Shown here piece after piece: positions 1 through 32,000 of a stretch of 32,000 nt of DNA. This DNA comes from Candidatus Jordarchaeales archaeon (GTDB lineage: Archaea; Asgardarchaeota; Jordiarchaeia; Jordiarchaeales; Freyrarchaeaceae), in contig JAWCFL010000001.1 of NCBI GenBank assembly GCA_038858525.1, positions 170,120 through 202,119 of the forward strand. Reading direction: 5' to 3'. The position numbers and the translations under genes were made by a program. Position 1 is the stretch's first letter. The number at the start of each line of letters is the position of its first letter. A model generated the notes under the pieces. That model had not been told where the DNA came from, did not search any database, and saw only the letters and a list, made by a program, of their open reading frames with translations.

Positions 1-377
1 CAGAAAAGCTGGAGGAGATTTCAGCCGCTGTTACGCGTGAAGATGTCCGTAGCCTGATAAAGCAGGGAGCAATAAAAGCCAAGCCGAAATTGGGAATTAG
101 TAGAGCAAGGGCGAAAGAGCGGTATGAAAAGAGGAAAAGAGGACAGCGTAGGGGTATGGGAAGCAGGAAAGGAAAAGCTACCGCGCGTATGCCTAGGAAA
201 GAAAAATGGATGATGAGAATTAGAGCTATAAGAGCCTTTCTTAAGCATTTAAGGGCTAGACGTATAATAACACAGAACACTTACAGAAAACTTTACAAAA
301 TGGCGAAGGGTGGTGCATTCGAAAGCGTTGCATACTTAAAGAACTACATAAAAGATAAGAGGCTGGCGAGAAAGTAA
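1..377 (+). CDS. rpl19e: 50S ribosomal protein L19e (eL19), 5'-truncated by the window edge
   Basis: Frame is open from position 3 (EKLEEISAAVTREDVRSLIKQGAIKAKPKLGISR...RRGMGSRKGKATAR...WMMRIRAIR). Typical eL19 motifs and typical position before uL18. Confidence 0.97.
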   Translation, partial: EKLEEISAAVTREDVRSLIKQGAIKAKPKLGISRARAKERYEKRKRGQRRGMGSRKGKATARMPRKEKWMMRIRAIRAFLKHLRARRIITQNTYRKLYKMAKGGAFESVAYLKNYIKDKRLARK

Positions 378-391
378 CGGAGAGTGTTCTT

Positions 392-988
392 ATGGCGAGA
401 GGGGCGCGCTATAGGTTAGCTTTCAGAAGGAGGCGTGAAGGAAGAACAGATTACAGGCTTAGAAGGAAGCTGGTTATTTCCGGAATACCAAGGCTCGTGG
501 TTCGTGGAAGTCTAAACAACTTCTCAGTACAACTAATAGAGTCAATGTTTGGCGGGGACAAAACATTGGTTTCAGCTCATTCGAAAGAATTGATTAAAAA
601 ATATGGTTGGAAAGGGCACTGCGGGAACGTACCTACAGCTTACCTAACAGGTTTTCTGCTGGCGTTAAAGGCTAAGAGAGCAGGATTAGAGCGCGCTATA
701 CTTGATATCGGTTTGCATCCTCCGGTTAAAGGAAGCCGGGTTTTTGCAGCCCTCAAAGGGGCACTAGACGGAGGAATGGACATCCCTCACGGGGAGGAAG
801 TTCTCCCGAACGAAGAAAGAATAAGAGGAGAACATATAGCGGAGTACGCTAAGCAGCTTCTAGAGAGAAGCCCAGAGCTTTACGCTAAACGTTTTTCGTC
901 TCAGATTAAGCGGGGAGTGCGACCGGAAGAGCTGCCCAAACATTTTGACAAGGTTAGAGAGGCCATGCTTAAGGAGTTTGGAGGTTAG
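392..988 (+). CDS. rpl18: 50S ribosomal protein L18 (uL18)
   Basis: MARGARYRLAFRRRREGRTDY N-terminus, plus GNVPTAYLTG and DIGL motifs; spc operon order. Confidence 0.97.
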   Translation: MARGARYRLAFRRRREGRTDYRLRRKLVISGIPRLVVRGSLNNFSVQLIESMFGGDKTLVSAHSKELIKKYGWKGHCGNVPTAYLTGFLLALKAKRAGLERAILDIGLHPPVKGSRVFAALKGALDGGMDIPHGEEVLPNEERIRGEHIAEYAKQLLERSPELYAKRFSSQIKRGVRPEELPKHFDKVREAMLKEFGG

Positions 989-991
989 ACT

Positions 992-1618
992 TTGGAGCCG
1001 AATGAACTGGACGTTTGGAAGCCTAGAACAGAACTGGGAAGACTCGTTAAAGAGGGGCGCATCACGAGCATAGATGAAATATTTGCGCAAGGATTAAAAA
1101 TAAAGGAGCCACAAATTATTGATTTACTCTTACCAGGCCTAGAAGACGAAATAGTAGGAGTAAGTGTCGTTCAGAAGCAAACAGATGCGGGGGAAAGAAC
1201 AAGGTTTAAGGCACTAGTGGCTATCGGAAACAAGGGTGGTTACGTTGGACTGGGAACCGCTAAAGCTGCAGAAATAGGGCCAGCAATAAGAAAGGCTGTG
1301 ATAAACGCAAAGATGTCAATAACACCTGTAAAGCTTGCTTGTGGGAGTTGGGAGTGCGGCTGTGGCGCTCCCCACACTCTTCCATTTAAAGTGTATGGAA
1401 AATCGGGGAGCGTTAGGATGACGCTGGTACCTGCTCCACGCGGCCTTGGGCTGGTGACTGCTGATGTTGCAAAGATAATTTTAAGACTTGCAGGCGTGAA
1501 GGACGCGTGGTCGTTTTCTAGGGGTCACACTAAAAACACGTTGAACTTAGCATATGCTACCTTTAACGCACTTAAGCAGACCACTAAAATGCTTACTCCA
1601 AATGACTGGGGGCGTTAG
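992..1618 (+). CDS. rps5: 30S ribosomal protein S5 (uS5)
   Basis: WKPRTELGRLV, VQKQTDAGERTRF and GSWECGCG motifs; TTG start. Confidence 0.97.
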   Translation: MEPNELDVWKPRTELGRLVKEGRITSIDEIFAQGLKIKEPQIIDLLLPGLEDEIVGVSVVQKQTDAGERTRFKALVAIGNKGGYVGLGTAKAAEIGPAIRKAVINAKMSITPVKLACGSWECGCGAPHTLPFKVYGKSGSVRMTLVPAPRGLGLVTADVAKIILRLAGVKDAWSFSRGHTKNTLNLAYATFNALKQTTKMLTPNDWGR

Positions 1619-1619
1619 G

Positions 1620-2099
1620 TTGAGCGACGTTAAATTACTTGCAGTAGTAAGAATAAGAGGAGACGTGGGTGTTAGAAGAGAAATACGTGAAACATTAAAA
1701 ATGTTAAGGTTAAATAAAGTTCATCACGCGGTAATAGTGCCAGAAACGCCGAGCTATAAAGGCATGCTTCAGAAAGTCAAGGATTACGTAACCTGGGGAG
1801 AAATAAGCAAGGAAACACTGGTTCTCCTCCTCGAAAGAAGAGGATTGCTTGAGGGTAATAAACGCCTAACAAACGACTTCCTCGCAGAAAATCTGAAGAT
1901 AAAATCAATAGAGAGTTTAGCTGAAAAAATATACAATGGAGAAATAAGGCTAAGCGACGTGCCAAAACTTAAGCCAATTTTTAGGTTGCATCCTCCCAGA
2001 GGAGGCTTCACGAGGAAAAAGAAGAGGCCTTATAGAGATGGAGGGGAACTCGGCTATAGGGGAGCAGACATAAATAGGCTAATCGAGAGAATGGCCTAG
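1620..2099 (+). CDS. rpl30: 50S ribosomal protein L30 (uL30)
   Basis: LLAVVRIRG...TLKMLRL...YVTWGE...FRLHPPRGGF motifs. Start placed at TTG 1620, just after the rps5 stop (the ORF track begins at 1554). Confidence 0.95.
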   Translation: MSDVKLLAVVRIRGDVGVRREIRETLKMLRLNKVHHAVIVPETPSYKGMLQKVKDYVTWGEISKETLVLLLERRGLLEGNKRLTNDFLAENLKIKSIESLAEKIYNGEIRLSDVPKLKPIFRLHPPRGGFTRKKKRPYRDGGELGYRGADINRLIERMA

Positions 2100-2121
2100 C
2101 CTGAAGAGGGGTGTTATAGTC

Positions 2122-2544
2122 ATGATTAGGAGAAGAAAGCGGACACGGAAAATGAGGGGAAGCAGGACTCATGGATATGGTAGAGTGGGACAACACAGAG
2201 GAAGCGGACAGCGTGGCGGCAAGGGTAATGCAGGCGGACATAAACATTTTTGGGTTTGGGTTTTGAAGTATGCTAGAGACTATTTCGGAAAGCACGGCTT
2301 TAAGAGGCATGGAGTGTCTAGGGAATGGATAACTTTGAATGTAAGCGATATCGATGAGGGACTGGAAAACTTTAAGTCGGGAGAAGAAGGCGGCATCCCG
2401 CTAGTGGACTTAACAGAAATAGGATACGTTAAAGTTCTCGGCTCCGGAAAAGTAACTAAACCAGTAATAGTTAAGGCGCACGCTTTCAGCGAGTCAGCAA
2501 TAAAAAAGATTGAAGAAGTGGGAGGAAAAATAATAAAGGCTTAA
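2122..2544 (+). CDS. rpl15: 50S ribosomal protein L15 (uL15)
   Basis: RKMRGSRTHGYGRVGQHRGSGQRGGKGNAG and KVLGSG motifs. Confidence 0.97.
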   Translation: MIRRRKRTRKMRGSRTHGYGRVGQHRGSGQRGGKGNAGGHKHFWVWVLKYARDYFGKHGFKRHGVSREWITLNVSDIDEGLENFKSGEEGGIPLVDLTEIGYVKVLGSGKVTKPVIVKAHAFSESAIKKIEEVGGKIIKA

Positions 2545-2603
2545 TTTTCTCCCAAAAGAGAACAATAGAAGGTAACTAAAACTTAAATTACGCAGGAAAA
2601 CTG

Positions 2604-4268
2604 GTGAACATTATGGCTGGCACTTTTTTGAAGTTTTTCAAACCACTGATCCGTTTTATGCCGGAGGTTAAGCCTCCTGAGCGGAAGGTTAGCTTCAGAG
2701 AGAAATTATTATGGACTGGCGTCATTTTAGTTCTCTACTTAATAATGGCGAACCTTCCACTTTACGGCGTCCCTCAAGGGCAGGGATATGACTACTTGTA
2801 TTTTCTCAGAGTTATCCTTGCCTCGTCTAGAGGAACGCTAATGGAGCTGGGCATAGGACCCATAGTTACCGCAGGCCTCGTTATGCAACTGCTTGCCGGC
2901 TCAAAACTGATCGATGTTGACTTCTCAAATCCTGAGGATAGAGCGCTTTTCACCGGAGCACAAAAAGCACTCGCAGTTCTGATGACGATGATAGAAGCAG
3001 GAGTATTCATTTTCGCCAGGGCATATGGCGACTTGACAGTTTACCAGGCTGCACTGGTTTTCCTTCAGTTAACTGTTGCAGGAGTAGTTCTTATACTAAT
3101 GGATGAAACGCTGCAAAAAGGCTGGGGATTAGGAAGTGGGATAAGCCTGTTCATAGCAGCTAACGTAGCTGGACAGATCCTCTGGCTTTCTCTGAACCCC
3201 AATCCGAGCCCATACGACTACCTCGGAGTGGGCGTACTCGTAGCGTTAGTTCAGGTGATCACGTTCCCCTACTGGCCTGCAGCATCAATGTTCATGCAAG
3301 TTCTAGGTTCCTATCCTACGTTTCAGCGTCTTAGTGAGGAGGCGATTTCAGCTGCTACTCAGGCAGCAACCTACATGTTCTACTACATCGCGTTTAACCC
3401 GAGAGCCGCACTATACTACGTTTTCTTCAGGCCTCAAGGTCAGCCAAACGTGATTGGGCTTATAGGCACATTAATCGTCTTTCTGATAGTAATATTTATT
3501 CAGAGCGTGAGAGTTGAAATACCTCTCCAGTATGCGCGCTTTAGAGGCTTTAGGGGGAGGTATCCGATAAAGTTTCTTTACGTGTCAGTTATACCGGTTA
3601 TTCTGGTTCAAGCTATAATTGCGAACATACTACTGGTTTCGCAGGTTTTATGGTCTAATGTGGGGTTCATTTCACTGGCACAGCTTATACCATTCCTGGA
3701 AAGTGCTTGGCCGGACATTGATCTAAGCTCGTTAGCACCGTTTGCCAGCGTCGGGTGGAACTTTAACCCGTTGGTTAATATTTTGGGGCAATTTATTCCT
3801 TCCACAACTAATTTAAACCAGTTAACTCCAGCTGGAGGAATAGCCTATTACTTCTCAACACCCTACGGGTTAGATAACGTTTTCAGGGATCCGGGACGGG
3901 CACTAGTTTATCTCGCCATTTTCTCCTCACTTTGCGCTGCACTTTCATATATATGGATAGATGTGTCCGGAATGAGCGCGAGGGACGTAGCTAATCAGTT
4001 AATAATGGCGGGAATGCAGGTTCCAGGATTTAGGAGGTCTCCTAAGATAGTAGAGAAGCTCCTTGAGAGGTATATTCCACCTGTTACGGTGCTTGGCGGA
4101 TTTGCGGTAGGGTTGCTGGCGGCGTTCGCCGACTTCCTTGGGGCTCTGGGAACCGGAACAGGAGTTTTGCTGACTGTGGGAATACTTTATAATTACTACG
4201 AGCTAATTGCAAAGGAGCAGTTGGCCTCGATGAGTCCTGCATTAAGAGGGTTGCTGGGATTAGAGTAA
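2604..4268 (+). CDS. secY: Preprotein translocase subunit SecY (Sec61-alpha), with enlarged external loops
   Basis: GTLMELGIGPIVTAGLVMQLL, KGWGLGSGISLFIA, YPIKFLYVSVIP and GTGTGVLLTVGI motifs; 10-TM pattern. Start may be ATG 2613. Confidence 0.97.
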   Translation: MNIMAGTFLKFFKPLIRFMPEVKPPERKVSFREKLLWTGVILVLYLIMANLPLYGVPQGQGYDYLYFLRVILASSRGTLMELGIGPIVTAGLVMQLLAGSKLIDVDFSNPEDRALFTGAQKALAVLMTMIEAGVFIFARAYGDLTVYQAALVFLQLTVAGVVLILMDETLQKGWGLGSGISLFIAANVAGQILWLSLNPNPSPYDYLGVGVLVALVQVITFPYWPAASMFMQVLGSYPTFQRLSEEAISAATQAATYMFYYIAFNPRAALYYVFFRPQGQPNVIGLIGTLIVFLIVIFIQSVRVEIPLQYARFRGFRGRYPIKFLYVSVIPVILVQAIIANILLVSQVLWSNVGFISLAQLIPFLESAWPDIDLSSLAPFASVGWNFNPLVNILGQFIPSTTNLNQLTPAGGIAYYFSTPYGLDNVFRDPGRALVYLAIFSSLCAALSYIWIDVSGMSARDVANQLIMAGMQVPGFRRSPKIVEKLLERYIPPVTVLGGFAVGLLAAFADFLGALGTGTGVLLTVGILYNYYELIAKEQLASMSPALRGLLGLE

Positions 4269-4294
4269 GAGAAATAAAAAAGGGAGGAGTTTGA

Positions 4295-4909
4295 TTGATT
4301 GAAGATGGAGTTGTTGTGGTGGTTACCGGAGTTCCCGGAGTAGGTAAAACCACGGTGATCGATGCTGCCGTGAAGGCGGCGAAAAGTGAAGGGATAAACG
4401 TTACATTGATGAATTATGGGACAGTGATGTTTGAAATAGCAAAGGCTAGGGGGCTCGTTGAAAACAGGGACCAGATGAGGAAGCTGCCTTCAAGTGTTCA
4501 GAGGGAGGTGCAAAGGCTTGCAGCAAAGAGAATCGCAGAGGCGGCAAGGGAAGGCATAGTTCTCGTCGATACGCATATGCTAATTAATACTCCTGAAGGC
4601 TTCCTTCCGGGAATACCGGTGTGGGTTGCAGAAAACCTTAGACCGAGCGTATTAGTGCTGGTTGAAGCAGACCCGGAAGAAATAAGAAACAGGAGAAGGA
4701 AGGACGAAACGAGGGAGAGAGACTTGCAGCCCGTGGAGGAAATTCGTTTACATCAAGAAATGTGTAGGGCAGTGGCCGCCGCGTGTGCGACCCTTACGGG
4801 CGCCACCATAGCTGTAATACCTAATCATGATGGAAAAGCGCATGAAGCAGCCGAGATGGTCTTTAATCTTTTCAAAGCGATAGCGGCAAAGCTCAAAGAG
4901 GTGTCATAG
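4295..4909 (+). CDS. adk: Archaeal adenylate kinase
   Basis: P-loop GVPGVGKTT, RDQMRKLP, DTH and GFLPGIP motifs; follows secY. Confidence 0.95.
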   Translation: MIEDGVVVVVTGVPGVGKTTVIDAAVKAAKSEGINVTLMNYGTVMFEIAKARGLVENRDQMRKLPSSVQREVQRLAAKRIAEAAREGIVLVDTHMLINTPEGFLPGIPVWVAENLRPSVLVLVEADPEEIRNRRRKDETRERDLQPVEEIRLHQEMCRAVAAACATLTGATIAVIPNHDGKAHEAAEMVFNLFKAIAAKLKEVS

Positions 4910-5623
4910 TTGTGGAGTCCTTCTCTTCCGCCGTGCTCAACATTAATAGTGCTTGGAGTGGCGATTTTAGTCACGCTAACTTCAAGTATAGTCAACCGTT
5001 TACTTCTACCCGTGGCTAAAATAAGACGGTATACGCGCGAAATAAGAAAATGGAGAGAAGCAATGCAGAAGGCGCGAGAAACAGGAGATGAAAAACTTAT
5101 GCTGAAGGTTAAAAGGAGGCAAAGGCTTATCGAGAGAATGCAGAGAGAGCAAGCAAGCCTTCAGTTCAGGCCGATGCTCGTCTACCTTATACCATTTTTA
5201 GTCTTATTCTATTATCTGAACAGCTTTTACAGTTTCCCGTTTGGCCCGGTCGTCTCGCCAACCATCGTAGCTATACTGCCCATCTCAGCCATGGAGGTCC
5301 CAGGCTTCCCCGCAGGAACATTTGGAGGGTACGTCAGCCCCCTGCTCACCGACGTTGCATTGGCTTACCCGGCATTCTTCGCTCTGTGGCCTAGGATATA
5401 TCTCATGCAGGTGATCCCGGGACTTTCAGAGCTCCAAGTGCTTTTGAACGTTATTAATCTGGTGTCAGGTTTAAGCTTGGAGTTGCCGATCTCTCCCGTC
5501 GTTGACGGCTGGGCGCCAATACCGGGATTTGGTTTATGGTTTATTTGGTGGTATTTCATGTCAAGCATTGCTTTTGGAGGCCTTTTCCAGCGCCTCTTTG
5601 GAGTTTATATTCAACAGACGTGA
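4910..5623 (+). CDS. DUF106 / EMC3-TMCO1-Get1 (Oxa1 superfamily) membrane protein
   Basis: N-terminal TM, coiled coil (REIRKWREAMQKA), FRPM and C-terminal WYFMSS motifs; canonical position between adk and rpl34e. Confidence 0.88.
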   Translation: MWSPSLPPCSTLIVLGVAILVTLTSSIVNRLLLPVAKIRRYTREIRKWREAMQKARETGDEKLMLKVKRRQRLIERMQREQASLQFRPMLVYLIPFLVLFYYLNSFYSFPFGPVVSPTIVAILPISAMEVPGFPAGTFGGYVSPLLTDVALAYPAFFALWPRIYLMQVIPGLSELQVLLNVINLVSGLSLELPISPVVDGWAPIPGFGLWFIWWYFMSSIAFGGLFQRLFGVYIQQT

Positions 5624-5632
5624 GGTGAGAGT

Positions 5633-5902
5633 GTGCCGGAGCCAAAGTTAAGGTCCAGGAGTTTTAAAAGAAAAAAGGTTCGAACCCCTGGAGGACGGAT
5701 AGCAGATCATTACTGGAGAAGTACTTCAAGAAGGTACAAGTGCGCGCTGTGCGGCGGTGTGCTTCACGGGTGCCCCACGAACAAGTACGAGGAAAAAGAG
5801 GCAAAAACCAAAAAAAGACCCGAGAGACCGTATGGAGGCTATCTCTGTCATCGCTGCCTCAGAATGGCTTTGAAAAATAAATTAATGCAGGAGGCTGTCT
5901 AA
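5633..5902 (+). CDS. rpl34e: 50S ribosomal protein L34e (eL34)
   Basis: RTPGGR, CxxCG and KRPERPYGGYLCHRC motifs. Confidence 0.96.
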   Translation: MPEPKLRSRSFKRKKVRTPGGRIADHYWRSTSRRYKCALCGGVLHGCPTNKYEEKEAKTKKRPERPYGGYLCHRCLRMALKNKLMQEAV

Positions 5903-5907
5903 AGGCT

Positions 5908-6507
5908 TTGGTGGTAATTACGATTAGCGGTCTCCATGGGACGGGAAAAACCACGCAAGCCAAGTTCCTAGCCAAGCGTTTCGGGCTAAGATATGTTTCA
6001 GCAGGAGAGATAATGAGGAAAATGGCTGAGGAAAGAGGCATAAGCCTCGAGGAATTCTCAAGAATAGCTGAAAATGACCCTCTGATCGATAGACAGATCG
6101 ATGAAAGAATGATTTCAGAGGCTGAGAAGGGAAACGTGGTTTTGGATGGACGGCTGACAGCCTGGATGGCGGGAGATAAAGCAGACATTAAGATTCTGTT
6201 GACGGCGCCACTTGATATCCGAGTTGAAAGAATAGCTAAAAGAGAAGGCAAGAGCATTGAAGAAGCTTTAAAAGAGACGGTGATAAGAGAGGAAAGCGAG
6301 AAAAAAAGGTTTATGGACATATATGGCATAGACGTAGACGACTGCAGTGTGTTCGACATTGTGGTAAACACAGCCTTGTGGGACGAGAAATCCGTGGGGA
6401 AGCTGCTTGAGCTCTTGGTTGAAGCCTATTCAGCCTCGTCCTCTAAAAGAAATGAAGCTTCCGAGGCAACTCGGATGATGGATCGAGGAGAGATGGAGGT
6501 GAAATAA
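5908..6507 (+). CDS. cmk: Cytidylate kinase (archaeal type)
   Basis: ITISGLHGTGKTT P-loop, SAGEIMR, DRQID and DGRLTAW motifs. Confidence 0.94.
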   Translation: MVVITISGLHGTGKTTQAKFLAKRFGLRYVSAGEIMRKMAEERGISLEEFSRIAENDPLIDRQIDERMISEAEKGNVVLDGRLTAWMAGDKADIKILLTAPLDIRVERIAKREGKSIEEALKETVIREESEKKRFMDIYGIDVDDCSVFDIVVNTALWDEKSVGKLLELLVEAYSASSSKRNEASEATRMMDRGEMEVK

Positions 6508-6780
6508 ATGGCGTTAAGACCTGGAAGCATATGTGTTAAAACAGCTGGAAGAGAAGCGGGAAAGAAGTGTGTTGTGGTTGACATGCTGGATAAAAACTTT
6601 GTCTTAATAACCGGTCCGCCCAGCTTGAACGGTGTTAAGAGAAGAAGAGCGAACATTAAACACTTAGAGGCAACAGGAGAGCATGTAGATATTCCGAAGG
6701 GGGCAGACGACGAACTCGTCTTAAAGAAGCTGGAAGAGGCGGGTTTAGCTGAGAAGCTGAAGGAGAAGATTAAAGTCTAA
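6508..6780 (+). CDS. rpl14e: 50S ribosomal protein L14e (eL14)
   Basis: GSICVKTAGREAGKKCVVVD...VLITGP...GVKRRRANIKHLE. Confidence 0.96.
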   Translation: MALRPGSICVKTAGREAGKKCVVVDMLDKNFVLITGPPSLNGVKRRRANIKHLEATGEHVDIPKGADDELVLKKLEEAGLAEKLKEKIKV

Positions 6781-6818
6781 TCTTCCCTTTAGCTTATTTT
6801 TTACTTTAAATTTAATTA

Positions 6819-7880
6819 ATGACGGTGATTTATGTGCCCAAGATCATTCCGCCGGAGGGTTTGAAAAGAAAGGTTATCGTTAAGAGTGAAGAGGAAACCA
6901 GTGAGGAGTACGGTAAACGTCCTAGCGAGAGGAGTGTGGAGGAGCTTTTAGAGGGGTGCTTCGTGAACATAGATAAGCCGGCAGGCCCGACCAGCCACGA
7001 AGTTTCTTCCTGGGTAAGGAGAATTTTGGGTTGCTCAAAAACTGGACATGCAGGGACACTAGAACCCCTTCAGACTTTGAAGGGGTGGTGAAATCCTAAG
7101 GTTACTGGGGTCTTGCCGGTTGCGGTAGGGTCTGCTACAAAGGTTATACAGGCCCTTCACCTTATAGGGAAAGAATACGTTTGCGTTATGAGGCTCCACG
7201 AGGATGTTGAGGGCGAAAGGATCAAGAAGATCTGTAAGGAGTTTACTGGGCCAATCTATCAGAGGCCGCCGATACGTTCCTCGGTGAAGCGAAGGCTTAG
7301 AGTAAGACGGATATATTACCTCGACGTGCTTGAGGTGGAAGGAAGAAATGTCCTGCTGAGAATAGGATGCGAGTCTGGGACGTACATAAGGAAGCTTTGC
7401 CACGACATAGGGGAGGCGTTAGGGTGCGGCGCTCACATGCGCGAGCTTAGAAGAACTCGAAGTGGACCTTTTACCGAGAGAAACATGGTAACGCTACACG
7501 ACTTAAAGGACGCCTATGTTTTTTGGAAGGAGGAGGGTGATGAAGCTCCCATCAGAAAAGTGTTATTACCAGTAGAGGAGGGAGTGCAGCACTTGCCCAA
7601 GTTTTTCGTGAGGGACTCAGCTGTTGACGCCATATGTCATGGAGCGGACTTAGCTGTTCCCGGCGTAGTCAAGCTTGAAGATGGAGTGGAGAAGGGTGAT
7701 GTGGTCGCGATCTTGACTCTTAAGGGTGAACTAGTCGCTCTGGGCGTTGCCCTGATGACCGTAGAGGAAGTTGTAAGAGAAAAGCGGGGAATAGCGGTTA
7801 AAACGACAAGAGTAATAATGAGCAAAGGAACTTACCCAAAACTCTGGAAAAGCAAGAAGAATAGCGGTTCAATCACGTAG
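6819..7880 (+). CDS. cbf5: H/ACA pseudouridine synthase Cbf5, join(6819..7062,7093..7880), 343 aa after splicing
   Basis: Two same-frame ORFs separated by TGA 7089-7091. Removing 7063-7092 restores [15 protein letters not shown] with the catalytic Asp. [25 protein letters not shown] and PUA domain present. Start could be GTG 6834. Confidence 0.95.
7063..7092 (+). other. BHB (tRNA-type) intron in cbf5, 30 nt
   Basis: Exon helix GGGA/UCCU; central helix CACU(7057-60)/GGUG(7087-90); bulges AG^A and AA^A; perfect 9-bp intron stem ACCCCUUCA/UGAAGGGGU with a GACUU loop. Confidence 0.96.
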
Positions 7881-7890
7881 TTTTACATTC

Positions 7891-7905
7891 CCGAAAAATA
7901 TAAAA
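7891..7905 (+). promoter_or_regulatory. Putative BRE-TATA promoter for rpl44e-rps27e-eif2a
   Basis: CCGAAAA-ATATAAAA about 50 nt upstream of the TTG start, in an AT-rich intergenic gap. Confidence 0.5.
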
Positions 7906-7952
7906 TACCACTAAACTTCTTCATTCCTAAAAAGGCGGGAGGTTAACAGAGG

Positions 7953-8258
7953 TTGAAGTACCCTAAAGTTAGGCGAACTTATTGTCCACGATGTAAAACA
8001 CACACAGAACACTCAGTTAGCGTCTATAAGAAAGGTAAGGATAGGGCACTGGCCGCAGGAGCTAGGCGCTATGCAAGGAAGAAGAGGGGTTATGGAAGCC
8101 AGCCTAAGCTCTTCTATGTCTTATAGAAGAGGGGTAAGCCCGTTCAGAGGGAGTTCGCGAAGACCACTAAGAAGGTTAGCTTTAAGCTTAAATGCAAGGA
8201 GTGCGGTCATACGCTCCACACTAAAGGTATCCGCCTCAAAAAGGCTGAAGCAATTTAA
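7953..8258 (+). CDS. rpl44e: 50S ribosomal protein L44e (eL42), join(7953..8107,8138..8258), 91 aa after splicing; missed by the ORF track
   Basis: [20 protein letters not shown]...[16 protein letters not shown]|[23 protein letters not shown]. In-frame TAG at 8124-8126 lies inside the insertion. Confidence 0.95.
8108..8137 (+). other. BHB intron in rpl44e, 30 nt
   Basis: Central helix GCCU(8102-05)/GGGU(8132-35); bulges AA^G and AA^G; perfect 9-bp stem CUCUUCUAU/AUAGAAGAG with a GUCUU loop; outer exon helix weak. Confidence 0.92.
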
Positions 8259-8274
8259 AGGGGGGATTTAAAAA

Positions 8275-8481
8275 TTGAGGAAAAAACGCGAGGTCATTCC
8301 GCAACCAAGAAGCCGCTTTTTGAAGGTTCAGTGTACTGACTGCGGCGCAGAAAACATAGTTTTTGATAGAGCAAGCACTACAGTTAAGTGCTATATTTGC
8401 GGGAAAGTTTTAGCTGAGCCGAGAGGAGGAAAGGCGCTCCTTCTAGTAAAAAAGGAGAACGTGATTCAAATTTTAAGTTGA
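8275..8481 (+). CDS. rps27e: 30S ribosomal protein S27e (eS27)
   Basis: PQPRSRFLKVQCTDC...VKCYICGKVLAEPRGGKA zinc finger. Confidence 0.96.
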   Translation: MRKKREVIPQPRSRFLKVQCTDCGAENIVFDRASTTVKCYICGKVLAEPRGGKALLLVKKENVIQILS

Positions 8482-8500
8482 AATAAGGGGTTGTAAAGAA

Positions 8501-9292
8501 TTGGTTAAGACGAGAAGGGAGTTTCCGGCAGAGGGAGACCTCGTGATAGCGACTGTAACCAAAATAGCGAACCATGGAGCTTACGTAACATTAGACGAGT
8601 ATGAAGGAAAAGAGGGGCTTGTCCACATTTCTGAGGTCTCCCAAAGCTGGGTTAGGAACATAAGGAACTTCCTTAAAGAGGGGCAAAAGGTCGTGGCGAA
8701 GGTCTTAAGGACGGAGCCGCGCAAAGGCTTCATAGATCTTTCTATTCGAAGGGTTACAGAGCAACAGAAAAGAGAGAAGGTACAAGAATGGAAGCGGGCG
8801 CAAAAAGCGGAGAACTTGCTTGATCTTGCCGCTAAAAAGCTCGGGAAAACCCTTGACGAAGCTTACGAGAAGGTAGGATGGCCACTCGAAGACAAATATG
8901 GAGAGATATACGCGGGTTTTGAGGAGGCCGCGGAAAAAGGCGAGCAGCCCCTCCTTGATGCTGGCGTCAGCGAAGAGTGGAGTAAAGTGATTACAGAGCT
9001 CGCTAAAGCGTACGTTGAGACGCCGAAGGTCAAAATAAAAGGCATCTTTGAGCTTACTTGTTTGAAGCGCGACGGAGTGGAAGCCATCAAAAAAGCACTG
9101 ATTGCTGCGGAGAAAGTTGCAAATGGAGACGTAAATGTTGAGATCTATACTGTGGGGGCACCGCGCTACAGAATAGAGGTGACAGCGAAGGAGTATAAAC
9201 AAGCTGAGAGCATAATGAAGGAAGCGGTTAATGCCGCATTAACTGTAATCAAGGAAGAGGGAGGAAGTGGAACGTTCACACGTGAAAAGTAG
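8501..9292 (+). CDS. eif2a: Translation initiation factor 2 alpha subunit (aIF2-alpha)
   Basis: S1 domain (GAYVTLDEY...EGLVHISEVS...FIDLSIRRV) and C-terminal GAPRYRI motif. Confidence 0.96.
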   Translation: MVKTRREFPAEGDLVIATVTKIANHGAYVTLDEYEGKEGLVHISEVSQSWVRNIRNFLKEGQKVVAKVLRTEPRKGFIDLSIRRVTEQQKREKVQEWKRAQKAENLLDLAAKKLGKTLDEAYEKVGWPLEDKYGEIYAGFEEAAEKGEQPLLDAGVSEEWSKVITELAKAYVETPKVKIKGIFELTCLKRDGVEAIKKALIAAEKVANGDVNVEIYTVGAPRYRIEVTAKEYKQAESIMKEAVNAALTVIKEEGGSGTFTREK

Positions 9293-9320
9293 CTATTTTC
9301 ACACGTGAAAAGTAGCTATT
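9275..9320. repeat. Exact 23-bp tandem duplication TTCACACGTGAAAAGTAGCTATT (9275-9297, 9298-9320)
   Basis: Read directly. It spans the convergent stop codons of eif2a and nop10. Confidence 0.9.
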
Positions 9321-9489
9321 CTTTCCCTGCAAGCTCCTTCTTCAACCTTCGCCTTAAATCTCCAAAGCGGTCTTCTATTGAAAACTTTGGAGGATGCGGA
9401 ACCTTTACCTCGCCCCCACAACGGGGACACGAGTCCTGCCTTAACGTATAACTTCCACAAGAAACACATTTTCTAAGCAAGAAACCCAT
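9316..9489 (-). CDS. nop10: H/ACA RNP protein Nop10, 57 aa; below the ORF-track cutoff
   Basis: MGFLLRKCVSCGSYTLRQDSCPRCGGEVKVPHPPKFSIEDRFGDLRRRLKKE: zinc knuckle plus the HPPKFS-x-ED motif. Confidence 0.93.
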   Translation of the reverse strand: MGFLLRKCVSCGSYTLRQDSCPRCGGEVKVPHPPKFSIEDRFGDLRRRLKKELAGKE

Positions 9490-9524
9490 TCCATAACCGC
9501 TCCCTTTTTACCGATCTTCCTCCT

Positions 9525-11996
9525 TTACGGGGGCGCGCTTACTTCAACATTTATCTCTCTAGTGAATTCAGGTATAGATGTCTCTATTTTTAAAGGAACG
9601 CTTTTTCCACTTTCAAGACTCAAACCGCTATTGAAGGGTATACTAGCAGTCTCTCCAGGCCCGATGGAAACAGCAGAAATACTGCAGGATGTGCCGTTAA
9701 CATATAGCTTCGTCACGTTGAAGGGGACTAATCCAGTATTACGGATTTCCACTGTTCCACTTCCGTTAGTATAGATGCTCGCATTTACGATGTCCATGTT
9801 TGCGTCTAGTATCGAGTAATCAATCTTGTAGATTTTTACTAAGTGATTACTGGATATGAAGACGGGTTTAAAGTGATTCAGGACGCTAAATCCGTGCTTC
9901 CACCATGAGTACCATCCAGGCGGGCTCCTCGCTTCATCATAAGAGATTACGAGCGGATACTTATTCTGGTCCATGTAATTGTGGAGGGCATAATCCAGTA
10001 TTAATTTACTATAAGAAGGATACACGTCTGGTGATGGGTCATGGTAGTAGAGGAGCTTGTAGAGGGTCATGTTAAAGAACTTGGGTGTGTAAATTGTGCC
10101 TGTTAGCGTTGGAGTGTAGTACTCGTATTCCCAAGGCGTGTAGAAGACGTCGAAGGAGATCTTAGCCATCCATATCCATTTTCCTTCGTCTCCGTGGAGG
10201 TTGGCATCGTTGTGTCCAAAGTAGACTAGAACATGTGTGGCGTTGAAATAACGGAGGATCTCTAGGCTTTCTGTTTCGTTCGTGGTGGTTAGTGCTCGTC
10301 CGACGAGAGCTATTTGTGTGGTGTTGAGCGTGGCGTTGTCGACTACCGTTGTCTTGTTTCCTCTGACCATGATCCAGTACCCGTAATCCCACCAAGAAAC
10401 CACTATAGCATCGGAGGGCAACTTGTTCTGCATGAAAATAAACGCTTCCTCCCAGTCGAAGTAGAAGTTCCCGTATCGGTCTCTAGGGACGAATTGCGGA
10501 GCGCCAGAGTAGACGGCTACAGTCATGCCGTGAGAGAATGAGAAAAACAGAATGAGCCCTGTAATGGCTAAGACTACAGCGGCAGATTCTCTTCCCAAGA
10601 TGCGCTTTACGATGACACGCCGCCTCTTAATGGGTATCCTTCGTTCTCCTAACACTAGTTTTGAGAGAGGATCATAAATTGATGAAAGAGCGAACCCGGA
10701 GAGTAAGCACGCTACTGGAGCGAACATGACGATAAGACGAACCATGGAGGCAGCCATGTAAACAGTAGTTGCGCCTAAAATTATGAGGAGAAGGTCTTCG
10801 TTTCGCCTTCTTTGAAAGAGAAGATACATTCCTGCAGGAAACAGTATGACAGTTGCATGTAGGTCGTAGAAGAACATGCTCCATGATGTTGTAGCGTGCT
10901 CAGCGACACTTGACACTATGATCTCTTCTTCCCTGTAAAATGGGTTAATCACTGAGAAGTAACGTCCACTAATTTGAATAAATGAGCGGATGCCAGATGA
11001 TAAAGACAACGAAAAAATCGGGTTTATAGAATACGCGACAGCTACTCCTGTCATGATCACGATCACTATGATAAATATCGTCACGGCGAGATTACGTTTG
11101 TTCTTGACGAAGACATGAAGTTTAGGTGCCTTGACAGCGAGTGTTTCAGAAATGGAGGCGAGTGTAGGTTTAATGCGGGGATACGCTTCCCATGATATCA
11201 GGGCGAGTAAGACTAGCATTGCGAGGATGCAATTGCTTGAAATTATGTATTCACTACCGTGGAATGGAACCCTCGTTCCTATAAATGCCCCTATCAAGAT
11301 CGTGATGCTGTAGGTCATTAGCAGGTTTGTCGAGTACCTTTTCATTAGTATTAGGAGAATGACTGTGAGAGGATAAACGTATAGTAGGTAAATGGCGGCA
11401 CCCCAGCTTGCTATGAAGCCGCCGAGGGCTAAACCAGCTATAACGGCTGAGGGGATAGATGACCTCTTCATGGATCTTATGAAGAAAAAGAGGGAGAGCA
11501 GAAAGAAGAACAAGCCAACACACTCGTTATCAACTAGACCTGCGATCGTTCGTTCTATTGCTCCCGGCAAGAACGACAGCAAAAATGAGGAGATTAGGCC
11601 AGCCTTGTCATCCAGCACCTCGCGTCCGAGAAAGAAGAGCACGACGCATGATGCTGCTCCCATTATGGCGGGGAGAAAGTAGCACACCATGTGTATGTTG
11701 ACGTTAAACCCTATAGATCTTAGCAAGAAAAAGAGGGTTGCAGCTGTGAACGGCACGCCGGGAAGGTAACTTCTGGACATGTCTAAGCCATAGGGGTACC
11801 ACATCATCGGGTTATACCATCCAAACCACACGGAGTAACCGTAAATACTTATGAAGGCGGCGTTATAGTACTGTATCGTTGAGTCATAATCCGATATATA
11901 TGGAGGATACATGAAAAAGGGGTAAAGCCTTAACAAAAAGGCTAGCAGAGTGATTAGTGATACGCTCAGAACGAGAAGGAGGTTCCGCCTGTCCAC
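9525..11996 (-). CDS. aglB: Oligosaccharyltransferase AglB/STT3
   Basis: Multi-TM N-terminal half, RTIAGLVDNE, SVAEH, WWDYG, DNATLN and DEGKWIWM motifs. Confidence 0.95.
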   Translation of the reverse strand: MDRRNLLLVLSVSLITLLAFLLRLYPFFMYPPYISDYDSTIQYYNAAFISIYGYSVWFGWYNPMMWYPYGLDMSRSYLPGVPFTAATLFFLLRSIGFNVNIHMVCYFLPAIMGAASCVVLFFLGREVLDDKAGLISSFLLSFLPGAIERTIAGLVDNECVGLFFFLLSLFFFIRSMKRSSIPSAVIAGLALGGFIASWGAAIYLLYVYPLTVILLILMKRYSTNLLMTYSITILIGAFIGTRVPFHGSEYIISSNCILAMLVLLALISWEAYPRIKPTLASISETLAVKAPKLHVFVKNKRNLAVTIFIIVIVIMTGVAVAYSINPIFSLSLSSGIRSFIQISGRYFSVINPFYREEEIIVSSVAEHATTSWSMFFYDLHATVILFPAGMYLLFQRRRNEDLLLIILGATTVYMAASMVRLIVMFAPVACLLSGFALSSIYDPLSKLVLGERRIPIKRRRVIVKRILGRESAAVVLAITGLILFFSFSHGMTVAVYSGAPQFVPRDRYGNFYFDWEEAFIFMQNKLPSDAIVVSWWDYGYWIMVRGNKTTVVDNATLNTTQIALVGRALTTTNETESLEILRYFNATHVLVYFGHNDANLHGDEGKWIWMAKISFDVFYTPWEYEYYTPTLTGTIYTPKFFNMTLYKLLYYHDPSPDVYPSYSKLILDYALHNYMDQNKYPLVISYDEARSPPGWYSWWKHGFSVLNHFKPVFISSNHLVKIYKIDYSILDANMDIVNASIYTNGSGTVEIRNTGLVPFNVTKLYVNGTSCSISAVSIGPGETASIPFNSGLSLESGKSVPLKIETSIPEFTREINVEVSAPP

Positions 11997-12258
11997 TCTA
12001 ACTTTAGCAGCGTAGAAAAGCTCGCTTATAAGGGATGATAATCTTTTTCTCGCCAGTTGCGCCGCCTCCCCTATATGTCCCTTTACAACCTCCTTTATCT
12101 CACACTGCTCTTTTAAAAATTATCTCTCTTTCTATTAGACGAAAGACTATGTAGCCTGAAATCTAAGGCATGCAATACTAAATAGATGATAAGGTTTATA
12201 AAAGGATGGGGTGTAGTCCCCTTATCGTGACTCACACCAAGAACCTGAAGGGGATTGG

Positions 12259-12879
12259 ATGAGTAGAGAGCGCGTGAAGGATTCTTGGAGCGCGAAAAAG
12301 TGGTTTACGGTTCTCGCACCGACATACTTTGGAAATGTCGAGATAGGTTTAACGCCTGCTGACAGCCCGGAGAAGGTGATAGGCAGGGTAATGGAGGCCA
12401 CTCTTTATGACATTACTGGCGACTTCTCTCTGATCCACGTTAAGCTCTACTTTAGGATAATAGACGTTTCAGGAGAAGTGGCTCAGACGGAGTTCTATGG
12501 CCACGAGTTCACTAGGGACTACTTGAAGAGCCTTGTGAGGAGAGGCACTAGTAAGGTTGACGGAATATTTGACGTTGTAACTAAGGACGGGCGAGCTTTA
12601 CGCGTGTACCCTGTAGCTTTCACGATTAACAGGATTAAAACCAGTCAGGAAAAGATTATCAGAAACGTGATGGGAGAGGTTGTGGAGAAAAAAGCGGAAC
12701 AGTTAAACTACGGCGAATATGCTCAGGAAGTTGTGCTTGGAAAAATTGCTTCCGAGATATACAACTTAGCTAGGAAAATAGTTCCTTTAAGGAAGTGCGA
12801 GGTTTGGAAGACGAAGCCCATTAAAGTACGGGCAAAAACGGTGGAGACGCTTAGAGCGGAGACACAAGCTACTGCTTGA
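12259..12879 (+). CDS. rps3ae: 30S ribosomal protein S3Ae (eS1)
   Basis: KDSWSAKKWFTVLAP, TLYDITGD and RDYLKSLVRRGTSKVD motifs; TTTATAAAA TATA-like box at 12195-12203. Confidence 0.96.
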   Translation: MSRERVKDSWSAKKWFTVLAPTYFGNVEIGLTPADSPEKVIGRVMEATLYDITGDFSLIHVKLYFRIIDVSGEVAQTEFYGHEFTRDYLKSLVRRGTSKVDGIFDVVTKDGRALRVYPVAFTINRIKTSQEKIIRNVMGEVVEKKAEQLNYGEYAQEVVLGKIASEIYNLARKIVPLRKCEVWKTKPIKVRAKTVETLRAETQATA

Positions 12880-12916
12880 ACATTTATTTTTGATGCTTAT
12901 AGTGGAGGGGACCTAT

Positions 12917-13057
12917 GTGAGCACGGGAAAAAAATGTGTTAAATGTGGTGCTGCTCAAGTTGAAGTTTTGGTTAAACAGCCTATGTCTTCAGGTGTTGAA
13001 TACACGTACAAGTGCTTGGTCTGCCATCATACGTGGAAGGAAAAGAAGCGCTTTTAG
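12917..13057 (+). CDS. Small zinc-ribbon protein, 46 aa, function unknown
   Basis: GGAGGGG SD-like site, then GTG start. MSTGKKCVKCGAAQVEVLVKQPMSSGVEYTYKCLVCHHTWKEKKRF carries two CxxC pairs. Confidence 0.7.
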   Translation: MSTGKKCVKCGAAQVEVLVKQPMSSGVEYTYKCLVCHHTWKEKKRF

Positions 13058-13305
13058 GTTTTTCCGGATAGCGTTACGACGTCCCCTACAATCTTCATAC
13101 TTGCAAGTATATCATCCAGCGTCGACAGTAAAGTGCTGATCTTGCCGTTGTACTCGAGAAGCATGATTAACCTATTTTCGTCTGATTTCATTTCAAACTT
13201 CATGTTTTTAGGCAGAGGCGTGTTATCGGGCGACAACGCTCTCAATGTTATGGCGGCCTCGGAGGGGGAGGAAAATTCCACTTCAATAATTATTTTAGCC
13301 ATCAT
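13054..13305 (-). CDS. pcc1: KEOPS complex subunit Pcc1
   Basis: ALSPDN motif and STLLSTLDDIL C-terminal helix; conserved neighbourhood with rps3ae, DHH protein and rps15. Confidence 0.85.
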   Translation of the reverse strand: MMAKIIIEVEFSSPSEAAITLRALSPDNTPLPKNMKFEMKSDENRLIMLLEYNGKISTLLSTLDDILASMKIVGDVVTLSGKT

Positions 13306-13323
13306 TCGCCCACTTCTCCATCA

Positions 13324-14751
13324 CTACTTACTGCTAAGTTCCGCGTTTAGGTGCTCAATGAACTCTTCCTCCCTACCAGCGGGAATGTATGCTCCAGCAG
13401 CCAAGTCATGCCCACCAGCGACGAAGTTTAACCCCATTTCATTTATGACGTACCTCATTAGTTCACCCAAGTTTACCTCTTTCTTAACTTCTGATCCTAA
13501 GCGAGCAGAGACTTTAACTGCTGCTTCTTCTTCCGAGTATGCGAACCCGACAATCACTTTGTCTCGATACGATTTTGATGAAGAAAGAATTGAAGTTACA
13601 GTTCCAATCATCTTGTCGTCAATATAGCGTTCTCCGTTGAACCAGCAGATGTCGCCTTTAACGTTCACCTTGCCTTTCCCAAGCCATTCCATGTAATCTG
13701 CTAGCTTCGCTCGATACTCACTAGCAACTTTTGCAACTTCTCCATAGACATTTCGGTCCCCCATGCAGATAGCTAACCCCAAGCTTGTTTTCCCTGTTCG
13801 CCCGCAAGCATTAAGGAGGAAGGCGAACTCCCTAGCGTCCCTTGTTGGTGTTCCAAGTGGCTCCCTAGTTAGAACGTAAACTGTCCCAATAATGCTCTGC
13901 GCCTCATCAGCGCTCATTCCACCTGGCCCAAGCATGTACTTGACAAGCTCCGATACGAGCTTCGACTTTTCCTGTTGTGAAAGTTCAGACAGAGTTCTCC
14001 ACCGGTCACCAGACTTCAACGGAATCTTAACTCTCTCTACAAGGAACTTCACACAGGCAGCATGATTACCGGACAGCCCGGGTATGAAGGGCTCCATAGT
14101 GTACTCGAGAGCGACAGGTATGGGTCTCGTCTCCCGCCCGAAGAACATTAGGTCCTTAACTTCTTCTAGAACACCCAACTCTATTGCTTCTCTAACTATC
14201 TCAGCGTTTAAGCCTGTCAGGCTTCGCCCTTCACCTTTATCCTGGCGGTCACCAAGCGCACCGATAACGGCGAGGGTAGATAGGTCCCGATTCGCGTCAT
14301 TGACCTCCTTGGATACCAAGTAAGCCATTCCAGCACCACTAATTTCGGCTCCCCCGTCTAAGCCGAAGAGGTGAGGATTAATTTGCATGAAGCTTTCTTT
14401 ATCATTCTCTGGGGGATGATGATCTATGATCACCACGTTCTCCCTTAATACCTCGTTTATGAGGCTCAACTGGCCGCTACCTAGATCTGTGAACACGAAT
14501 ACTCTCTGAGTTTTTGGAAGAGATTTTAAGACGCGCTCGCTAAGCTGGTGAACTATTCTAGCGTGAAACTTGGCGTCAATCCTTCTAAGCGTCTTTAACA
14601 TTATGCTGGCCGCCGCTAATCCGTCGGCATCTAGATGGGAAACCACCTGGAAAACGTGTGAACGTGCTCTTTCGAGTATGAATTCGGCAATGCTTCGAGC
14701 ATGACTAATAAGTTGAGAGGAAGGCAACGCTTCGAGGTCACCTTTTCTCAT
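13324..14751 (-). CDS. DHH-family phosphoesterase (archaeal RecJ-like)
   Basis: HLDADG, TDLG, IDHH, GALGD and GGHDLAAGA motifs; typical neighbour of rps15. Confidence 0.92.
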
Positions 14752-15206
14752 TGCCTTACGAGTAAAGCTACCTTTTCGGGGTCATACTTCCAGTCTGGCG
14801 GCAGAACATGGCATTTCTTATAGTACTTCACCAACCTATGAATTTTTGACTCTGTGAGCTGGAGTCCTCTTCTCGAGTGAAGGTCTTTCCTGTGCTCTTC
14901 GAGATGTCTCCTGATTCTTAAAGCTCGCCGAATTAAGTTTGTGAGGTCCTCCGGGAGGGGGGACGTTAATCCATGCTCTTTCATGATCTGCGTAATCTTT
15001 TTACCCACTATTGGCTTAACAAGCGGGACGCCATGTTGGTCTCTTAGTATTATTCCGATCATTGATGGAGGGTAGCCGCTCCTAGCTAGCTCAACCACTT
15101 TATCGACTACCCATTCTGGGGTTTTGTCGAACCATTCTGGCGGTTTCTTTACCGGAGGACGCTTAGATGAAGATTTCCTCTTTTTCCTCGCGTGCATTCT
15201 CGCCAT
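14748..15206 (-). CDS. rps15: 30S ribosomal protein S15/S13e (uS15)
   Basis: [23 protein letters not shown] and [17 protein letters not shown] motifs. Confidence 0.97.
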
Positions 15207-15259
15207 AATAGAACCCTTCTCTCAGGATAATGCTAGGGGGCTGATAAGAAACTTGATGT

Positions 15260-15868
15260 TTAAATAATTTTCGAGGATGTTAGCCATTCAGCAAGCTTCC
15301 TGAGGGCTCTCGCCCTATGTGACAGCTTATTCTTTTCCCTAACGTCGAGCTCGGCAAAGCTCCTTCCATCACCCTCCTCAGGTATAAATATAGGGTCGAA
15401 ACCAAATCCACGTTCTCCCTTGACGGCGTGAGATATGAAGCCTGAAGCCTGACCTTTAAACACCAGCATCTCCTTGCCATCTGTGAACGCCACAACCGAA
15501 ACAAAAACAGCTCTCCTGTTATCGACGCCATCCATAAGTTTTAGCACGCCTTCATTGCCTATTTTGCTGAAGACATAGGAGGAATAAGGTCCTGGGAACC
15601 CGTTGAGCGCCTCTATGAAGAGGCCGGCGTCCTCAACGAAAAAAGGGCATCTTGGATTCGCCTCCCGCATCAGCCAAGCCAGACTAATCCTAGCGATCTC
15701 TTCCAAGCTTTCCGACTGGACCTCGAGGCGCTTCACGTCCCACTGTTCAACATTTAACCCGTACTCTGAAAAAACGATCTCAGCTTCTTGAAGCTTGTGC
15801 CTGTTACTTGTGGCGAAGAGGACATGTTTCACCTTTCCCAGTAGCGCCCCCTCCTTTCGATCTCCCAC
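15260..15868 (-). CDS. rdgB: XTP/dITP diphosphatase (Ham1/RdgB)
   Basis: FATSNRHK, EDAGLFIEALNGFPGPYS, GFGFDPIF and SHR motifs. True start may be a few codons downstream. Confidence 0.94.
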   Translation of the reverse strand: MGDRKEGALLGKVKHVLFATSNRHKLQEAEIVFSEYGLNVEQWDVKRLEVQSESLEEIARISLAWLMREANPRCPFFVEDAGLFIEALNGFPGPYSSYVFSKIGNEGVLKLMDGVDNRRAVFVSVVAFTDGKEMLVFKGQASGFISHAVKGERGFGFDPIFIPEEGDGRSFAELDVREKNKLSHRARALRKLAEWLTSSKII

Positions 15869-16455
15869 ATTTTATCTATAACTTCATTTGCCCCCTCAAA
15901 GGCGTCCCTATAACCTTGAAGAACAGCGTTGAATCCTTCTTCGAAAACGTCGTAATGACTGCTTTCCATTGCCCGCTTCATCAAGTGCAGGTCAACTCCC
16001 AAGTCCTCAACGTTCCTCGAAAAGTCTCCAAGCCCAAAATCGATGAAAAAAATCTTCCCGTTACTAACAATCATGTTTGAAGTTGTCAGGTCTCCGTGTA
16101 CTATGCCCTCCCTGTGAAGCCGCCCTATTAATTCGCCCACCTCACGCAACAACCTGACAAGTTCTTCGCGCGGCAAACCTCCTTCCTTTATGAGGTCACT
16201 TAAAGTTCTTCCATCAATGTAATCCATAATTATAGAGGCGGATTCTAAGTCGACGAGGTAAACTGTGGGCGCCGGGACGCCGGCTCTCTTTGCGCTATGA
16301 AGCAAGCGCGCCTCACGAATAACTCTCTGTCTTCTTAAGCTGTCATCCAGTTCCTTGATCCTGTAAAGCTTAGGCTTACGCTCCTTAACGACAACTCTTC
16401 GCCCAAAAACATGGCTAAGGAGAAGATGAGCTTCAGCCCCCTTCTTGATCATCAC
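15829..16455 (-). CDS. bud32: KEOPS kinase Bud32
   Basis: KGAEA, REARLL, HGDLTTSNM, IDFGL and VEDLGVDL motifs. Confidence 0.95.
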   Translation of the reverse strand: MMIKKGAEAHLLLSHVFGRRVVVKERKPKLYRIKELDDSLRRQRVIREARLLHSAKRAGVPAPTVYLVDLESASIIMDYIDGRTLSDLIKEGGLPREELVRLLREVGELIGRLHREGIVHGDLTTSNMIVSNGKIFFIDFGLGDFSRNVEDLGVDLHLMKRAMESSHYDVFEEGFNAVLQGYRDAFEGANEVIDKMWEIERRGRYWER

Positions 16456-16461
16456 CGTATC

Positions 16462-17492
16462 TCACCTCTCACTCTCAACCCATGATACTTGAACCTCGTC
16501 AAGCCTCCACCTCGGCTTCACGTAGCTTTCCTCCACCCTTAGGATCCTTCCACTAACATACTCTAATATTCCTGTCCAGGCGATCATTGCTCCATTATCT
16601 CCTGCCAACTGCTGGGGGACCACGTGGAAGGAGGCGCCATGCTCCTCAGCTATCACTCTGATCATTTCTTGCAACCTCCTGTTTCTGCCGACACCTCCCG
16701 TCAGTAGAACGTCACCTTTACGCGTGTGCGCCAGAGCCCTCTCAGTCACTTCAGCCAGCATGGAGAAGCAGACTTCCTGAACGCTGTAGCACAGATCTTC
16801 AACTTTGCAACTACCAATCTTGCCAACCGCAGCGGTGTAAACCCCAGAATAGGAGAGGTCCATTCCCTTGACGACATATGGCAGCGGAATAAAAGTGCTT
16901 CCTTTACTCGCCAGCTCTTCGACCTTTGGCCCGCCAGGATGCTTTAAACCCAGCGCCCTAGCGAGCATGTCAAGCATGTTTCCGATGGCCAAGTCAAGCG
17001 TCTCCCCAAAGACACGGTACCTGCCTTTCTCGTAAGCTGCAACCAGAGTGTTTCCTCCAGAAACATACAACGTTAAGGGGTCTTCAACGTTCTCGGTGAG
17101 ACGCCCAATTTCTATGTGGGCTAAACAGTGATTAACGCCCACTAAGGGAACGTTTAACGCCAGTGCAAGCGCTCTGGCAGCCGTCGCCACCGTTCTCAGG
17201 CAAGGGCCTTTGGGGGCTTCGCCAACCCCGGCCCTTGAGAGAACGCGACCAAGTTAACCTCACTTATTTTGATTCCGGCTTCGCTTATAGCTGAGGTGAT
17301 CGCCTGCTTAACCGCGTTCGAGTGGTGCTGCGCGGCTTCCCTAGGGTGGATCCCGCCCTCAGCGGGCACATACTCGTCTCTGATGTTCGCTAGAATTTCT
17401 CCTTCACTACTTGCCACTCCTACACCTAAAGTGTGAGCTGTTCCTTCGAGCCCCATGCATAGCAGGCGGCGGCCGCCCAGTGCCTTCCTCAC
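16462..17492 (-). CDS. kae1: t6A synthase Kae1 (TsaD), complement(join(16462..17209,17224..17492)), about 338 aa after splicing
   Basis: N-terminal LEGTAHT, GGIHPREAAQHH and FSQGPG are in one frame. ATAARALA, VNHCLAHIE, VSGGNT and GDNGAMIA are in another. Removing 17210-17223 gives FSQGPGLGPCLRTVATAAR. Start codon (GTG 17492) is uncertain. Confidence 0.93.
17210..17223 (-). other. Minimal BHB intron in kae1, 14 nt (GGCGAAGCCCCCAA)
   Basis: mRNA reads CAAGGGCC GGGG UU^G GC GAA GC CCCC AA^A GGCCCUUG: 8-bp exon helix, 4-bp G-C central helix, two 3-nt bulges and a 2-bp stem with a GAA loop. Confidence 0.94.
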
Positions 17493-17511
17493 AAGTCTCA
17501 GTGTAGCGCCA

Positions 17512-17712
17512 TCAGCCGCCTTCATCCTCCTTATCCTCATCCTCTCTTTTCTTTTCCTTAGCTTCCCTAACATACTCCGTGTATCCACACTTGCCGCAGG
17601 TGTAACGGCGCCAGTGCTCCGCCATGAAGACGCCTGGCCCACACCTGGGACAGAACTTTTTGGCGCGAACCAGTTGGCCATTGACGATCTTGTAGTATTT
17701 GCCAACGCTCAC
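17512..17712 (-). CDS. rps27ae: 30S ribosomal protein S27ae (eS31)
   Basis: YYKI...[29 protein letters not shown]; short acidic tail. Confidence 0.96.
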
Positions 17713-17734
17713 TTAACATCCCTCCCTTTCGCTC

Positions 17735-18037
17735 TTAAGCTGCACCTTTACTTTCATCGCCGAGATTACGATTAATGAGGTAATCTGGCTCTATTTGGAG
17801 GGCAACATCCTTAGAGCTGTAAACTCGAGCCACCCCCTTAGACTGGCCCACACCGTACTCGGTCTCTATTTTTCTTATGAACACTTGGTCTAGGGAGACA
17901 TTGAGGAGGGCGGCGAGCTTGCGCCTGACTTCCACTCTGTTCGGCGTGCCCTCGCCTTCATGCTCAACCACGAACTCTACTTCTTCCCTGTTAAAGAAAG
18001 GGTTTTTACTTCGAGAAACAAGTTTCACTTCCATCAC
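17735..18037 (-). CDS. rps24e: 30S ribosomal protein S24e (eS24)
   Basis: NPFFNREE, TPNRVEVRRKLA and TEYGVGQSKGVARVY motifs. Confidence 0.95.
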   Translation of the reverse strand: MMEVKLVSRSKNPFFNREEVEFVVEHEGEGTPNRVEVRRKLAALLNVSLDQVFIRKIETEYGVGQSKGVARVYSSKDVALQIEPDYLINRNLGDESKGAA

Positions 18038-18566
18038 GTGAAGCCTCCCGCATTTCTTTAATAATGCTCATAACGCGTTTTTTCGCATCCTCATCAGCCT
18101 CTAGAACTACTAATCCTTGACCAGGCTGACCATAAATTATTATCGTTTCCTCTGGGGCGAGTAGCGCGGCAGGTATTGTAAGCAGGTCTTCTTCTCCATC
18201 AACCTCCACGCACACTCTGCCAGCCCTCGAGTATGCATCCTCGAAAACTCTCCACGCCTCCTTTTTTATCGTCCCTGGAGGGTTTCTCAGATTAAGCTTC
18301 TCCCACCCATCCAAATTTAATTTAAGCCCGATGGTCCTAAGCGTTTTCCCATCAACCACAATAATATCCGGCTCGACGCCCACCTCAAGAAGCGTCTTCG
18401 CCACCACGTCGCCGACCGCGACCACCCTCACGCTTCCCCCCCTCTCCTCGAGCATGCGCTTAACCCTCAAGCTGCTTTCAGGGTGCCGCCCCTCGACCAG
18501 CACACCAAAAGGCGCCTTAAGCCGTTCCCGTAACTTCAAAGGCAACTCTAAGTCGTAGTCCAGCAA
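18006..18566 (-). CDS. GTP-dependent dephospho-CoA kinase (DUF359 family)
   Basis: VGDVV, VVDGKTLR, NPPGTI, VDGEEDL and YGQPGQG motifs; canonical position between spt4 and rps24e. Confidence 0.9.
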   Translation of the reverse strand: MLDYDLELPLKLRERLKAPFGVLVEGRHPESSLRVKRMLEERGGSVRVVAVGDVVAKTLLEVGVEPDIIVVDGKTLRTIGLKLNLDGWEKLNLRNPPGTIKKEAWRVFEDAYSRAGRVCVEVDGEEDLLTIPAALLAPEETIIIYGQPGQGLVVLEADEDAKKRVMSIIKEMREASRDGSETCFSK

Positions 18567-18572
18567 CCAGCG

Positions 18573-18758
18573 TCACCTAACTTTCAACGCGTACCTACCC
18601 TTCTTCTTGATGTTCAGCTTCTTAGCTATCTGTGACCCTTCAGGGTCAAAAACGACTAGTAGTCCCCCATAATCATCAGATAGGGAGGACGTTTTGCACT
18701 CAGGGCACATCTGGTCTCTAACTAGAAGTTTACAGGTACGGCAGGCCCGCTCCCTCAA
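18573..18758 (-). CDS. spt4: Transcription elongation factor Spt4 (RpoE'')
   Basis: RACRTC...CPEC zinc ribbon, DPEGSQIAKKL and GRYALKVR motifs. Confidence 0.95.
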   Translation of the reverse strand: MRERACRTCKLLVRDQMCPECKTSSLSDDYGGLLVVFDPEGSQIAKKLNIKKKGRYALKVR

Positions 18759-19339
18759 GTTCCCTTAACCTCCTCATCACTTCTCTTTCCACCACTTTTT
18801 TCAGCTTCCTCTTTTATCCACTCTAGCTTTCCCAAGAATGGTTGACGCATAGTTAACCCTATCCGTCCCCCTCTAGCCCCCCCGGTCATAGAGACAGAGA
18901 CAACTCTCGCCCTCACAACATCGTTCTGCATTAGGCGCTTCCCTGTCTCCTTCCCCGTCAATATCCCAGCTTTGCCGTCGTAATCGATGAAGTCATCCAT
19001 GAGCTGAGAAATGTGGATGAGCCCCTCAATAGGCCCGAGACGCACGAAGACGCCGAAGTCAACGATCGCCGTCACAACACCCTCAACAACCTCGTTCTGC
19101 TCAGGCTTAAAGGTGAGAACATGGAAGGTCGCCTCATGGAATGCTCCTCCATCACCCGGAATAAGCCTCCCGACACCAACATCCTCCACGCCGACAACGC
19201 AAAGCACAATCCCCAGCTCAGGATCCATAACTTTCTCATACTCCTGCCTAAGCATTTCGAGAGCAACCTTCTCGACAGGCTCCCCAAACCTGTCAGGAGG
19301 AATCCTGAGCACATCCTTAAGTGTGACAAGTTTATACAC
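18755..19339 (-). CDS. rpoE: RNA polymerase subunit Rpo7 (E')
   Basis: LRIPPDRFG, GDGGAFH, FGVFVRLGPIEGLIHISQ and RIGLTMRQPFLGKLEWI motifs. Confidence 0.96.
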   Translation of the reverse strand: MYKLVTLKDVLRIPPDRFGEPVEKVALEMLRQEYEKVMDPELGIVLCVVGVEDVGVGRLIPGDGGAFHEATFHVLTFKPEQNEVVEGVVTAIVDFGVFVRLGPIEGLIHISQLMDDFIDYDGKAGILTGKETGKRLMQNDVVRARVVSVSMTGGARGGRIGLTMRQPFLGKLEWIKEEAEKSGGKRSDEEVKGT

Positions 19340-19439
19340 GCAACGACACCTCCAAGGAAACCAGCAGACTCAACAAGCGCAGCACCAAACCAAAACGCAA
19401 GAAAACACTTGGTCAGCCTCACGACTAACATTCATCACC

Positions 19440-19853
19440 TTATAAAATTTCCCCATCAAGAAACAAACGTCTTCCCTGCCTTAGAAAGACCACAGGCACA
19501 CCAACCCGCCTGAGACGCCTACGAAGCTTGGCGTCATTAGTCGCCACAACACAACCCTCCCTCTTAGCATAATCGAAGACCGCGTCATCTACGCCCCCAC
19601 CCTCCACCCCCGATGGGCAAACCCTAAACCCTCTTACCTCAACGAGAGACAAGGCAGCCCTTGCCAGTTTCCCTCTCCTCCCACCCTTCTCAGCCAGCTT
19701 CATCAACTCATCAATAACCCGATCCAAAACAATAACCTCATAGCGCCCACCAATAACCCGACCAAGCTCTGAGAAGACATCCCATCCCAACAGAAACGGA
19801 GCAATCAAAAAGTTACTGTCAACTAAAACCCTAACATATGATCCCCCACCCAA
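19440..19853 (-). CDS. PIN-domain protein (Fcf1/Utp24-like)
   Basis: LVDSNFL, VIDEL, DD and VATND acidic PIN motifs; canonical position downstream of eif2g. Confidence 0.9.
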   Translation of the reverse strand: MGGGSYVRVLVDSNFLIAPFLLGWDVFSELGRVIGGRYEVIVLDRVIDELMKLAEKGGRRGKLARAALSLVEVRGFRVCPSGVEGGGVDDAVFDYAKREGCVVATNDAKLRRRLRRVGVPVVFLRQGRRLFLDGEIL

Positions 19854-21121
19854 TAAGCCTCCACCTTCCCGAAACCATCCTGCTCACAGCCACCCTCTGA
19901 CCATCCTCAGCACACACAGGACGCCGCAGCGCCACTTCAACCTCCCCACTCCTAATCGACGATACAACGCCCACTGTCACCGCCGACCCAACATTCAGCA
20001 TTAAAGCCTCATTAACACGCACATTCTCCACCCTGGAAAGCTCCTCGCTTCCCACAACCCTATCCATCAGGTGAAGCTCAATACACAAATCCTCACGCAC
20101 GGGAGGAAGGGTCCCGGGAGAACCTACAACGTTCCCAATCAAACCATCAGCCTTCGTCAAAGAGGGGTCCAGCCGCGTACCAACACCAATCAACCCACCT
20201 GGCAAAGCTTCCTCAAGCCACACGTCACCAGCATGCAAACTTACAACGTCAGCATAAATAGGCTCAAACTTACCTTTAACAGCAACTCCCGGACGAATTT
20301 CAACCTCATCCCCAACCCTAACTCTACCTTGAATAATGGTTCCACCAATAACGCCCCCAACAAGATCCTCAGGCCTAGTTCCCGGCTTATTCACATCAAA
20401 TGACCTCGCCACATACATCCTCAAAGGCTTACCCGGGTCTCTAACCGGATTAGGAATATGCTCTTCCATGAACTGCAACAAAGCATCCAAATTAACACCA
20501 AAAACAGCCGAAACAGGAACAATAGGAGCATCCTCAGCAAAACTACCACCAATAAACCTCTTAATCTGTCTAAAGTTTTCTAATGCCTTCTCCCTAGAAA
20601 CAAGCTCAACCTTATTCTGAACAATAACAACATTCCTCACACCAATAATCTCCAAAGCCGCAAAGTGCTCTCTAGTCTGCGGCTGAGGGCAAAACTCATT
20701 AGCAGCAACAACAAAAACACAACCATCCATCAAAGACGCACCACTAATCATGGTCGCCATTAACCGCTCATGACCAGGACTATCCACAAAGCTGACCTTC
20801 CTCACAAACTCAGCTTCACTCCCACACTTAGGGCACTTCCACCCCCCAGCCATAGCCAAAGTAAAGTAGCAGTCAGGAGGCGGGCAAGATGGACACTTCA
20901 AAATAATAGCATCAGCATAACCCAACTTAATCGTAATACCACGACGCTTCTCCTCACTATGACGATCAGTCCACACACCAGCCAAAGCCTGCACAAGCGT
21001 GGTTCTTGGCCCGCGAGAGAGACACTCCCAACGGATTGCCATGATCCACGTCTCTAGCACCAGCTGATCAACAGCTGGCGAGTCCAGCTGTTCCCACAGA
21101 AACTAAAGCCTGCGTACTCAT
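19831..21121 (-). CDS. eif2g: Translation initiation factor 2 gamma subunit (aIF2-gamma), complement(join(19831..21004,21036..21051,21082..21121)), 409 aa after splicing
   Basis: The ORF-track protein lacks the P-loop. Removing two inserts gives [61 protein letters not shown], NKVE and RWRLIGWG motifs are downstream. Confidence 0.94.
21005..21035 (-). other. BHB intron 2 in eif2g, 31 nt
   Basis: Central helix UGGC/GCCA (4 Watson-Crick pairs); bulges AA^U and AG^A; intron stem CCGU-U-GGGAG/CUCUC-GCGG. Splicing restores the P-loop Lys codon (AA+A). Confidence 0.92.
21052..21081 (-). other. BHB intron 1 in eif2g, 30 nt
   Basis: Central helix CUGG/CUAG; bulges AC^U and AG^A; 9-bp stem CGCCAGCUG/CAGCUGGUG with a UUGAU loop; in-frame TGA at 21070-21068. 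Splicing restores the His codon (C+AC). Confidence 0.92.
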
Positions 21122-21190
21122 GGCCTTCTTATAAGCTTCGTCCAAACAAGAACCCCCAAGAGCTTTTAGGAAAGTCTTCACGAAAGCGTT

Positions 21191-21205
21191 ATTTAAAAGT
21201 TTCCA
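21191..21205 (-). promoter_or_regulatory. Putative BRE-TATA promoter of eif2g
   Basis: Minus strand TGGAAAC-TTTTAAAT about 70 nt upstream of the inferred ATG at 21121. Confidence 0.45.
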
Positions 21206-22271
21206 GCGAAAGGATGAGGAAGGGTAGATGGTGGCGATACGAACAGTCAGAGCGGCGGGTGTTTGTTTATGTGTTTTGGCGGAGGCGGGATGTCGGGGGT
21301 TCTAAAAAATATGTCTATTTGTGTGATGAGAAACTTGGGGATGAGGAGCTTGCTGATTAGGGGTTTCGTTACCGGGAGGAGAGAGTTATTGTGATGAGCT
21401 AGGTCTTTACGACGGGGCCACCCAGCGTTTACCCGTAAACCTTCTGGGAGCTGGGAAGCTTGGTTGGAGCTTCTCAGTTTGCGTTCCGCTTCTTGGATGC
21501 AAGGGAGCGTCGATGAATGTGGTGTTAATTCTATAAGCTTGCCCCCCCTCTTATGAGAGTTTACGTGTTAATTAACGTTGAGCTGGTGGAGAATCGATGA
21601 GGGGGGGCTGTGAGTTAGGAGCCTGAGATGAAAGAGATTGGCGGGGAGCCAGGTTTCAGAGGTAGGCACATCTCGAGTACGGAAAGGTGGAAAACAAAGC
21701 CTGGCGAAATGGTTGATGGCCCATAAAGACGAGGTGAGATTCAAGGGGCTGCCTGGAGCTGTGAGGAGCAAGGTGAAAAACACGGCAAAATTTGACCGAC
21801 AAGCTCACGCATAAGTAACTCATAAATGCCATAGCCCAACTTATTATTACTCAACAAGAAAAATAAGCTGACGCTTAAGACAAACAACAGCTCACACACC
21901 AAAACTAGCCAGGCTTCAATCAATAACAATAATACGCCAAACCCAGCCAGTAACAAGAGAGCTACCATCCATCACGCAACAAAACCACAAGGATGCCCAC
22001 ACCAGGACCAGTAAGCCTATACACCAAAACAATCCACGAACCCACACAACCAGAAAACTAACCAAAACCACACAAAAATACCGAAAATACCGAAAAAAGC
22101 TCCAAACACCACCACCCACCCATAAACAACCTGACCATCTAATAATAATTACTCAACCACAACACCGAAAAACACAAAAACAAAAAACGACAAGTTCACA
22201 GAAGAGTCGAAAAAAATAAAAAACCAGACAAGTAGACAATCCTAGTAAACATCTAATAGGAGGGTTTTAAG

Positions 22272-23573
22272 TTGAGCGAAAAGAAGCCACACCTAAATAT
22301 TGTAGTTATTGGGCATGTTGACCATGGGAAGTCGACTATGATGGGGCATTTGTTGTATTTGACTAAGGCGATTGATGAACGTACGATTAAGCAGTATGAG
22401 GAAGAGGCGGAGAAAATTGGTAAGGGTAGTTTTAAGTTTGCGTGGGTTATGGATAAGTTGAAGGAGGAGAGGGAGCGTGGTTTAACTATTGATCTTTCGT
22501 TTTGGAAGTTTGAGACGGAGAAGTATTACTTTACAATTATTGATGCTCCGGGGCATAAAGACTTTATTAAGAACATGATTACGGGTACTAGTCAGGCGGA
22601 TGCGGCGGTGCTGGTGGTTTCTGCTAGGAAGGGGGAGTTTGAGGCAGGTATTGGTCCGGGTGGTCAGACGAGGGAGCATGCATACTTGGCGTTTACGTTG
22701 GGTGTTAATCAGTTGGTTGTCGCTATTAATAAGATGGATGATGCTAGTGTTGGCTGGAGTAAGAATAGGTATGATGAGGTGAGGAAGGAAGTCGAGGGGT
22801 TGTTGAGGCAGGTTGGTTATAAAGTTGAGGAGATTCCGTTTGTTCCTGTATCTGCTTGGTTTGGTGATAATCTTATTGAGCGGAGCGGAAAGATGCCGTG
22901 GTATAGTGGGCCGACGCTTGTTGAAGCGTTGAATAGTTTGAAGGTGCCACCTAAGCCTGTGGATAAGCCGTTAAGGATTCCGGTGCAGGATGTTTACAGT
23001 ATTACTGGTGTTGGGACAGTGCCGGTTGGCAGGGTTGAGACTGGGGTGTTAAAGGTTGGGGATACTGTGGTTTTCCAGCCTGCTAACGTGAAGGGTGAGG
23101 TGAAGTCGATCGAGATGCATCATGAGCCGCTTAGCGAGGCGGTTCCAGGGGATAATATCGGGTTTAACGTGCGTGGGATTTCGAAGAAGGATATTAAGCG
23201 TGGGGATGTTGCTGGTCATCCAGATAAGCCGCCTACTGTGGCTGAGCGGTTTGTGGGACAGATAATCGTTATTCAGCATCCTACGGCGATTGCTGCGGGT
23301 TACACGCCAGTGATTCATGCTCACACGGCTCAGGTGGCGTGTAGGTTTGCTAGGCTTGTTGCTAAGCTGGATAGGCGGACTGGTCAGGTGGTGGAGGAGA
23401 ACCCGAGCTACATTAAGCGTGGTGACGTTGCGCTGGTGGAGTTTGAGCCTGTGAGGCCTATGGTGGTGGAGCCCTTCAAGGAGATTCCGCAGTTAGGGCG
23501 TTTTGCTGTGCGTGACAGTGATTACACTGTTGCGGTTGGTGTTGTTAGGGAGGTTAAGCCGCGCGCCGGCTAA
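22272..23573 (+). CDS. tuf: Elongation factor 1-alpha (aEF1A)
   Basis: [37 protein letters not shown] and [10 protein letters not shown] motifs; TTG start after GGAGGG. Confidence 0.98.
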
Positions 23574-23636
23574 ACCTTCTTTGCTTTTTCTTTTTTGGTT
23601 GTGGTGTTTATCGTTGTGCGGGGTGTGTTCTGTTTT

Positions 23637-23810
23637 ATGAAGTCGGTGTCTTTTAGGGTTCCTGAGGAGTATTTGAAGGGGCTTGGTGTTCTTGTTGAGC
23701 TTGGGGTCTTTAGGAGTCGGAGTGAGGCTGTTCGTGCTGCTGTGAGGGAGTTGCTACGGAGGGAGGGTGTTTTCGAGGATGAGGTGGCGGTGGTTGTTGA
23801 TGTTGATTGA
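23637..23810 (+). CDS. Ribbon-helix-helix (CopG/Arc/MetJ-like) DNA-binding protein
   Basis: MKSVSFRVPEEYLKGLGVLVELGVFRSRSEAVRAAVRELL fits the RHH pattern (SRSEAVR.AVR.LL). Confidence 0.8.
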   Translation: MKSVSFRVPEEYLKGLGVLVELGVFRSRSEAVRAAVRELLRREGVFEDEVAVVVDVD

Positions 23811-23855
23811 TGAAGGTGTGGTTTTCTCTTGGGTGGGGTTTAGGGAGGGGTTGGC

Positions 23856-24557
23856 TTGGGTAGGATTTGTGTTTCGTTGATGGCTGATACTGTGGAAGGA
23901 CTGATGGGCAAGGTTGAGAGGGCGTGTGAGGCGGGGGCGGACTTAGTTGAGTTGCGGTTGGATTACTTAAGGGAGAGGGATGTGGATGTTGCGGGGCTGG
24001 TTTCTGGTTTGGGTGTGCCTGTGATTTTGACTGTGAGGCGTAGGGAGGAGGGAGGGGTTTTCCCGCTGGGGGAAGAGGAGAGGGTGGGGCTGATTGAGAG
24101 GTGCATTGAGGCTGAGCCGGACATGGTGGACCTTGAGTTGTCGATGGGGGTTAGTGTTCTTCAGAAACTCATCTCCCTTTGTAGGGAGAGAGGGGTTTCG
24201 GTTATTCTTTCATATCACGACTTTAGTGGGACGCCTTCCTGGCAGGATCTTAGGGGGAGGGTGGCGGCCATGTTTAGGTTGGGTTGTAGTGTGGCTAAAG
24301 TTGTGACTGCGGCAGGGGCTATCAGTGATAATCTGCAACTTTTGGGGCTGGCGTCCCTGTACCCTCAGCGCGTGGTAGCTTTCTGTATGGGTAAGATAGG
24401 GGTTCTGTCTAGGGTTCTGTGCACGTTTTTTGGGTCGCCGTTCACGTATGCCTCGTTGGATGCGCCGCTTGCCCCGGGGCAAATAGACATTGCAACTATG
24501 AGGAAGGTGCATGAAAGCTTGGCTCGCATACTCGATGCGGTGGGGAACCATGTTTGA
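23856..24557 (+). CDS. aroD: Type I 3-dehydroquinate dehydratase
   Basis: ADLVELRLDYL, ILTVRRREEGG, VDLEL, SYHDF, AKVV, FCMG and APGQ motifs. Confidence 0.93.
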   Translation: MGRICVSLMADTVEGLMGKVERACEAGADLVELRLDYLRERDVDVAGLVSGLGVPVILTVRRREEGGVFPLGEEERVGLIERCIEAEPDMVDLELSMGVSVLQKLISLCRERGVSVILSYHDFSGTPSWQDLRGRVAAMFRLGCSVAKVVTAAGAISDNLQLLGLASLYPQRVVAFCMGKIGVLSRVLCTFFGSPFTYASLDAPLAPGQIDIATMRKVHESLARILDAVGNHV

Positions 24558-24733
24558 GGCGGGCTTCGCCGGCGGCTTCTGGCGTTCAGCGTTTATCCGG
24601 ATCAGTTTGAGGTTGGGTGTTTTTGAGGCGTGATAGTGGGGGGGGAAGCGGGGGTCCACGGGCTTCGTGATTGTGGTTGGAGCTTGGTCTTCTTTTCGTG
24701 TTTTTGTGTTTGATGGGTTGCTCAGCTGTGGAG

Positions 24734-24749
24734 CGATAAAAATATAAAT
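24734..24749 (+). promoter_or_regulatory. Putative BRE-TATA promoter of rpl10e
   Basis: CGATAAAA-ATATAAAT about 40 nt upstream of TTG 24789. Confidence 0.5.
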
Positions 24750-24788
24750 TATTGTGGTTTGGGTTGTTGTGAATTGGGGGTTTGTGGC

Positions 24789-25316
24789 TTGCCGAGGCGA
24801 CCATCTAGGTGCTATACGAGGATTGATGGGCCACCTTATACGCGGGTTGAGTATATTCATGGGAGCCCGCCTTCCAAGATTAGGATTTACGAAATGGGAA
24901 ATGCTAGTCGCAACTATACTTTGAGGGCTGACTTGGTTATCGATGAGGCTTGTCAAGTCACGGACGGCGCTCTCGAGGCTTTGAGGGTTGCGGCTAGCAG
25001 GCATCTCACGAATAGCTTTGGGCGTGACGGATTCTACCTCAAGATTAGGCCTAAGCCCTTCCACATTATTCGTGAGAGGAGGATGTTGGCGTTCGCCGGG
25101 GCAGACCGTTTACAGGACGGCATGAGGAAGGCTTTCGGCAAGCCTTCAGCGAGGGCGGCGCGCGTTAAGGAAGGAGAAGTTATTTGCAGCGTTTGGGTCG
25201 ACGATTCGCCAAAGGCTGTTGAAGCTGTTAAGAAGGCGCTTTACGTTGGGGCTAGGAAGCTTCCCCGTCCATCCCACATAGAGTTTACTAGAGGGGAGAG
25301 CCTAACCTTAAAGTGA
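24789..25316 (+). CDS. rpl10e: 50S ribosomal protein L10e (uL16)
   Basis: RRPSRCYT...PPYTR.EY, ALEALR, PFHIIRE..ML.FAGADRLQDGMRKAFGKP motifs. Start placed at TTG 24789. Confidence 0.96.
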   Translation: MPRRPSRCYTRIDGPPYTRVEYIHGSPPSKIRIYEMGNASRNYTLRADLVIDEACQVTDGALEALRVAASRHLTNSFGRDGFYLKIRPKPFHIIRERRMLAFAGADRLQDGMRKAFGKPSARAARVKEGEVICSVWVDDSPKAVEAVKKALYVGARKLPRPSHIEFTRGESLTLK

Positions 25317-25928
25317 TTGCGGATCTCCGGATAGGATCCGCCATTCCTCGTCTTTGTGAAGCTTGCTGAACTCTGGACCAGTGGCGCCCGCATACTTTGG
25401 TAGTGGCTTTTTAAGGTAGCTGCTTTCCCCTCCAGTTACCCTGTGAAGGACTAGCTGTGCTATTCTGGCGGCGGGGTAAAGGGCTATGTCTGCCTCTCCT
25501 AGGTTCACGAGTTCAAGTGTTAAAACGCCGGCGTAGCCCGGGCTGACAAGTGTTGCTGTGGCGATGATTAGGCCTAGGCGACCCCACGAGGAGCGCCCTA
25601 TCACGTACCCCATGAGGTCTTCGGGGAGCTTTATGTACTCTAGAGTGCTTCCAAGTATGAGCTGGTTTGGGCGCAGTATGAGCTTCTCGCGGAAGGGGAC
25701 ATGGATCTTTTCTTGGTACTGCGCTATTTCTGCTTCTATGTTTTGCTGCGCGGGGTCTAGAAGGGAATACTTTGTACGCTTCGTTATGATGAACTCTGTT
25801 CCAAGCCTAAGGTCGACTGACCCTGCGGAAACCTGGCTCTTCGAGATTAGAGGTGTTATTACTAGTTTCTCTTGAGTGTTGGACGTGAATAGTCTTCGCA
25901 GGATCTCCTCTTTTGAAAGGACGGTCAT
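25308..25928 (-). CDS. dcd: dCTP deaminase (trimeric dUTPase-fold Dcd)
   Basis: SVDLRLG, GRSSWGRLGL, PGYAGVLTLEL and RIAQL motifs. Confidence 0.93.
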   Translation of the reverse strand: MTVLSKEEILRRLFTSNTQEKLVITPLISKSQVSAGSVDLRLGTEFIITKRTKYSLLDPAQQNIEAEIAQYQEKIHVPFREKLILRPNQLILGSTLEYIKLPEDLMGYVIGRSSWGRLGLIIATATLVSPGYAGVLTLELVNLGEADIALYPAARIAQLVLHRVTGGESSYLKKPLPKYAGATGPEFSKLHKDEEWRILSGDPQSL

Positions 25929-27070
25929 ATTTCCGCCTCTAGCAAGCTTTTGTGTATTATGCTCAGTTCTATTGCTTTTTCTATTAGGGCGGCAAGCTTT
26001 TTCTTTGCTTGGTATTTCCCTTCAGGATCCTGAACTTTCAGGATGTTGCAGAAGGTAGGCATATAGCGCTGCTTAACTATCCAGCCGGCGTTTATTATTG
26101 AGGGTATCTCGGCGGGGCGCGTAGCCTTGTCTGGTAAAGTGACCTCGTTTGGGGGAAGTAGCTCTAGAAGTCTTGAGACAAGCTGAGGAACCTCGCACTC
26201 AAAAACTTCGGGAGGGTAGTAGGCGGCTGTTTTCCTAAAGGATTCTTCTATCTCGTGGAGGCGCTCTATGCCGGTAGATGAGCGCAGCTCTTCTAGAGGA
26301 GGCAAAGAGCCGCTCAGGAGCTCCTCTTCATAGTAACCTTCATCTGCGAGCAGGGCGGCTATGTTTCGTATGCGCTCTTTTACATCGGAAGCAAGTGACG
26401 CATCGAAATTTGTGAGTGTGAAGAGGTAGGCTGGGCCGACCATTAAAGAAGCTAAACGGTCTGCGGCGATTATTAGAAGCTTGTTCGAGGATCCCTCCCC
26501 GGTAAGGGTTTCTTCGAGAAGACGTTTTGATTCTATCATGTGGAGAGCTAACTCACGCGCTACGAGGCAGTGTGAAAGAGGGTCGTTCCTCAGGAAGTAA
26601 GGAAGGGTGAAGAAGAGAACTTCTTCTTTAAGCTCTCGGCTTTCCGGGGGGAGAAGGGGGGCGGCGAGTTTGAGGATGTCTGAGAGGCGAGAGTGAGAGG
26701 ACGTGTAAGATTGAAAGCAGATGATGGGGACCGCTTCTTCACCTGCTTTCCCGGTTAGGTATTCTGCCAGGTACACTGCTCCTAAAGAGGTGTAATGAAC
26801 GTTCGAACGCTCTATTTTTTCGATGAGGCCACAAATCGCTTGTAAAAGTTCATATCCCTTCTCGACTAAAGCTTTCGTGGAGGAAGAGGGCGGAAGAGAT
26901 TCTAGAGAAGAGCGCAGGTTCCAGACAAGTGAGAAGAGAGATTTAACAGCTCTCCTTTGAGTTGGCCTAGGAAAGACTCCCAGCTCGATCCGCCTCAAAA
27001 GTTCTTCCAAGTCGAGGAATTTCTCTACGAGAATCTCCGAGCTTTTTGTCTCCAACAAGGAACACCTCAC
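25925..27070 (-). CDS. Uncharacterised about 380-aa protein, translationally coupled to dcd
   Basis: Long ORF overlapping the dcd start (ATGA). It has segments resembling a degenerate zincin helix (ARELALH; AADRLASLMVGPAY) and a C-terminal IINAGW. Start may be TTG 27058. Confidence 0.75.
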   Translation of the reverse strand: MRCSLLETKSSEILVEKFLDLEELLRRIELGVFPRPTQRRAVKSLFSLVWNLRSSLESLPPSSSTKALVEKGYELLQAICGLIEKIERSNVHYTSLGAVYLAEYLTGKAGEEAVPIICFQSYTSSHSRLSDILKLAAPLLPPESRELKEEVLFFTLPYFLRNDPLSHCLVARELALHMIESKRLLEETLTGEGSSNKLLIIAADRLASLMVGPAYLFTLTNFDASLASDVKERIRNIAALLADEGYYEEELLSGSLPPLEELRSSTGIERLHEIEESFRKTAAYYPPEVFECEVPQLVSRLLELLPPNEVTLPDKATRPAEIPSIINAGWIVKQRYMPTFCNILKVQDPEGKYQAKKKLAALIEKAIELSIIHKSLLEAEI

Positions 27071-27374
27071 CAGTCATTTTGGTTGATCAGCCAAGTTCTA
27101 AAGGATTTCTCCCCTATAAACGGCAAATAAGGTGGGAGAGCGACAAACTACTCATAGATAGGTCATCACTCATAAGGAGAAACAAGTGAACCTGTGTCAG
27201 AGTTACTTTTAATGCTGCCATAGCCGGGGTTAAGTGTTAAAGACGTGGCTGAGGTTGGCCTTTAAGTTGAGTTTTTGATGTTGCTCTTGATGAGGCCTGC
27301 TCCCTTAAAGTTCAAGAGGGAGCGTGACAAATTTGATGAGGTGTAAATGTCGTTTTCTATACTTAGGAAAAATA

Positions 27375-27390
27375 GACAAAGTTTAAATAG
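27375..27390 (+). promoter_or_regulatory. Putative BRE-TATA promoter of the methyltransferase/ATP-grasp gene
   Basis: GACAAAG-TTTAAATAG, with a second CTTAAATA at about 27419-27426. Confidence 0.4.
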
Positions 27391-27506
27391 GAATGTGTTA
27401 GAATAGGGAAGATAAAGACTTAAATAAGTCTTGGTGAAAATACCCTGTTTGAAAAATGCGAGCTTTCTTTTTTTTAAAAAGAAAGGATGGGGAGAAATGG
27501 ATAACG

Positions 27507-29588
27507 ATGAGTGGTGATTCCGAAGATAATAATGAGAAACATAAAAAGCGCCATGTCAACGGTTCTAGAGGGAAAAAAAGTAACGGCGCGGGCGGTAATC
27601 ACAGTAATGGCAGCAATCACAGGCAAAGCGTAAAAGTCCTTGGTCCCGTAAGCAACTTAGAGGAGTACGTTCCACACGACTGGTGGAGTCGAATCTTCAA
27701 CTCGCTTTACCTAAAGACTGACGGGGACGTTGTAGACGACCAAGAGATTACGCGTTACGAAGTGGACTTGTTCTCCTCGATCCTAAAGCTTAAGCCTGAA
27801 GACAGGATCCTCGATTTGTGCTGCGGTCAGGGACGCCACTCCTTGGAGCTAGCGAGGAGAGGATATAAGTTCGTTGAGGGACTTGATAAGTCGCATTACC
27901 TGATACATAAAGCTAAGGAAAGAGCGAAAAAAGAAGGGTTAAATGTCAGGTTCAGGGTTGGCGATGCGAGAAAGTTACCCTACCCACCGGACACTTTTGA
28001 CGTCGTGATGATCTTGGGGAACAGCTTCGGCTACTTTGAAACGGTATACGACGACCTTAGAGTGCTAAAGGAGGTTTTCAGGGTTCTGAAGCCGTGGGGC
28101 CGGGTTCTAATAGATGTAGCTGACGGAGAATACCTCAAGGAGCACTTCCAGCCTCGCTCGTGGGAATGGGTGGACAAGAAGCACTTCGTTGTCCGAGAGC
28201 GCTCATTATCAGCTGACCGGCAACGCCTCATATCCCGAGAGATAATCACGCATGTTGAGAAGGGAGTTATTGCAGACCACTTCTATGCGGAAAGGCTCTA
28301 CACGAAAGAAGGACTCAGAGACCTCTTGCAGCAAGCCGGCTTAAGCGACGTCACTATTCACGGGGACTTAACGACGTTTTCTAAGCGCAACCAAGATTTA
28401 GGAATGATGGAGAAACGCATAGTAATCACCGCCATAGCCAAGAAAGAGTGGACGCCGATAAAGAGAAGAGAAAAAGAGTCACTCTTAACGGTCGCAGTAA
28501 TCCTAGGCGACCCAACTAAACGCGACCCACTAAAACCCGGCGGGGTATTCGACGAAGACGACATTTACACGATCGACGCGCTCAAGGACGCGTTAAGACA
28601 ACTTAATGGCTACAACTTCATATACCTAAACAACCACGATAACTTACTCCAAGACTTGATTAAACTCAAGCCGAAAATAGATTACGTCTTCAACTTGTGT
28701 GATGAAGGATTTAACAACGATCCAAGAAAAGAGTTACACGTCCCAGCGATACTTGAAATGCTCAATATACCTTATACCGGCTCAGGGCCACAACCTCTAG
28801 CCCACTGCTATGATAAATCCCTGATAAGGGGATTGGCGAGAGAAATGGGGATTCCTGTTCCCAAGGCAGTCCTGATTAAGCCAGAAGACGAATCCGTCGA
28901 GATACCCTTCGGCTTTCCGGCCATAGTAAAGCCAAACTTCGGCGACTCAAGCTTTGGAATCACATGTAGGTCAGTGGTTAACAACTCCGAGGAGCTCCTA
29001 AACGCCATAGCCGAAATACGCGAAAGGTTTGGCTACAACAGACCAATACTTATCGAGGAGTTCTTGACCGGAAAGGATCTAACAGTAGGAATAATAGGAA
29101 ACGTACCTGATTCCTACATGGTTCTACCCATAACGGAAGAAGACTACTCGAGTCTACCAGAAGGAATGCCTCCGATTTGTGGCTACGAAGCAAAATGGCT
29201 TCCCGACTCGCCATACTGGAATATTAAAACGAAGCCAGCGGAGCTACCGCCTGAAACAGAAACGATCATTGTAAAGTCGTGCATCAGCCTCTTTGAACGA
29301 CTCGAAATCAGAGACTACTGCAGGTTCGACTGGAGGCTTGACGCAAACGGAAGGCCAAAGCTTCTCGAGGTCAACCCCAACCCCGGATTGGGTGCACCTA
29401 ACGGTGCGCCGCACGGAAGGTGTTGGGACGGGCACCTCGCAAAGATGGCGAAGTTCGCAGGGATGTCTTACGCTGAGATGCTAGGAGCCATCCTAAGGGC
29501 GGCAGAGCAGAGACTGGGCATCCGACCGAAATACGAGAAATATGAGAAGGTAGGGGAGGAAGCCCGGGTAGAGGCGAGGGCAACATAA
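27507..29588 (+). CDS. Class I SAM methyltransferase fused to a D-Ala-D-Ala-ligase-like ATP-grasp domain; probably join(27507..29388,29419..29588)
   Basis: ILDLCCGQGRH, GDAR and GNSFGYF (methyltransferase); NLCDEG, IPYTGS, VKPNFGDSSFGI, IEEFL, RFDWR and LEVNPNPG (ATP-grasp). ATG 27507 preferred over the track start at 27456. Confidence 0.9.
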   Translation: MSGDSEDNNEKHKKRHVNGSRGKKSNGAGGNHSNGSNHRQSVKVLGPVSNLEEYVPHDWWSRIFNSLYLKTDGDVVDDQEITRYEVDLFSSILKLKPEDRILDLCCGQGRHSLELARRGYKFVEGLDKSHYLIHKAKERAKKEGLNVRFRVGDARKLPYPPDTFDVVMILGNSFGYFETVYDDLRVLKEVFRVLKPWGRVLIDVADGEYLKEHFQPRSWEWVDKKHFVVRERSLSADRQRLISREIITHVEKGVIADHFYAERLYTKEGLRDLLQQAGLSDVTIHGDLTTFSKRNQDLGMMEKRIVITAIAKKEWTPIKRREKESLLTVAVILGDPTKRDPLKPGGVFDEDDIYTIDALKDALRQLNGYNFIYLNNHDNLLQDLIKLKPKIDYVFNLCDEGFNNDPRKELHVPAILEMLNIPYTGSGPQPLAHCYDKSLIRGLAREMGIPVPKAVLIKPEDESVEIPFGFPAIVKPNFGDSSFGITCRSVVNNSEELLNAIAEIRERFGYNRPILIEEFLTGKDLTVGIIGNVPDSYMVLPITEEDYSSLPEGMPPICGYEAKWLPDSPYWNIKTKPAELPPETETIIVKSCISLFERLEIRDYCRFDWRLDANGRPKLLEVNPNPGLGAPNGAPHGRCWDGHLAKMAKFAGMSYAEMLGAILRAAEQRLGIRPKYEKYEKVGEEARVEARAT
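29389..29418 (+). other. Probable relaxed BHB intron, 30 nt, in-frame and stop-free
   Basis: Bulges AU^U and AA^G; central CCGG/ACGG (3 pairs plus G.A); 8-bp stem GGUGCACC/GGUGCGCC with a UAAC loop; exon helix CCCAAC/GUUGGG. Removal converts NPGLGAPNGAPHGRCWDG into NPGWCWDG. Confidence 0.75.
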
Positions 29589-29626
29589 AAGGCGCCGCAT
29601 TCACCCATTAATTTTTCTATTTTTTG

Positions 29627-30796
29627 TTATTTTTCGCATATGAAAACTTTGACGTTCAAATTGCCATATTTGACCTGTCTTTCGTGAGTTATGGGTAAGT
29701 TCTCTTTTTCAGACAGTGATTTAACGAGTTTGACGTGTGGAGTGATTATGCATAGTTTTCCGTTGCTCGTTAACAGGTGACGAGCGACCCTGAAAAGCGC
29801 ACGGTAGACTACTTCCACTCTTTGAGGGTGGCCAACCCTTAACCCGAAAGGGGGATTTGACACTATAAGCTCGAAGGATCCTTGTTGGTCTTCCACGTAA
29901 TCCTCAAGCCTTCTCGCTTTGAAATTTATAGCATCACCCACCATGATAATCTTTGCATGCCTCTTTGCGCTTTCAACATACTTTTCTTTGATGTCACTTC
30001 CAGTTATGAGCGGCTTCTCGTAATGCTTTATTTTGCTGTCTAATTCGTTAAAAATGCTTTCAGGGTCAAGTTCGGGAAAAGGGGGGCGCCTAACAACTTG
30101 GAGGGTTTTTTTCCTCAAGTATGCTGCTGGAATATTTCTGGCCATACAGGCAGCTTCAATGCATATGGTTCCTAATCCACACATGGGATCTAAAAGGTTT
30201 TTCGTCCCGTCCCAACCGACGACCCTTAACATGGATGCAGCTAAAATGGGGCTTAAAGGAGCAGGATGAATTACCTCTGTCCTGTAACCCCTCCTCTCCA
30301 AAGAAGTGTCTCCCGTTAGGTCAAGGGCAAAGTAGAAGCGGTCATGTAAAACGTAACTCCTAAATATCACGTCTGGCTCGTCTAAGTTAACTCTTTGCTT
30401 GTAGTTCTTTTCCTTAAGAATACGGTCTATTACTGCTTGTCCAACGACGTGGGCTACGTCTATTGAGGTGTAATCATGCGCCCCGACCCTTTTACTTCTA
30501 ACAGCGAAGGAGTCACTGCTGGTTAGAAATGAGGTGAAGTCTGACGAGTATACTGCGTTATATATCTTTTTTAGGTCTTTTTGCGTGCCGTCAAGGTCTG
30601 CTTCAGTTAATTTAAGCATGACTCGTTTAACTAAGCGTGCAAGGTAAAGTAACCTTACCGCGTCTTCTATTCTATTAATGTTGAGAGCGATTCTTCCCGG
30701 GCCATCTATGCGCGCTTTTCTGTCAAGTATTTCCTGCGCTTCTTCGGCGGCAAGGTCTTCTACTCCCGCCGCTGTGGTTGCGAAAACTGTGAACAA
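29627..30796 (-). CDS. trm14: THUMP-domain tRNA (guanine-N2) methyltransferase, Trm14-like
   Basis: THUMP (SFAVRSKRVGAHDYTSIDVA...VNLDEPD), SLERRGYR...PAPL, DPMCGLGTI and SNPPFG motifs. Confidence 0.85.
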   Translation of the reverse strand: MFTVFATTAAGVEDLAAEEAQEILDRKARIDGPGRIALNINRIEDAVRLLYLARLVKRVMLKLTEADLDGTQKDLKKIYNAVYSSDFTSFLTSSDSFAVRSKRVGAHDYTSIDVAHVVGQAVIDRILKEKNYKQRVNLDEPDVIFRSYVLHDRFYFALDLTGDTSLERRGYRTEVIHPAPLSPILAASMLRVVGWDGTKNLLDPMCGLGTICIEAACMARNIPAAYLRKKTLQVVRRPPFPELDPESIFNELDSKIKHYEKPLITGSDIKEKYVESAKRHAKIIMVGDAINFKARRLEDYVEDQQGSFELIVSNPPFGLRVGHPQRVEVVYRALFRVARHLLTSNGKLCIITPHVKLVKSLSEKENLPITHERQVKYGNLNVKVFICEK

Positions 30797-30802
30797 GCCG
30801 GG

Positions 30803-31525
30803 TCACTCTTCTACTTTTAGTTGAGCGGAAAGACAGTCTCTGATTTTCCTCAGAACCCCTAAAAGCGTGTAAATTTCTCTTCCACTAATCCAAGCTCTTG
30901 AAATTATGTTTTTAAATGCTTTTTCTACTAATGGAATTTTCTCCTGCCGGTATCCTAGCATCTGGATGATTTCTCTGAAAAACTTGATGGCTTGCTCTCG
31001 TTCCACTCTGCCTGCTGCCTTGGCCTTAAACCTTCTACTACCAGTTGACAAGGCCTTGAATAGCTCATAAAGGATTATCGCTACAGCATGAGATAGGTTA
31101 AGAGTCGGGTACATAGCTGAAGTAGGTATTGTGACGACGATGTCCGCCAGTTTTAGTTCTTCATTTGTTAGTCCGATGCTTTCTCTTCCAAACAAGATTG
31201 CTACTCGCCCCCTAACGTTCTTCAGTCCTTCGGCGAGCAGTTGAGGAGTGATGGCTGTTCTAAAAACATGGTACTGGTCTCCAAGCTTAGCTGTGGTTGC
31301 TACGACGCAGTCCACGTCGGACAGCGCCTCTTCAAGGCTGCTTACTATACGGGCTTTTTCTAAAACGTCTCTTCCATGCTTGGCTCGCGCGTACGCCTCG
31401 TCCATCGAGGAAAACTTTGGGTTTACAATGACGAGTTCTCCCATGAAGTTTTTGATCAGCCTAGCTGTTGCTCCGACGTTACCTGGATGTTCTGGCTCGA
31501 CAAGTACTACAATGATCTCACACAT
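30803..31525 (-). CDS. trmJ: SPOUT RNA methyltransferase, TrmJ/LasT family
   Basis: LVEPEHPGNVGATAR, FGRESIGLTNEEL and YPTLNLSHAV motifs. Confidence 0.88.
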   Translation of the reverse strand: MCEIIVVLVEPEHPGNVGATARLIKNFMGELVIVNPKFSSMDEAYARAKHGRDVLEKARIVSSLEEALSDVDCVVATTAKLGDQYHVFRTAITPQLLAEGLKNVRGRVAILFGRESIGLTNEELKLADIVVTIPTSAMYPTLNLSHAVAIILYELFKALSTGSRRFKAKAAGRVEREQAIKFFREIIQMLGYRQEKIPLVEKAFKNIISRAWISGREIYTLLGVLRKIRDCLSAQLKVEE

Positions 31526-31541
31526 GGTCCTTTTACCTCAA

Positions 31542-32000
31542 TTACGAGGTGTGTATCTGTATGGTGTCGCCGTCCATTAGTACGTGGTCCAGACCAACTT
31601 TTTCACCGTCATACTTTGCTGAGGGACCATATACCTTGGCGTAACTGAAGTTTTTGAGCATAGAAGGACGTATGCGTTTAACTGCGTCGCGAACCGTTGC
31701 GCCTTTCCTTAGAACGATGGGCTTATCCGACCTTGGCCCTCCTGGCTCCTTGGTATATACGCGTATTATATTTAGAGAGGAGAAGAAGGCGCTACTTAGC
31801 TCCTCCAACCCTTTACCTGTGAGGGAGGAAACCGGGTATATCGGGAAACTTGAACCGTAACGTTCCCTCAGCAACTTAAAGTTCCCTGCGCGTCCCGGGG
31901 CGTCGCCCTTATTGGCGACTATCAGTGCAGGTTTAAAGGATGCTGATTCGTCCATCGCCAACTTTACATCCTCAGTGGTTACAGGCTCCTTTATATGGAC
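31542..32000 (-). CDS. DRG/OBG-family GTPase, C-terminal part with TGS domain; 5'-truncated by the window edge
   Basis: Frame is open from 32000 (VHIKEPVTTEDVKLAMDE...KPALIVANKGD...IRVYTKEPG...AKVYGPSAKYDGEKVGLDHVLMDGD). Confidence 0.9.
   Translation of the reverse strand, partial: VHIKEPVTTEDVKLAMDESASFKPALIVANKGDAPGRAGNFKLLRERYGSSFPIYPVSSLTGKGLEELSSAFFSSLNIIRVYTKEPGGPRSDKPIVLRKGATVRDAVKRIRPSMLKNFSYAKVYGPSAKYDGEKVGLDHVLMDGDTIQIHTS

Follow-up and report, generated by a model that had tools for sequence, protein, structure and literature searches.

Interrupted genes in the Jordarchaeum window

The window, a 32-kb (32,000 nt) stretch of DNA from Jordarchaeum, an Asgard archaeon, holds five protein genes that are interrupted by six tiny inserts of the tRNA type, the bulge-helix-bulge (BHB) introns. 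The genes are cbf5, rpl44e (eL42), kae1, aIF2-gamma, which has two inserts, and a methyltransferase/ATP-grasp gene; the inserts are 14 to 31 nt in size (Table 1). Every coordinate given for the six in a preliminary description of this DNA was confirmed, as was its statement that five would destroy the protein unless removed. In-frame stops are present in the inserts of cbf5 and rpl44e and in intron 1 of aIF2-gamma, and frameshifts are caused by the kae1 insert and intron 2 of aIF2-gamma.

Table 1. Exons and inserts of the five interrupted genes, in window positions
Feature	Position	Strand	Description
cbf5 exon 1	6819..7062	+	Pfam DKCLD 1.8e-15; reads GHAGTL then G, the first base of the catalytic Asp codon
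cbf5 intron	7063..7092	+	30 nt, in-frame TGA; full hBHBh': helix CACT/GGTG, bulges AGA and AAA, 10-bp inner stem, 4-bp outer stem
cbf5 exon 2	7093..7880	+	TruB_N from profile position 17, TruB_C_2, PUA
rpl44e exon 1	7953..8107	+	Pfam Ribosomal_L44 positions 1-36 of 76
rpl44e intron	8108..8137	+	30 nt, in-frame TAG; helix GCCT/GGGT (two G.U pairs), bulges AAG and AAG, 10-bp inner stem, outer stem absent
rpl44e exon 2	8138..8258	+	Ribosomal_L44 positions 38-74 of 76; continuous with exon 1 except for the junction codon
kae1 exon 1	17224..17456	-	Pfam TsaD positions 2-60 of 264; starts MGLEGTAH, ends ...FSQGPG + TT
kae1 intron	17210..17223	-	14 nt, frameshift; helix GGGG/CCCC, bulges TTG and AAA, GC(GAA)GC inner hairpin, 8-bp exon-exon outer stem
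kae1 exon 2	16462..17209	-	TsaD positions 64-264 of 264; starts A + GGC CCT TGC (L-GPCLR)
aIF2-gamma exon 1	21082..21121	-	MSTQALVSVGTAG + C
aIF2-gamma intron 1	21052..21081	-	30 nt, in-frame TGA; helix CTGG/CTAG, bulges ACT and AGA, 9-bp inner stem
aIF2-gamma exon 2	21036..21051	-	16 nt; AC GTG GAT CAT GGC AA = (H)VDHG(K)
aIF2-gamma intron 2	21005..21035	-	31 nt, frameshift; helix TGGC/GCCA, bulges AAT and AGA
aIF2-gamma exon 3	19831..21004	-	Pfam GTP_EFTU, GTP_EFTU_D2, eIF2_C
Methyltransferase/ATP-grasp exon 1	27456..29388	+	Pfam Methyltransf_25; Dala_Dala_lig_C to position 177 of 204 at the last residue
Methyltransferase/ATP-grasp insert	29389..29418	+	30 nt, open frame; relaxed BHB: helix CCGG/ACGG (3 bp and a G.A mismatch), bulges ATT and AAG
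Methyltransferase/ATP-grasp exon 2	29419..29588	+	

Structure and register of the inserts

In each insert a 4-bp helix holds apart two 3-nt bulges that face opposite strands, the form of an EndA substrate, and the motif is kept in the orthologues. The central helix had been described as 4 bp in all six; it is fully paired in five, and in the methyltransferase insert 3 of the 4 pairs form. An inner helix within the intron is seen in all of them (2 to 10 bp). The outer, exon-exon helix is 4 bp in cbf5, 8 bp in kae1 and 6 bp with a bulge in the methyltransferase gene, and is weak or absent (0 to 1 bp) in rpl44e and both aIF2-gamma introns, which are thus relaxed HBh' forms that would need an EndA of broad specificity. 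Minimum-energy folding of the cbf5 intron recovers the BHB (z = -3.9). When the kae1 and aIF2-gamma intron 1 segments are folded in isolation, the minimum-energy structure favours a different pairing, which counts against the BHB reading.

As had been proposed, one rule, a cut after the second base of each 3-nt bulge with the bulges 4 bp apart, brings back the frame and the conserved motif in all six cases. Following excision in silico, each gene is an open reading frame with a single terminal stop, the Ribosomal_L44 and TsaD profiles continue across the exons, and the junction peptides read GTL-D-PKV, GSQPK-PVQ, GPGLGPCLR, GTAGHVDHGKTTL and PGWCWD. Five codons are created solely by joining of the RNA: the catalytic Asp of Cbf5 (G|AT), the His (C|AC) and the Lys of the P-loop (AA|A) in aIF2-gamma, the Leu of Kae1 (TT|A) and the Trp of the methyltransferase (T|GG). 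The two aIF2-gamma residues belong to its GTP-binding motif.

A BHB structure is not by itself rare. With a loose descriptor, each strand of the window gives approximately 950 matches and the genome 426,274, or about 1.7e-3 per position and length. What exceeds chance is the exact register of the motif at six breaks that were defined independently, by homology.

Self-splicing introns of group I or II have a ribozyme core of hundreds of nucleotides, and inteins are in-frame protein-splicing domains. Both were rejected for these inserts, given their size and an Rfam scan of the window that returned nothing at the gathering score.

Conservation and covariation

The cbf5 intron is found at the same site, between the first and second bases of the catalytic Asp codon (exons CTA G | AT CCT), in all 11 of the Jordiarchaeales genomes examined, with lengths of 27 to 35 nt; among the Asgard genomes sampled it is confined to this order. 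Orthologous introns of rpl44e are 30, 30, 29, 29 and 29 nt long and their central helix covaries (GCCT/GGGC, GCCC/GGGC). In kae1 the lengths are 14, 14, 13, 14, 14, 28 and 28 nt, and the outer helix shows compensatory replacement of A-T by G-C and of G-C by T-A, with synonymous third positions affected in the two exons. The kae1 intron is also present in the reference genome G011, taken to be Odinarchaeum. For aIF2-gamma, the central helices show T-A to C-G compensatory changes among relatives. Its intron 1 occurs in G000 and G002 (33 nt, with a compensatory change to the helix CCGG/CCGG) and is missing from G003, G004 and G006. Intron 2 is 31, 29, 29 and 30 nt in the four Jordiarchaeaceae that have the gene, and the Freyrarchaeaceae genome G006 has an intron-less allele with neither intron.

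Insert lengths in relatives differ modulo 3, and the same cut rule restores the frame every time; frames and motifs are recovered for the six inserts and for about 30 orthologous instances of differing length. It is scarcely credible that the five genes are pseudogenes or that the inserts are errors of sequencing or assembly. The assembly does have 63 contigs, with 92.7% completeness and 2.8% contamination, but inserts at the same codons recur in up to ten other, independently assembled genomes, one of which is closed. The genes are also essential and single-copy, with no intron-free paralogue or second copy of any of them in this 92.7% complete genome, and their exons are conserved and free of other lesions.

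A ribosome that passes the inserts without RNA splicing, through translational bypassing, programmed frameshifting or recoding of stop codons, is very improbable. The hairpins within coding gaps do resemble bypass elements, such as those of T4 gene 60 and the mitochondrial byps of Magnusiomyces, which are likewise short hairpin-bearing coding inserts missing from the protein. Those elements, however, have matching take-off and landing codons and leave all codons intact. Here only the rpl44e insert has such a pair, AAG at both ends, whereas five of the six junction codons are split by the insert, and neither hopping nor frameshifting can yield the Cbf5 catalytic Asp or, in aIF2-gamma, the His and the Lys. 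The variation in length modulo 3 between species also speaks against bypassing, and it is the BHB, rather than a take-off and landing pair, that covariation preserves. As to recoding, the lineage does recode some stop codons, with Sec and Pyl reported in Jordarchaeia (PMC9723677), but the in-frame stops of the three inserts are of two kinds, TGA and TAG.

The methyltransferase/ATP-grasp insert

Splicing of the methyltransferase insert is less certain, due to its imperfect central helix and the frame it leaves open. It is found in this genome only. In five orthologues or paralogues the insert is missing and the sequence reads PGWCWD. It may be a recent in-frame insertion of 30 nt that is simply translated, with an 11-residue stretch in place of the conserved Trp. 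The stop-free frame, the 3 of 4 central pairs and the restriction to one genome, which leaves no argument from conservation, are in keeping with this. On the other side, the insert matches the other introns in size, hairpin and bulge composition, and the standard cut gives exactly the TGG codon for the Trp of PGWCWD that is invariant in the five relatives. It has an 8-bp inner stem, and the exons flanking it pair in a helix of 6 bp with one bulged base. Translation of the insert is unlikely.

Probable splicing by the tRNA enzymes

It is highly likely that the six inserts are archaeal BHB introns in pre-mRNAs. It has been demonstrated that the motifs exist in exact register, that they are conserved and covary, that intron-less alleles occur and that the genome has genes for the enzymes. 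The genome contains two open reading frames with an EndA domain (PF01974) and an RtcB gene (PF01139). In the conserved motifs, the first EndA has Tyr, His and Lys, whereas the second is without the His. Asgard EndA has been described as (alpha-beta)2 with a broad-specificity loop (PMC5829648).

We infer that cleavage and ligation occur in vivo. Each intron-exon boundary of the transcript would lie within a 3-nt bulge, and the two bulges, on opposite strands of the 4-bp helix, would be stabilised by the intron hairpin and in some cases by the exon-exon helix. EndA, probably composed of a catalytic subunit and the second subunit without His, which would fit the heterotetrameric type, would cleave after the second base of each bulge. 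RtcB would then ligate the exons, forming the junction codon. Judged from the genome sequences, the cell very probably must splice the messenger RNAs of the five genes. The earlier suggestion that essential translation genes depend on the tRNA machinery for splicing of their mRNAs is in this way upheld at its core by the comparative evidence, the junction codons, the lack of paralogues and the EndA and RtcB genes of this genome; its extension to the methyltransferase insert is weaker. Metagenome contigs scanned for exon-exon junctions contained no spliced form of rpl44e or kae1, with one unspliced relative of kae1 that has a 13-nt intron.

The introns are gained and lost on short time scales: the methyltransferase intron is confined to one genome, and of the four family members in which aIF2-gamma was found, two have its intron 1. 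Those of kae1 and cbf5 are old. A repeated, mobile family of sequences was rejected as the source, with blastn-short searches of 16 introns against the genome returning self matches only. Origin through local duplication of exon sequence was likewise rejected, with a significant direct repeat at 1 of the 16 tested (rpl44e).

Further introns in the genome

At least ten further introns of this kind are present elsewhere in the genome, for example in EF-2, PpsA, PIMT and HypD, with a BHB in the correct register at breaks defined by homology. The expectation that the density in the window would extend across the genome is therefore borne out in that more introns exist, but the register control and a homology census indicate tens per genome rather than hundreds. 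The total is roughly estimated at 20 to 50, against the approximately 400 implied by the window, which is about ten-fold enriched. The census, made against the 1.4-Mb reference G011, is a lower bound, since short exons are missed, as are introns common to both genomes such as that of kae1.

The genome-wide descriptor search that had been proposed does not discriminate in its loose form. A frame-rescue test with shifted-register controls gave no enrichment using the loose motif or coding-potential filters alone, because gene boundaries on the same strand swamp the signal. Once an A-rich 3' bulge, a length of 36 nt or less and strong stems were required, 6 to 8 strong frame-restoring motifs were found at the true register and 0 to 3 at shifted registers. 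No hidden, stop-free in-frame intron was identified among 533 insertions relative to the reference genome. Two suspected additional introns in the window were rejected: the supposed "S10" proved to be a small protein resembling the ribbon-helix-helix type, and L10e has a TTG start.

Comparison with known systems

An intron in the cbf5 pre-mRNA of Crenarchaeota was reportedly described in 2002 (Watanabe) and 2006 (Yoshinari). The intron of the Desulfurococcales and Sulfolobales is likewise of BHB type, lies inside the coding sequence at the identical point in the catalytic Asp codon, after its first base, and is cut by a hetero-oligomeric EndA (Yokobori 2009, PMC2738675). Its size range is similar, with variable lengths and lineage-specific loss as seen here. 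It differs in that the present host is an Asgard archaeon, in which many genes are interrupted and cbf5 is not the sole case.

The BHB introns of archaeal tRNA and rRNA share the motif, the cut rule, the presumed enzymes and the small size (13 to 35 nt) and, in the same lineage, occupy non-canonical and multiple positions with repeated gain. The tRNA genes of Freyarchaeia, Atabeyarchaeia and Jordiarchaeia are very intron-rich (PMC11291895; bioRxiv 10.64898/2026.10.13.758758). The difference is that the substrate here is mRNA. Since the exons are coding sequence, the exon-exon helix must be built from codons; kae1 shows covariation at synonymous sites.

In the cytoplasmic splicing of HAC1 and XBP1 mRNA in eukaryotes, Ire1 cleaves and then Trl1 or RtcB ligates. 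There too a short mRNA intron is removed by proteins alone at sites defined by stem-loops, with a change of reading frame, and the ligase in metazoa is RtcB. However, the endonuclease is Ire1, the recognition motif is another, and the eukaryotic case is regulatory, for which there is no evidence here.

Significance

In the searchable papers, no archaeal protein gene other than cbf5 has a confirmed intron in its coding sequence (PMC2738675), and those on Jordarchaeia, Freyarchaeia and Atabeyarchaeia deal with tRNA introns only (PMC11291895; bioRxiv 10.64898/2026.10.13.758758). A literature search did not find a publication on Asgard mRNA introns. With six introns in five genes in 32 kb, the others elsewhere in the genome and alleles with and without introns in sister species, this Asgard lineage seems to use its tRNA machinery routinely for the splicing of mRNA. 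It is possible, and we hold this with slightly more doubt than confidence, that in at least two Asgard classes, Jordiarchaeia and Odinarchaeia, tens of mRNA introns dependent on the tRNA enzymes form a dynamic population in essential translation genes, with gain ongoing. Odinarchaeia is included due to the kae1 intron of the reference genome.

Gene callers will report essential genes, among them aIF2-gamma, Kae1, L44e and EF-2, as truncated or as pseudogenes, distorting estimates of completeness, phylogenomic marker sets and metabolic reconstructions. The alleles with and without introns provide a tractable system in which to study, among the closest relatives of eukaryotes, the entry of protein-spliced introns into coding sequences. 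If the proposal of a dynamic intron population in two classes is true, splicing could be a control point for the translation apparatus, and interrupted protein genes and obligatory mRNA splicing would be part of normal gene expression in close relatives of eukaryotes.

Inserts in five genes

All six inserts claimed in the preliminary description were found in the places it gave them (see table), and the observation is confirmed. As it had also claimed, three contain an in-frame stop (TGA in cbf5, TAG in rpl44e and TGA in aIF2-gamma intron 1), two, of 14 and 31 nt, cause a frameshift and one leaves the frame open. With the inserts excised there are five ORFs, each with one terminal stop. The minimum-energy fold at cbf5 is the full bulge-helix-bulge (BHB) motif, the kae1 insert has a minimal GC(GAA)GC hairpin with an 8-bp exon-exon stem, and the two aIF2-gamma introns flank a 16-nt exon. 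The 4-bp helix proposed for every insert is present in five; that of the methyltransferase/ATP-grasp insert has 3 bp and a G.A mismatch, and this is the least secure of the six splicing cases.

Coordinates of the window inserts and of further candidates in the source genome (hyphens in bulges mark the cut)
Feature	Position	Strand	Length (nt)	Structure or basis
cbf5 insert	window 7063-7092			helix CACT/GGTG; bulges AG-A, AA-A; 10-bp intron stem; 4-bp exon-exon stem
rpl44e insert	window 8108-8137			helix GCCT/GGGT; bulges AA-G, AA-G
kae1 insert	window 17210-17223	-		helix GGGG/CCCC; bulges TT-G, AA-A
aIF2-gamma intron 1	window 21052-21081			helix CTGG/CTAG
aIF2-gamma intron 2	window 21005-21035			helix TGGC/GCCA
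methyltransferase/ATP-grasp insert	window 29389-29418			helix CCGG/ACGG
PpsA	C1:42657-42676		20	census, in-register BHB
PIMT	C1:145116-145146		31	census, in-register BHB
EF-2	C4:81118-81146		29	census, in-register BHB
contig 2 break	C2:68773-68802		30	census, in-register BHB
contig 5 break	C5:70254-70277		24	census, in-register BHB
contig 13 break	C13:45688-45711		24	census, in-register BHB
HypD, within CGTHE motif	C44:4886-4901		16	frame-rescue scan
radical-SAM gene	C21:5929-5956			frame-rescue scan
contig 2 candidate	C2:6357-6386			frame-rescue scan
contig 3 candidate	C3:105835-105865			frame-rescue scan

BHB structure by itself is not beyond chance. A loose descriptor, asking for a 4-bp helix that contains no more than one G.U pair and for an inner stem of 2 bp or longer, had 426,274 matches genome-wide, about 1.7e-3 per position and length. 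The breaks are defined independently by homology. Pfam profiles halt where an exon ends and restart with the following one: L44 covers positions 1-36 and then 38-74, and TsaD covers 2-60 and then 64-264 in kae1. The descriptor is satisfied in exact register at four of the six breaks, for which the chance is estimated here at about 1e-8, allowing for no more than three admissible registers at each site.

Translational bypass was considered, and both Sec and Pyl recoding have been reported in Jordarchaeia (PMC9723677). Five of the six junction codons, however, are split by the insert and so are not present in the DNA (the catalytic Asp of Cbf5, G-AT; a His, C-AC, and the P-loop Lys, AA-A, of aIF2-gamma; a Leu of Kae1, TT-A; a Trp of the methyltransferase, T-GG). 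This rules out hopping by the ribosome, frameshifting or the recoding of stop codons as a general explanation.

An 11-nt direct repeat, AGAAGAGGGGT, lies in rpl44e exon 1 (window 8082-8092) and in the 3' arm of the intron (8125-8135), a length reached in none of 500 shuffles. It may be a trace of the intron arising by local duplication; no significant direct repeat was present in the other 15 introns tested.

Comparison with related genomes

The source genome (2.09 Mb, 63 contigs, 92.7% complete), in which the window occupies C1:170120-202119, is placed in the class Jordiarchaeia of the Asgard archaea under the GTDB naming of bioRxiv 10.64898/2026.10.13.758758, by which families f1 (G001-G004) and f2 (G005-G010, including G006, a closed 3.6-Mb genome) are read as Jordiarchaeaceae and Freyrarchaeaceae respectively. 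Among named relatives, Candidatus Jordarchaeum sp. LHC_1308 is the closest (88% identity in aIF2-gamma).

Comparison of these sequences is the strongest support for splicing. The cbf5 intron is at the same codon in all 11 Jordiarchaeales genomes, with lengths of 27, 29, 30, 31 (five genomes), 32 (two) and 35 nt; the hairpins vary while helix and bulges are constant, with A-T or G-C as the closing pair. GTLDP is uninterrupted in Cbf5 of other Asgard families. The kae1 intron is 14, 14, 13, 14 and 14 nt in f1 and 28 nt in G006, and its exon-exon stem carries double compensatory substitutions, which lie in both exons at third codon positions and are synonymous (CAA...CCT versus CAG...CCC; GGG...GGC versus GGT...GGA). 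In rpl44e the lengths are 30, 30, 29, 29 and 29 nt, and the helix covaries. Intron 2 of aIF2-gamma is 31, 29, 29 and 30 nt, with a T-A to C-G change in the helix, and is absent from G006. Lengths that differ modulo 3 would be tolerated only where the segment is taken out before translation.

Intron 1 of aIF2-gamma is found only in the source genome (30 nt, CTGG/CTAG) and G002 (33 nt, CCGG/CCGG), GHVDHGK being contiguous in G003, G004 and G006. The methyltransferase/ATP-grasp insert is in the source genome alone, with PGWCWD in three congeners and two G006 paralogues. Such intron-less alleles confirm the excision points to the single base.

The closed 1.4-Mb reference genome G011 (presumed Odinarchaeum) has a 28-nt kae1 intron at the same place as the source genome, and the kae1 frame also stops at the intron point in families f3 and f20, unlike other families sampled. 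The mRNA introns therefore extend beyond Jordiarchaeia. The G011 insert (C1, about 795536-795600, minus strand, next to the Kae1 match of 794801-795535, on its upstream side) is frameshifting and BHB-like, and its helix, GGGT/GCTT, has one G-C and three G.U pairs. A Jordarchaeum-like kae1 on a JGI metagenome contig (L138, Ga0105158_1000104, 4411-4461) has a 13-nt intron, the length seen in G003.

Further introns in the genome

For a census, G011 ORFs were compared with the source genome by tblastn, and collinear split matches and stop-containing insertions were collected. Only cbf5 and rpl44e were re-found among the six window introns, so sensitivity is low. In a frame-rescue scan there were 6-8 strong frame-restoring motifs at the true register versus 0-3 at shifts of 1-2 nt, and an overall excess of about 10-25. 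Compared with G011, the C5:6563 region has a 42-nt insertion (between GGGN and GEELYGYT) that keeps the frame, contains no stop and carries a 9-bp hairpin together with a 4-bp helix in the BHB register; it is a candidate hidden in-frame intron.

More introns had been predicted elsewhere, and in-register breaks in PpsA, PIMT, EF-2, HypD and others bear this out; the scale was overstated. Allowing for low census sensitivity, the sequence data suggest a total of perhaps 20-50 mRNA introns, against about 400 implied by the density in the window, which is thus enriched some ten-fold.

Gene neighbourhood

The window holds a cluster of ribosomal-protein and translation-factor genes: L19e to L15, SecY, cbf5, L44e, S27e, aIF2-alpha, Nop10, AglB, S3Ae, Pcc1, S15, Bud32, Kae1, S24e, RpoE, aIF2-gamma, EF-1alpha and L10e. 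The bud32 and kae1 genes share a frame (15829-17456, minus strand) with one TGA between them (16462-16464), a layout found fused in some archaea. The spacer that separates aIF2-gamma from EF-1alpha (21130-22250, about 1.1 kb) is without a credible ORF and has no Rfam match at gathering score. Within it are a C/D-box-like element (21299-21349; weak SNORD38 match, 21 bits, E = 0.34) in which GTGATGA...CTGA boxes can be discerned by eye, then a stretch that is rich in G and may be structured (21350-21800) and an A/C-rich tract of about 420 nt (21820-22240).

Splicing machinery and precedent

EndA, the archaeal splicing endonuclease, cuts after the second bulge base. This rule is consistent with the published cbf5 study (PMC2738675) and with all instances examined. 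The source genome encodes the RNA ligase RtcB and two EndA-domain ORFs, one of 191 aa with Tyr, His and Lys in conserved motifs and one of 198 aa without the His. The two subunits are encoded around C3:81835-82089 and C43:5978-6235. Asgard EndA has been described as an (alpha-beta)2 enzyme with a broad-specificity loop (PMC5829648), and the pair fits this type. Only 11 tRNA genes were detected by ARAGORN, 8 with introns, which fits the heavy tRNA gene fragmentation published for the clade (PMC11291895); most tRNA genes probably escape detection, being broken up by multiple or non-canonical introns. Intact intron-free paralogues would have marked the interrupted copies as dead, and no second copy of any of the five genes was found in this 92.7% complete genome.

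From these sequences we infer that the mRNAs are spliced in vivo; junction scans of metagenome contigs yielded no spliced form. The earlier reading as mRNA introns is largely right, given the lengths modulo 3, the split codons and the enzymes, its extrapolated density excepted. The published precedent is the BHB intron of crenarchaeal cbf5, whose site is identical to that in the source genome; for other archaeal genes the authors in 2009 regarded splicing as unconfirmed (PMC2738675). Full-text literature searches turned up studies of tRNA introns from the clade and none on Asgard mRNA introns. The scale is undescribed in print; the introns are of a known kind, in host genes and a lineage that are new.

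Follow-up and report, generated by a model that had tools for sequence, protein, structure and literature searches.

Why does the reading frame of an archaeal ribosomal protein gene break off inside a loop that contacts tRNA? The gene is rpl44e, coding for the ribosomal protein eL42 (L44e), of Candidatus Jordarchaeum, an Asgard archaeon, and it was analysed in a DNA stretch of 32,000 nucleotides, called here the window. The sequence at the site reads GGT TAT GGA AGC CAG CCT AAG CTC TTC TAT GTC TTA TAG, and the open reading frame 7953-8126 encodes, from a TTG at 7953, a product of 57 residues in which GYGSQPK is followed by LFYVL and by the TAG at 8124-8126. The original prediction was that a 30-nt insert with an in-frame TAG interrupts the Lys codon of GYGSQPK/PVQ. 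Upon deletion of 30 nt (8108-8137), an open frame of 91 codons with the C-terminal end AEAI was obtained, as predicted. Because the flanks repeat, six equivalent deletion registers lead to the identical product. The predicted spliced junction is CAGCCTAA joined to GCCCGTTCAG, with exactly 30 nt removed. The list of open reading frames had also been said to miss the gene, which is true at its default cut-off of 60 aa, and only there is the 57-aa frame of exon 1 missed. The exons and the neighbouring gene are the following:

7953..8107, + strand: rpl44e exon 1, with the TTG start, 51 codons and the AA of the split Lys codon (ORF list, PF00935, spliced translation)
8138..8260, + strand: rpl44e exon 2, with the G of the Lys codon, 39 codons and the TAA stop at 8258-8260 (PF00935, pN/pS)
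8275..8481, + strand: rps27e, intact, directly downstream of rpl44e (Pfam PF01667)

The PF00935 model (Ribosomal_L44) matched exon 1 over positions 1-37 (E 9e-13) and exon 2 over positions 38-74 (E 1e-10), i.e. positions 1-74 of 76 for the two halves together. As the two matches abut across the insert, nothing is missing from the protein and nothing is added to it. The spliced translation presents the zinc-ribbon cysteines CPRC and CKEC, and its GxGxQxK loop is GYGSQPK. The interrupted Lys corresponds to Lys-53 in the GGQTK motif of human eL42, whose loop is conserved and touches the tRNA CCA end (PMC5418926, PMC4150381); the high conservation and the position near tRNA CCA ends that had been stated for this loop are therefore documented. 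The genome (2.09 Mb, 63 contigs, 92.7% complete) contains one L44e locus, with no second intact rpl44e. The L44e-S27e-eIF2alpha gene neighbourhood is conserved, with the same neighbours in relatives.

The insert and its flanks are predicted to fold into a bulge-helix-bulge (BHB)-like element with the following parts:

8108..8137, + strand: predicted 30-nt BHB-type intron with the in-frame TAG at 8124-8126 (same site interrupted in 13 assemblies; covariation)
8102..8105, + strand: H1, exon side of the central 4-bp helix, GCCT, pairing with 8132-8135 (98% of cells paired)
8106..8108, + strand: 5' bulge AAG, unpaired in RNAfold and RNAalifold, with a cut AA/G predicted from frame restoration in 13/13 sequences
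8109..8131, + strand: inner hairpin h', a perfect 9-bp stem of 8109-8117 with 8123-8131, in which 4/9 pairs change on both sides
8118-8122, + strand: loop GTCTT of 5 nt, closing the inner stem h'
8132..8135, + strand: H2, intron side of the central helix, GGGT (RNAalifold, pairing across the alignment)
8136..8138, + strand: 3' splice region AAG with a predicted cut AA/G, of relaxed and not canonical geometry (RNAalifold and RNAfold)

The minimum free energy structure given by RNAfold is this intron fold (−16.3 kcal/mol, 57% of the ensemble, z −2.24). The core of a canonical BHB is present, with a 4-bp helix GCCT/GGGT and AAG after each strand, and so is the inner helix h', which has 9 bp here and 8-10 bp in relatives (90% of cells paired). 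For the outer helix h of the canonical hBHBh' motif, RNAalifold and RNAfold give only 2 bp (G:C and Y:R). The AA of the 3' AAG lies opposite CA (8100-8101) in a 2x2 loop closed by these 2 bp (8098-8099 with 8138-8139), so that the 3' cut would fall in a 2x2 loop and not in a closed 3-nt bulge. As modelled, the rpl44e element is of the relaxed (HBh'-like) motif class and not canonical. The span 8102-8138 proposed at the outset runs exactly from H1 through the 3' bulge. Of the 9-bp stem and two AAG bulges proposed with it, the perfect stem and the 5' bulge stand, but the 3' AAG does not form a clean bulge of 3 nt. Each strand is read 5' to 3' as four helix bases, a 3-nt bulge and a cut after the second bulge base, and the AA+G joining expected from the BHB-like fold agrees with frame restoration. 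The hairpin shape alone occurs at the chance rate in the window (52 looser BHB-like shapes compared with about 46 expected from shuffles); therefore the case rests on the coincidence of the shape with exact frame restoration, and on conservation.

An 11-nt direct repeat, AGAAGAGGGGT, is present at 8080-8090 in exon 1 and at 8125-8135 in the intron 3' arm, and permits an alternative pairing of the intron 5' arm with the exon. The repeat is species-specific (0/500 shuffles reached 11 nt, and relatives share only 4-7 nt). An origin of the intron by copying from the upstream exon was considered and rejected: the repeat is real here and, being absent from relatives, says nothing about where the intron came from.

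The same Lys codon is interrupted in 10 of the 11 species genomes of the order (the Asgard group that goes by the name Jordarchaeia or Freyarchaeia) and on 3 additional public contigs, obtained from ENA, Logan and JGI. Within the order, the interrupted genomes comprise 4/4 of the other genomes of the Jordarchaeum family and 5/6 of those of Freyarchaeum, the genus of the sister family. In Jordarchaeum, two species have an insert of 30 nt and two others one of 29 nt; the family's second genus also has 29 nt. Most Freyarchaeum sequences have 33 nt, and a single one has 34 nt. The in-frame inserts of 30 and 33 nt contain TAG, or TAG and TAA. A comparison of relatives had been proposed with the original prediction, and its outcome is an interruption at the same site, with lengths that include frame-shifting ones. 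When the cuts were placed after the second bulge base, an open frame and a Lys codon (AA+G or AA+A) were obtained in 13/13 interrupted sequences. The spliced coding sequence has 273 nt (91 codons) in 14/15 of the sequences built, 12/13 of those with the insert, the exception (G002) having 285 nt.

The fold is conserved as well. In the alignment of the 13 interrupted sequences (A1), 92.8% of the pair cells were formed, compared with 46-54% after the partners had been shifted by 1-3 columns. Changes on both sides occur in four pairs, and covariation scores 0.217, compared with 0.166 for shuffled alignments, none of 500 being as high, although these statistics overstate independence because the sequences are related. 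The central helix H1/H2 varies only between G-C and G-U across relatives, and RNAalifold, run with flanks wider by 30 nt, recovers the helix, the bulge and h' unprompted. Intron identity (0.76-0.85) is higher than third-codon identity in the same gene (0.42-0.73), as would be expected if the fold is under selection. The 29-nt inserts deviate by one base and fit only with a 5' bulge of 4 nt or a central helix of 3 bp, and several relatives present 1-2 mismatches low in the inner stem.

Taken from the sequences and their comparison, the 30-nt insert is very probably a bulge-helix-bulge (tRNA-type) intron in the rpl44e pre-mRNA that is removed by EndA and RtcB, and the mRNA would almost certainly be cut and rejoined by tRNA-splicing enzymes before eL42 synthesis. 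We infer the following course of cleavage and ligation, with its exact cut sites and circularisation. GCCT, the last four bases of exon 1 before the Lys codon, would pair with GGGT near the 3' end of the insert, and the 9-bp hairpin would stack on this central helix, leaving both AAG triplets unpaired. The splicing endonuclease would then cut after the second A on each side (A8107 and A8137), RtcB would ligate AA to G to give the AAG Lys codon and an eL42 of 91 residues, and the excised 30-mer would probably leave as a small circle. As the unspliced mRNA gives a fragment of 57 residues without the second zinc-binding Cys pair, splicing would be obligatory for eL42.

The genome encodes RtcB (E 5e-181) and two EndA-family (PF01974) proteins, of which the alpha-like one has Tyr/His/Lys and the beta-like one lacks the His, the subunits being assigned by motif inspection only. 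This two-subunit type of splicing endonuclease is reported to accept non-canonical or relaxed introns (PMC5829648). The spliced junction, searched as a degenerate pattern, was absent from the JGI contig collection, in which records close to this genome may be lacking, and two protein searches and a cluster listing gave no database protein identical to any predicted spliced product. The full-length database L44e matches are intron-less alleles on multi-gene DNA contigs.

The non-canonical 3' site could also be taken to mean that the intron is removed from the RNA by means other than EndA and RtcB, or that it is spliced in part, so that splicing efficiency sets the supply of eL42; the exon copy of AGAAGAGGGGT (about 8080-8090), which can compete for the hairpin 5' arm, points the same way. 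We consider this improbable, since the central helix, the 5' bulge and the symmetry of the cuts fit EndA, the relaxed motif is of the sort that this enzyme type is reported to accept (PMC5829648), the competing repeat is absent from relatives, and 29-34 nt are too few for a self-splicing intron.

Translational recoding, either by read-through of the TAG (e.g. with pyrrolysine) or by a ribosome hop from AAG to AAG as in phage T4 gene 60, appears still less credible and very unlikely. The identical take-off and landing triplets, with a hairpin after the first, resemble gene 60 bypassing superficially, but the 29-nt inserts begin with AAT and end with AAA, which leaves no matching Lys codon, and hopping between matched codons cannot explain them. 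Read-through is ruled out by the frame shift of the 29- and 34-nt inserts together with the stops, TAG or TAG plus TAA, carried also by the 33-nt ones, and would add 10-11 residues inside the most conserved loop. Pyrrolysine read-through was rejected in addition because PylS was not found in the genome (best match 32.5 bits against a cut-off of 178 bits); among Asgard archaea, Pyl recoding is reported only for Sifarchaeia (PMC9723677).

Over the whole coding sequence, pN/pS is 0.04-0.24, with pS of 0.5-0.95 (near-saturated synonymous divergence), and for exon 2 alone, downstream of the stop, pN/pS is 0.04-0.31. The exons are therefore under strong purifying selection, and rpl44e is in use in every lineage. 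That the gene is a pseudogene or the insert an error of assembly, eL42 being dispensable or coming from a copy missing in the assembly, is scarcely conceivable even for a metagenome-assembled genome of 63 contigs and 92.7% completeness, in which a second copy could be hidden, given this selection on both exons, a spliced length kept at 91 codons, no second locus in any relative, and an insert which, far from lacking DNA support, is present in 13 independent and distinct assemblies from four data sources.

In the locus tree, the Jordarchaeum family and the genus Freyarchaeum separate with 100/100 support each, and the intron is present in both. Four alleles are intron-less, namely that of the complete genome of Candidatus Freyarchaeum deiterrae (G006) and those of three DNA contigs, and all lie inside Freyarchaeum. 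One such allele groups as the sister of an intron-bearing contig (support 94/98), and no bootstrap tree allows a single presence/absence change, bearing in mind that the locus is short and that recombination could mimic repeated loss in the rpl44e tree. The simplest reading of these sequences is that the intron was present in the ancestor of the order and was then lost precisely at least once, probably two or more times, in Freyarchaeum. Within Jordarchaeum, the intron length changed between 29 and 30 nt with the gene unharmed. Among the rows listed for 400 sampled Asgard genomes, no interrupted L44e was found outside the order, and 80 metagenome L44e loci of other lineages were all uninterrupted. 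Odd low-scoring L44e matches elsewhere in the phylum proved to be genes cut by contig ends.

Other genes of this genome are interrupted in the same way, two of them inside the window, where cbf5 serves as a positive control:

6819..7880, + strand: cbf5, with a 30-nt intron at 7063-7092 that splits the Asp codon of GTLDP
21052-21081 (30 nt) and 21005-21035 (31 nt), - strand: two inserts in the aIF2gamma gene, whose removal restores the GHVDHGKT P-loop
C1:145116-145146, - strand; C2:6357-6386, + strand; C4:81118-81146, + strand; C2:68773-68802, + strand: inserts of 29-31 nt with an AAR 3' bulge, on other contigs of the genome (G000)

Exon 1 of cbf5 matches Pfam DKCLD and exon 2 matches TruB_N, TruB_C_2 and PUA, the open reading frame being restored by removal of the intron. 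Located 1 kb upstream of rpl44e, the intron folds as a full hBHBh' whose outer helix has 4 bp; its stem has 9 bp and its loop 5 nt. As predicted from the sequence, this intron would extend the classic crenarchaeal case to an Asgard archaeon. In aIF2gamma, the double removal restores VGTAGHVDHGKTTLVQALAG and leaves a micro-exon of 16 nt inside the P-loop motif. The four inserts outside the window interrupt PCMT, an AIR-synthase-family gene, an EF-Tu-family GTPase and probably gatE. Pfam matches continue across the inserts for PCMT (2-59, then 61-193), AIRS (2-48, then 49-100) and GTP_EFTU (2-80, then 82-176). Six further mRNA introns are thereby supported besides that of rpl44e, and that of gatE, a probable mRNA intron, would be the seventh. 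These Pfam-continuous inserts place rpl44e as one of a population of putative mRNA introns.

A genome-wide scan for a strict BHB shape combined with ORF joining gave 29 raw passes (27 distinct sites) compared with about 23.5 at random positions; being no better than random, it was not counted as evidence. Two long-stem matches without the AAR bulge were discarded as ordinary gene boundaries. The strict scan also returned a hairpin candidate at window positions 17209-17237. An AAR 3' bulge is present in 9/27 passing sites, compared with 5% expected. The supported introns have AAA or AAG as their 3' bulge and AAG, AGA, ACA or AAA as their 5' bulge; such A-rich bulges may reflect a sequence preference of the endonuclease of this lineage.

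With these genes, one may ask whether tRNA enzymes splice mRNA routinely in the lineage. That the tRNA-splicing enzymes of Jordarchaeia/Freyarchaeia form an obligatory mRNA splicing system for dozens of genes, with introns gained and precisely lost, is a proposal that we hold to be evenly balanced between right and wrong; its targets would include eL42, aIF2gamma, Cbf5, the EF-Tu-family GTPase and GatE, with the introns in the most conserved codons. If true, close relatives of eukaryotes would have an intron-rich gene organisation that is independent of the spliceosome, and the output of ribosomes and translation factors could be tied to EndA/RtcB activity. For rpl44e itself, an essential single-copy ribosomal protein gene appears to have depended on splicing in Asgard archaea since before the families of the order diverged. 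Its intron is a clean, short substrate on which relaxed BHB recognition could be studied without a tRNA body, and its repeated precise losses would be a natural experiment on intron turnover.

There are also effects on annotation. Public databases hold L44e as fragments of 56-58 residues, and one of 86 (P0001-P0005 and P0008), because gene callers stop inside the intron. Where rpl44e is truncated or missed, marker-gene sets and the completeness estimates of these genomes are distorted. The record of one relative (G004) is labelled 'Thermoproteota archaeon', yet the genome belongs to the Jordarchaeum family.

Among known systems, the splicing of HAC1/XBP1 mRNA by IRE1 and RtcB in eukaryotes is likewise independent of the spliceosome and removes a short intron from a coding region, with an RtcB-type ligase in animals. 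The IRE1 system is unlike that proposed for rpl44e in that it uses another nuclease and another recognition motif, is stress-regulated and is eukaryotic.

Non-canonical tRNA introns with relaxed HBh' motifs were reportedly described by Marck and Grosjean in 2003. Such introns are abundant in Freyarchaeia and Atabeyarchaeia, and 92-95% of the tRNA genes of the lineage contain introns, many at non-canonical positions (PMC11291895). Intron papers on Freyarchaeia and Asgard archaea cover tRNA genes only (PMC11291895; 10.64898/2026.10.13.758758), and introns are not mentioned in the paper naming Jordarchaeia (PMC9723677). The rpl44e element shares with the relaxed tRNA introns the 4-bp helix, the 3-nt bulge and the inner stem, and presumably the same enzymes, whereas its host is an mRNA without a tRNA body and its junction must restore the frame.

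The other archaeal mRNA case in the papers searched besides cbf5 is a BHB in the 5'UTR of HVO_1309 of Haloferax volcanii (PMC7714728). It is, in the same way, an mRNA substrate of an archaeal splicing endonuclease, but it lies in an untranslated leader, interrupts no codon and leaves an intact protein without splicing (PMC7714728).

Judged by sequence, the conserved relaxed BHB intron of rpl44e in all likelihood joins the kind known from cbf5, with a ribosomal protein gene as a new host. To our knowledge, cbf5 has for more than 20 years been cited as the one archaeal gene whose protein-coding region contains a tRNA-type intron. Watanabe is said to have described the BHB intron of the cbf5 pre-mRNA in Crenarchaeota in 2002. 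In the papers searched, cbf5 is the only archaeal mRNA with BHB introns in the coding region and no intron is described in an archaeal ribosomal protein gene, as the original prediction had supposed (PMC7714728, PMC2738675); the reference list of PMC12397907 likewise gives cbf5 as the sole coding-region case. The cbf5 intron is present in Aeropyrum, Sulfolobales and Desulfurococcales (Yokobori 2009, PMC2738675). In both the crenarchaeal cbf5 and rpl44e, a short BHB-type intron lies within the coding region, the gene belongs to the translation apparatus, the lineage has an endonuclease of two subunits, and the intron is present or absent among relatives through precise loss. The two cases differ in that rpl44e is a ribosomal protein gene in an Asgard phylum, and in that cbf5 splicing was shown experimentally whereas that of rpl44e is predicted here from sequence. 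Within the window, the cbf5 and rpl44e introns have an identical layout (30 nt, a 9-bp stem and a 5-nt loop), the rpl44e motif being relaxed at its 3' side, whereas that of cbf5 is a full hBHBh'.

What the first reader, a model, noticed from the sequence alone, without database searches (positions are those of the whole stretch)
17201..17237. 14-nt minimal BHB intron in kae1
Seen: CAAGGGCC-GGGG-UUG-GCGAAGC-CCCC-AAA-GGCCCUUG is a textbook BHB with an 8-bp exon helix and an all-G-C central helix. The intron is close to the smallest geometry possible (1 + 2-bp stem/3-nt loop + 4 + 2). Splicing creates a new codon TT+A and restores GPGLGPCLR, whereas the unspliced reading frameshifts. Kae1 makes the near-universal t6A tRNA modification, so a pseudogene inside an otherwise intact KEOPS cluster (bud32, pcc1) is unlikely.
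Basis: partly seen in the sequence, partly recalled or inferred. Interest (0 to 1): 0.9.

Follow-up and report, generated by a model that had tools for sequence, protein, structure and literature searches.

The report
14-base tRNA-type intron in kae1
The only copy of the essential tRNA-modification gene kae1 in this Asgard (Jordarchaeales) archaeon is interrupted by a 14-base tRNA-type intron. Relatives in at least five lineages carry an intron at the same codon with compensating base changes, so the mRNA is almost certainly cut and rejoined by the tRNA-splicing enzymes, although no spliced RNA was found.

Summary
On the minus strand, window 17201-17237 forms an 8-bp exon helix, a 4-bp G-C helix, two 3-nt bulges on opposite strands and a 2-bp/3-nt-loop hairpin. 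Removing 14 nt (17210-17223) joins TT+A and restores QGPGL|GPCLR.

- This is the only kae1 in the genome.
- Both exons are under strong purifying selection (dN/dS 0.02-0.08).
- Nineteen distinct sequences from five lineages carry an insert at the same nucleotide. They include Jordarchaeales, Jordarchaeum and Odinarchaeota.
- The inserts are 13-32 nt long and cover all three length classes modulo 3. One is in frame with two TAA stops.
- The BHB (bulge-helix-bulge) fold is 97.7% paired across them, and 6 of 14 pairs show compensatory changes.
- The synonymous sites of the exon helix pair in 14 of 17 intron-bearing genes against 7 of 68 intron-less ones.
- The genome encodes an alpha/beta EndA (tRNA-splicing endonuclease) pair and the RNA ligase RtcB.

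No spliced junction was found in two metagenome scans or two protein searches, so splicing itself is not shown.

In the papers I could search, only cbf5 has a confirmed coding-sequence intron of this type. Earlier notes of this scan report the same-site kae1 intron on other DNA (Odinarchaeia and relatives) and other mRNA introns in this genome. I class it as a new member of a known kind.

The parts
17201..17237 (-). Complete hBHBh' splice motif: 8-bp exon helix, 4-bp central helix, two 3-nt bulges (UU|G and AA|A) and a 2-bp/3-nt-loop intron hairpin
   Evidence: Sequence. The consensus structure was predicted independently by RNAalifold.
17210..17223 (-). 14-nt intron (GGCGAAGCCCCCAA on the coding strand)
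   Evidence: Its removal restores one 326-aa Kae1 frame. Orthologous inserts sit at the same nucleotide in 18 other sequences.
17224..17525 (-). kae1 exon 1. The start codon is unresolved (ATG 17525, GTG 17492 or ATG 17456). The exon ends with TT of the Leu codon.
   Evidence: Pfam TsaD positions 2-63. Candidate starts were read. dN/dS is 0.06-0.08.
16462..17209 (-). kae1 exon 2. It begins with A, which completes TTA (Leu), and runs GPCLRTVATAAR... to the stop codon.
   Evidence: Pfam TsaD positions 70-264, E 4e-59. dN/dS is 0.02-0.04.
15829..16455 (-). bud32 (RIO-type kinase, KEOPS partner), intact and directly downstream of kae1
   Evidence: Pfam Pkinase and RIO1 hits. The order S24e-S27ae-kae1-bud32-ham1 recurs in relatives.
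17512..17712 (-). rpS27ae-like gene directly upstream. It leaves no room for an endonuclease gene between it and kae1.
   Evidence: ORF list. The orthologous neighbour is annotated PF01599.

Best explanation
This is a genuine archaeal bulge-helix-bulge (BHB) intron inside the kae1 coding sequence.

Proposed mechanism:
- In the pre-mRNA, codons for Q-G-P (CAAGGGCC) pair with codons for G-P-C (GGCCCUUG) to form the exon helix.
- The next four exon bases (GGGG) pair with the intron's CCCC to form the 4-bp central helix.
- The tRNA-splicing endonuclease (here a predicted alpha/beta EndA with the specificity-broadening loop) cuts after the second nucleotide of each 3-nt bulge (UU|G and AA|A).
- RtcB joins the exons, creating the Leu codon UUA and the frame ...QGPGLGPCLR...
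- Without splicing, translation ends 8 codons into a wrong frame, and no full-length Kae1, and hence no KEOPS t6A synthesis, is possible.

Shown: the motif, the frame repair, the single gene copy, purifying selection, conservation with compensatory changes, and presence of the enzymes.

Inferred: that cleavage and ligation actually occur on this mRNA, and at these phosphodiester bonds.
For: Frame and gene status:
- Removing 17210-17223 gives an uninterrupted 326-aa Kae1, and the Pfam profile is continuous across the junction.
- This is the only Kae1 in a 92.7%-complete genome. The other hit to the family is a 775-aa frame I read as HypF.
- dN/dS against congeners is 0.06-0.08 in exon 1 and 0.02-0.04 in exon 2.

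Distribution:
- The same split at profile position 63/64 occurs in all sampled genomes of four Asgard families and in none of the roughly 370 other Asgard genomes with a match.
- Names from NCBI records place these in Jordarchaeales, Jordarchaeaceae and Odinarchaeota.
- A fifth lineage comes from a JGI metagenome.
- Inserts are 13, 14, 25, 26, 28, 29, 30 and 32 nt long, always after the second base of the Leu codon. The 30-nt one is in frame with two TAA stops.

Structure:
- On a 19-sequence alignment, 97.7% of cells pair. The covariation score is 0.506 against 0.198 in shuffles (0 of 500 reach it).
- Sliding the 3' partners by 1-3 columns gives only 30-57% paired. Six of 14 pairs have changes on both sides.
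- RNAalifold predicts the identical hBHBh' structure on its own.
- The two variable exon-helix pairs lie at synonymous third positions. Both pair in 14 of 17 intron-bearing genes against 7 of 68 intron-less homologs.

Machinery:
- The EndA catalytic subunit is closest to the Aeropyrum pernix alpha chain 3p1z_B (E 1.6e-48) and aligns without gaps over the loop region.
- A second paralog appears to lack the catalytic His, read by eye from its sequence.
- RtcB is present.
- Published work assigns Asgard archaea an (alpha-beta)2 EndA with this loop (PMC5829648).

Context: cbf5 in the same window carries a 30-nt BHB insert at GTL-D|PK.
Against: The nearest-neighbour model prefers a register-shifted hairpin over the BHB conformer by 3-5 kcal/mol.

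The inner helix is only 2 bp here. It is degraded in two relatives: G003 has a 13-nt insert and G004 has an A-C mismatch.

A BHB-shaped motif alone is only about 1.4 times enriched in this genome over simulated sequence, so the shape by itself proves little.
Confidence: 0.9

Rival explanations
1. This is a split gene. The two ORFs would be translated separately, as an 86-aa or longer N-piece and a 242-aa C-piece, and would assemble into an active Kae1 without any RNA splicing.
For: Gene callers do find a start for the C-part, a GTG at the V of RTVATAAR. Split genes are known in some archaea (my own knowledge).
Against: The called starts of the C-part differ between lineages and are not homologous: MATAAR, MRTVAT, MRTTAT, VPLVGV, MGVNHC, MLKGPC, VFAPKG and MPKGPC.

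The break lies inside the invariant GPGLGPCLR motif.

A split gene predicts neither the conserved BHB with six compensatory pairs nor the selection for pairing at synonymous sites seen only in interrupted genes.
Confidence: 0.04
2. The ribosome passes the 14 nt during translation, by programmed frameshifting or by bypassing.
For: The insert is short and hairpin-forming, as in known bypass elements (my own knowledge). Earlier authors note that cbf5 introns were at first confused with frameshifting (PMC2738675).
Against: Orthologous inserts need corrections of 0, +1 and +2 nucleotides modulo 3. One is in frame but contains two TAA stops.

I saw no slippery heptamer in the sequence.

The conserved features are two 3-nt bulges exactly 4 bp apart, which is the EndA signature and not a frameshift signal.
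Confidence: 0.02
3. This is a pseudogene or an assembly or sequencing artefact.
For: The genome is a 63-contig metagenome-assembled genome. One relative (G008) does have a scaffolding artefact elsewhere in kae1.
Against: The identical C-part protein occurs on 17 contigs from NCBI, Logan and ENA assemblies.

The insert recurs in independent genomes, two of them single-contig assemblies (G006 and G011).

dN/dS is far below 1 in both exons. It is the only kae1 copy.
Confidence: 0.02

Closest known systems
cbf5 pre-mRNA BHB intron of Crenarchaeota (Watanabe 2002; Yokobori 2009, PMC2738675)
   Same: It is a short BHB intron inside a protein-coding gene for an RNA-modification enzyme. It interrupts a conserved catalytic-region motif and is removed by the tRNA-splicing machinery. 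It is present in some lineages and absent in others.
   Different: The host gene differs (kae1, not cbf5) and so does the phylum (Asgard, not Crenarchaeota). At 13-14 nt, this family's version is near the structural minimum. Splicing of cbf5 was shown experimentally, whereas here it is inferred. This window also carries a cbf5 insert of its own.
Archaeal tRNA introns with hBHBh' motifs at non-canonical positions
   Same: The motif geometry and cut positions are the same (after the second bulge nucleotide), and the same EndA/RtcB enzymes are predicted. Jordarchaeia-class genomes are reported to have most tRNA genes interrupted (PMC11291895; bioRxiv 10.64898/2026.10.13.758758).
   Different: The exon half of the motif is built from codons, so structure and coding are selected together. 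Pairing is maintained through synonymous third positions.
BHB intron in the 5' UTR of HVO_1309 mRNA, Haloferax volcanii (PMC7714728)
   Same: It is an mRNA substrate of the archaeal splicing endonuclease.
   Different: That intron lies in an untranslated leader. This one lies in the coding sequence and must be removed for the protein to be made.
HAC1/XBP1 unconventional mRNA splicing in eukaryotes
   Same: It is protein-only mRNA splicing that changes the reading frame, with ligation by a tRNA ligase (RtcB in metazoa; PMC4090602).
   Different: There the cutting enzyme is Ire1, not the tRNA endonuclease, the splicing is regulated by stress, and the motif is a pair of stem-loops. Nothing here shows regulation.

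Membership tests
Archaeal BHB intron (cut by EndA, joined by RtcB) | [quoted passage not shown] | tested here: met
   GGGG/CCCC lies between the bulges UUG and AAA. The central helix is 98.7% paired across 19 sequences, with G-C, G-U, C-G and A-U at its first pair.
Archaeal BHB intron (cut by EndA, joined by RtcB) | Flanking helices h (exon) and h' (intron) | tested here: met
   The exon helix has 8 bp and is 97.4% paired. The first two pairs of h' are 97.3% paired, and both show changes on both sides. In this genus h' is only 2 bp, and it is weaker in G003 and G004.
Archaeal BHB intron (cut by EndA, joined by RtcB) | Cutting at the symmetric bulge positions yields a functional product | tested here: met
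   Cuts at UU|G and AA|A give TTA and a continuous Kae1. The same rule restores the frame in all 19 sequences despite eight different insert lengths.
Archaeal BHB intron (cut by EndA, joined by RtcB) | The splicing endonuclease and an RNA ligase are encoded in the genome | tested here: met
   There are two EndA paralogs. One is closest to A. pernix alpha chain 3p1z_B and keeps Tyr, His and Lys in the aligned region, read by eye. The other is beta-like. RtcB matches at E 5e-181.
Archaeal BHB intron (cut by EndA, joined by RtcB) | The intron is absent from the mature RNA | tested here: inconclusive
   Two junction patterns found nothing in metagenome contigs. The protein collection holds no junction-spanning product for this genus. 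No raw reads could be searched.
Programmed ribosomal frameshift or bypass | One constant frame correction at a conserved recoding signal | tested here: not met
   Insert lengths fall in all three classes modulo 3, and one in-frame insert carries two TAA stops.
Pseudogene | Relaxed selection, further lesions, or a functional copy elsewhere | tested here: not met
   dN/dS is 0.02-0.08. Conceptual splicing leaves no other stop or frameshift. There is a single copy.
Mini-intron linked to a homing endonuclease (reported in earlier notes of this scan for kae1 of DPANN and a Baldrarchaeia-like genome) | A LAGLIDADG endonuclease gene adjacent to kae1 | tested here: not met
   S27ae ends at 17512 and kae1 begins at 17456-17525, with bud32 directly downstream. 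The ORF list shows no extra ORF. The flanking ORFs were not scanned against Pfam here, except bud32.

The most novel reading that the evidence does not exclude
The kae1 intron may be an old, vertically inherited feature that predates the split of Jordarchaeia, Odinarchaeia and their relatives. It may also be one of many EndA-dependent mRNA introns in these Asgard archaea. Routine protein-only splicing of messenger RNAs, including those for essential translation factors, would then be part of normal gene expression in close prokaryotic relatives of eukaryotes. Synthesis of the t6A enzyme would depend on, and could be tuned by, tRNA-splicing capacity.
Probability: 0.3. Interest if true: 0.85.

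Novelty: new member of a known kind. Interest (0 to 1): 0.68.

Why it matters
In the papers I could search, coding-sequence introns removed by the tRNA-splicing enzymes are documented for a single archaeal gene, cbf5 (PMC2738675, PMC7714728).

A second host gene matters for four reasons:
- It is universal and essential, and it is interrupted in at least five Asgard lineages with clear compensatory evolution. This shows that this kind of mRNA splicing is not a one-gene curiosity.
- It warns that standard annotation truncates or drops such genes. Public records call the pieces 'hypothetical protein' or a 240-aa TsaD.
- The 13-14-nt versions are natural minimal substrates for defining what an (alpha-beta)2 EndA needs.
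- Because the exon half of the motif is made of codons, the site is a clean example of joint selection on RNA structure and protein sequence.

Tried and rejected
Search for spliced RNA (all negative, so the question stays open):
- An exact 32-nt junction pattern found nothing in metagenome contigs.
- A degenerate 41-nt junction pattern allowing genus-level synonymous variation also found nothing.
- A protein search with the C-part over lengths of 133-424 aa found only unspliced 240-244-aa products for this genus.
- A protein search with exon 1 over 44-140 aa found only read-through tails such as GPGLAKPPKALA.

Single or repeated gain. On a quick maximum-likelihood Kae1 tree of 86 sequences, the intron-bearing rows fall into three groups. 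One origin is not excluded, so the question stays undecided.

Other apparent breaks in kae1 of relatives are not introns. G008 has a run of N with duplicated flanks, and G018 has a single-base frameshift in an A-rich run.

P0068 looked like a truncated Kae1, but its locus is uninterrupted at this site.

I looked for a published figure for the shortest archaeal intron and found none in the papers read. The word 'minimal' therefore rests on geometry only.

Full report
**What is in the sequence**

Kae1 lies on the minus strand, in the order S24e-S27ae-kae1-bud32-ham1. The ORF list splits it in two:
- an N-terminal frame that stops at 17196, matching Pfam TsaD positions 2-63;
- a C-terminal frame at 16462-17190, matching positions 70-264 (E 4e-59).

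The minus strand from 17237 to 17201 reads CAAGGGCC GGGG UUG GCGAAGC CCCC AAA GGCCCUUG. In the 5'-to-3' order used by tRNA introns, this is exon helix, central helix, bulge, intron hairpin, central helix, bulge, exon helix. It is a complete hBHBh' motif.

Cutting after the second nucleotide of each bulge removes 14 nt (17210-17223). It joins TT to A and gives one 326-aa frame reading ...AFSQGPGLGPCLRTVATAAR.... The start codon is not resolved. ATG 17525, GTG 17492 and ATG 17456 are all possible.

**Is it more than chance?**

The shape alone is weak evidence. A strict scan finds 216 such motifs in the genome and 143-166 in Markov-simulated genomes. The thermodynamic model also prefers a register-shifted hairpin (-25.9 kcal/mol) over the bulge-helix-bulge (BHB) conformer (-20.4 kcal/mol at 37 C). 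What cannot be chance is the location and the comparative record described below.

**The gene is needed and under selection**
- The genome (2.09 Mb, 63 contigs, 92.7% complete) has no other Kae1. The only other match to the family is a 775-aa frame that I read as HypF.
- After conceptual splicing there is no further stop or frameshift.
- dN/dS against congeners is 0.06-0.08 for exon 1 and 0.02-0.04 for exon 2.
- The identical C-part protein is present on 17 contigs from independent assemblies, so this is not an assembly error.
- bud32 is intact directly downstream. A Pcc1-like ORF lies about 4 kb away at window 13162-13287, with a stronger Pcc1 match on contig 21.

**Relatives**

The same break, at Pfam profile position 63/64, appears in the following groups:
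- every sampled genome of the window's genus and family (G001-G004);
- the sister family (G005-G009), which includes Candidatus Jordarchaeum madagascariense;
- family f3 (G011, G022, G032 and G312);
- family f32 (G309-G311).

It appears in none of the roughly 370 other Asgard genomes with a match.

NCBI names on matching proteins identify the groups. The own genus is 'Candidatus Jordarchaeales', the sister family is 'Jordarchaeaceae', and f3 is 'Candidatus Odinarchaeota'. Family f32 has no name here. A fifth lineage comes from a JGI metagenome, and a Logan assembly adds one more f32-like sequence.

The insert always follows the second base of the Leu codon. Its length is:
- 14, 14, 14, 13 and 14 nt in the own family;
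- 28-29 nt in Jordarchaeum;
- 26, 28, 30 and 32 nt in Odinarchaeota;
- 25 nt in f32 and in the JGI lineage.

All three length classes modulo 3 occur. The 30-nt insert is in frame but carries two TAA stops. A ribosomal frameshift cannot explain this pattern, whereas excision can.

**Covariation**

On a 19-sequence alignment, the structure I specified is 97.7% paired.
- The covariation score is 0.506 against 0.198 in shuffles, and none of 500 shuffles reaches it.
- Sliding the 3' partners by 1-3 columns drops pairing to 30-57%.
- Six of the 14 pairs show changes on both sides, in 49 cells.
- RNAalifold, run without my structure, returns the same dot-bracket string.

The most telling pairs lie in the exon helix, at the third positions of two Gly codons. 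They appear as G-C, C-G, U-A, A-U, U-G and G-U. The first pair of the central helix appears as G-C, G-U, C-G and A-U.

As a control, I compared the two variable exon-helix pairs in intron-bearing and intron-less kae1 genes. Both pair in 14 of 17 interrupted genes but in only 7 of 68 uninterrupted homologs. Synonymous sites are therefore constrained to pair only where the insert is present. These sequences are related, so the counts overstate independence. Even so, compensatory switches occur within single genera.

**Machinery**

The genome encodes two EndA (tRNA-splicing endonuclease) paralogs.
- One, of 191 aa, is closest to the catalytic alpha chain of the Aeropyrum pernix heterotetramer (3p1z_B, E 1.6e-48). 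It aligns without gaps across the N-terminal loop region and keeps Tyr, His and Lys in the aligned region, which I read by eye.
- The other, of 198 aa, appears to lack the His, again read by eye from its sequence, and so looks like a structural beta subunit.

RtcB is present. This fits the published statement that Asgard archaea have an (alpha-beta)2 EndA with the loop that confers broad specificity (PMC5829648). It also fits the heavy load of non-canonical tRNA introns in this class (PMC11291895; bioRxiv 10.64898/2026.10.13.758758). Here ARAGORN finds only about 14 tRNA genes, most of them with odd introns.

**What is missing**

I could not find the spliced RNA.
- Two junction patterns gave no hit in metagenome contigs.
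- Two protein searches returned only unspliced products for this genus.

These are absences in assembled data for a gene whose expression level I do not know. They leave the question open.

**Origin**

The intron hairpins of the lineage groups share no sequence beyond the constrained parts. On a Kae1 tree the intron-bearing rows form three groups, and one origin is not excluded. The site is predisposed, because the codons GGN-CC of the two Gly-Pro pairs are nearly self-complementary. No endonuclease gene adjoins kae1 here.

**Comparison with what is known**

The papers I could search describe one coding-sequence BHB intron, in cbf5 of Crenarchaeota, and one in a 5' UTR of Haloferax (PMC2738675, PMC7714728). 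None mentions kae1. I therefore class this as a new member of a known kind.

Earlier notes of this scan report the following. They are AI notes, and I treated them as leads:
- the same-site kae1 intron in Odinarchaeia and relatives;
- kae1 introns at another site in DPANN archaea;
- several other mRNA introns in this very genome, two with reported RNA evidence.

My results on the Odinarchaeota and f32 inserts agree with those notes. I also verified the cbf5 insert in this window.

Noticed in passing
window 7053-7102 (+): cbf5 carries a 30-nt insert with an in-frame TGA between GHAGTL and PKVTGVLPV. It has a 9-bp hairpin, a CACU/GGUG central helix and bulges AGA and AAA. Removing it rebuilds GAT (Asp) of GTLDPK.
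   Followed up: partly
window 19831-21060 (-): The aIF2-gamma ORF starts with a nonsense N-terminus and lacks the GHVDHGKT P-loop in the ORF list. This fits earlier notes of two introns at 21005-21081. I did not check it.
   Followed up: no
whole genome G000: ARAGORN finds only about 14 tRNA genes in 2.09 Mb, most of them with introns at unusual positions. The tRNA genes here are probably heavily interrupted and mostly missed by this tool.
   Followed up: no
G000 contig 3, 81835-82089 (-), and contig 43, 5978-6235 (+): There are two EndA paralogs. One is alpha-like with the catalytic residues and a loop region that aligns to A. pernix alpha. The other is beta-like and lacks the His. Together they suggest an (alpha-beta)2 enzyme.
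   Followed up: partly
protein hits P0137, P0173, P0175, P0178 and P0192: Further short Kae1 N-terminal products in public assemblies end in unrelated tails right after GPGL or GPGLG (for example GPGLLFALLQNLFHQL and GPGLGFPLKGLV). They suggest more intron variants, possibly at a neighbouring position, in lineages not sampled here.
   Followed up: no
L041 (G008) 940-1090; L042 (G018) 1300-1440: kae1 of G008 has a run of N with duplicated flanks, which is a scaffolding artefact. kae1 of G018 has a single-base frameshift in an A-rich run. Neither is an intron.
   Followed up: yes
window 17214-17220 (-): The intron hairpin GCGAAGC matches the sequence of a mini-hairpin that I recall as unusually stable in DNA (my own recollection, not checked). 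It is not conserved in congeners, which have GCGGAGC, GGAAGC and GAGAACC.
   Followed up: no

Follow-up and report, generated by a model that had tools for sequence, protein, structure and literature searches.

The sole gene for aIF2-gamma in the genome of Candidatus Jordarchaeum, a hot-spring Asgard archaeon of the class Jordarchaeia or Freyarchaeia (PMC11291895), is very likely interrupted in its P-loop by two tandem BHB introns that enclose a micro-exon of 16 nt, and its mRNA would accordingly be spliced twice. On the minus strand of the window, the 32,000-nt stretch of DNA analysed as a whole, the gene can be read directly as three exons and two inserts with boundaries exact to the base (Table 1). 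Joined, the exons give 1230 nt in frame and encode an aIF2-gamma of 409 aa with the P-loop GHVDHGKT intact, the inserts splitting the His codon as C|AC and the Lys codon as AA|A. Moving either boundary by one base alters the product, and the four cut positions alone restore both the frame and GHVDHGKT. The unspliced frame from the ATG at 21121 meets a TGA stop five codons into intron 1, and both splices are needed to give the P-loop. The first-pass annotation had described this motif as encoded in three pieces, with a 40-nt exon 1, a 16-nt exon 2 and split His and Lys codons, and its coordinates and sizes proved exact. A product in which exon 1 is joined directly to exon 3 was rejected, as on the reading of the sequence such exon skipping loses the frame and is non-productive.

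Table 1. Elements of the interrupted aIF2-gamma gene and of its two predicted BHB structures, in window positions
Feature	Position	Size	Strand	Sequence or content
TATA-box-like element	21189..21197		(-)	TTTTAAATA; ~68 nt upstream of the exon 1 ATG
Exon 1	21121-21082	40 nt	(-)	ATG to GGAC; 13 residues and base 1 of the His codon
Exon 1 3' bases	21087-21084		(-)	CUGG; 5' strand of the BHB 1 central helix
Intron 1	21081-21052	30 nt	(-)	tRNA-type insert within the His codon
Intron 1 layout			(-)	bulge AC|U, 9-bp stem, loop UUGAU, 3' strand CUAG of the central helix, bulge AG|A
Intron 1 stem	21080-21072 with 21066-21058	9 bp	(-)	CGCCAGCUG/CAGCUGGUG
Intron 1 central helix	21087-21084 (exon 1) with 21057-21054 (intron)	4 bp	(-)	CUGG/CUAG
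Predicted exon 1/micro-exon junction word				GCTGGAC+ACGTGGAT
Micro-exon (exon 2)	21051-21036	16 nt	(-)	ACGTGGATCATGGCAA; His bases 2-3, Val-Asp-His-Gly, Lys bases 1-2
Micro-exon roles				A, third nt of intron 1 bulge 2; CGUGG, outer helix; AUCA, loop; UGGC, central helix of intron 2; AA, intron 2 bulge 1
Predicted micro-exon/exon 3 junction word				ATGGCAA+AACCACGC
Intron 2	21035-21005	31 nt	(-)	tRNA-type insert within the Lys codon
Intron 2 layout			(-)	bulge AA|U, stem CCGU/GCGG extended by GGGAG/CUCUC, 3' site AG|A
Intron 2 central helix	21010-21007 (intron)	4 bp	(-)	UGGC (micro-exon)/GCCA (intron)
Micro-exon/exon 3 helix	21002-20998 (exon 3)	5 bp	(-)	CGUGG/CCACG
Exon 3	21004-19831	1174 nt	(-)	last base of the Lys codon, 390 remaining residues and stop

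The long ORF at 19831-21060 (or its shorter starts) aligns to the aIF2-gamma of Pyrococcus abyssi (1kk0; E 1e-155) from residue 24 only, thus the G1 P-loop is missing from it. The match of exon 3 to 1kk0 spans residues 24-408, and the gene beyond the interrupted region is 100% alignable to solved structures. All close protein clusters carry PF00009, PF03144 and PF09173, the domains of the three-domain translational GTPase aIF2-gamma/eIF2-gamma. The public gene calls for this factor in the family (P0001, P0121, P0002, P0003, P0004, P0005 and P0124) are all truncated at the N-terminus and without the P-loop, and they start within intron 1, the micro-exon, intron 2 or exon 3. These predictions represent a systematic annotation error across the family, therefore gene finders need BHB-aware models for such genomes. 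A TATA-box-like element is found at a similar distance upstream of exon 1 in all six versions of the locus; it could serve as a promoter element, and exon 1 would thereby fall inside the transcript. On the other side, a PIN-domain gene (19440-19853, minus strand) overlaps the stop of aIF2-gamma and is followed by an Rpo7-like gene with an S1 domain (18755-19339, minus strand). The order aIF2-gamma, PIN, Rpo7 is kept in every relative fetched.

The predicted folds agree with what the protein demands, and cuts after the second nucleotide of the bulge fall on the required boundaries in both introns. Intron 1 forms a complete BHB with a 4-bp helix, two 3-nt bulges and an intron hairpin. In intron 2 the 5' bulge is clean, whereas the 3' site AG|A is part of a 4 x 4 internal loop that separates the central helix from the CGUGG/CCACG helix; the intron stem has 4 contiguous bp, or 9 bp when one bulged U is counted. 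Intron 2 is thus a relaxed BHB, a form also recognised in cbf5 and among non-canonical tRNA introns (PMC10485636). Its 3' site might be buried by an alternative UC/GA pairing. Between the exons, intron 2 has a helix of 5 bp that the loop displaces, and intron 1 an outer helix of at most 3 bp, which do not covary. Across the whole window, about 1 in 1000 boundary pairs (3298 matches among ~3.1 million pairs) shows a 4-bp helix together with an intron stem of 3 bp or more, from which we extrapolate a joint chance of the order of 1e-9 for the motif at both required pairs. The BHB geometry at both of these pairs, with stems much longer than the threshold, is not a product of chance. A search of Rfam gave no family match at 20800-21300.

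In the present genome (G000), the palindrome CAGCUG occurs three times around intron 1, so that exon 1 can form a hairpin with the intron that competes with the BHB fold, and adopting the BHB costs ~3 kcal/mol. Of the three copies (21058-21090, minus strand), one ends exon 1 and the others lie one in each arm of the intron 1 stem, and the alternative hairpin places the 5' splice site in its loop. The competing hairpin is absent from the related genome G002 and is therefore no conserved feature.

Six distinct versions of the locus were recovered, three with both introns and three with intron 2 only. Both introns are present in G000, in G002 and in a Logan contig from SRR32459163, and intron 2 alone in G003 (Jordarchaeum sp. 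LHC_1308), in a Logan contig from SRR24425229 and in G004 ('Freyrarchaeum guaymaensis'), from a second genus of the family. Where intron 2 stands alone, the G-H-V-D codons are contiguous precisely at the boundaries of intron 1, and in 26 other Asgard genomes from the same order and phylum the motif GHVDHGK(T/S)T runs without a break. Comparison of relatives with and without the introns puts the edges of the inserts at the predicted cut positions. The peptide encoded by exon 1 corresponds to TQSLVSIGTAG of G003, where intron 1 is missing and HVDHGK follows directly. Five of the six differences in exon 1 between G000 and G002 are synonymous, indicating that exon 1 is under purifying selection.

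This distribution also bears on the history of the introns. Since intron 2 occurs in all six family members and is absent from the 26 other Asgards, it was gained at the base of the family, in the common ancestor of Jordarchaeum and the 'guaymaensis' genus. Intron 1 arose later, within Jordarchaeum, and a later loss is also compatible with its occurrence; in the aIF2-gamma gene tree the four Jordarchaeum lineages form a polytomy in which a single gain of intron 1 and a gain followed by loss are indistinguishable. A short-word blastn search with both introns found no second copy of either elsewhere in the genome. Two of the contigs show peculiarities of their own. Intron 1 from SRR32459163 (contig positions 580-613) is 34 nt long and has an extra G on the 3' side of the central helix (CCGG-G-AG|A), which represents either a bulged helix, a 4-nt bulge or an assembly error. 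The contig from SRR24425229 has, at ~530-560, ATT at the aIF2-gamma start position where its relatives have ATG, with an out-of-frame ATG 11 nt upstream; the ATT could represent a non-canonical start codon or else a variant.

The helices of the introns are kept while their sequences change. Over the six sequences with intron 2, 94.4% of the cells are paired compared with 33-51% in slid controls, and the covariation score was reached by none of 500 shuffles. The central helix and the first three pairs of the stem are 100% paired in all six sequences, and the helices vary as CG/UA/UG, CG/GC and GC/CG/UG with pairing retained. The CGUGG/CCACG helix is 87% paired, and one of its pairs, in which the third bases of a Val codon and a Thr codon meet and which thus varies synonymously, occurs as GC, UA and AU. 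In intron 1, all 42 of 42 cells are paired in the three available sequences compared with 24-49% in slid controls; its central helix carries one compensatory change from CG to UA, and six further one-sided changes keep the pairing. With three sequences in the alignment, the covariation statistics of intron 1 are weak, with 176 of 500 shuffles scoring at least as high. Given the alignments alone and no guidance, RNAalifold predicts both BHBs and also the CGUGG/CCACG helix, to which the first-pass annotation had already pointed and which thereby gained an independent prediction besides its GC, UA and AU variants. Its central proposal, that two tandem BHB introns and a micro-exon build the P-loop, receives strong support from the geometry, the intron-less relatives and the compensatory changes.

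The same observations weigh on the view that the gene is a pseudogene, or that the inserts are assembly or sequencing artefacts, and that aIF2-gamma is supplied by another copy or not made. The truncated public calls without a P-loop would agree with it, and the genome is a MAG, 93% complete and in 63 contigs, which could in principle miss a second copy. We nevertheless regard this view as very improbable. Identical interrupted DNA is present in the independent assemblies Logan SRR27170999 and JGI 3300022544, which rules out an assembly artefact, and the same gene product is encoded on at least 24 contigs. An insert stands at the same codon in five other lineages with its helices preserved by compensatory changes, exon 1 evolves mostly synonymously, and the remainder of the gene is intact. 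No second copy of aIF2-gamma was found in G000, G002, G003 or G004. The only other match to the query in G000 is EF1-alpha, therefore the interrupted gene is the only copy of an essential factor.

It could also be imagined that the inserts are skipped in translation, by ribosomal bypassing or frameshifting, with the RNA left intact. Both inserts are short hairpins, and hairpins also characterise known bypass elements, for example that of T4 gene 60. Yet the ribosome would have to bypass twice in succession, at sites 16 nt apart, and the take-off and landing codons do not match (GGA C / ACG for the first insert, GGC AA / AAC for the second). Moreover, the features that are conserved and covary are exactly those of a BHB (a helix of 4 bp, bulges of 3 nt and cuts behind the second nucleotide of the bulge), and BHB introns are numerous in this genome, which also encodes the enzymes to process them. 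Bypassing is thus extremely improbable.

Splicing of the mRNA as the preferred explanation draws on machinery that the genome encodes. Two EndA paralogues of 191 and 198 aa are present (two matches to PF01974 above the cut-off), and on the reading of their sequences one has the Tyr/His/Lys pattern and the other is without the His. This suggests a heterotetrameric enzyme with broad specificity, and a two-subunit splicing endonuclease is known to cut relaxed motifs (PMC5829648). The ligase RtcB (PF01139) is encoded as well (E 5e-181). In 2.09 Mb, ARAGORN detected only 11 tRNA genes, of which 8 have introns, a tally that fits the published account of Freyarchaeia, in which 92-95% of the tRNA genes bear introns and often several of them (PMC11291895). 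Most tRNA genes of G000 are probably hidden from ARAGORN by multiple or non-canonical introns.

We propose that the single aIF2-gamma gene would be transcribed as a precursor mRNA in which the two BHB introns lie 16 nt apart within the P-loop codons. Each intron, together with the adjoining exon bases, would fold into a 4-bp central helix, two 3-nt bulges and a hairpin, the second bulge of intron 2 being widened to a loop. EndA, with its two paralogues, would then cut after the second nucleotide of each bulge in vivo, and RtcB would ligate the micro-exon to exon 1 on one side and to exon 3 on the other. GHVDHGKT, and hence a working factor, would be encoded only once both introns are out of the mRNA. 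Once both flanking cuts are made, the micro-exon would otherwise be free, which is why we propose that the CGUGG/CCACG helix probably tethers the 16-nt piece during cutting and joining.

Several collections were searched for products of this pathway. The micro-exon/exon 3 junction had no exact match in the JGI metagenome and metatranscriptome contigs, and a protein-guided scan of the JGI contigs for related loci, which may have left out near-identical records, returned one Jordarchaeum DNA contig only, which is unspliced. Among the protein clusters for full aIF2-gamma there was no member with a joined N-terminus, and a 120-aa N-terminal query against short protein fragments gave nothing above 68% identity. 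As these collections gave no RNA-derived sequence of the gene, whether spliced, half-spliced or unspliced, we infer splicing from the anatomy of the gene, its conservation and its necessity.

If both introns are real, the question arises whether their removal is obligatorily ordered or constitutes a regulatory gate through the pairing of the micro-exon. The first-pass annotation suspected an order, as the 5' part of the micro-exon was held to be needed for the outer helix of intron 1 and to pair better with exon 3 for intron 2. One part of this stands: pairing of the micro-exon with exon 1 excludes the intron 2 pairings, since the pairs AAC(G)/CGU and CUGUGG/UCAUGG predicted by RNAalifold between exon 1 and the micro-exon overlap UGGC/GCCA and CGUGG/CCACG. 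Furthermore, two endonuclease molecules at cut sites 16 nt apart may clash. On the other hand, the exon 1 pairs do not covary, and the BHB cores (central helix plus intron stem) do not overlap and can form together. The folding of each intermediate, which had been suggested as a check, revealed no consistent effect of removing either intron; in constrained-ensemble energies, removal shifts the cost of the other core by no more than 0.5 kcal/mol in G000 and in varying directions in G002. Broad-specificity endonucleases, moreover, need no outer helix (PMC5829648, PMC10485636). An obligatory order or gate is thus unlikely, and it is equally doubtful that the exclusive pairings of the micro-exon impose an order or a checkpoint on the two successive cuts and ligations by which the tRNA-splicing machinery would give rise to the factor. 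If this were true, the capacity for initiation would be tied to how active EndA and RtcB are, i.e., to tRNA maturation, and the gene would be part of a genome-wide system in which tRNA-type introns interrupt the protein genes of an archaeal group close to eukaryotes.

Splicing of archaeal mRNA by the tRNA endonuclease has been documented for cbf5, with a single intron in some Crenarchaeota, and for Haloferax HVO_1309 (PMC2738675, PMC7714728, PMC10485636), and a 2023 review considered that more cases probably remain undiscovered (PMC10485636). The cbf5 pre-mRNA intron of Aeropyrum, Sulfolobus and Desulfurococcales (Watanabe 2002; Yoshinari 2006; Yokobori 2009, PMC2738675; PMC10485636) is a close parallel in kind, being likewise a short relaxed-BHB intron in a protein-coding mRNA that is gained or lost among close relatives. 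It is cut by a two-subunit endonuclease, such as the aIF2-gamma host appears to have, and then ligated. However, cbf5 has one intron per gene, whereas aIF2-gamma has two predicted ones, 16 nt apart; it also differs in being an essential initiation GTPase, in the position of the introns at the catalytic P-loop and in its Asgard host. HVO_1309 of Haloferax volcanii is an mRNA that the archaeal splicing endonuclease cuts at a BHB, and its spliced product was seen in RNA-seq (Schwarz 2020, PMC7714728; PMC10485636). Unlike aIF2-gamma, it has a single site outside any essential conserved catalytic motif and belongs to a euryarchaeon with a homodimeric enzyme.

With respect to several introns per transcript, the multi-intron tRNA genes of Thermoproteales, Atabeyarchaeia and Freyarchaeia are similar, as they carry several BHB introns at non-canonical positions and also leave exon pieces of a few to a few dozen bases (Sugahara 2008; PMC11291895; bioRxiv 10.64898/2026.10.13.758758). 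The lineage (Freyarchaeia, equal to Jordarchaeia) and the enzymes are the same. The exon pieces of a tRNA, though, are held by the folded tRNA body, whereas the 16-nt piece of aIF2-gamma would be held by local helices only. The papers on Asgard introns that we searched treat tRNA genes and do not mention introns in protein genes (PMC11291895; bioRxiv 10.64898/2026.10.13.758758). Within the literature searched, tandem BHB introns with a micro-exon are unpublished for any archaeal protein gene, so that the earlier suggestion of a novel multi-intron archaeal mRNA with a micro-exon holds; the mechanism itself is known.

An essential, universally conserved GTPase that could not be made without two splices, with one exon of just 16 nt, is informative in several respects. 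As to substrate range, it would show the lengths to which endonuclease-based splicing can go on an mRNA in which no tRNA body holds the pieces together. For evolution, one family offers a natural series with none, one and two introns that is suited to studying intron gain. As Asgards are the closest known relatives of eukaryotes, interrupted protein genes in this group draw attention, although the introns are not spliceosomal.

The window also contains cbf5, the classic spliced archaeal gene, with an insert of its own, which adds to the case for splicing of aIF2-gamma. An ORF-merging scan of the window for further mRNA introns was too permissive, yielding 176 candidates, and the cbf5 case alone was used. 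Its insert of 30 nt (7063-7092, plus strand) forms a 10-bp hairpin with BHB geometry (CACU AG|A ... GGUG AA|A), and without it the gene has an open frame of 344 residues with the TruB motif GHAGTLDPKV running across the junction.

What the first reader, a model, noticed from the sequence alone, without database searches (positions are those of the whole stretch)
29376..29427. In-frame, stop-free intron candidate in an accessory methyltransferase/ATP-grasp gene
Seen: a 30-nt insert (8-bp stem, bulges AUU and AAG) lies just after the ATP-grasp EVN motif. Removal gives EVNPNPGWCWDGHLAKMA, which from memory is the family consensus (not verified by alignment here). It is the only intron that neither frameshifts nor contains a stop, and the only one with a mismatch (G.A) in the central helix. 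Inference: either relaxed selection and decay towards exonisation, or cleavage by a broad-specificity EndA. It also suggests intron gain in a non-core gene, and that such introns are invisible to ORF callers.
Basis: partly seen in the sequence, partly recalled or inferred. Interest (0 to 1): 0.75.

Follow-up and report, generated by a model that had tools for sequence, protein, structure and literature searches.

The report
Young in-frame tRNA-type mini-intron
A 30-base insert found only in this Asgard archaeon species splits an invariant tryptophan codon of a conserved enzyme gene and is shaped like a tRNA intron; environmental RNA ends exactly at its predicted cut site, so it is most likely a recently gained mRNA intron that gene finders translate straight through, though the rejoined mRNA has not been seen.

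Summary
Bases 29389..29418 (30 nt) interrupt the T|GG codon of the invariant Trp in the EVNPNPGWCWDGHLAKMA motif of a SAM-methyltransferase/ATP-grasp fusion gene (true CDS 27507..29588). No homologue examined carries the insert: none of about 270 proteins and none of the 10 other genomes of the order, including 3 of the same genus. It is fixed in this species (22 contigs, at least 6 assemblies), so it is a recent gain and not an artefact. The gene stays under purifying selection (dN/dS about 0.05; 9 of 10 within-species changes are synonymous). The homology-defined junctions match the cut positions of a relaxed bulge-helix-bulge: 3 base pairs plus a G.A mismatch in the central helix, bulges AU|U and AA|G, and an 8-bp hairpin. 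The genome encodes an A. pernix-like two-subunit EndA and RtcB. I verified four more mini-introns in this window (cbf5, kae1, two in eIF2-gamma). A metatranscriptome contig ends exactly at 29388 and is joined, apparently as a circle, to the transcript start at 27507. That supports cleavage at the 5' splice site. The exon-exon junction was not seen. Structure alone is weak evidence, because decoys match as often genome-wide. This scan has already flagged many BHB mRNA introns elsewhere in this genome. This one is new in being in-frame, stop-free and species-specific.

The parts
27469..27483 (+). T/A-rich TATA-like box about 25-38 nt upstream of 27507; probable promoter of a leaderless transcript
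   Evidence: Sequence. A similar box lies upstream of the aligned ATG in orthologues. The T and A run lengths vary between strains, so this stretch is non-coding. That it acts as a promoter is an inference.
27507..29388 (+). 5' exon: true start codon (Met18 of the long ORF) up to the first base (T) of the split Trp codon. It encodes the SAM methyltransferase domain and most of the ATP-grasp domain
   Evidence: Pfam PF13649 and PF07478. In orthologues L002 and L004 the aligned ATG is the first Met after a stop. Public gene calls start here. The RNA contig X14 covers 28600..29388 and, by arithmetic, 27507..28599.
29376..29382 (+). Outer helix h, 5' strand (CCCAACC, exon). It pairs with 29420..29427, with U29421 bulged
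   Evidence: Explicit pair list; fold. The complementarity of CCNAAC and GYTGGG is also present in intron-less orthologues.
29383..29386 (+). Central helix H, exon strand (CCGG)
   Evidence: It pairs with ACGG at 29413..29416: three Watson-Crick pairs plus G29386.A29413.
29387..29389 (+). Bulge 1 (AU|U). The predicted 5' cut is after 29388
   Evidence: The junction is fixed independently by homology. The RNA contig ends at 29388.
29389..29418 (+). The 30-nt insert, read as an intron. It is in-frame and stop-free, and if translated it encodes (L)GAPNGAPHG(R)
   Evidence: Present only in this species. No similar sequence exists elsewhere in the genome or the order.
29390..29412 (+). Inner helix h': G29390-C29412, G29411 bulged, then an 8-bp stem 29391-98 / 29403-10 with loop UAAC (29399-29402)
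29413..29416 (+). Central helix H, intron strand (ACGG)
29417..29419 (+). Bulge 2 (AA|G). The predicted 3' cut is after 29418
   Evidence: Position fixed by homology. No RNA evidence for this cut.
29419..29588 (+). 3' exon: the GG of the Trp codon, then CWDGHLAKMA... to the stop codon

Best explanation
Bases 29389..29418 are a recently acquired bulge-helix-bulge (tRNA-type) mini-intron in the coding region of a methyltransferase/ATP-grasp gene of a Jordarchaeum-like Asgard archaeon. In the pre-mRNA, exon bases CCGG pair with intron bases ACGG to form the central helix. Pre-existing exon complementarity (CCCAAC/GUUGGG) forms the outer helix, and the intron's own 8-bp hairpin forms the inner helix. 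The two-subunit EndA cuts after the second base of each 3-nt bulge, at 29388|29389 and 29418|29419. RtcB then joins the exons and restores the TGG (Trp) codon and the family motif NPNPGWCWDG. Because the intron is 30 nt with no stop codon, unspliced mRNA would give a full-length protein with Trp replaced by Leu plus 10 extra residues next to the catalytic Glu/Asn. That protein is probably inactive. Shown: the insert, its uniqueness to this species, the exact codon restoration, purifying selection, the presence of the enzymes, other mini-introns in the same window, and an RNA 3' end exactly at the 5' cut. Inferred: the 3' cut, exon ligation, and inactivity of the unspliced product.
For: (1) Homology: about 270 homologues and 10 related genomes lack the insert. 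Removing it restores the invariant Trp codon, and only one 30-nt frame does so. (2) The site is 4 residues after the Mg/ATP-binding E-x-N and aligns to the LEVNTLPGMT segment of solved D-Ala-D-Ala ligases. (3) The gene is functional after the insertion. dN/dS is about 0.05 against genus relatives. All 7 differences in the X14 strain are synonymous, and other strains carry 2 further synonymous sites and 1 non-synonymous site. (4) The homology-defined junctions coincide with canonical BHB cut positions. The same geometry fits four other inserts in this window whose removal restores conserved proteins or motifs: cbf5, kae1, and eIF2-gamma GHVDHG and HGKTT. (5) Machinery: the EndA alpha subunit matches A. 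pernix alpha at 1.6e-48, including the loop region; a second paralogue lacks the catalytic His; RtcB is present. (6) RNA: the metatranscriptome contig (depth 64) stops at exactly 29388 and is joined to position 27507, which is the conserved start codon and likely leaderless transcript start. DNA runs read straight through the insert. Circularisation at the exon end next to the cbf5 intron has been reported in Sulfolobus (PMC3326292). (7) The insert is real DNA, found on 22 contigs from at least 6 assemblies.
Against: No RNA with the 29388->29419 junction was found. The central helix has a G.A mismatch, both flanking helices need a 1-nt bulge, and the BHB fold is 3.9 kcal/mol above the MFE. BHB-like geometry is as common in slid-partner decoys as in the real genome, so the structure adds little on its own. 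The insert is in-frame and stop-free, which is what a tolerated coding indel would also look like. No donor copy or related intron was found. The strains are too similar to test covariation. That the 1093 unseen letters of the RNA contig are collinear is inferred from arithmetic and was not read directly.
Confidence: 0.68

Rival explanations
1. It is a plain, species-specific in-frame insertion that is translated. The enzyme tolerates a Trp-to-Leu change plus a 10-residue loop (or has changed activity), and the hairpin and BHB-like shape are incidental.
For: The insert is in-frame and stop-free. Public annotations translate it. No spliced RNA was seen. The BHB is imperfect and is not the MFE. 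BHB-like geometry is common by chance. There is no donor intron.
Against: The Trp is invariant in the close family, and no homologue has any insert there. The site is in the active-site segment next to E-x-N. The gene remains under strong purifying selection. The RNA contig ends exactly at the predicted cut and not elsewhere. The same genome and window hold several inserts of the same size and shape that must be removed.
Confidence: 0.18
2. EndA cuts the motif but the exons are rarely or never rejoined. The insert then acts as an mRNA cleavage or down-regulation site (or is slightly deleterious), producing a stable, possibly circular 5' fragment (27507..29388) rather than a spliced mRNA.
For: The only RNA form seen is the 5' exon ending at 29388 and joined to 27507, at depth 64, with nothing assembled downstream. 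The relaxed motif with a mismatch could be a poor ligation substrate.
Against: Purifying selection on the whole gene, including synonymous-only changes in the 3' exon (29543 and 29567), argues that the full protein is still made. Contig assembly trims short low-coverage ends, so absence of the 170-nt 3' exon proves nothing (tool note). Circles accumulate because they resist exonucleases, so their depth overstates their share of the RNA.
Confidence: 0.12
3. It is an assembly or sequencing artefact, or a chimeric contig.
For: None found.
Against: The identical insert is in an independent 2017 DNA run (X12) and in 22 contigs from NCBI, JGI, ENA and Logan assemblies.
Confidence: 0.01

Closest known systems
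BHB intron in the cbf5 pre-mRNA of Crenarchaeota (Watanabe 2002; Yokobori 2009, PMC2738675)
   Same: It is a short intervening sequence inside a protein-coding region, bounded by a bulge-helix-bulge whose exon half supplies part of the motif. It is presumed to be cut by a hetero-oligomeric EndA and rejoined by the tRNA ligase. Gain and loss among related lineages are documented for cbf5. Exon-end circularisation next to the intron was seen for cbf5 in Sulfolobus (PMC3326292).
   Different: The host gene is different (methyltransferase/ATP-grasp) and the lineage is different (Asgard, Jordarchaeum-like). The insert is restricted to one species. It is in-frame with no stop, so the unspliced mRNA is fully translatable. 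The central helix has a G.A mismatch. Exon ligation has not been demonstrated here. This window also holds a canonical 30-nt cbf5 intron of its own (7063..7092).
BHB intron in the 5' UTR of Haloferax volcanii HVO_1309 (PMC7714728)
   Same: It is an mRNA substrate of the splicing endonuclease outside tRNA and rRNA, and it was detected through circular RNA products.
   Different: That intron is non-coding (UTR) and 46 nt long, and it was validated in vitro. The insert here lies inside a codon of the ORF.
Non-canonical tRNA introns of Asgard archaea and Thermoproteales (PMC11291895; bioRxiv 10.64898/2026.10.13.758758)
   Same: The size range is the same, the BHB motifs are relaxed, gains are repeated and lineage-specific, and the genomic background has a two-paralogue EndA.
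   Different: Those introns are in tRNA genes. Neither paper reports introns in Asgard protein-coding genes.
IRE1/RtcB unconventional splicing of XBP1/HAC1 mRNA in eukaryotes (my own knowledge; mentioned in PMC13149111)
   Same: It is protein-only excision of a small intron from an mRNA at paired stem-loop cut sites, with rejoining by RtcB.
   Different: The endonuclease is different (IRE1) and the event is a regulated frameshift switch. It is not homologous at the level of the intron.

Membership tests
Archaeal EndA/RtcB-spliced (BHB) intron in a pre-mRNA | The intervening sequence is absent from the mature coding sequence as defined by homologues, and its removal restores the reading frame or motif | tested here: met
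   About 270 homologues and 10 related genomes lack it. Only removal of 29389..29418 restores the TGG (Trp) codon.
Archaeal EndA/RtcB-spliced (BHB) intron in a pre-mRNA | [quoted passage not shown] | tested here: inconclusive
   The bulges AU|U and AA|G are at the right places. The central helix has 3 base pairs plus G.A, and both flanking helices need a 1-nt bulge. The motif is 3.9 kcal/mol above the MFE. This is a relaxed motif. The four other introns verified in this window have 4/4 central pairs.
Archaeal EndA/RtcB-spliced (BHB) intron in a pre-mRNA | The splicing endonuclease and the RtcB ligase are encoded by the organism | tested here: met
   PF01974 matches twice and PF01139 once in the window's own genome.
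Archaeal EndA/RtcB-spliced (BHB) intron in a pre-mRNA | Cleavage at the predicted sites in cellular RNA | tested here: inconclusive
   5' site: one metatranscriptome contig ends exactly at 29388 and is joined to the transcript start. 3' site: no data.
Archaeal EndA/RtcB-spliced (BHB) intron in a pre-mRNA | Ligated exon-exon junction in RNA | tested here: inconclusive
   Not seen in the two RNA runs laid, in the JGI contig scan or in protein look-ups. Contigs cannot show absence.
(alpha-beta)2-type archaeal splicing endonuclease (broad specificity) | There are two paralogous subunits, one catalytic (Tyr/His/Lys) and one structural lacking catalytic residues. The alpha subunit carries the Crenarchaea-specific loop | tested here: met
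   The 191-aa paralogue aligns end to end with A. pernix alpha (3P1Z_B, 1.6e-48), with no gap through GQPL..KP.., and has ..DHAP.. The 198-aa paralogue has ..AKNL.. in place of the His. Subunit assembly and substrate range were not tested.
SAM methyltransferase / D-Ala-D-Ala-ligase-like ATP-grasp fusion protein | N-terminal class I methyltransferase domain plus C-terminal Dala_Dala_lig_C with the E-x-N motif | tested here: met
   PF13649 at 2.4e-22 and PF07478 at 2.8e-21. There are thousands of full-length fused homologues in archaea and bacteria.

The most novel reading that the evidence does not exclude
This locus is a snapshot of de novo gain of a tRNA-type intron in a protein gene at species level in an Asgard archaeon. 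Because the intron is in-frame and stop-free, one gene would yield three RNA outcomes: a spliced mRNA for the active enzyme, an unspliced mRNA for a full-length 10-residue-insert variant, and an abundant circular 5'-exon RNA (27507..29388). That would be EndA-based alternative processing or regulation of an mRNA, and it would point to a hidden class of introns that annotation pipelines translate as protein.
Probability: 0.2. Interest if true: 0.8.

Novelty: new member of a known kind. Interest (0 to 1): 0.62.

Why it matters
Within the literature I could search, endonuclease-spliced introns inside archaeal coding regions are documented only for cbf5, plus one 5'-UTR case (PMC7714728, PMC2738675). 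Asgard archaea are the closest prokaryotic relatives of eukaryotes and are already known for intron-rich tRNA genes. A protein-gene intron that is present in one species and absent from three congeners dates an intron gain very tightly. It also shows that a site with pre-existing exon complementarity can accept one. Because the intron is in-frame and stop-free, it is silently translated in public annotation: 22 contigs carry the 693-aa read-through product. Protein databases may therefore hold intron-encoded peptide segments, and counts of archaeal mRNA introns based on broken ORFs would be underestimates. The RNA contig also hints that cleavage products can be circularised, as reported once for cbf5.

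Tried and rejected
(1) Home-made BHB scanners. The relaxed window scan and the genome scans with an ORF-rescue criterion or strict geometry gave as many hits with slid-partner decoys as with the real pairing. No census of introns, or of hidden in-frame introns, can be claimed from them. (2) JGI metagenome scan for either junction form. The three hits are distant homologues (62-67% nt identity) that share the flanking codons by chance, so they say nothing about splicing. (3) Search for short protein fragments of this species across the junction. None was closer than 73%. (4) Exact look-up of the product expected from the circular RNA contig. It is not on record. (5) Donor search for the hairpin in 11 genomes with up to 3 mismatches and blastn-short in the window's own genome. 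Only the locus itself was found. (6) A long-range BHB between 27507 and 29388, or an upstream intron ending at 27506. The required complementary 4-mer is absent and the 5' region has no significant fold (z about 0), so 27507 is better read as a transcription start. (7) Covariation test across strains. It is impossible, because there are 0-3 differences per 2082 nt and none lies in the motif. (8) RNA run X15 covers only 28847..29043, and no RNA contig covers 29389..29700. No conclusion is drawn from that gap. (9) ARAGORN and Rfam found nothing in the window. (10) The sigma-70 promoter and terminator scan is not informative for an archaeon. (11) Structure prediction was not run. The tool reports confidence only, and that would not discriminate between a spliced and a tolerated insert.
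Full report
THE OBSERVATION. The finding lies in a 710-codon ORF (27456..29588, + strand). Its product has an N-terminal class I SAM methyltransferase domain (PF13649, 2.4e-22) and a C-terminal D-Ala-D-Ala-ligase-type ATP-grasp domain (PF07478, 2.8e-21). The Pfam match stops at residue 647, at the candidate insert. The unspliced reading is ...LLEVNPNPG-LGAPNGAPHGR-CWDGHLAKMA.

HOMOLOGY TEST. Among the 120 best full-length homologues (Asgard, other archaea and bacteria, 66-89% identical over the ATP-grasp half), 116 match my motif pattern, and all 116 read EVNPNPGWCWDGHLAKMA with no insert. In an exhaustive search of 1.8 billion representatives, 64 hits cover the site. None has a 10-residue insert, and W follows the motif in nearly all members of the close family. 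Of 118 further short fragments, 117 have W directly after the motif. At the DNA level, the orthologues from all 10 other genomes of the order align with a clean 30-nt gap, and all read GGN TGG TGY. Three of them are same-genus genomes at 85-90% amino-acid identity. Only one 30-nt deletion frame restores TGG: GGA T|[30 nt]|GG TGT. So the insert splits the codon of an invariant Trp four residues after the E-x-N motif. This segment aligns to LEVNTLPGMT of solved D-Ala-D-Ala ligases. From my own knowledge of DdlB, the Glu and Asn bind Mg/ATP, and the following loop (Gly276 to Leu282) contacts the second substrate.

REAL DNA, YOUNG AND FIXED. An independent 2017 DNA run (X12) reads through the insert without a difference. 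The 693-aa read-through product is called on 22 contigs from at least 6 NCBI, JGI, ENA and Logan assemblies. All same-species members of its 90% cluster keep the insert unchanged, and the nearest other species (P0001) lacks it. No similar sequence exists elsewhere in this genome or in the other 10 genomes. The insert is therefore a species-level gain and not an old intron in decay.

THE GENE IS STILL UNDER SELECTION. dN/dS against same-genus orthologues is 0.05-0.07. All seven differences between the window and the roughly 1%-divergent strain seen in RNA run X14 are synonymous. Other strains differ at three further sites, two synonymous and one non-synonymous, and two of the synonymous sites lie in the 3' exon. 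Nine of ten changes being synonymous is far from the neutral expectation. The protein is therefore still needed in a lineage that carries the insert, and the insert must be either removed or tolerated.

STRUCTURE. With the junctions fixed by homology, the RNA can form the following: an outer helix 29376-82 / 29420-27 (7 pairs, U29421 bulged, all exon); a central helix CCGG / ACGG (3 pairs plus G29386.A29413); bulges AU|U and AA|G with the junction after the second bulge base; and an inner helix G29390-C29412 plus an 8-bp stem with loop UAAC. That EndA cuts after the second bulge base is my own knowledge. It is borne out in this window, because the same geometry gives 4/4 central pairs for four other inserts (see below). 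Several points limit how much the structure proves. The BHB fold (-25.0 kcal/mol) is not the MFE (-28.9 kcal/mol). Three other (i,j) pairs within 15 nt also pass my relaxed test. Genome-wide, strict BHB geometry is no more frequent than in slid-partner decoys (1130 against about 1116). The structure is consistent with a relaxed BHB but is weak evidence alone. The outer-helix complementarity (CCNAAC / GYTGGG) already exists in intron-less orthologues, so this site was pre-adapted to host a BHB.

CONTEXT: THIS WINDOW REALLY HAS mRNA MINI-INTRONS. Pfam profile continuity shows that ORFs 6819..7061 (DKCLD) and 7095..7877 (TruB_N from profile position 17, TruB_C_2, PUA) are two halves of cbf5. They are separated by a 30-nt textbook hBHBh' at 7063..7092 (H = CACU/GGUG, bulges AG|A and AA|A, 9-bp inner stem). 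It is in-frame but contains TGA. kae1/tsaD is split (profile 2-63 and 70-264) by a 14-nt insert at 17210..17223 on the minus strand (H = GGGG/CCCC, no inner helix). eIF2-gamma has two introns. A 30-nt insert at 21052..21081 (minus strand, H = CUGG/CUAG, contains TGA) restores VGTAGHVDHG when removed. A 31-nt insert at 21005..21035 (minus strand, H = UGGC/GCCA) restores HGKTTLVQ when removed. Earlier notes of this scan report many more such introns elsewhere in this genome, some with RNA contigs lacking them. I did not re-test those loci.

MACHINERY. The genome has two PF01974 genes. The 191-aa one aligns end to end with the A. pernix (alpha-beta)2 catalytic subunit (3P1Z_B, 1.6e-48), without gaps through the GQPL..KP.. 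loop region. It has the His context DHAP. The 198-aa one has AKNL at that place, so it lacks the catalytic His, and it is closest to M. kandleri and M. jannaschii chains. This is the two-subunit architecture that the literature links to cleavage of relaxed motifs (PMC5829648 abstract; PMC12397907). It is also reported as common in Asgard genomes (bioRxiv 10.64898/2026.10.13.758758). RtcB is present.

RNA. Two metatranscriptome runs hold part of the gene. In X14, one contig (1912 nt, depth 63.7) maps as follows: record positions 1-53 to 29336..29388; then 1093 letters off my laid stretch; then record positions 1147-1912 to 28600..29365. Its two ends share exactly 30 nt (29336..29365), which is the signature of a circular k=31 contig. 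If the 1093 letters are collinear, the joint is 29388->27507. Position 27507 is the A of the ATG that is the first Met after a stop in orthologues L002 and L004. It is the start chosen by public gene callers. It lies about 25-38 nt downstream of a T/A-rich box whose run lengths vary between strains, which puts the upstream ATG at 27456 out of frame in some strains. So the RNA appears to join a leaderless transcript's 5' end to a 3' end at exactly the predicted 5' splice site. It continues neither into the insert (as the DNA runs do) nor to 29419. Two single-base coincidences of this kind are very unlikely for a random break. I found no BHB at 27507. How the ends were joined is therefore open: in vivo mis-ligation, as Danan et al. 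proposed for circles at the cbf5 exon end in Sulfolobus (PMC3326292), or template switching during library preparation. Either way it indicates a real RNA end at 29388. The exon-exon junction was not observed. Contig assembly trims short, lower-coverage ends, so this is neither support nor refutation.

WEIGHING. I put the spliced-intron reading at about 0.68. In its favour are exact codon restoration, an active-site location, continued purifying selection, the RNA end at the cut site, the machinery, and sibling introns in the same window. A translated, tolerated insertion gets about 0.18, and cleavage without productive ligation about 0.12.

NOVELTY. Papers I could search describe coding-region BHB introns only for crenarchaeal cbf5, plus the HVO_1309 5' UTR (PMC7714728; PMC2738675). 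For Asgard archaea they describe only tRNA introns (PMC11291895). This locus is a new member of that kind. Its unusual properties are species-level recency, an in-frame stop-free sequence that annotation translates, and a possible circular exon product.

Noticed in passing
window 7063..7092 (+): cbf5 of this Asgard archaeon is split (DKCLD exon 6819..7062; TruB_N/TruB_C/PUA exon 7093..7880) by a canonical 30-nt hBHBh' intron. It is in-frame but contains TGA. This is the same host gene as the classic crenarchaeal mRNA intron.
   Followed up: partly
window 17210..17223 (-): kae1/tsaD is split (Pfam TsaD profile 2-63 and 70-264) by a 14-nt insert with H = GGGG/CCCC, a 5-bp outer helix and no inner helix (bulge-helix-loop type).
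   Followed up: partly
window 21052..21081 (-) and 21005..21035 (-): eIF2-gamma carries two mini-introns only 16 nt apart around the P-loop. Removing the 30-nt one (contains TGA) restores VGTAGHVDHG, and removing the 31-nt one restores HGKTTLVQ. Both have 4/4 central-helix pairs.
   Followed up: partly
window 27507..29388 (+), RNA run X14: An apparent 1882-nt circular RNA contig joins the 5' splice site to the transcript start. Across the joint the frame reads T|AT GAG TGG TGA, so a circle would encode only a truncated protein. The mechanism of joining is unexplained (primary transcripts carry a 5' triphosphate, which RtcB does not join).
   Followed up: partly
window 27456..27506 (+): The long ORF's first 17 codons are not coding. 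The T8-9/A5-7 homopolymers here vary in length between strains, and orthologues have a stop upstream of the aligned ATG. The true start is 27507 and the mRNA is probably leaderless.
   Followed up: yes
protein P0177 (another organism, 62% identical): After EVNPNPG this entry reads L-VLGWSPGQNG, which is the +2-frame translation of WCWDGHLAKMA. This indicates a frameshift (error, or another insert) at exactly the same codon in an unrelated metagenomic contig.
   Followed up: no
proteins P0391 and P0392 (same species, one 326-kb NCBI contig): In one assembly the gene is called as two pieces (313 and 379 aa) that break between ...IAKK and (E)WTPIK. This is probably an assembly frameshift and is unrelated to the insert.
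   Followed up: no
whole genome G000: Strict BHB geometry (4-bp H, at least 4-bp h, at least 3-4-bp h', L = 14-45) occurs about 1100 times on both strands and is not enriched over slid-partner decoys. Motif-only intron prediction is unreliable in this genome.
   Followed up: yes
window 392..7880 (+) and 13324..21181 (-): The window is a dense block of translation and RNA-modification genes: L18, S5, L30, L15, SecY, adenylate-kinase-like, EMC3-like, cytidylate kinase, cbf5, aIF2-alpha, AglB/STT3, S3Ae, S15, Ham1, Bud32, Kae1, S24e, Rpo7-like, PIN, aIF2-gamma and EF-1-alpha. The verified introns sit mostly in these core genes. The present one is in an accessory enzyme gene.
   Followed up: partly
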